Counted from the first letter of the stretch, positions 1 to 25,244 are shown. The stretch is DNA of 25,244 bases from Candidatus Hodarchaeota archaeon (GCA_029856365.1 JAHQWW010000050.1:1-25244), one strand, 5' to 3'. Made by a program: numbers and translations. The notes: generated by a model from the letters alone, not told the origin.

Positions 1-116
1 AGAGTAAATCTATAAGAGGGTTCCATACCTCCATCAGCATACGAACGTAACGATTGGGTTAATAATTCATCAGGACAACATAGAACACAAATTTTGAGTA
101 GATACTCATCAGGCAT
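1..116 (-). CDS. 5' end (runs off window) of a Rab-like small GTPase homologue with a degenerate P-loop; paralogue of 17586..18164
   Basis: Not in the ORF track. Hand translation from ATG at 116 gives MPDEYLLKICVLCCPDELLTQSLRSYADGGMEPSYRFT, matching KICVLCSPDDILTKLL of the 17586 ORF. Both starts have GAATGTGGAGA ending 5 nt upstream. Confidence 0.8.
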   Translation of the reverse strand, partial: MPDEYLLKICVLCCPDELLTQSLRSYADGGMEPSYRFT

Positions 117-155
117 TTATCTCTCCACATTCCTATTATTTCTCCGAAATATGAA

Positions 156-273
156 AACAGCGCACAAACATCAGATCGTTTTGCCCGTACTCGAAGATTT
201 ACACTCCTTAAGCTACCTGACGATAGGACTACTTAATTTCCACACGGTTAGCCCTTGTGCGATTAGTGGCAGC
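156..273. repeat. Dispersed intergenic repeat, copy 1 (full length, ~118 bp)
   Basis: AACAGCGCACAAACATCAGATCG...AAGCTACCTGACGATAGGACTACTTAATTTCCACACGGTTAGCCCTTGTGCGATTAGTGGCAGC. Positions 238-273 are identical to 11250-11285. Confidence 0.9.
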
Positions 274-334
274 TAGTGATTATTTTTATGCTTTATAAGC
301 TCTATCTTCTTGATAACCTTAGATAAGGCTAAAG

Positions 335-868
335 CTACCGAGTTGCTGCAGGCTCTTTCTGCTGGACTTCACACCATTGAGCGACGGCTGCACGGATGAC
401 TCTGTAGTGTCTTCCAGAATACCAAAGGCCCCAGGTGAATTCTGTCGAAATTTCGAAGGTTACATTATTTATAAAGCATGTGCCAAGTATGACGTTCATA
501 TGAAGACCAGAACGGTCTTTAAAGTCCCCCTCTATCCCTGTCAACCTTTGATAGAGACTATCTTCACAAAAAAACACAAGAAAAGTCCCCAGTTCCTTCC
601 ACCAAGGGAATTTCGCGTATTTGGACGTCAGACTCTTCCGAACCTGGGGAAAAAAATTCTCGAAAAGTGAGGCATTAGTAATAGTATCAGGAATTTCAAC
701 AATTGCACAAAGGTACCTCACTAACCAGCGTCGAGGGGTCTTAATAATCGCCACAAAATGAATGTCATTAATGATACCTTCATCATATTCCGTGTAACGA
801 TACTCAGAAAGATTTTCCTTTAGAAGTTCTACTAGTTGGCTATAGTTTATCAAACGTTGTCCTTCCAT
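335..868 (-). CDS. Hypothetical protein (177 aa)
   Basis: ATG start with a purine-rich GAAGGA upstream and globular composition. No recognised motif. Bracketed by repeat copies 1 and 2. Confidence 0.65.
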   Translation of the reverse strand: MEGQRLINYSQLVELLKENLSEYRYTEYDEGIINDIHFVAIIKTPRRWLVRYLCAIVEIPDTITNASLFENFFPQVRKSLTSKYAKFPWWKELGTFLVFFCEDSLYQRLTGIEGDFKDRSGLHMNVILGTCFINNVTFEISTEFTWGLWYSGRHYRVIRAAVAQWCEVQQKEPAATR

Positions 869-1077
869 AAAGTGGATCCTTCATCAACATTACCTGGGGC
901 TCCATTGCTTATAATAGTATACATCTTGGATATTTCATTACAATAGTATAAGCCACCCACAGAAAATTCACACATAACATGCCCAAGACCAGATTGTGAA
1001 AGAATAGCGTACTCCGAAAAACTCGCCCAACATTTCGGAAGTCAACCATAAAACGGTTCCACCAAGACAGATCTGTC

Positions 1078-1199
1078 AACAGCGTACAGACATCAAACCG
1101 AGGGTTCGCACATTGAAGCTGCTGACTCCTGAAGCTACCTGAGGATAGGACTACTCAATTTCTATAGTTTTTTTCTGAAATTTAACCTTTGTGATTAGT
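1078..1199. repeat. Dispersed repeat, copy 2 (full length, right module degenerate)
   Basis: AACAGCGTACAGACATCAAACCG...ATTGAAGCTGCTGACTCCTGAAGCTACCTGAGGATAGGACTACTCAATTTC...TTAACCTTTGTGATTAGT. Confidence 0.9.
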
Positions 1200-1341
1200 C
1201 TTATTCTCACAGATCCAGTATGTAAAAAATTAATACATTATTTATACAAGATAAGTCTAAAAATGTTAAGATTAGAAATAATTAAGAATAGAGAGAATTA
1301 TGTATATTAACTGATGAAATAATTAAAAAGATGATGCGAAG

Positions 1342-1587
1342 ATGACAATCACATTAGAGAATGAGGTTGCTGAGGATTTAATAAAGTTTAAATTACAACA
1401 TATTCAAGAAACAATAAGTTCCATCTTGAATAAATGGAATGAAGATAATATTGAAGATTTTATCAAGAAAGCGAAAACCGGGGAGTTAGCTGATGCGGAA
1501 ATGGATGCTATAACAATCAAACAACTAGCGAAAGACGTGGAAAAGCTAACCACACTCTTAAAAAGTGTGAGGAAGGAGGATTCTTAG
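1342..1587 (+). CDS. Small helical protein, putative antitoxin
   Basis: 81-aa acidic, helical ORF directly upstream of a DUF6516-like frame, in a two-gene toxin-antitoxin-like layout. Confidence 0.65.
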   Translation: MTITLENEVAEDLIKFKLQHIQETISSILNKWNEDNIEDFIKKAKTGELADAEMDAITIKQLAKDVEKLTTLLKSVRKEDS

Positions 1588-1947
1588 ATAGATCCATTAG
1601 TAAAACTTAAAGAAGCACGAAAATTATTAATTGATGCTTTACAAGCTGAAATTATAGATCTGGAACTCGATACATCAATTTATCAACTAAAACTGACCTT
1701 TACCACGGGGGCACAGCTATTTATTCGATATAATGAATTTGAAGAGTATGGATACCAACTAATTATTTCAAAAAAGAAGTACGATACTATCAGATTTGAT
1801 AACTTTGATGATCGTTGGCCTGTCTCCTCTAGACCCCATCATCTTCATCCAAAAGGTAATAAACCCATTAAAGAAAGCCCCATGGTTGGAGTTCCCTCCC
1901 AAGACTTACCCAACTTAATTACACTCATTCTTGAAGAAATATATTGA
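1588..1947 (+). CDS. DUF6516 (TumE-like) putative toxin; ATA start or mutated start codon
   Basis: Not in the ORF track. 119 open codons IDPLVKLKEA...IRFDNFDDRWPVSSRPHHLHPK...LEEIY*, with the R(F/Y)DN...PHHxH motif. SD AGGAGG at 1574-1579, 8 nt before ATA 1588. Confidence 0.65.
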   Translation: MDPLVKLKEARKLLIDALQAEIIDLELDTSIYQLKLTFTTGAQLFIRYNEFEEYGYQLIISKKKYDTIRFDNFDDRWPVSSRPHHLHPKGNKPIKESPMVGVPSQDLPNLITLILEEIY

Positions 1948-2231
1948 CATAGTCAGCTTATCACTTCTCCTTGATTTTTAGAATAAGCATGCAGATATAA
2001 CATCTCCATTAAAGCTCCTGAGCTAAAAGTTGACCTCGCACAGGGAGGTCAAATGAGATCTCATCTAGCTAATTTACAATTTGGAGTTAGATAAACATCT
2101 GAAAATATATGCACTCCATTCGGAAGAGGTTAAAAGCTAAAAATACTAGAATTTCCTTATAATAGCTATAGACAAGCAAATAATGAGAAATTCATCCCCA
2201 TAACAGCTGGTATTGAGTTTCGTGACAAAAT

Positions 2232-2591
2232 ATGATGATCTTTGAAGAATTTAACAGTACATGCCATTTTAAAGTTAGTAAATATTGTCATTATTATTCT
2301 ACCCCTGTTCTGTGCTCCCATGATTATTGTCCTCGAGTTAAATCGGAAATAGGTTTTCAAAAACGTCTGGAACTAGAAGCACGGCATTTTAAATCCCCTT
2401 CTTTTGCTATTGAGGATTTTGATAAGAGGAACTTCCATCGTCCTGTTGTTCATGATAGAGCTTTCAATGAATGGCTTACAAGTATTGATTCTTCACTGTT
2501 TAAATTTGCTAAACGAAAGGAAATAGATGATCTTGTCATTAAGAAATTGAAGGAGAAAAACTGCAAAAATAAATCTAAAAAGGTCTTATAG
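2232..2591 (+). CDS. Hypothetical protein with a Cys/His-rich N-terminus
   Basis: 119-aa ORF. CH..CH..CSHDYCP cluster may bind metal. No family recognised. Confidence 0.45.
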   Translation: MMIFEEFNSTCHFKVSKYCHYYSTPVLCSHDYCPRVKSEIGFQKRLELEARHFKSPSFAIEDFDKRNFHRPVVHDRAFNEWLTSIDSSLFKFAKRKEIDDLVIKKLKEKNCKNKSKKVL

Positions 2592-2826
2592 GTCGATTTC
2601 TTGAAGAGAAAAACTATGGTTCCAAATAATTTCGTCAAACGATTTTCGTGTTGAGAATTATTGAAATTTATTCTTATAAAATATAAATCAACATAAATTG
2701 ACTACCACTCCTCGAAAAATTTCGACATGAGTAGATTTTTTCTCAAATCCGAGGAAAGTTCACGTCCGATGATTGGATATGATAACTAGTCAATCGAGAA
2801 ATGACGTTGATCTCAATTCTTTACTA

Positions 2827-4176
2827 TTATTTTCTTGGAAATAGATTTAATTTGTTTTTTACGAAACTTCTAATGGTAAGAAGTGGATGAAAAGCTGTTG
2901 CTTTTTTAAATTCAATCGGATCTTCGATTGTAAAGTAACTAAACCAAAGTAAAAACCGGAACAATAATACTATGAACATAAGTATTCCAATTAAATTTAA
3001 TGTTGGTTTCTGGTTACCACTTAAAATTTGTAAGGCTAAACCTGTTATGCTAGATCCAATAAACGCACTAATTCCACCAATTAATCCCACCAATGAAATA
3101 TAGGTAGCTCTTTTATTGTTATTTTCAGGAGAAATTTCAGCAATGTCAAAGATCAATGTCTGGATGGCAATTGTGGATCCACCCAAGAAAAAGCCAATGA
3201 TAATATTAGTCACAAGTATCCAAAAGACTTGATTTGTTATTATTGCCACGATTACAAAGAATGGAGGAAGTATTAAGGCCCCACGTGACCCAATAATAAC
3301 TTTCTTTCGCCCAATCCTGTCTGCTAACCATCCACCAATATTTTGACTAAATGCAATCGTTATTCCTGACGAAAATGCTAAAACACCAATTTCAAACCAA
3401 TTGTGAGAAAGACCGAAGGTAACATATGGGAAAAGAGGCCAGCCTGCGCCCCAAGCCAAAGTAAAGATAAAATCTGCAATAAGGAATTTTCTTAAGGGTT
3501 GTGGTAACGGGAACAAGAATTTTCTCAAAAATTCCCTGCTGGGTTTAATAGACTCAACTCTCATTATTGTTTGGCTCTTGGGAAGTAAAATAGTGAGGAA
3601 CATCGCAAAACCATAGCCAAGAGAACTAATAAAAAACGGAAGGGTTAAAGTTCGAATATCTTGGCGAATTGGGTCAATCTGATCCATGAAAAATGTAACT
3701 AATAATAGCACAAAATTACCAATGAATGTTATGAAGGAACTTATACGACCTAATACTGTACCTCTAGATTTAGGTGTTGTGAAATCAGCAAGGTAAGCAG
3801 ACCAAGCTGGTCCAACCATCACAAGACCCAAAATGGTTTGAAATATTAATAAAAAAAGGACAATTAAGGGGGTGGTGGAAAATGGTATCAAGAAAGAAAC
3901 GAGAAATAAAACAAAATTTCCCCCAAATAAAAACAATCTTCTATCAAATCTATCAGCTAGGTAACCCCAAATGGGATTAAACAGAGCAGCACCTAATTGG
4001 CGAAAAGAGGTTAAAAAACCTTGAACAATACCTGTAGCGCCAAGCATAATCGCTAAAAATTGGTATAAATTGTCAAATAACACAGATCCAATATAATTAC
4101 ATAGTCCAAGAACATAAGTCATTGGAGGGAATCGATTACCTGTGTGATTATCTTCTATAAATTCTGTTTTGCTCAT
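2827..4176 (-). CDS. MFS transporter
   Basis: About 12 hydrophobic segments. MFS motif A occurs in both halves (GYLADRFDRR; GWLADRIGRK). Confidence 0.92.
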   Translation of the reverse strand: MSKTEFIEDNHTGNRFPPMTYVLGLCNYIGSVLFDNLYQFLAIMLGATGIVQGFLTSFRQLGAALFNPIWGYLADRFDRRLFLFGGNFVLFLVSFLIPFSTTPLIVLFLLIFQTILGLVMVGPAWSAYLADFTTPKSRGTVLGRISSFITFIGNFVLLLVTFFMDQIDPIRQDIRTLTLPFFISSLGYGFAMFLTILLPKSQTIMRVESIKPSREFLRKFLFPLPQPLRKFLIADFIFTLAWGAGWPLFPYVTFGLSHNWFEIGVLAFSSGITIAFSQNIGGWLADRIGRKKVIIGSRGALILPPFFVIVAIITNQVFWILVTNIIIGFFLGGSTIAIQTLIFDIAEISPENNNKRATYISLVGLIGGISAFIGSSITGLALQILSGNQKPTLNLIGILMFIVLLFRFLLWFSYFTIEDPIEFKKATAFHPLLTIRSFVKNKLNLFPRK

Positions 4177-4210
4177 ATGAGTAATCGGAAGGAATTTGGT
4201 AATTTTTTAA

Positions 4211-4283
4211 AAGCTATCTGACGGTAGTTCCGCAAAATTCCCACAAGCTTCTAGAAAATTAACCCTGGTGCGATTAGTGGCAG
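4211..4283. repeat. Dispersed repeat, copy 3 (core plus right module)
   Basis: AAGCTATCTGACGGTAG...AATTCCCACA...TTAACCCTGGTGCGATTAGTGGCAG, 35 nt upstream of the MFS start. Confidence 0.8.
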
Positions 4284-4594
4284 GAAAGGATGTTTACTTT
4301 ATTTTTATTAGAGCTTCAGAATATAAAAGGATAACTACTCACAAAACATGGGAAAATCTGATTGGCAGACGGCTGAAAAATTTCTAGAAGATTGAAAGAA
4401 AAGCTAATTACCTCAAAGGACTCAAGCGTGAATAATTAATGCAAGAAAATTTATAACAAAAAGCTACATTAATCTCACTGAAATAAGATATTAGATATAT
4501 TTAACAAATCTCCCAAAGAGATATCGTGAACCACTCAATTATGGAGAGTAGGGATTAAAATTGATCCAATCGTTATTTTTAAGAAGGTTTGTTA

Positions 4595-4885
4595 ATGGCT
4601 AATAATCAAAGATTCGACAATAAGAGATTAACGTAAAAGGAACAGGCTGTATTATATGCTGCTTATTGGATTCTCGACGCTCGTTATGATCAACATGTTC
4701 CTATAGGAAAAATACGGCAAAAAATGGTAGGAAAAGCTCAATATAAGATTAAAAAACCATTAAGGTCATTGGTTGCCATGGGACTATTGCAAGGACATCC
4801 AACAGCAGGTGAAATGAACTATTCTCCGACCGCAGAGGGAATTCAACTGGCTCGAGAATATTTCCCAGACTTGTTTCCTGTTTAA
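4595..4885 (+). pseudogene. Winged-helix DNA-binding protein with a nonsense codon
   Basis: MANNQRFDNKRLT*KEQAVLYAAY...LRSLVAMGLL...NYSPTAEGIQLA. A single TAA at 4634-4636 interrupts an otherwise open 96-codon frame with a wHTH signature. Confidence 0.65.
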
Positions 4886-4905
4886 GTAATAGGTATTGCT
4901 AGTGT

Positions 4906-5211
4906 TTACTCTTGGTAGGAGTCTTCATCCATCTTGACCATCTCGTCCCAGGGGACTACGTAATATGTTTTCTTAGGATGAGGATTAGAAATAGTTTTGG
5001 CCCGAACTTCACCCTGATTAAATAATATCTTTAAATGATAATGGACTTTGCCACGGGACCAATTGAGTCTTTGGGAAATTTCATATTCAGTTAGTCCAGG
5101 GTGGTCCTCAACACAAAACAATAAATGTCTCCGTTGCTTTTCACCCTCAAGTCGACGCTTCATCTGGGAGACTTTAGTAGCGCTGTCTGTATTTCGCATA
5201 GGTAATAACAC
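4906..5211 (-). CDS. Winged helix-turn-helix regulator (ArsR/MarR-like)
   Basis: HPGLTEYEISQRLNWSRGKVHYHLKIL..GEV pattern. Confidence 0.8.
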   Translation of the reverse strand: MLLPMRNTDSATKVSQMKRRLEGEKQRRHLLFCVEDHPGLTEYEISQRLNWSRGKVHYHLKILFNQGEVRAKTISNPHPKKTYYVVPWDEMVKMDEDSYQE

Positions 5212-5376
5212 ATTCGCCTTTGTCTTTTATTCTGTTCAAATATAATAAAAAGGGGACAACTTATAAAGTTATCGCTAACAAACTACTTATTTAATAGAAA
5301 AAACAGAAAATCTTGCTGGAATAATATTCAATAACGATTTATATTAGTTTGAAAAGAAAAAACTTCATAAATTCAC

Positions 5377-5410
5377 GAAGTCAATGACCCCTGAAGCCAC
5401 CTGACGATAG
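5377..5410. repeat. Dispersed repeat, copy 4 (core only)
   Basis: GAAGTCAATGACCCCTGAAGCCACCTGACGATAG. The last 19 nt are identical to the copy 6 core. Confidence 0.8.
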
Positions 5411-5478
5411 ATTTTAAGGATCTAAGATGAAAGAATCACAAACAAACCTTTAACTTTTTATATAGATAGTGAAGAAGA

Positions 5479-6033
5479 ATGAAGAGTAAGTTAAAAAAAT
5501 CGCTAAAAGACAAACAATTCGTTCTGGACGAAATAACACGAATATCTGAAAGGGAAGCCCAAGCGAAGGTTGATGAAATTTCCTTTGGTTTGATTTTGGC
5601 TTTTTTCTTGCATGAAACTGGGCCAATTCCATTGATGGTGACTCCTGAATCATTATCATCATTTGAATTAGCACTCCATGCACTTGCAGATAGGTCATTT
5701 TCCATATTTGGGTTTGTAACAAATCCTGATGAGACAAAAAATGCTTCATTCGGATTCCAATTTCAAAAGGAAAAATGTACCGTTTTTGGATATGATTTCG
5801 CCATACTCAATTCTGAATCACCTGATAATAAAGATAGCTTTATACTTTGTTTTTTGGTTCGGCCGCCACGGGGAAATTTAGAGATCCTATCTCTTTTTTA
5901 CCACGAACTATTAGAGTACTACCAAAAAATAAGAGGATTAATGACTATTAAAGCCGATCAAGAATTAGTACTCAAAGAAATGCACAATGTTCGTTTATTT
6001 TATGCTAAAGCTATGCTTGCTCTAGTAAAGTAG
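5479..6033 (+). CDS. Putative longin/uDENN-like (NPR2/folliculin-type N-terminal fold) protein
   Basis: LILAFFLHETGPIPL..TP matches the hhhxxFxxxxGP..P start of uDENN/longin domains. It is followed by beta-strands (TVFGYDFAI, SFILCFLV) and terminal helices. The ORF itself is secure; the fold call is by eye. Confidence 0.55.
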   Translation: MKSKLKKSLKDKQFVLDEITRISEREAQAKVDEISFGLILAFFLHETGPIPLMVTPESLSSFELALHALADRSFSIFGFVTNPDETKNASFGFQFQKEKCTVFGYDFAILNSESPDNKDSFILCFLVRPPRGNLEILSLFYHELLEYYQKIRGLMTIKADQELVLKEMHNVRLFYAKAMLALVK

Positions 6034-6043
6034 AGTTGTGGGG

Positions 6044-6154
6044 ATGATTCGTGATTTGATACGAGATCAAGTAGATATCAAACTCATTCAGAAAGCCATG
6101 GAGAATATTCGTAACTTTTACACGTATTTTTTGATTCAAAATGAAAAGCAATGA
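6044..6154 (+). pseudogene. C-terminal remnant of a paralogue of the 5479..6033 protein
   Basis: IRDLIRDQVDIKLIQKAMENIRNFY aligns without gaps to IRGLMTIKADQELVLKEMHNVRLFY (11/25 identical by hand count). Confidence 0.65.
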
Positions 6155-6566
6155 TGCTGGGTGAAAAGGAGGTACCAAAAGATGGGTGATAAGAAAGGAG
6201 AAGAAAATCTAAGATGAAAAAATCAACAATAGATGAAAACGATCTATTAAAGAAATTTTGTGATAATGCTTTTGGGAGTGATTTTACCTGGATCCCAGGG
6301 CTGAAGGAAGTGAAAACGGATGATATGGCTATTCCAAAGGAAAATTGTATTGTAATGATTGGACGAAAGTGGGGGGAATCAAATACCCTTCCCCTTTCCC
6401 TTTTTCTAAAGAATTCCTTGAATCTGCATCCACAAAATAAACAATATTGTCGCTTTTCCCACCCTATTTGTGAAATTAAGGTGATACAGAACTCACAGGT
6501 ATGGCGTTGACATCTAGAACACTGGATAAGATAGGAATCTCTTCCACAGATCAGACAACTAGTCAT
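6084..6566 (-). CDS. 8-Cys FYVE/PHD-like zinc-finger protein, copy A (conserved part ~6390-6566)
   Basis: Start at ATG 6566 (MTSCLIC) behind AGAAGGA. Pattern C-x2-C-x8-C-x2-C-x4-C-x2-C-x14-C-x2-C. Paralogue at 20863..21423. Confidence 0.7.
   Translation of the reverse strand: MTSCLICGRDSYLIQCSRCQRHTCEFCITLISQIGWEKRQYCLFCGCRFKEFFRKRERGRVFDSPHFRPIITIQFSFGIAISSVFTSFSPGIQVKSLPKALSQNFFNRSFSSIVDFFILDFLLLSYHPSFGTSFSPSIIAFHFESKNTCKSYEYSPWLSE
6214..6510 (+). pseudogene. Probably a 3'-truncated hypothetical gene (only about the first 58 codons native)
   Basis: SD-like AAGGAG and an ATG. After ~6390 the frame runs into the antisense of the zinc-finger paralogue. Confidence 0.35.
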
Positions 6567-6800
6567 ATTTTTCCTTCTTTGATAGATCCTGCATTTCTTT
6601 AAATGAAATGGTAGTTCATTCGGGAGCAACCACACAAAAAATCACCAGCGTTCAGGTATATACTCCACATGAGCCCATTTACATTAACAACAATTCTCTG
6701 CTTTTTACACTAAAGCTATTTTCGAAAGTACGAACATTTCAATTTAGGTGCTAGTTTCCCTAATTCACAAATTTGTCTATAAACATTTTATATTCTTCTA

Positions 6801-7229
6801 TCAACACATCTGTGCTCTGGAAACTGTTCTCAAGGAAATATATTTCAACCCATCCACAGATCGAAGTTTTTTCAACAAAATACGAATATTTTTCACAATG
6901 TCACTGACTATTAAATTTTCCAAACATTCTTCTGGGGTCATATGAAAATGGGAAGAAAAACCTATATTAAAACGATGTTGCACCTCTATAAATTGCTGTA
7001 TTGTACTTAAGTCGTGATGGTCATACACAACTGATATAATTACAGTTACTTCAGTAGTTTCAGAAATATTATCAAGAGCTTCCTCTGATTCGAAAAATTT
7101 TTGAAGAGCATCCCTAATCATTTGAGAAGTATTCTGATACCCAAATTCTTCAACCTTAGTTGCAATCAACTTTTTGAATTCTGGTTCACATGAAAAGGTA
7201 ATTGTCTCACGAATTCCCTTCTGAGTCAT
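6801..7229 (-). CDS. nikR: Nickel-responsive regulator NikR (ribbon-helix-helix plus ACT-like domain)
   Basis: RHH N-terminus (ITFS...GYQNTSQMIRDAL), YDHH, and the Ni ligand pattern QH...HxH...C (QH-RFNIGFSS-HFH-MTPEE-CLE). Lies directly downstream of the ECF operon. Confidence 0.88.
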   Translation of the reverse strand: MTQKGIRETITFSCEPEFKKLIATKVEEFGYQNTSQMIRDALQKFFESEEALDNISETTEVTVIISVVYDHHDLSTIQQFIEVQHRFNIGFSSHFHMTPEECLENLIVSDIVKNIRILLKKLRSVDGLKYISLRTVSRAQMC

Positions 7230-7301
7230 TTTAATCCTTCTATGATTTTTTCTTGTTACAATTCAGTTATTCATAAATTTCTATATGTCAATTTTGGACA
7301 A

Positions 7302-8045
7302 TCATATATTTAGTAACTCTTGTTGCTGAAAATCCTCATAGGTTGAAAAATCCCCTTTAATTTTTCCTTGTTTCATCAACAAAATTCGATCAGCGATTTT
7401 CATTACATCTACATCGTGAGTGATTACGACTACTGTTCTTTTTCTAGTAAATGACCGAATAGTCTCAATCATTCTGGGTTTTGTCCAGGGATCGATTCCA
7501 ATCGTTGGTTCATCGAATATAATTAATTTCGGTCGCATAGCCAATATACCAGCGAAAGCAACTTTCTTTTTTTCTCCAAAAGATAAATTAAAGGTGACCT
7601 TATCTTTTAGATGGGTAATTTGAACCTCTTCTAAAGCATTCTCTACTCTATCCTGGATTTCCTCCCAAGAAAGTCGCATGTTCTTAGGGCCAAAAGCAAC
7701 ATCCTCATAAACCTTAGGAAAGAATATCTGTTCCTCAGGATTCTCAAAGACCAACCCTACTAATTTTTGGATCTCTCCTCTATTCTTTTTTGTTACTTGC
7801 TTGTTGAACACGACTACCTCTCCTTGTTGTGGAAGTAATAGTCCGTTAAAATGCTTCATTAGAGTTGTCTTCCCAGAACCATTGGGGCCAGCTATTACTG
7901 TAAGATTATTTCGGAAAAATTTGACAGAAACATTCTCTAGCACTAATGTTTGTTTTCGAGAATAACTAAAAGATAAATCTTGCACCTCTAGAATGATATC
8001 ATTAGTAGAAAATTCTTTATTCTGGTTATTTACTAGTGTACTCAT
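7302..8045 (-). CDS. nikO: ECF transporter ATPase (NikO/CbiO)
   Basis: Walker A GPNGSGKT, signature LSFGEKK, Walker B IIFDEP, H-loop ITHD. Start moved to ATG 8045, which overlaps the nikQ stop (ATGA). Confidence 0.92.
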   Translation of the reverse strand: MSTLVNNQNKEFSTNDIILEVQDLSFSYSRKQTLVLENVSVKFFRNNLTVIAGPNGSGKTTLMKHFNGLLLPQQGEVVVFNKQVTKKNRGEIQKLVGLVFENPEEQIFFPKVYEDVAFGPKNMRLSWEEIQDRVENALEEVQITHLKDKVTFNLSFGEKKKVAFAGILAMRPKLIIFDEPTIGIDPWTKPRMIETIRSFTRKRTVVVITHDVDVMKIADRILLMKQGKIKGDFSTYEDFQQQELLNI

Positions 8046-8842
8046 AATAAACCCTTCAGAATCATAATTGGGGGTAATTGACCTATAATCATTGTTATTA
8101 TCGTAATAAAAGTTATCGTGACAAAGAATACGATCCCCTGGATAGTCCATGGATGGTGGGGATGCATTAATTTACCAGAAAACCCCCTCGCGGATAATGT
8201 GGCAGATACATGTTCCGCTCGTTTAAATGATCGAGCTAATAAACCTCCGAGGATATTGCCAATAACTTTTAATGATTCAAGATTCATTCGAAGCTTTTCT
8301 CCATACAGACGATTGGATCGGGCCTCAAGAATCCGTTCTAGCTCTTCTTGCATAAGGAAAAAAAATCGGTAGGTAAAAAAAGTCAGACTTGTCAATAATT
8401 CTGGCATTCCAAGCTCGTCTAAACCATAAATGATTTCAAAAAAATCTGCTTCGGAGTTAATGAGTATTAAGACAAATATGGCAATTAAATAACTACGTAG
8501 TCCTAAAAATAATGTAAAAGACAAATTATTATGGACAGTAGTGTAAAATACACTTTTATAAATAACAGGAGAGGGACTAAAGGAGAAAAAAGAAACAATT
8601 GACAATGATACAATTATTGGTAGTATAACAAGACTATATTTTAGAAAAGCCCTATGGGGCCGTAAAATAAGTACAAATAAGCCAAAAATCAAGTAAAACC
8701 AGAAAAGTTGATTCAGTTCCACAAGTAATGAACACGCTAAGACAACCAGAAATGTTGTGATTATTTTACTCCGAACATCTATTGCACGTCTACAAACTGA
8801 ATGATTTCTTTGTTTAATTTGTTGTAATTGGGAACTTGTCAA
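8042..8842 (-). CDS. nikQ: ECF transporter T component (NikQ/CbiQ)
   Basis: Membrane protein with YRF...E..RI..AR.NR and SARGF motifs. Probable TTG start at 8842 behind GAAGGA. Confidence 0.9.
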   Translation of the reverse strand: MTSSQLQQIKQRNHSVCRRAIDVRSKIITTFLVVLACSLLVELNQLFWFYLIFGLFVLILRPHRAFLKYSLVILPIIVSLSIVSFFSFSPSPVIYKSVFYTTVHNNLSFTLFLGLRSYLIAIFVLILINSEADFFEIIYGLDELGMPELLTSLTFFTYRFFFLMQEELERILEARSNRLYGEKLRMNLESLKVIGNILGGLLARSFKRAEHVSATLSARGFSGKLMHPHHPWTIQGIVFFVTITFITIITMIIGQLPPIMILKGLL

Positions 8843-8882
8843 ATTGTATCCTTCAAAAAAAAGGGAAATGTTATATCTTCTG

Positions 8883-9200
8883 CTAAGAAGAGATTTCCTT
8901 ACTACGTTGTTTGAGAATGAAGTATGGTGTGAAAAAGAGTCCAAACACGACAAGCACTCCAATTAAACCAGCGACTATGGTAGAAATCAAATCATTTTCA
9001 AGGATTCGATGGAGGACAGAACCTTCTGCACCATAATCAGTTAAGAACCCAAGATCGAATGATTCGCCTTCGTCAGCACCGTGATCTTCTAACGCGGCCT
9101 TTTCAAGACCATCTGGGCTAGGATCTGCAAATGGAGACAGAATCAATAACACTCCTAGAAGGACAACTATCCCAATAATGTATTTTTTATTGAATTCCAT
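8883..9200 (-). CDS. nikN: PDGLE-domain ECF component (NikN/CbiN-like)
   Basis: PDGLE motif and DY between two TM helices. Confidence 0.88.
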   Translation of the reverse strand: MEFNKKYIIGIVVLLGVLLILSPFADPSPDGLEKAALEDHGADEGESFDLGFLTDYGAEGSVLHRILENDLISTIVAGLIGVLVVFGLFFTPYFILKQRSKEISS

Positions 9201-9205
9201 TTATT

Positions 9206-9892
9206 TCACCTCTGAGTTCCAGGCAACTGAAGAGAGGGTTTTTCTATTTCAATAAAGACATCCATTTCAATATAATTGAAGTAGAGTACAATAACTGTTG
9301 AAATGATTCCTTCACCAATTCCGATCAGAATATGGTATAGAAGAATCGTTGGTAATGCCACTATCAGCGGGATTGCTGAAGGACTGACAAGGATTGGCAC
9401 CCCAATCTCGATTGCTGCAAAGAAGGAAGCAACCACAACAGATAAGAATGCTCCAATAAAAACGCCGCCATAATATCGAACCTTATTTTCTTCTGGGGTC
9501 GCATTCAGCATGAGATATCTTAATACTATGTATCCTACAAAAACTCCAACGACTCCCATGTTGAAAATGTTCGGTCCTAGTGCTATAACTCCACCATCAG
9601 CAAAAAGCAGTGCCTGAATCAGTAGTACGACAGTCATAACTAAAACCGCACCCCACGGCCCAACAATGACCGCAGCTAGGGCTCCACCAAGCACATGGCC
9701 AGAGGTGCCTCCAAGAATGGGAAAATTGAGCATTTGGGTCGCAAAAATAGTTCCGCCTAAGACTGCCATATAGGCAATTCGAGTCGGATCATGTTCACGT
9801 AACTTATAAAGAGAAACTGCAATTATAACTAATACAATGATCCACGTAATTAGTAGGAAAGCAGGATCTACCCAACCATCGGGAATATGCAT
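9206..9892 (-). CDS. nikM: ECF S component NikM/CbiM
   Basis: N-terminal MHIPDG metal-binding motif (Ni-type rather than the MHIMEG cobalt type), GTSGH, QALLFADGG. Confidence 0.93.
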   Translation of the reverse strand: MHIPDGWVDPAFLLITWIIVLVIIAVSLYKLREHDPTRIAYMAVLGGTIFATQMLNFPILGGTSGHVLGGALAAVIVGPWGAVLVMTVVLLIQALLFADGGVIALGPNIFNMGVVGVFVGYIVLRYLMLNATPEENKVRYYGGVFIGAFLSVVVASFFAAIEIGVPILVSPSAIPLIVALPTILLYHILIGIGEGIISTVIVLYFNYIEMDVFIEIEKPSLQLPGTQR

Positions 9893-9993
9893 TTTTTTTT
9901 CACCATAAATTGTTTTAACTTTTCTAAGCTAATTTACAGATAAAAAATCATTAATATGATTCATTCTACGAAAAATCCAAATAAATATATATG

Positions 9994-10020
9994 TGTTACA
10001 CATCACTATATTTTGTAACA
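9994..10020. promoter_or_regulatory. Putative NikR operator TGTTACA-N13-TGTAACA
   Basis: Perfect 7-bp inverted repeat spanning 27 bp, about 100 nt upstream of nikM. It abuts an AT-only TATA-like tract (9981-9992). Widely spaced half-sites are typical of tetrameric NikR operators. Confidence 0.7.
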
Positions 10021-10356
10021 ACTTACTTTTTAGCTTAATATTAAAAAATCATAAAATTTCATTTAGTACGAAGTAATTTAACCGATTTTAACCCAGTTAA
10101 AATGAACGAGTTAATATTCCAAGATAATTGTATTCGAGTAATTCAACAATTATGATTTTCCATGGTAATACGGTTAGAACCATTAATTACTATTGGTTTA
10201 AGGATATAAGGATAATGGATTGTTTCTTCTCTTGCCTATTAGAATAAATGATCAAGATGCAAAATACAAAGAGTTATTTTACACTTAAATCATTCTTATT
10301 TTCCATTTCTTTTTTTTCAATTCTCCTAATTCTTTATAGTATGGTTTTTTCATTAC

Positions 10357-10968
10357 TTATTTTTTCAATTTGGAAAATCTTGGAATCCAGCGTGGAACTC
10401 TTTTCATATAATCAATCCATTTCTGACCAAATCGGCGTTTCAATGCTGGTTCTTCAATATACAAAGTAAAAACATGTGTTGCCAAGATGATAACTGGTAA
10501 TAATATAAACATCGCGCCAAGGTTTAATGTAACTCCAAGACCCAAAAAAAATAAGAATTGACCAAGCATCATTGGGTTTCTAACCCAAGCATATGGTCCT
10601 AAAGTAACCAATTCTGTTGTTGGCTCTGAAAAGCCTGTTGTTCCATGACCTACTGTAAACTGAAGCCAACAGCACCAACCAATAAGAAATATTCCAAAAA
10701 ATGTCACTCCAAATCCAACCATTCTAACGGGAAAACTGAAAAACTTGGGAATCATTAATAGATCATTCAACCATAGTACAATGAGGATCACAATAATGTA
10801 CTCGCATAGCACTCCTACATAATGCGCGATAGTTCCTAGACGTCTGAAATAAATCTTTGAGATCTTCATTATAATGGATTTCTTGACATAATACTTCTTT
10901 GAACTTATTATTACAGGTTTTTTCTTGTTCAAGTGAAGTTTTTCTGTTTTCATTTTGATAACTCCCAC
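10357..10968 (-). CDS. Isoprenylcysteine carboxylmethyltransferase / PEMT-family membrane methyltransferase
   Basis: LVTLGPYAWVRNPM, EEPALKRRFG..W.DY..RVPRWIP. The true start is probably downstream of 10968. Confidence 0.85.
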   Translation of the reverse strand: MGVIKMKTEKLHLNKKKPVIISSKKYYVKKSIIMKISKIYFRRLGTIAHYVGVLCEYIIVILIVLWLNDLLMIPKFFSFPVRMVGFGVTFFGIFLIGWCCWLQFTVGHGTTGFSEPTTELVTLGPYAWVRNPMMLGQFLFFLGLGVTLNLGAMFILLPVIILATHVFTLYIEEPALKRRFGQKWIDYMKRVPRWIPRFSKLKK

Positions 10969-11249
10969 TCTCTCAAGCCTAGATCGAATTATTTTTCATT
11001 TATACACCTTAAAATCGTTGCACATCAAGCGATTATCCGAATTTTCTTATCTATCTTGGCCTTAAAATTTTCAAGTAAGGATTCATCTCCTGATTTTTGA
11101 CAACTATGAAAGACACTCCCCTTCATCCATACCTATACTTGATTTCTTACAGTAATGGTTTTTCTACAAAAGGAATTAATTATTTATACCATCTTTAACA
11201 CTATAAGGATTAAAGTGGAACCTTATGGTCAAAGAAATTATTCTGGAAG

Positions 11250-11285
11250 TTCCACACGGTTAGCCCTTGTGCGATTAGTGGCAGC
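11250..11285. repeat. Dispersed repeat, copy 5 (right module only)
   Basis: 36/36 identical to 238-273. A further degenerate tail fragment (ATTAGTGTCAGCAGTG) lies at 11334-11349. Confidence 0.9.
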
Positions 11286-11374
11286 CAATTTGGTAGACAT
11301 TTCTAGCTTCGTCAAAGAATCATGGAATTATTAATTAGTGTCAGCAGTGCTATCAGCTTTCAGAATCCAGTCTC

Positions 11375-13729
11375 CTAATTACTGGAAATTTCAGTTTCAT
11401 TCTCAATTTTTGGCGATTCAATCAAAGTGTGGACAGTTTTAAATATAAAAATGAGCGAAATAATACATAAGTCACCAATGAGTAATAAACCACCCAAGAA
11501 AAAAAGGGATAATGTAACAGCCGGTTCAAACTGGTTTGACATTGCTGTATTATCCCATGGAATGGTTTGGATGAAATATAAGGTATTTCTAGCCAGAATT
11601 AATTGATTAATATAGATTACAATTATTGCAAGAAGGAAATGTCGTGCTATCAAGGGTTTGGTTGACTGATGCTTCATATCAAGATTAATTAGACTCGGAA
11701 TAACTCCTAAGAATATTAAATTAATAATAAAGATAAGAAATATGTATATTAGGTAATAACTCTCTTCTATAATTGAATCTTGAATTATCAACGCAAAGAT
11801 TAAAGCAGGAATAATAAATACTAATAAAGGCTCTAGATCTGCAAAATGAAATTTTGATTTATAGCTCTCATCAGATTTCCATTCCCGATTTATCAGAAAA
11901 TCTTCTTTGAGGGCAGAAGAAAGAAAAAATAGGAGACCAATTCCAAAGAGGCATAAAAACTGAAATTCGGGAAAAATAAAAAAAATGTATAGGGGTATTG
12001 GGAAAATTGTTGTTTGTGGGCCATGTTCGATTAACCAAAGTATTCCTTTCAGCTGAGGAAGGATATTAACACTTATAGCCGCTGCGAGCATGTAAAGACA
12101 CCCAAACTTAGTTACATTTGGAGATCCCCTTTTAATAAGTATCATCACTGACCCTACAATTAACATGATTAAAGATGCCATTTCTAATAATTGAAACGCT
12201 ATTGAGGAAATGTCAGAAAAATAATTGGTTGGATCCTCAAGGATTATCACGAAAACATTTTGATATACAAATGAATGATCATCCTCAATTTTTTTTCCTA
12301 AAAAGTCCTTTGACCTAGTTCCCCCTGTAATAACTATTTTATCTCTCTGATTGACTTTGAGTCCATACTCTAAATGTGCTTGCCCCCCCCCATCATCATT
12401 CTCACTCCCACCAAGAAGGGTACTCCACAAGAGGGAACCAACCGAAGAAAATTTAACCAAGAAGATGTCAAAGTCATTGATGTCTCCAAATTTTTCTGAA
12501 TGATATGCATTTTTTACTGGGAAATCATTTGAATGTGTATCTCCAATCATGATAAGATTATCGGAATTATCAACATCAGCAGCAATACCCGCTAGTCCAT
12601 CTCCCCTCGATCCTCCAATGAACGTGCTCCATTCTAATTGGCCATTCTTAGTGATTTTTGTGATGAACACATCAGATTCATAACCCTGATGGGATTGTGT
12701 GTAAGTAGTGTTGTGAATAAGGAAATCATTGGAATCAGTTACTCCTGTTACGAAAAGATTATCATGGCTATCTACAGTAACAGAACTACCAATATCAATA
12801 TCCCTTCCACCGATAAATGAGCTGAATATCAAAGAGCCATTTGGAGTAAATTTAGTAATGAATGCATCGCTAAGCTCCAAAGTGGAATCGAAAGCGTTCT
12901 TAAGTGGCATCCCAGATCCCCAGACTCGCCCCGTGACAATGATATTGTTTTCACTATCTACAGAAATGTCATTGATATCATTTTTACCATCAGGTCCCCC
13001 AAAAAAGGTGCTCCATATTAACGAACCATCAGAAGAGAATTTTGAAATAAACCCTTTTGAGTTCGCTACTCTTAGAATCGAATCGAAAGCATTTTGGACA
13101 GGGAAATCTACAGAATTAGTGCTACCAGCTACAATAATATTATCTTCACTGTCTATAGCAACAGATGTACATTTATCCTCTTCTGATCCACCAACATATA
13201 TACTCCACAGTAATTGACCATTTGGATTAAATTTCATCAGGATTATAACTTCTTTCTCGAGATTTGACGTATTTATCGCTTTCTGAGTTGGAAAATCAAG
13301 ACTTTCTGTATATCCTGCTATAACAACGTTATTCTGAGAATCTGTGACACAACTCATACCTTGAGATCTTCCCCTTCCATGGTGTACAGTACTCCATAAG
13401 ATGGAACCTCTTTGGGAGATTTTTGTTACATATAAGCCCCCCCAACCCATATCTTCCTCAGATAAAGGTTGAGCATTAATATCTGGAAAATCGTGAGACC
13501 AGGTGGCCCCAGTAATTATCATATTGTTATCTTGATCATAAGCTAAATCATTACTATACTCACCGCTACTACCATCAACGTATTGAAAAAAAACAATATA
13601 ATCATATGTGGCTGGATTTTTAAATGTGATCCCATGACCGATCATATTTAGACCAGAATTCACCATAGCTAAGCAAATTATCACAAGAAAAGCGTATGAT
13701 AATAAAGAATGATTTTTTGGTATTCTCAT
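11375..13729 (-). CDS. SBBP-repeat (beta-propeller) extracellular domain fused to a C-terminal multi-pass membrane domain
   Basis: N-terminal signal/TM segment, about 7 repeats of D..NI.V.G.T.S.DFP...D.F..KF...G.L.WST..GG, then about 7 TM helices. ATG 13729 preferred over TTG 13738. Confidence 0.88.
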   Translation of the reverse strand: MRIPKNHSLLSYAFLVIICLAMVNSGLNMIGHGITFKNPATYDYIVFFQYVDGSSGEYSNDLAYDQDNNMIITGATWSHDFPDINAQPLSEEDMGWGGLYVTKISQRGSILWSTVHHGRGRSQGMSCVTDSQNNVVIAGYTESLDFPTQKAINTSNLEKEVIILMKFNPNGQLLWSIYVGGSEEDKCTSVAIDSEDNIIVAGSTNSVDFPVQNAFDSILRVANSKGFISKFSSDGSLIWSTFFGGPDGKNDINDISVDSENNIIVTGRVWGSGMPLKNAFDSTLELSDAFITKFTPNGSLIFSSFIGGRDIDIGSSVTVDSHDNLFVTGVTDSNDFLIHNTTYTQSHQGYESDVFITKITKNGQLEWSTFIGGSRGDGLAGIAADVDNSDNLIMIGDTHSNDFPVKNAYHSEKFGDINDFDIFLVKFSSVGSLLWSTLLGGSENDDGGGQAHLEYGLKVNQRDKIVITGGTRSKDFLGKKIEDDHSFVYQNVFVIILEDPTNYFSDISSIAFQLLEMASLIMLIVGSVMILIKRGSPNVTKFGCLYMLAAAISVNILPQLKGILWLIEHGPQTTIFPIPLYIFFIFPEFQFLCLFGIGLLFFLSSALKEDFLINREWKSDESYKSKFHFADLEPLLVFIIPALIFALIIQDSIIEESYYLIYIFLIFIINLIFLGVIPSLINLDMKHQSTKPLIARHFLLAIIVIYINQLILARNTLYFIQTIPWDNTAMSNQFEPAVTLSLFFLGGLLLIGDLCIISLIFIFKTVHTLIESPKIENETEISSN

Positions 13730-13841
13730 TTTCCCCAAACCTATGAAATCAGATACGCAATGAAATTATTCTTAAAAGTAGTGATTCTCCAACTTAAAAT
13801 CCCATTTGTACAATAAAATCTAATTATCCCGAAAATCAAAG

Positions 13842-13945
13842 AACAGCGGACAGACATCAGACCGAAAGCCCACACATTGAAGCTGGTGACTCTTGAAGCC
13901 ACCTGACGATAGCTTTTGTAAAGAATACTTAATTTCCACATGGTT
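13842..13945. repeat. Dispersed repeat, copy 6 (left module, core and part of right module)
   Basis: AACAGCGGACAGACATCAGACCGAAAGCCCACACATTGAAGCTGGTGACTCTTGAAGCCACCTGACGATAG...TACTTAATTTCCACATGGTT. Confidence 0.92.
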
Positions 13946-13962
13946 GAAATTTAAAAATCATT

Positions 13963-14642
13963 TCACACTGAAAGATCAGAAAGAAACTTCTTGTAACTCT
14001 GTACCATATTCAAGTAAGAGTGGTTTGCAATAGTTCCTTGCTCATGTTTTTCAGTCTGATTAATGAACCACTTCACCCATTTTTGGGTTTCAGGAGGGTT
14101 TGGATCTAGTTGTTTGGTTTTGAATATCAACTCTTGCTTTGCAGCCATAAGATTTGATGTATCAGGCGAATCAACTAGCTGCTTAGATAGGGTCTCCAGT
14201 CTCACTTCTAAATCAAGTATCGGAGAACCAACAACGTGATCAGATACTTCGACTTCGTTGGAGAATTGTTCTTTATTTTTCCCACTATTGTTCACATTTT
14301 GTGTTTTTTGCTTAGAAATGAATTGAATGAGGGTATCAATTAAGAGATAGAGGCCATAAGGAATAAAAAAAAGACTGACAAAAAACATTAACAGGGGTGG
14401 TCCGGGCCCTTCAGGAACTGTTATGTAATACGAGACGAATGAGATTGTAGTATAATTCCTGCAATTATAAAGAATATAGATATCACCCCAAGTGTTTTTA
14501 GTCTCTCAGACCTATAATAACATCGTTTTGAACAAAATAATTTGTCTAAACCATTTTGTTGAAACCCGTCTCCATTGATTGATGTTCCGCATTAATTACA
14601 AATCTTTTCATCATCCCCAGATCTATTTGATTCTTCGTCCAT
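13963..14642 (-). pseudogene. TRASH/YHS-type zinc finger plus two TM helices; one nonsense codon and one frameshift
   Basis: From ATG 14642: MDEESNRSGDDEKICN*CGTS...KLFCSKRCYY...LGVISIFFIIAGIIL. A 1-nt frameshift near 14450 leads into TISFVSYY...PLLMFFVSLFF (the 13963..14388 ORF). TAA at 14594-14592. Confidence 0.72.
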
Positions 14643-15015
14643 ATGAATTCAACCACTCTATTCATATTCCCAAATAGAAAAAAAGCTGGGAGTAACAAGC
14701 AGTTAATGGGTTTAAAAATCTTTTTAGTTTTAAATACTTCTTTTAAAGAAGTTCTGAAAGAAAAAAATAGATTCTTTCTTTGCGATCTTCTTCTTCTTGT
14801 TTCATATAATCTTTTAACAGGGAATCACACCCACCCCCCCCCACTCCCTCTCACGCATTCGGGGATAAGCATTTTGAACACCTCTCACTCTGGTATATAC
14901 TTTTCTTAAAAAGCGAAAGAAAAAAGCAGGCAGCAATAAATAAAGGAAAATTCTCATAAAATAGATAATTTCTAAATCGATGTTAATCATATTAATGTTA
15001 AGAAGGCAATAGTTA

Positions 15016-16584
15016 ATGGGAATAAAGAAGTTTCCAAGTATCTTTAATGATGTTATGGGACCAATTATGAGAGGCCCATCGAGTTCTCACTGTGCAGCTT
15101 CTGTTCGGATTGGGAAGATGGCAAGGGACTTAATGGGCTGCAATATTCAAGAGGTTTTGATAGAATTTGATACAAAAGGTTCGTTAGCGACAACACATGC
15201 CAATCAAGGATCTGATATGGGACTCTATGGAGGTTTTCTTGGGTGGGACACCTATGATGAAAAATTAGTGGGTTCTGCGAAAGCTATCGAAGAAGCAGGC
15301 ATTAAAATAAAGATTGCGATTAAAGAGTTGAACACAAAACATCCTAATACTTACAAATTGACACTAAAAAATAATGAAGAAACCCACGAAATGATAGCGA
15401 TCTCCACTGGGGGGGGGATGATCGAAATAGTAGAAATTGATCAAGTTAAGGTTTCAATGGTTGGAGATTATTATGAAACTTTGGTTTATACAAACGATGA
15501 CGAACTTCTCAGTTTTTTACAGGAAACATTACCTACCAATGAGATTTTTACCTGTGAGGGAACAGACACTAGTTTCATTGAAATAAAAACGCAACAACGT
15601 TTGGATGAAGGGCTACTCATTCACATAAAAAATGAATTCAACATATCAGATATAAAAGAATTAAAACCGGTTTTACCAGTGCTATCCCGAAAAGAGATAA
15701 AAGTACCATTCCTTACATGCGAAGAAATGCTCAAATATAACGAGAATAAGAATCTAGACCTCTGGGAATTAGCTGTTCATTATGAAAGTGTCAGGGGTAA
15801 TATATCTGCAGATGAAGTTTTCAACCAAATGCAAAACATTGTCAAAATTATGGAAAAATCCATTTCGGATGGAATTAAAGGAACTGATTACCATGATAGG
15901 ATTTTAGGGTACCAATCAGGGTTTTTTAAGACGCAAATGGAAAAAAAGGGGTTACTCAATGGGGGTATCCTAAATCACATGATCTGTTATATATCCGCAA
16001 TGATGGAGATAAAGAGTTCAATGGGAGTAATCGTCGCTGCTCCTACTGCAGGAGCTTGTGGGGTCATTCCTGGCACTTTGATGGGTGCAGCTACAGCTAT
16101 GAAACTGTCTTCAAATGATATCACAAGAGCAATGCTTGCTGCAGGAATAATAGGAATATTTATTGTTAATCAATCAACTTTTTCAGCAGAGCTCGGAGGA
16201 TGCCAGGCTGAATGTGGTTCAGCCTCAGGAATGGCCGCTGCAGGACTTGTAACTTTAATGAATGGTAATATAAAACAAGCGATCGATGCAGCTTCAATGG
16301 CATTGCAAAATGTATTTGGAATGGTATGCGATCCTGTAGCTAACAGAGTAGAGGTTCCTTGTTTAGGTAAAAATGTTATGGCGGCTAGTAATGCACTCTC
16401 TTGTGCGAATATGACCTTAGCCAATTTTGACGTAGTTATACCTTTGGGAGAAGTAATCGAAGCAATGGATAAAGTTGGTAGAAGTATTCCACATGAATTA
16501 AGATGTACGGCTTTAGGAGGATTATCTGTAACTAAAACATCAAAATTATTGGAGGAAAAACTTAGAAACCTTGAAGATTCTTGA
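15016..16584 (+). CDS. Fe-S-dependent L-serine ammonia-lyase, fused beta and alpha subunits
   Basis: GPIMRGPSSSH, HPNT, STGGG (beta part). AAPTAGACG, GGCQAECG, CDPVANRVEVPC (alpha part, Fe-S Cys ligands). Confidence 0.93.
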   Translation: MGIKKFPSIFNDVMGPIMRGPSSSHCAASVRIGKMARDLMGCNIQEVLIEFDTKGSLATTHANQGSDMGLYGGFLGWDTYDEKLVGSAKAIEEAGIKIKIAIKELNTKHPNTYKLTLKNNEETHEMIAISTGGGMIEIVEIDQVKVSMVGDYYETLVYTNDDELLSFLQETLPTNEIFTCEGTDTSFIEIKTQQRLDEGLLIHIKNEFNISDIKELKPVLPVLSRKEIKVPFLTCEEMLKYNENKNLDLWELAVHYESVRGNISADEVFNQMQNIVKIMEKSISDGIKGTDYHDRILGYQSGFFKTQMEKKGLLNGGILNHMICYISAMMEIKSSMGVIVAAPTAGACGVIPGTLMGAATAMKLSSNDITRAMLAAGIIGIFIVNQSTFSAELGGCQAECGSASGMAAAGLVTLMNGNIKQAIDAASMALQNVFGMVCDPVANRVEVPCLGKNVMAASNALSCANMTLANFDVVIPLGEVIEAMDKVGRSIPHELRCTALGGLSVTKTSKLLEEKLRNLEDS

Positions 16585-17574
16585 TCAGATCTCGACTTCA
16601 ATTCCTTTTCTCATTTTACATGCTTTGTCATATACTAATTGGGCAATTGCTGCATCTTGAATCGCCAGCCCTACCGATTTGAAGAGTGTAATTTCCGATT
16701 CATTTTCTCTTCCCGCCTTTTTTCCAGTAATAATTTCACCTAATTCAGCATGTATGTGCTCTTTTGTTATAACACCCTCATTTATAGGAATAATAAGATC
16801 ACCAGCTTCATCAAGACAGGCATTCATTTCATCACAAACTACTTTTGATTTTTTAATTGTCTCTGTATCTATTTCACGTGTTTTTGGAGTGTAAGCACCA
16901 ATGGCTGATATGTGTGTTCCAGATTCGAGCCATTCTCCTCGAAACACAGGAATAGGGGAGGTTGTGGCGGTTAAAACAATATCTGATCCTTTCACTACAT
17001 CATGAGGTGATTCGACAACTTTAATACTTGGAATATGGAGCTTTTTACTCATTTTCTTTGCAAAATCTTCAGCTACATCCTTTCTAATATCGTACACCTT
17101 ACACAGCCGAATATCAGGACGAGCTTCATAAACTGCCCATAATTGTGTAGCTCCTTGAACTCCAGTCCCAAATAAACCAATAGTGTGAGCATCTTCTTTT
17201 GCTAGGTACTGCACTGCGCATCCTGAGACAGCACCCGTCCTCATTGCGGTCAAATAGCTCCCATCCATGATTGATATAACATCCCCCGTCTCAGGATTCT
17301 GTAAGAGGACTTTTCCAAGGATTGTAGGTAAGTTATATTTTTCTGGATTTTGTTCAAACACAGTGACAATCTTAACCGCCAATGATCCCATTTGAGGTAA
17401 AAAAGCAGGCATGTAAAGACTTATTCCACTTTCTGCAGAGATTAATATACGTTGGGGAAGAATGGCAGATCCATCTGATAGTTCTCTAAAAGCATTCTCC
17501 ATAGTAGTAATAGTTTCTTTCATATTAAGGACAAATTCGACATCTGTTCTCGATAGAATTAAGACATTACTCAT
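16585..17574 (-). CDS. Ornithine cyclodeaminase / mu-crystallin family protein (archaeal-type alanine dehydrogenase candidate)
   Basis: YMPA, VKIVTV, LTAMRTGA, GTGVQG, ITLFKSVGLAIQD. Confidence 0.9.
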   Translation of the reverse strand: MSNVLILSRTDVEFVLNMKETITTMENAFRELSDGSAILPQRILISAESGISLYMPAFLPQMGSLAVKIVTVFEQNPEKYNLPTILGKVLLQNPETGDVISIMDGSYLTAMRTGAVSGCAVQYLAKEDAHTIGLFGTGVQGATQLWAVYEARPDIRLCKVYDIRKDVAEDFAKKMSKKLHIPSIKVVESPHDVVKGSDIVLTATTSPIPVFRGEWLESGTHISAIGAYTPKTREIDTETIKKSKVVCDEMNACLDEAGDLIIPINEGVITKEHIHAELGEIITGKKAGRENESEITLFKSVGLAIQDAAIAQLVYDKACKMRKGIEVEI

Positions 17575-17585
17575 TTATTTTCCCC

Positions 17586-18164
17586 TTAACCGCTTTCAGT
17601 GAGAAGCGCTAATCTCAGTTTGATAATAAGGATTTTCACTAAGGACCAAAAAAAGGTAGATATTTTTTTCATTACTTTTTGTAAAAGCGACTTCAAGACA
17701 GCATCTAAGGTCTGGAGATCATCCACAGCCATCTCAAAAGAGTCAACGCCAAACTCCTGAGCGAGCGATAGGCCTTCAGTCTGAGGAACAACCTCAACTT
17801 CATCATGAAGGCCAACAAAAGCAATCGGAACAGTAGGTTCAGGGATATGTCTTCTAAATTCATAAAAAAGGCCAATTGTAGACTCAACAAAACTATACTT
17901 ACTTTTGGAAAAAGCAAAGACCGCGGCAGACGCGCCTTGAAAATAAGTTGGACAGCTGGACGCGAAACAGAATTGGGTTGAGATAACTATAAGAAGGAGT
18001 CTAATTATGTTATCATCTATTTTGATATTTTTGACTTGATAGAAATCGAGACCAATGATCCTTTTAGTGGGTTTAGATATTTCTTCAGTATAAGCCGGCA
18101 GTAATTTGGTTAATATATCATCTGGAGAACATAGAACACAGATTTTGGCTCTCCATCTTGCCAC
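17586..18164 (-). CDS. Rab/Ras-like small GTPase homologue with degenerate G-boxes
   Basis: Fold landmarks IGLDF, YFQGASAAVFAFS, VPIAFVG, EGLSLAQEFG..FE. GTG 18164 start chosen because it lies the same distance from GAATGTGGAGA as the paralogue's ATG 116. Confidence 0.8.
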   Translation of the reverse strand: MARWRAKICVLCSPDDILTKLLPAYTEEISKPTKRIIGLDFYQVKNIKIDDNIIRLLLIVISTQFCFASSCPTYFQGASAAVFAFSKSKYSFVESTIGLFYEFRRHIPEPTVPIAFVGLHDEVEVVPQTEGLSLAQEFGVDSFEMAVDDLQTLDAVLKSLLQKVMKKISTFFWSLVKILIIKLRLALLTESG

Positions 18165-18207
18165 TGAAGTCTCCACATTCCACTGCTTATCGATTCCGTT
18201 GTGAACC

Positions 18208-18246
18208 ACAGCGTACAGACATCAGACCGAATGCCCTCAAACTGAA
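18208..18246. repeat. Dispersed repeat, copy 7 (left module only)
   Basis: ACAGCGTACAGACATCAGACCGAATGCCCTCAAACTGAA. Confidence 0.85.
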
Positions 18247-18258
18247 TTTGGAAACTTA

Positions 18259-18381
18259 TCATCTTTTAAGCTTAGATTTCTTTTGGAATTGGGCAATCTG
18301 GCGGAGAATTAGGCTTAAAATGAGGAGGAGAAGAAGAAAAACCGGAGTATTTTCACTCAGAATGAGATCTCTAATTGTCAT
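18259..18381 (-). CDS. 40-aa single-pass membrane peptide with a basic tail
   Basis: Below the ORF-track cutoff. MTIRDLILSENTPVFLLLLLILSLILRQIAQFQKKSKLKR followed by TGA TAA, with GAAGGA upstream. Fills the gap between repeat copies 8 and 7. Confidence 0.5.
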   Translation of the reverse strand: MTIRDLILSENTPVFLLLLLILSLILRQIAQFQKKSKLKR

Positions 18382-18403
18382 CAAAGATCCTTCATAATAT
18401 GCT

Positions 18404-18490
18404 AATAGGGGACAGACACCAGATCAAATGCTCTCACATTGAAGCTGCTGACTCCTGAAGCTATCTGACGATAGTGCCGCTTAATTTTCA
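18404..18490. repeat. Dispersed repeat, copy 8 (left module plus core)
   Basis: GGACAGACACCAGATCAAATGCTCTCACATTGAAGCTGCTGACTCCTGAAGCTATCTGACGATAGTGCCGCTTAATTTTCA. Confidence 0.9.
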
Positions 18491-18553
18491 AGTCGAATTG
18501 ATCAGCTTTCACAGAGATCCCCTTCATTAACAATTCAATTAAAATCTCTTAGA

Positions 18554-19723
18554 TTACAAATCATCCCAAAATTTTCGTCTTTCTTTTTCCTCTAACAGAG
18601 CTAATCTTCGAAATTTAAATCCAGGATATGCGGTCATCAAAGGATTAACTTGTTCAGTTAAGCGAAGGTATCGCCGAATACTTTCAGCAGAACGAAATTC
18701 CGATGTTAACACCTCAACAGTTTTTTGATCAGTTTTTAGCTCTAATAGAATATCAAAAGAGCTGATATAAGTCTTTAATAAAGCGTCAGCTATAAGTAGA
18801 ACAATAATAGCTAATATACAAAAAATAATGTTCGCCTCCTGGATGATCATGGTATCAGCAGACAAGGAAAATATTAAAATACCGCTCAATGTAAGGTAAA
18901 GAGTGAATAGAAAGTTATGGATAGAATACAAAAGATAAAAAGCCCGCCTCTTCTCTAATGATAAACGACAGATTTCCCTGACACAGAAAACTAAACTTTG
19001 ATCTCTTTCAGCTTGAAATTGGGCAATTTTGGAGTAACCAATAAATACAATGTTGTCTACCTCGGCACCAATTGCGAGACGACCATAGTAATTTGGTTGC
19101 AAATCTGCCAATCTAATCTTAACATCTGAAAAGCCAAGGGTTCGGCCCCAGTCCTTCAGCTCCTCTCGAAAATTTTCCTCTGGAGATCGATCAGCAAGAG
19201 ATGAAACCCGATTATTGTAGCCATCAAGATAATTCAGGAAGGTATTTGAGATTAAGATTATACTAAGGAAGGGGATAATAGCTCCAAGAAGTTGTAATCC
19301 ATTACTAATCAAATCTGAAGTACCACCATTCTCGGTACCCGAAAAGAGAATAGAAAAAATGAATAACAAAAAAATCAAGGGAAAAAGCGCAGCCTGAATT
19401 CTAAAGCCAAAACTCTCAATAAGACGATATAGATCTTGGAAGACTGACCCTGTAATCCGAAATTGTTTTAGCTGTTTGTAAGTAGAATGAGCTAATACGA
19501 TTGCAGCGGAAAATAAAATCAGACCAACCGAAATAAGAAGAAGAAATACTAAGAATTGATCTAAAAATATGACAGAGAGCGTTATTATTGCAGTAATTAC
19601 AACAGGGACTAAAATAAGAATAAAACCAAGGAGAACTGATAAATTCTTTTCAATCAAAAAGGGAGCTAATTCTGGGTCTCTGACCCTCTTATGACTACTA
19701 ATATTAATTTGATAGTCTTGCAT
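18554..19723 (-). CDS. Multi-pass membrane protein, degenerate M48 (HtpX/Ste24-like) peptidase homologue
   Basis: About 6 TM helices. VREICRL, ELKTD and YPGFKFRR sit where M48 has AHExxH, ExxAD and HPxxxxR. Confidence 0.6.
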   Translation of the reverse strand: MQDYQINISSHKRVRDPELAPFLIEKNLSVLLGFILILVPVVITAIITLSVIFLDQFLVFLLLISVGLILFSAAIVLAHSTYKQLKQFRITGSVFQDLYRLIESFGFRIQAALFPLIFLLFIFSILFSGTENGGTSDLISNGLQLLGAIIPFLSIILISNTFLNYLDGYNNRVSSLADRSPEENFREELKDWGRTLGFSDVKIRLADLQPNYYGRLAIGAEVDNIVFIGYSKIAQFQAERDQSLVFCVREICRLSLEKRRAFYLLYSIHNFLFTLYLTLSGILIFSLSADTMIIQEANIIFCILAIIVLLIADALLKTYISSFDILLELKTDQKTVEVLTSEFRSAESIRRYLRLTEQVNPLMTAYPGFKFRRLALLEEKERRKFWDDL

Positions 19724-19741
19724 TCCAGTTCAACCCTCTCA

Positions 19742-19882
19742 TTATTTTGGTATCTCTGCAGGTGATACTAAAATTTGGTGCAACGTGGTCATGGTAGAAT
19801 TGAAATATATTACTATCAATAAGACAATGCCAATAACGACTAAATTCCCTATTTGACAAAGGTGAATTCCCAACCTTCTCAT
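19742..19882 (-). CDS. 46-aa single-TM peptide, possibly co-transcribed with 18554..19723
   Basis: MRRLGIHLCQIGNLVVIGIVLLIVIYFNSTMTTLHQILVSPAEIPK*. Stop 18 nt before the next ATG; purine-rich sequence upstream. Confidence 0.4.
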   Translation of the reverse strand: MRRLGIHLCQIGNLVVIGIVLLIVIYFNSTMTTLHQILVSPAEIPK

Positions 19883-20044
19883 TGGACACACCCTTCACAG
19901 ACCCTTCAGACATTTTTGAAATGAAAATGATGATTTCACAAAACACAAAGTTGGTTATTATATTTTTTCACTATTCGCCAAACTTGAATTCCTGAAAATA
20001 CAAAAACAGTATTTAAATAAATAACCGTTTGTACTCTAATTGGA

Positions 20045-20143
20045 GGATAGACATCAGATCGAATGCTCTGAAATTGAAGCTGCTGACTTCTGAAGCCATT
20101 TACCTGACGATATGACTACTTAATTTCCACACAGGTAGCCTTT
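20045..20143. repeat. Dispersed repeat, copy 9 (near full length)
   Basis: GGATAGACATCAGATCGAATGCTCTGAAATTGAAGCTGCTGACTTCTGAAGCCATTTACCTGACGATATGACTACTTAATTTCCACACAGGTAGCC. Confidence 0.9.
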
Positions 20144-20274
20144 AGTACAGGCGGTTGAATAAATATCAAGAAATCATAACATATTTCTATATAATAATTT
20201 TTATGGAAAACTTTTTATAACATAGGAAAATATTGATTTCTTAACTCAATAAATAATACTACAAGGGAACTAAA

Positions 20275-21234
20275 TTGAAACAAAGGAAATTAATCTTCAT
20301 TCTCCTCCTTGTACTTGGAGTGAATAGTTGGATTATAGGACAGGAAAATTTTCTGTCTGCAGAAAAGCAAGTTTCAAATGAAATACTGGTTCATTCGGGA
20401 GTAGCCATACAAAAGATCACTAGTGTACAGGTCTATACGCCCAGAGGATCCATTCACATTACCAATAATGATGATTTAAATGCCACTTTTCCTGGAATAG
20501 GCACAATCAATGATCCCATTCGGATTGAAGGATACAATATTACTGCTTCCAGCGGTGATTTAATTTACATTAGAGATACAACATTTTATTTTCGAATTAG
20601 TAACTGTCTTCTTAATGGATTAACCACCAATGATTGGAGTATTCATTTCGAAAATGTAATCAATGCAACTATCGAAAACAATCACATCATGAACACAGGT
20701 GTTGATGGAATTGGCATTTATGACTCAGAATATAACTCTATCGTTAATAATACCATTTCCAATGCGGATAAAGGGATAAGACTGGAATCTCAATCAAATT
20801 TTAACATTTTAGAGAATAACACTATTTATGATAGTGATGCTGGAATTGCCATAATAGATTCATCAAATAATAATACTGTTATCAATAATACACTTTTTAA
20901 TAATAATGATGGCATATGGCTTGGAACTGATTTCTCTCCACCGCCCACTGGATCCAATAATAATAGTATCTGTGAAAACACCATTTGCAATAACTATCAT
21001 GGAATACGACTTCAATACGAATGTAACAATAACTTTCTTTTCACAAATACAATCTATAATAACAATGGAGGTGGAATTGTACTTCGTGAAACCTCTAATA
21101 ATAACACCATTGATAATAATAATATTTATAGTAATAATAGAGATGGAATTGAGGTATCTCAAAGTTCCTCCAATAATATTATAAGTAATCAACAATTCTT
21201 TAGGTGGATAACAAGCTTTACAGGCCAAATTTAA
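20275..21234 (+). CDS. Secreted right-handed parallel beta-helix (NosD/pectin-lyase-like) protein, probably 3'-truncated
   Basis: Signal peptide, GTINDPIRIEGYNI, repeated GI.L..S.NN.I.NNTI. Repeats break off at ~21190 with no membrane anchor. Confidence 0.82.
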   Translation: MKQRKLIFILLLVLGVNSWIIGQENFLSAEKQVSNEILVHSGVAIQKITSVQVYTPRGSIHITNNDDLNATFPGIGTINDPIRIEGYNITASSGDLIYIRDTTFYFRISNCLLNGLTTNDWSIHFENVINATIENNHIMNTGVDGIGIYDSEYNSIVNNTISNADKGIRLESQSNFNILENNTIYDSDAGIAIIDSSNNNTVINNTLFNNNDGIWLGTDFSPPPTGSNNNSICENTICNNYHGIRLQYECNNNFLFTNTIYNNNGGGIVLRETSNNNTIDNNNIYSNNRDGIEVSQSSSNNIISNQQFFRWITSFTGQI

Positions 21235-21423
21235 ACACTTAATTTTCTCTCCCCTCCGGTTTCTAAAAAACTCCTTGAATCTAGCTCCACAAAACAAACA
21301 TTCTTGTCGTCTAATCCACCCTCTTTGTGAAATTAAGGTGACACAAAACTCACACGTGTGTCTTTGACAGCGAGAGCACTGGATAAGAAAGGTATCCCTT
21401 CCACAGATCTGACATTGATTCAT
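20863..21423 (-). CDS. 8-Cys FYVE/PHD-like zinc-finger protein, copy B (conserved part ~21250-21423)
   Basis: MNQCQICGRDTFLIQCSRCQRHTCEFC...CLFCGARFKEFFR. The remainder is antisense read-through of the Asn-rich beta-helix gene. Confidence 0.7.
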   Translation of the reverse strand: MNQCQICGRDTFLIQCSRCQRHTCEFCVTLISQRGWIRRQECLFCGARFKEFFRNRRGEKIKCLNLACKACYPPKELLITYNIIGGTLRYLNSISIITINIIIINGVIIRGFTKYNSTSIVIIDCICEKKVIVTFVLKSYSMIVIANGVFTDTIIIGSSGRWREISSKPYAIIIIKKCIIDNSIII

Positions 21424-21578
21424 ATTTTCCCTTCTTTTAAATATCCGACGAAATTCCCTTCTCGTAATTTAAGGTGTTCATTGTAATAAAAGATTATCTC
21501 GAGAATCTCTCCGGGTGTCTAGAGAATATTTCTTGATATTCTAAAAAAAGGTAACTAATATCGAATTTTTTGTCGGAA

Positions 21579-21773
21579 CTATTGAGTCTTTTTACCAGAA
21601 TTCAATTCTGCATTAATGGAGTGATTGAGCCAAATCATTGGGAACAATACTAGTGCCAATAGATAGTAACCTGGGGCACCTCCCGGTCTTATGTACGTAG
21701 CGAGAAGGTTCCTGATACCAGGTATCGATGAAAAGAAAGAAGAAACTACAAAAGCAGGCTGTAACGCTTGTAC
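21579..21773 (-). pseudogene. Start-less membrane-protein fragment, possibly CPBP/Abi (Rce1-like) N-terminal region
   Basis: VQALQPAFVVSSFFSSIPGIRNLLATYIRPGGAPGYYLLALVLFPMIW. Locally higher GC. The resemblance is by eye only. Confidence 0.3.
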
Positions 21774-21857
21774 ACGTTTTGAATTTCTTCCCTTAGAGAT
21801 TCAAATAAATGCATAAAATTTTAAGGTTCATAGATGAAATAATATATTAGAGGGTAA

Positions 21858-22070
21858 ATGACATATAAAACAATAAGTTTGAATCCCAAGGCTTATCAGC
21901 TTCTTAAAAAGGAGAAAAAGGACGGGGAATCCTTTAGTGACACAATAATACGATTAACTACAAAGCCTAATATTGAAAAGTTTCTAGAGATGTTTGGAGT
22001 TTTGAAAGACGACTTAGATGATCAAGAGCTATCAGAATTTAAGAAGGAAGCTCATCAAGCATGGAATTAA
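21858..22070 (+). CDS. vapB: Archaeal VapB-type antitoxin
   Basis: KTISL...AY..L...K..GESFSDTI.RL motif. Overlaps the PIN gene start. Confidence 0.88.
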   Translation: MTYKTISLNPKAYQLLKKEKKDGESFSDTIIRLTTKPNIEKFLEMFGVLKDDLDDQELSEFKKEAHQAWN

Positions 22071-22474
22071 CCCGACCAATCATCGCAGATACCGATTATC
22101 TTTCAGACTTTCTTGCAGGAACAACTCCTGCCAAAAAAACAACTTTTAAGTTGATAAAAGAGGAAATGTTTGTTATTACAACCACGATAACTGTTTCAGA
22201 ACTATATTACGGGAAGTATAGAAGAAAATGGCAAGAAAGACGATCCAAGATCCTAGAAGAACTTATAATATCTTTGACTGTGCTACCATTTACTATTGAA
22301 CATGCAAAAGAATATGGAAAAATACGAGCTTCTTTAGTTGATAATGGGATGGATATCGGATTCGCTGATACAGCAATTGCCTCTATTGCAATTATAGAAG
22401 ATCTCCCCCTTCTAACTGCGAATGTTGACCATTTTAATCGAGTAGATGGCTTGAAAATAAGAATTTATAAGTAA
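22061..22474 (+). CDS. vapC: PIN-domain toxin VapC
   Basis: IADTD, ITVSEL, IGFADTAIASIA, LLTANVDHF.RV.GL. Confidence 0.92.
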   Translation: MELTRPIIADTDYLSDFLAGTTPAKKTTFKLIKEEMFVITTTITVSELYYGKYRRKWQERRSKILEELIISLTVLPFTIEHAKEYGKIRASLVDNGMDIGFADTAIASIAIIEDLPLLTANVDHFNRVDGLKIRIYK

Positions 22475-22676
22475 ATGAAAAATGAACTTTTTATCCTCAC
22501 GTGTTATGCCCCTTTATAAATAACAATCCCATTTTTCAAGATTTCTTAGACATAACTCAAGTTAAACGAGAGTACATAGATGAACATATAGAGGTACATT
22601 AACCTATCCAACGTGTAATACAAAATTATCGTTCAATCAAGAAAAGCGGATCAAATTCCCTTATAAAGGAAATACA

Positions 22677-23490
22677 TTACAAGTGATCCTTATTAATCTT
22701 AACCAAGTTGCTCATACCACGTCGTTTTCGGAAAAGCAATTTTTTCGCCTCCAAGCGGAAATGATTCTAGAAACTGTTCCTTTTGATACTCCTAGCTTAT
22801 CTGCCAGTGCCTGTTGATTCATACTTCCATGAGCTCAAGGATATCCATTTCTCGTTCAGGTAAAATAGGACTCCATTTTGATTGGACAGATTCCCAGTGA
22901 GTGGTCATTACTTGATTGTTTGAAGTTGGATTATTGGTAAAAGAGTTGATTTTATTTTGGATGGTTAATCTAATATCTTCTCTTCGGAAATAAACTATAA
23001 CACAGGATATAATAATCGAAAACAGAAGACCTACTGTAAGAAGCTGACTTAAAAGGGATTGAGTTTCATTAAGGTTTTTACCATTCAGTACATAAACAGG
23101 AATACTAATAGGTTCCGATAAATAACGGATACTGGAAGTTCTATCTACCCATACGATTGTAAAAATTTCTATTGATCCATTAACTTCAGGATAAATGGAG
23201 TCACTAATAGAGAACAGCACTTTGATTTCTTGAGAAGGTGCTAAAACAAATTTTGAAACATTAACATTGATCCAACTGGAATTAGGAAGAATATAGGCTT
23301 CAATTTCGTAAATATCAATGTTCCTTATTAGTACTTCAAGATTCTGACCTATAATAGCATTCCACGACGTCAATTCAACACCTGAATGGGGATATATTAT
23401 GAGGAGACTTGAAGGAGATACAAGAAGGTTAAAAAAAAGGTGGGTTAGTTGAATATGAATTTTAGGTATAGATCCCAATAATAGAAACAT
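22677..23490 (-). pseudogene. Extracellular beta domain + TM + C-terminal wHTH membrane regulator; frameshifted and probably 5'-truncated
   Basis: The ORF stops at 22819. A shifted frame continues GSMNQQALADKLGVSKGTVSRIIS, and after a second shift (~22768) LEAKKLLFRKRRGMSNLVKINKDHL* (TAA 22679-22677). Confidence 0.72.
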
Positions 23491-23528
23491 TAATTAATGA
23501 ATTAATTAATGAATTAAATTGAGAGAAA

Positions 23529-23864
23529 ATGTCAGTTCTGGCAAAAATCATCTCACATTTAGAGCAAGTTCATGAAAGTACAATCTTAGAAATGACTCAA
23601 ATAGCTACTGGACTAGACCGTAATAGACTATCAGGATTTTTAAGAGCTTGTGAAGAAGTCGGAATAATTGAAAGCGTTGGGAAAGCCTCTCACCGAAAAT
23701 ATAGATTAAAAAATGATTATATGTCAAGAATAGATGGTTTATTATTAAAATCTGAAGTAACAAAAGTACCACATGAAGGAAGGAAAAAATGGCATTATCC
23801 CTATAAGAAGCAGTTAAAAGAACGTAATATCTCTTGGAGTGAGGAAATACCAGATGGGACTTGA
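23529..23864 (+). CDS. Winged-helix protein
   Basis: TILEMTQIATGLDRNRLSGFLRACEEVGII...RKYRL. Overlaps the start of the next gene. Confidence 0.7.
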   Translation: MSVLAKIISHLEQVHESTILEMTQIATGLDRNRLSGFLRACEEVGIIESVGKASHRKYRLKNDYMSRIDGLLLKSEVTKVPHEGRKKWHYPYKKQLKERNISWSEEIPDGT

Positions 23865-24285
23865 TATGGTGAGATGCGATTTAAGAATTATAAATGAATA
23901 TGGTTTCAAAGAAATCGAATCGGGAATAATGATTCCTGTAATGTCTCTTAAAATTCATAGAAAGGGGATGAATCGGTCGATAGTTACAGATGCAATAATA
24001 GACACAGGATATGAAAAGGGATTACTTCTATCAAGAGACATTCGAGATTTGTTATTCGTTATAGGTGACCCAGACCGACAAGATTTACTTGGTTCTGGTA
24101 ATATTGAGATTCCTTGTGATGTATTTCTTGTTCGTGTCAAAATTTTTGACCGATGGTTACTTACTGAAGGCTTTGCTCCTAAAGATGAGGGATTTGAAAC
24201 AATTATTGGAACAGAATTATTAAAATTAGCCAATGTTTGTATCAGAGGTCCAGAAAAAATAATCTATATAGCAGATGTGCAGTAA
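23854..24285 (+). CDS. Clan AA (retropepsin-like) aspartic protease
   Basis: AIIDTGY catalytic motif and C-terminal IIGTELL. ATG 23854 or 23866 is the likely start. Confidence 0.8.
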   Translation: MGLDMVRCDLRIINEYGFKEIESGIMIPVMSLKIHRKGMNRSIVTDAIIDTGYEKGLLLSRDIRDLLFVIGDPDRQDLLGSGNIEIPCDVFLVRVKIFDRWLLTEGFAPKDEGFETIIGTELLKLANVCIRGPEKIIYIADVQ

Positions 24286-24350
24286 CCAACGTTTAACACA
24301 TGAAAAGCTTTACATTCGCTTTATATAGTCTAAATGGCATTTATCTTTAG

Positions 24351-24494
24351 TTAAGTGACATTCTATGTAGAACTATTAATTTCCCTAGATATTTAGTGGC
24401 TTCCAAGGCCAAGGTCAAGCTGGAAGACGGTGTGCTAACGATCACCATACCCAAGTCAGAAAAAGCCAAGGCCGTGAAATTACTTCCGAAATAA
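24351..24494 (+). pseudogene. C-terminal fragment of an Hsp20/alpha-crystallin small heat-shock protein
   Basis: RTINFPRYLVASKAKVKLEDGVLTITIPKSEKAK. In-frame TAG at 24348 upstream, N-terminal half missing, GC visibly higher than the flanks. Confidence 0.75.
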
Positions 24495-24751
24495 ACTTCG
24501 CGGGTTTTGCATCATCTTTTGTCATGCTCGATCATATAGTGGTCGTGAATAACCACATATGAGATTTTTGTTGTTTAAAAGTAGTGGACTTAGCCTGTGT
24601 TTGTTGTGGTGGCTTAACAGGAAGTAATCCAATAATAACATTAACATAGTTTTTAAATAATTTAAGTACTAATGTAGAGTCGATTAATATATTATAAGAT
24701 ATTAAATTGCGAATGAAAACTGATTGCAATAAAGATTGAGGGAATCCTGAA

Positions 24752-25018
24752 ATGAGAAAAGAGAAATGTTCGTATTGTGGGAAAGAGTTTGGCATCCAAG
24801 ATTTATATAAATCACTTAACAGTGATGATTTTACATGCAAGAAATGTCACAAAAAAATGAAAGAAGAAGGAAAGGTGAGCGAGGAGGATTACGGTTATGC
24901 TGATATTACAGAAGTTTCTAGAAGAGCAGATCAACCTGATGATGAAGAATCATATTATGAAGGGGATGATTGGGATCAGCGAGATCATCAAGAGCCTGAT
25001 TATGGGGATTCCTCCTAA
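24752..25018 (+). CDS. Small CxxC...CxxC zinc-binding protein with an acidic tail
   Basis: CSYCGKEF...TCKKC followed by a D/E/Y-rich C-terminus. GAGGG upstream. Confidence 0.65.
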   Translation: MRKEKCSYCGKEFGIQDLYKSLNSDDFTCKKCHKKMKEEGKVSEEDYGYADITEVSRRADQPDDEESYYEGDDWDQRDHQEPDYGDSS

Positions 25019-25244
25019 TGTCTGAGTCATGTCTTAAATTCAAAAACGTTATTAATATACTGGAATTCTTTCACTTGGTCAATAGCATAATCAAGTGGAA
25101 TATGACCTTCAAATAAGTCTGAACTTTCTAATGTAATAAATTATATTTTATGACGTCATTTTGACTTAATTATTTTCCTTAACCAACGATATTTGTTCAT
25201 AAATTCTTATTGAAGGTTGATGAGGATGAGTAAATTTGGTATTT

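Follow-up and report, generated by a model that had tools for sequence, protein, structure and literature searches.

In this Heimdall-group Asgard archaeon and its genus, spare copies of the 23S rRNA tail join blocks of accessory genes behind the rRNA gene. The stretch of DNA analysed (25,244 nucleotides, hereafter the window) is part of a long array of 1-3-gene accessory blocks, which exceeds 70 kb in this population and is bounded by the 23S gene on one side and by a conserved chromosomal flank on the other. Such an array was probably built by serial insertion of blocks at the 3′ end of the 23S gene, with replacement of the gene tail, followed by reshuffling between the copies. Our searches found no published description of a 23S-tail-joined array of this kind.

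The intergenic repeat is the 23S rRNA 3′ end and its trailer

An nhmmer search with a 155-position profile of the full unit revealed nine repeat copies in the window, all matching on the + strand (Table 1). The first-pass annotation had placed nine copies in one orientation, and the profile coordinates agree with it to within about 20 nt. On the minus strand, the repeat sequence, then regarded as uncharacterised, corresponds to the final ~31 nt of the 23S rRNA gene followed by a 3′ trailer of ~110-125 nt; some copies hold about 300 nt of 23S instead. Window positions 1-273 are 100% identical to G000:C184:1-273 (G000 being the window's own assembly), and in that contig ~300 nt more of 23S adjoin the tail. 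This segment (G000:C184:257-566, minus strand) matches positions 2721-2973 of LSU_rRNA_archaea with 220-227 bits and leads uninterrupted into the repeat copy common to window 1-273. In G004:C44, moreover, a contiguous 23S gene (model 1423-2973) has a homologous trailer directly behind it and a second copy 3.7 kb further. The real 23S gene is absent from the G000 assembly, and cmscan against Rfam gave no match on the whole window or on a 2-kb locus; only a short slice yielded the LSU match. An Rfam match had been named beforehand as evidence against a cassette array, and formally this is one; it explains the site, and does not abolish the cassette layout.

The distal block of the repeat also occurs, in sense orientation, ~110 nt upstream of the 23S 5′ end (G016:C9 and G001:C38), and the full length of the trailer is complementary to the 23S leader. 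Within G001 the leader-trailer duplex reached -103.5 kcal/mol, versus -56.1±6.0 for shuffled sequences (z -7.9), and the copy 1 trailer of the window paired with the G001 leader at -81.2 kcal/mol, versus -46.6±5.6 (z -6.2). The trailer is thus the 3′ arm of a long 23S processing helix, pairing with the 23S leader. Because the partner of this arm lies in the leader, the repeat has no attC-like fold of its own: RNAalifold on 16 full copies gave no consensus structure on either strand, and the first-pass annotation had been right that it is not an attC.

Table 1. Repeat copies and cargo of the window, in order of position (E, E-value of the profile match).
Feature	Position	Strand	Description
Ras-like GTPase N-terminus	1..116	minus	38 codons; follows trailer copy 1, runs off contig end
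Copy 1	137..273	minus	complete unit, 23S tail and whole trailer; match 137-268, E 4e-32
Copy 1 tail	~243-273	minus	minus-strand start GCTGCCACTAATCGC; trailer runs to TTTCGGAG
177-aa ORF	335..868	minus	no Pfam family; cassette between copies 1 and 2
Copy 2	1068..1199	minus	full trailer with A/T hairpin insertion, degenerate tail; match 1068-1196, E 1e-26
Cassette between copies 2 and 3	1342..4176		two small + strand ORFs, of 81 aa (weak MJ0235-like match) and 119 aa, and MFS transporter
MFS transporter	2827-4176	minus	
Copy 3	4211..4283	minus	23S tail (junction CTG|CCAC) and proximal trailer only; match 4211-4279, E 2.5e-6
Blocks between copies 3 and 5	4906..10968	minus	interrupted by copy 4
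wHTH regulator	4906-5211	minus	
Copy 4	5376..5414	minus	39-nt piece from mid-trailer; E 1.7e-6
Degenerate Ras-like gene	6084-6635	minus	
NikR-CbiO/Q/PDGLE/CbiM operon	6801-9892	minus	
PEMT/ICMT-like methyltransferase	10357-10968	minus	
Copy 5	11247..11285	minus	31 nt of 23S tail, junction GCTG|CCAC, and ~8 nt of trailer
SBBP beta-propeller protein	11375..13738	minus	787 aa; cassette between copies 5 and 6
Copy 6	13823..13956	minus	full trailer with hairpin insertion, ~6-10 nt of 23S left; E 1.5e-31
Block between copies 6 and 7	13963..18209	both	minus: ORF141, ornithine cyclodeaminase, Ras-like GTPase (17586-18209); plus: 88-aa ORF, serine dehydratase
Copy 7	18204..18256	minus	distal trailer piece, directly upstream of Ras-like gene 17586-18209; E 5e-9
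Copy 8	18387..18490	minus	trailer without tail; match 18387-18488, E 1e-24
389-aa and 80-aa ORFs	18554..19946	minus	no Pfam family; cassette between copies 8 and 9
Copy 9	20041..20156	minus	trailer and ~13 nt of 23S tail; E 5e-27
Array continuation toward 23S gene	20275..25244		NosD/beta-helix gene (plus), GTPase remnants, unknown ORFs
VapB-PIN pair	21858-22474	plus	

The repeat has a G+C content of 43%, versus 35% for the window, and its sequence is conserved at 70-98% identity, many copies being fragments from different parts of the unit. Copy 5, for instance, gave a profile match at 11247-11280 with E 5e-3 and an exact 25-nt match in a separate repeat search, which recovered the family as well. 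Across G000, 31 copies (E<1e-3) were found on 7 of the 204 contigs, summing to about 90 kb or 2% of 4.24 Mb, and they are co-oriented within every contig carrying them. Many dispersed copies of ~120-140 nt with sharp ends and a single orientation could also suggest regional spread of a strand-biased non-autonomous transposable element (MITE or IS200/IS605-derived), an option raised by the first-pass annotation. This is extremely unlikely, since the copies are confined to a single locus downstream of the 23S gene with none elsewhere in the 4.2 Mb, the window repeat search returned no inverted-repeat pair matching the unit ends, and the unit is collinear with the native 23S end and trailer. A search of the array contigs for TnpB-type and serine-recombinase genes, the two kinds covered, also found neither.

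Repeat orientation is fixed and gene orientation is random

In G007:C8, 27 co-oriented copies extend over 48 kb and end at a real 23S gene, which covers model positions 2545-2987 before the contig end cuts off the rest. The layout in G004 is the same, with the array abutting a real 23S gene. The intact gene marks one end of the array: it terminates the G007:C8 array and precedes the copies in G004:C44. Across six arrays, repeat orientation is 74:1, and the median repeat spacing is 1.25 kb, with a single ORF in 32 of 68 intervals. Of the ORFs (simple calls of at least 70 aa in the same six arrays), 73 share the direction of the 23S gene and 74 run against it.

The statement that each copy lies 5′ of a minus-strand gene therefore holds loosely in the window, but fails across the six arrays. 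Fixed repeat orientation combined with random gene orientation argues against a leader or promoter role, and contradicts the shared leader RNA that had been proposed. More generally, a functional RNA or regulatory module (leader, promoter or terminator) under selection at each flanking gene is very unlikely: while most copies in the window do lie upstream of minus-strand genes, and the T-rich end of the unit could serve as an archaeal terminator, many copies are pieces of different unit parts, a consensus fold is lacking on both strands, and the sequence is already explained as an rRNA tail plus one arm of a processing stem.

The array cargo, of which Table 1 lists the window's share, includes toxin-antitoxin pairs, a DNA methyltransferase, an AAA_14/DUF4143 ATPase and a Schlafen/AlbA_2 protein. 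In G004 this last protein and unknowns make up the unit directly after the live 23S gene. The edge of the G011 array carries ordinary enzymes (alcohol dehydrogenase, peptidases). Past the window end, the next repeat copy in longer contigs of this population follows after ~6 kb; at the other end, window 1-231 may represent either an assembly join or a genuine recombination junction.

Gene content of the array differs between species, and assemblies of one population diverge at the repeat

The distal flank is syntenic between G000:C41 and G011:C3 at 77-81% identity, and the arrays have few blocks in common; among species having both flanks in common, array content is almost completely different. 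One of the conserved elements is copy 3, whose equally partial counterpart adjoins the orthologous MFS gene in G011:C3. Within G000, a 404-nt stretch covering copy 6 and the beginning of ORF141 next to it has a counterpart of 93% identity at G000:C184:6793-7196.

Three other assemblies of the population are 99.99-100% identical to window 232-10868 (or 232-1142), and part from it within copy 1, continuing with a different trailer variant and different genes (BPL_N-like, HEAT, PIN). The block after the long 23S fragment likewise has alternative neighbours. Breakpoints between strains had been anticipated at the repeat, and assemblies of one population do diverge inside or at it; as this is where assemblies are least reliable, the breakpoint reading calls for caution. 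Between G007 and G011, a 160-aa cassette gene that 5 of the genus's 22 genomes carry reaches 92% identity, compared with 67-71% for flank genes, an excess similarity that may hint at mobility.

The retained lengths of 23S fall into classes. In four species, 22 copies retain 26-31 nt, with a junction mostly at CTG|CCAC that adjoins unrelated DNA, while five displaced copies in four genomes retain about 326 nt, a length also scored for the two intact 23S genes. The 2721-2973 fragment of 23S was seen in three further genomes. The junctions spread over about 4 nt in the short class and about 17 nt in the long class, and more classes occur at 12-25 nt. Such clustered but inexact junctions are more readily explained by break repair or decay than by a precise recombinase.

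An alternative origin of the array is local segmental duplication and decay, in which the region downstream of the 23S gene (trailer plus Ras-like GTPase) was multiplied by unequal crossing-over with no dedicated capture, the copies then decaying while ordinary rearrangement brought unrelated genes in between them. The homology between copies 7 and 1 reaches into the GTPase 5′ region, indicating that trailer and GTPase were duplicated together; a common GTPase leader motif comes after several trailers, and the arrays hold a family of 21 Ras-like paralogues. In G007, a copy 28.7 kb from the 23S gene matches the functional trailer at 98% identity, which would fit gene conversion. Nevertheless, we consider duplication an unlikely origin of the array as a whole. 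Most junctions put one 23S position beside unrelated DNA, and tandem duplication copies junctions rather than creating them. Only about 5 of the 59 Ras-family genes of G000 lie in array contigs, and the cargo is typical accessory material. Nor does duplication account for the near-complete difference in content between species with common flanks, or for a cassette gene far more similar between species than the flank genes.

A proposed model of serial insertion at the 23S 3′ end

No tyrosine recombinase, serine recombinase or TnpB-type gene was found in the array contigs of G000, G007, G011, G010 and G004, and no integrase gene inside array units or at the array edge. Matches to PF00589 (tyrosine recombinase) were confined to non-array contigs (G000:C92 and others in four relatives). 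These results bear on a classical integron or integrase-less attC cluster (CALIN), for which the co-oriented repeats between mostly single-gene blocks and the toxin-antitoxin cassettes would speak. With neither IntI nor another tyrosine recombinase nearby, and with a repeat that is rRNA-derived, sequence-conserved and devoid of an attC-like self-fold, this assignment has virtually no chance of being correct and is rejected, even though co-oriented sites separate small cassettes in the integron manner. The more general proposal of an integron-like layout, with the repeat as the joint of exchangeable blocks, is upheld by the clustering at one locus, the uniform orientation and the turnover of content.

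The identity of the repeat, its anchoring at 23S and the differences between species and between assemblies of one population are observations; for the serial insertion favoured here, we infer the direction and mode of insertion and the enzyme as follows. Gene blocks would insert preferentially ~30 nt short of the 23S 3′ end, or less frequently about 265-285 nt before it. The incoming block would bring, or be selected for bringing, a working replacement tail and trailer, displacing the older tail and trailer downstream as a spare. Any spare could later act as an insertion target or a homologous-recombination partner, and this reuse would lead to insertions, deletions, duplications and reshuffling all along the array. 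The catalyst would not be array-encoded, but would act in trans, or host break repair and homologous recombination might suffice. In G007, no age gradient away from the 23S gene was detected (Spearman -0.19, p 0.36), which together with the distant 98% identical copy makes insertion solely beside the live gene too simple an account.

A bolder version is conceivable, and we hold it only tentatively: a dedicated capture platform of the Heimdall group (an 'rRNA-tail integron'), with the 23S 3′ end and processing-stem arm as attachment site, served by an unrecognised trans-acting recombinase or site-directed nuclease. Such a platform might exchange single-gene cassettes between species, because its site is anchored in a highly conserved cell sequence.

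If the model is true, the end of an rRNA gene is the landing pad of a large, fast-changing accessory array in the archaeal group nearest to eukaryotes, and a third kind of cassette platform, with no known enzyme, stands beside integrons and tRNA-targeted islands. With a 23S tail that hardly differs among Asgard species, it would also offer a concrete route for genes to pass from one species to another. In practice, such arrays break assemblies beside rRNA genes, and are missed by IntegronFinder-type tools and routine Rfam scans.

Comparison with known systems

In archaea, the leader and trailer of an rRNA pair into a processing stem that contains bulge-helix-bulge sites. As in these stems, the trailer portion of the repeat is complementary to the 23S leader at full length; unlike in ordinary processing stems, dozens of displaced and partly decayed 3′ arms occur here without a partner leader of their own.

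Integrons and CALINs have reportedly been found in Archaea by Ghaly et al. in 2022. Sedentary chromosomal integrons and CALINs resemble the present array in their length, their small and mostly single-gene cassettes between co-oriented sites, their toxin-antitoxin cassettes on either strand and their variable content among close relatives. Unlike in integrons, IntI, attI and Pc are lacking here, and the site is sequence-conserved, non-self-folding and derived from an rRNA gene end.

SCC-type composite islands occupy the 3′ end of rlmH (orfX) in staphylococci, and IMEX arrays form at dif in a host-Xer-dependent manner. Both show serial insertion at one conserved chromosomal end-site, units marked by direct repeats, and many units that lack a recombinase and depend on one acting in trans, as would hold here. 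In SCC and IMEX the enzyme is known (Ccr, XerCD), and the site is short and exact, whereas the repeated block here is long and no recombinase was found.

Tandem genomic islands at tRNA and tmRNA 3′ ends arise by Campbell-type integration and carry a duplicated gene end. The present array differs in that the target, of about 140-150 nt, comprises the 23S tail and the entire 3′ processing-stem arm, the units mostly hold one to three genes, no integrase was found, and the junctions are clustered rather than exact. On the proposed model, both target the 3′ end of a structural RNA gene, and in both a direct repeat remains of the former end, here the 3′ part of the 23S gene with the intact gene at the array end; incoming DNA would restore the gene end, and repeated use would lead to co-oriented arrays at a single locus.

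Identification of the repeat as the 3′ end of the 23S rRNA gene

A repeat search of the window showed the ~120-nt unit to be tiled by overlapping repeat families. When the whole assembly (G000; 4.24 Mb in 204 contigs) was searched with the archaeal LSU model, a single match was obtained, on a second contig (C184), and cmscan confirmed this match at 219.7 bits on a 441-nt slice. The 23S fragment passes unbroken into a repeat copy, and C184:1-273 is 100% identical to positions 1-273 of the window. Read on the minus strand, the unit opens with the last ~31 nt of the 23S rRNA, GCTGCCACTAATCGCACAAGGGCTAACCGTGTGG, and continues for another ~110-125 nt, ending in ...GTCTGTACGCTGTT(n8-10)TTTTCGGRG. 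Moreover, in the related genome G004 a contiguous 23S gene on contig C44 (model 1423-2973) is directly followed by a homologous trailer, with a second copy 3.7 kb further on. These data show that the repeat is the 3′ end of the 23S rRNA together with its trailer, and that it is anchored at the 23S gene.

An Rfam scan of the entire window at E ≤ 1 gave no match. Because cmscan was also silent on a 2-kb C184 locus that contains the LSU fragment, the negative outcome is a false one: a truncated, internal LSU match went unreported, as easily happens with such rRNA fragments in routine Rfam scans. A tRNA scan of the whole window found none.

Distribution of the repeat and anchoring of the arrays

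An nhmmer profile of 155 positions, built from 37 full copies from four genomes of the genus, recovered in the window exactly the nine co-oriented copies reported in the first-pass annotation, all on the plus strand (E-values of 4e-32 to 5e-3). In the whole assembly, 31 copies were found at E < 1e-3, confined to seven contigs (C49, which is the window, C184, C41, C83, C44, C20 and C95) that together make up ~2% of its length. Orientation was strictly uniform inside each of these contigs, and the G+C content of the copies was 43%, versus 35% for their surroundings. This copy number is a lower bound, since the profile missed a further 23S fragment on C41, consisting of the sarcin-ricin loop region and a CCACTAATCGC tail.

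Of 21 further genomes in the genus, 8 were positive for the repeat in a BLAST search with one copy as query; of 19 genomes from other genera of the class, none was. These counts are too low because trailers evolve fast. Where present, the repeat was always clustered and co-oriented. One contig of genome G007 (C8) carried 27 copies across 48 kb, and its right end proved to be a real 23S gene (model 2545-2987, 328 bits, cut by the contig end), from which it follows that the array starts directly behind the live rRNA gene. This 23S gene also contains a ~320-nt insert relative to that of G004, and this insert resembles an archaeal rRNA intron or expansion segment.

In genome G011, 17 copies lay between 218 and 253 kb of contig C3. 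The region beyond the first of these is syntenic with that beyond the last copy on G000:C41 (77-81% identity), and the two arrays have only a handful of blocks in common. In longer contigs from the population of the window itself, such as an 83.7-kb ENA contig, the array extends on both sides of the window.

The trailer as one arm of the processing stem

RNAalifold yielded no consensus structure for the repeat on either strand, in agreement with the initial statement that it does not fold like attC, and both the attC-like and the structured-RNA readings were dropped. Its most conserved block, AACAGCGTACAGACATCAGAYCGA on the plus strand, occurs in sense orientation ~110 nt upstream of the 23S 5′ end in two related genomes (G016:C9 and G001:C38), and the trailer therefore carries its complement. 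Duplex prediction for the G001 leader gave –103.5 kcal/mol with a G001 trailer (shuffled trailers –56.1 ± 6.0; z = –7.9) and –81.2 kcal/mol with the trailer of window copy 1 (shuffled trailers –46.6 ± 5.6; z = –6.2). As the pairing begins next to the 23S and reaches as far as the TTTCGGAG end, the unit corresponds to the 23S tail plus the entire 3′ arm of the leader-trailer helix, and it lacks a fold of its own because it holds only one arm of this processing stem. Optional A/T hairpins occur at two positions inside the unit.

A 16S-ITS-23S operon on G007:C9 was rejected as the leader source for the G007:C8 trailer, its duplex (–81) being no better than that of shuffles (–74 ± 6.5). This operon may belong to another organism (G007 is listed at 8% contamination) or represent a second operon type. 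Separately, G001:C57 bears a second, divergent full-length 23S gene, possibly another organism's. Behind this gene, its trailer block CAGTTACACAGGTTGCGTATAATA occurs twice as a direct repeat with a spacing of ~130 nt, and the complement of the block lies in the leader of the gene. Trailer duplication may thus have occurred in another lineage as well.

Junctions between the 23S tail and the cassettes

The length of 23S sequence retained fell into classes: 26-31 nt in 22 copies from four species, ~326 nt in five displaced copies from four genomes (two intact 23S genes score an equal length), and 12-25 nt in smaller groups, while ~30 copies had lost the tail altogether. The fragment 2721-2973 was also present in three more genomes. 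In the short class the junction was mostly CTG|CCAC, with unrelated DNA on the cassette side of different copies. Since tandem duplication only copies junctions, this argues that joining happened on many separate occasions at a single favoured position. Junctions were spread over ~4 nt in the short class and ~17 nt in the long class, an inexactness that a precise recombinase explains no better than break-and-repair or subsequent erosion.

Layout and cargo of the arrays

Across six arrays, the repeats were oriented 74:1, and of the ORFs (simple calls of at least 70 aa), 73 ran in the direction of the 23S gene and 74 against it. The proposal that each copy precedes a minus-strand gene consequently holds as a local feature of the window and not across the arrays. 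Copies were spaced at a median of 1.25 kb, and 32 of 68 intervals contained a single ORF.

The cargo of the window and its neighbours included degenerate Ras-like GTPases, an MFS transporter, a wHTH regulator, a NikR-CbiMNQO operon, a PEMT/ICMT-like enzyme, an SBBP propeller protein, a serine dehydratase, an ornithine cyclodeaminase, NosD/beta-helix proteins, VapB-PIN and UPF0175/DUF3368 pairs, a Dam-like methyltransferase, an AAA_14/DUF4143 ATPase and many ORFs without family. Given the complete nickel or cobalt uptake operon inside the array, this cargo is not all small or "selfish". The VapB-PIN pair recurs in the arrays of three species next to differing neighbours, and its G000:C20 and G001:C52 versions are 88% identical across 659 nt. 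Two GTPase gene pieces on both sides of a NosD/beta-helix gene, in permuted order and partly overlapping it, have the appearance of GTPase cassettes that a later insertion disrupted. With only ~5 of 59 Ras-family matches located in array contigs, the arrays were rejected as a driver of Ras-GTPase expansion.

Coordinates of array and 23S features (positions without prefix are in the window; G, genome; C, contig)
Feature	Position	Strand	Remark
23S fragment (LSU match)	G000:C184:257-566	−	model positions 2721-2973
Repeat copy adjoining this fragment	G000:C184:137-273
Further 23S fragment	G000:C41:9040-9300
Insert in real 23S gene	G007:C8:54309-54628		~40 nt upstream of model position 2721
Second 23S with two trailer copies (G001:C57)	L055:3230-3440
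ORF177 (177 aa)	335-868	−	between copies 1 and 2
Interval between copies 7 and 8	18259-18381		only a ~40-aa minus-strand ORF
Nickel or cobalt uptake operon	6801-9892		NikR, CbiM/PDGLE/CbiQ/CbiO
NosD/beta-helix gene	20275-21234	+
GTPase gene pieces	20373-20469; 21189-21578		76-81% identical to parts of 6403-6694; 90% to a G011:C3 GTPase gene
VapB-PIN pair	21858-22474
VapB-PIN pair	G000:C20:3778-4426
VapB-PIN pair	G001:C52:6366-7024
VapB-PIN pair	G011:C3, ~233963-234621

Turnover between species and within the population

The gene directly behind the functional trailer differs by species, being a zinc-ribbon gene in G007 and a Schlafen/AlbA_2 gene in G004, with a GTPase gene in the G000 copy. 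A 160-aa cassette gene, which only 5 of 22 genomes have and which lies outside the array in G000, is 92% identical between G007 and G011, compared with 67-71% for the flank genes of the same pair.

Within the population, two contigs, one from JGI 3300028897 and one from ENA ERZ27275860, are 99.99-100% identical to window positions 232-10868 (or 232-1142) and part from the window inside copy 1, past a shared 42 nt (the tail plus 10 nt), where they continue into another trailer variant, behind which lie BPL_N-like and HEAT-repeat genes. An ERZ27275891 contig, compared by its gene listing, matches in gene order, with a PIN gene further on. In ENA ERZ27275847, the block behind the long C184 23S fragment joins a NosD gene rather than tail, trailer and GTPase, at a breakpoint ~11 nt from the usual one. 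These comparisons show array turnover and bear out the predicted breakpoints at the repeat, although the differences between assemblies sit at repeats, where assemblies are weakest.

The window and C184 have their first 273 nt (GTPase start, trailer and 23S tail) in common, after which C184 runs into more 23S and the window into ORF177. Either the assembly graph forks here, at the native 23S end, or the junctions are genuine products of recombination. Positions 1-231 of the window could be an assembly join or, equally, an excised-circle or duplication junction between copy 1 and the native trailer.

Mode of spread

The suggested search for a recombinase next to the clusters found none: the array contigs of five genomes contained no tyrosine recombinase (Phage_integrase), serine recombinase (Resolvase) or TnpB gene, and at the G011 array edge ordinary enzymes were found instead of a recombinase. 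In G007, copies farther from the live 23S gene showed no drop in identity (rho = –0.19, p = 0.36), and one lying 28.7 kb away was 98% identical to the functional trailer. Either insertion is not confined to the gene-proximal end, or gene conversion operates. In some cases a copy was duplicated along with the adjoining GTPase gene. A tree of 53 copies grouped them partly by genome and partly intermixed, the sequences being too short for it to carry weight.

Blocks probably enter at the preferred point in the 23S tail, bringing a replacement tail and trailer, which selection to keep the 23S end functional would require, and displacing the old ones. The resulting 140-150-nt spares would then offer matching sequence throughout the array, by which blocks could be deleted, duplicated, exchanged and perhaps inserted anew at any place in it. 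We infer both this mode of entry and the enzyme that would serve it.

Comparison with known systems

We found no description of 23S-tail arrays in the literature, including PMC8813620, the main paper on Heimdallarchaeum mobile elements. In layout, they come closest to sedentary chromosomal integrons and CALINs, and membership of the integrons fails on the lack of both IntI and an attC fold. Whereas islands of the tRNA type are defined by an integrase and the 23S-tail array is without one, it is these tandem islands at tRNA and tmRNA gene ends that the array most closely resembles in logic.
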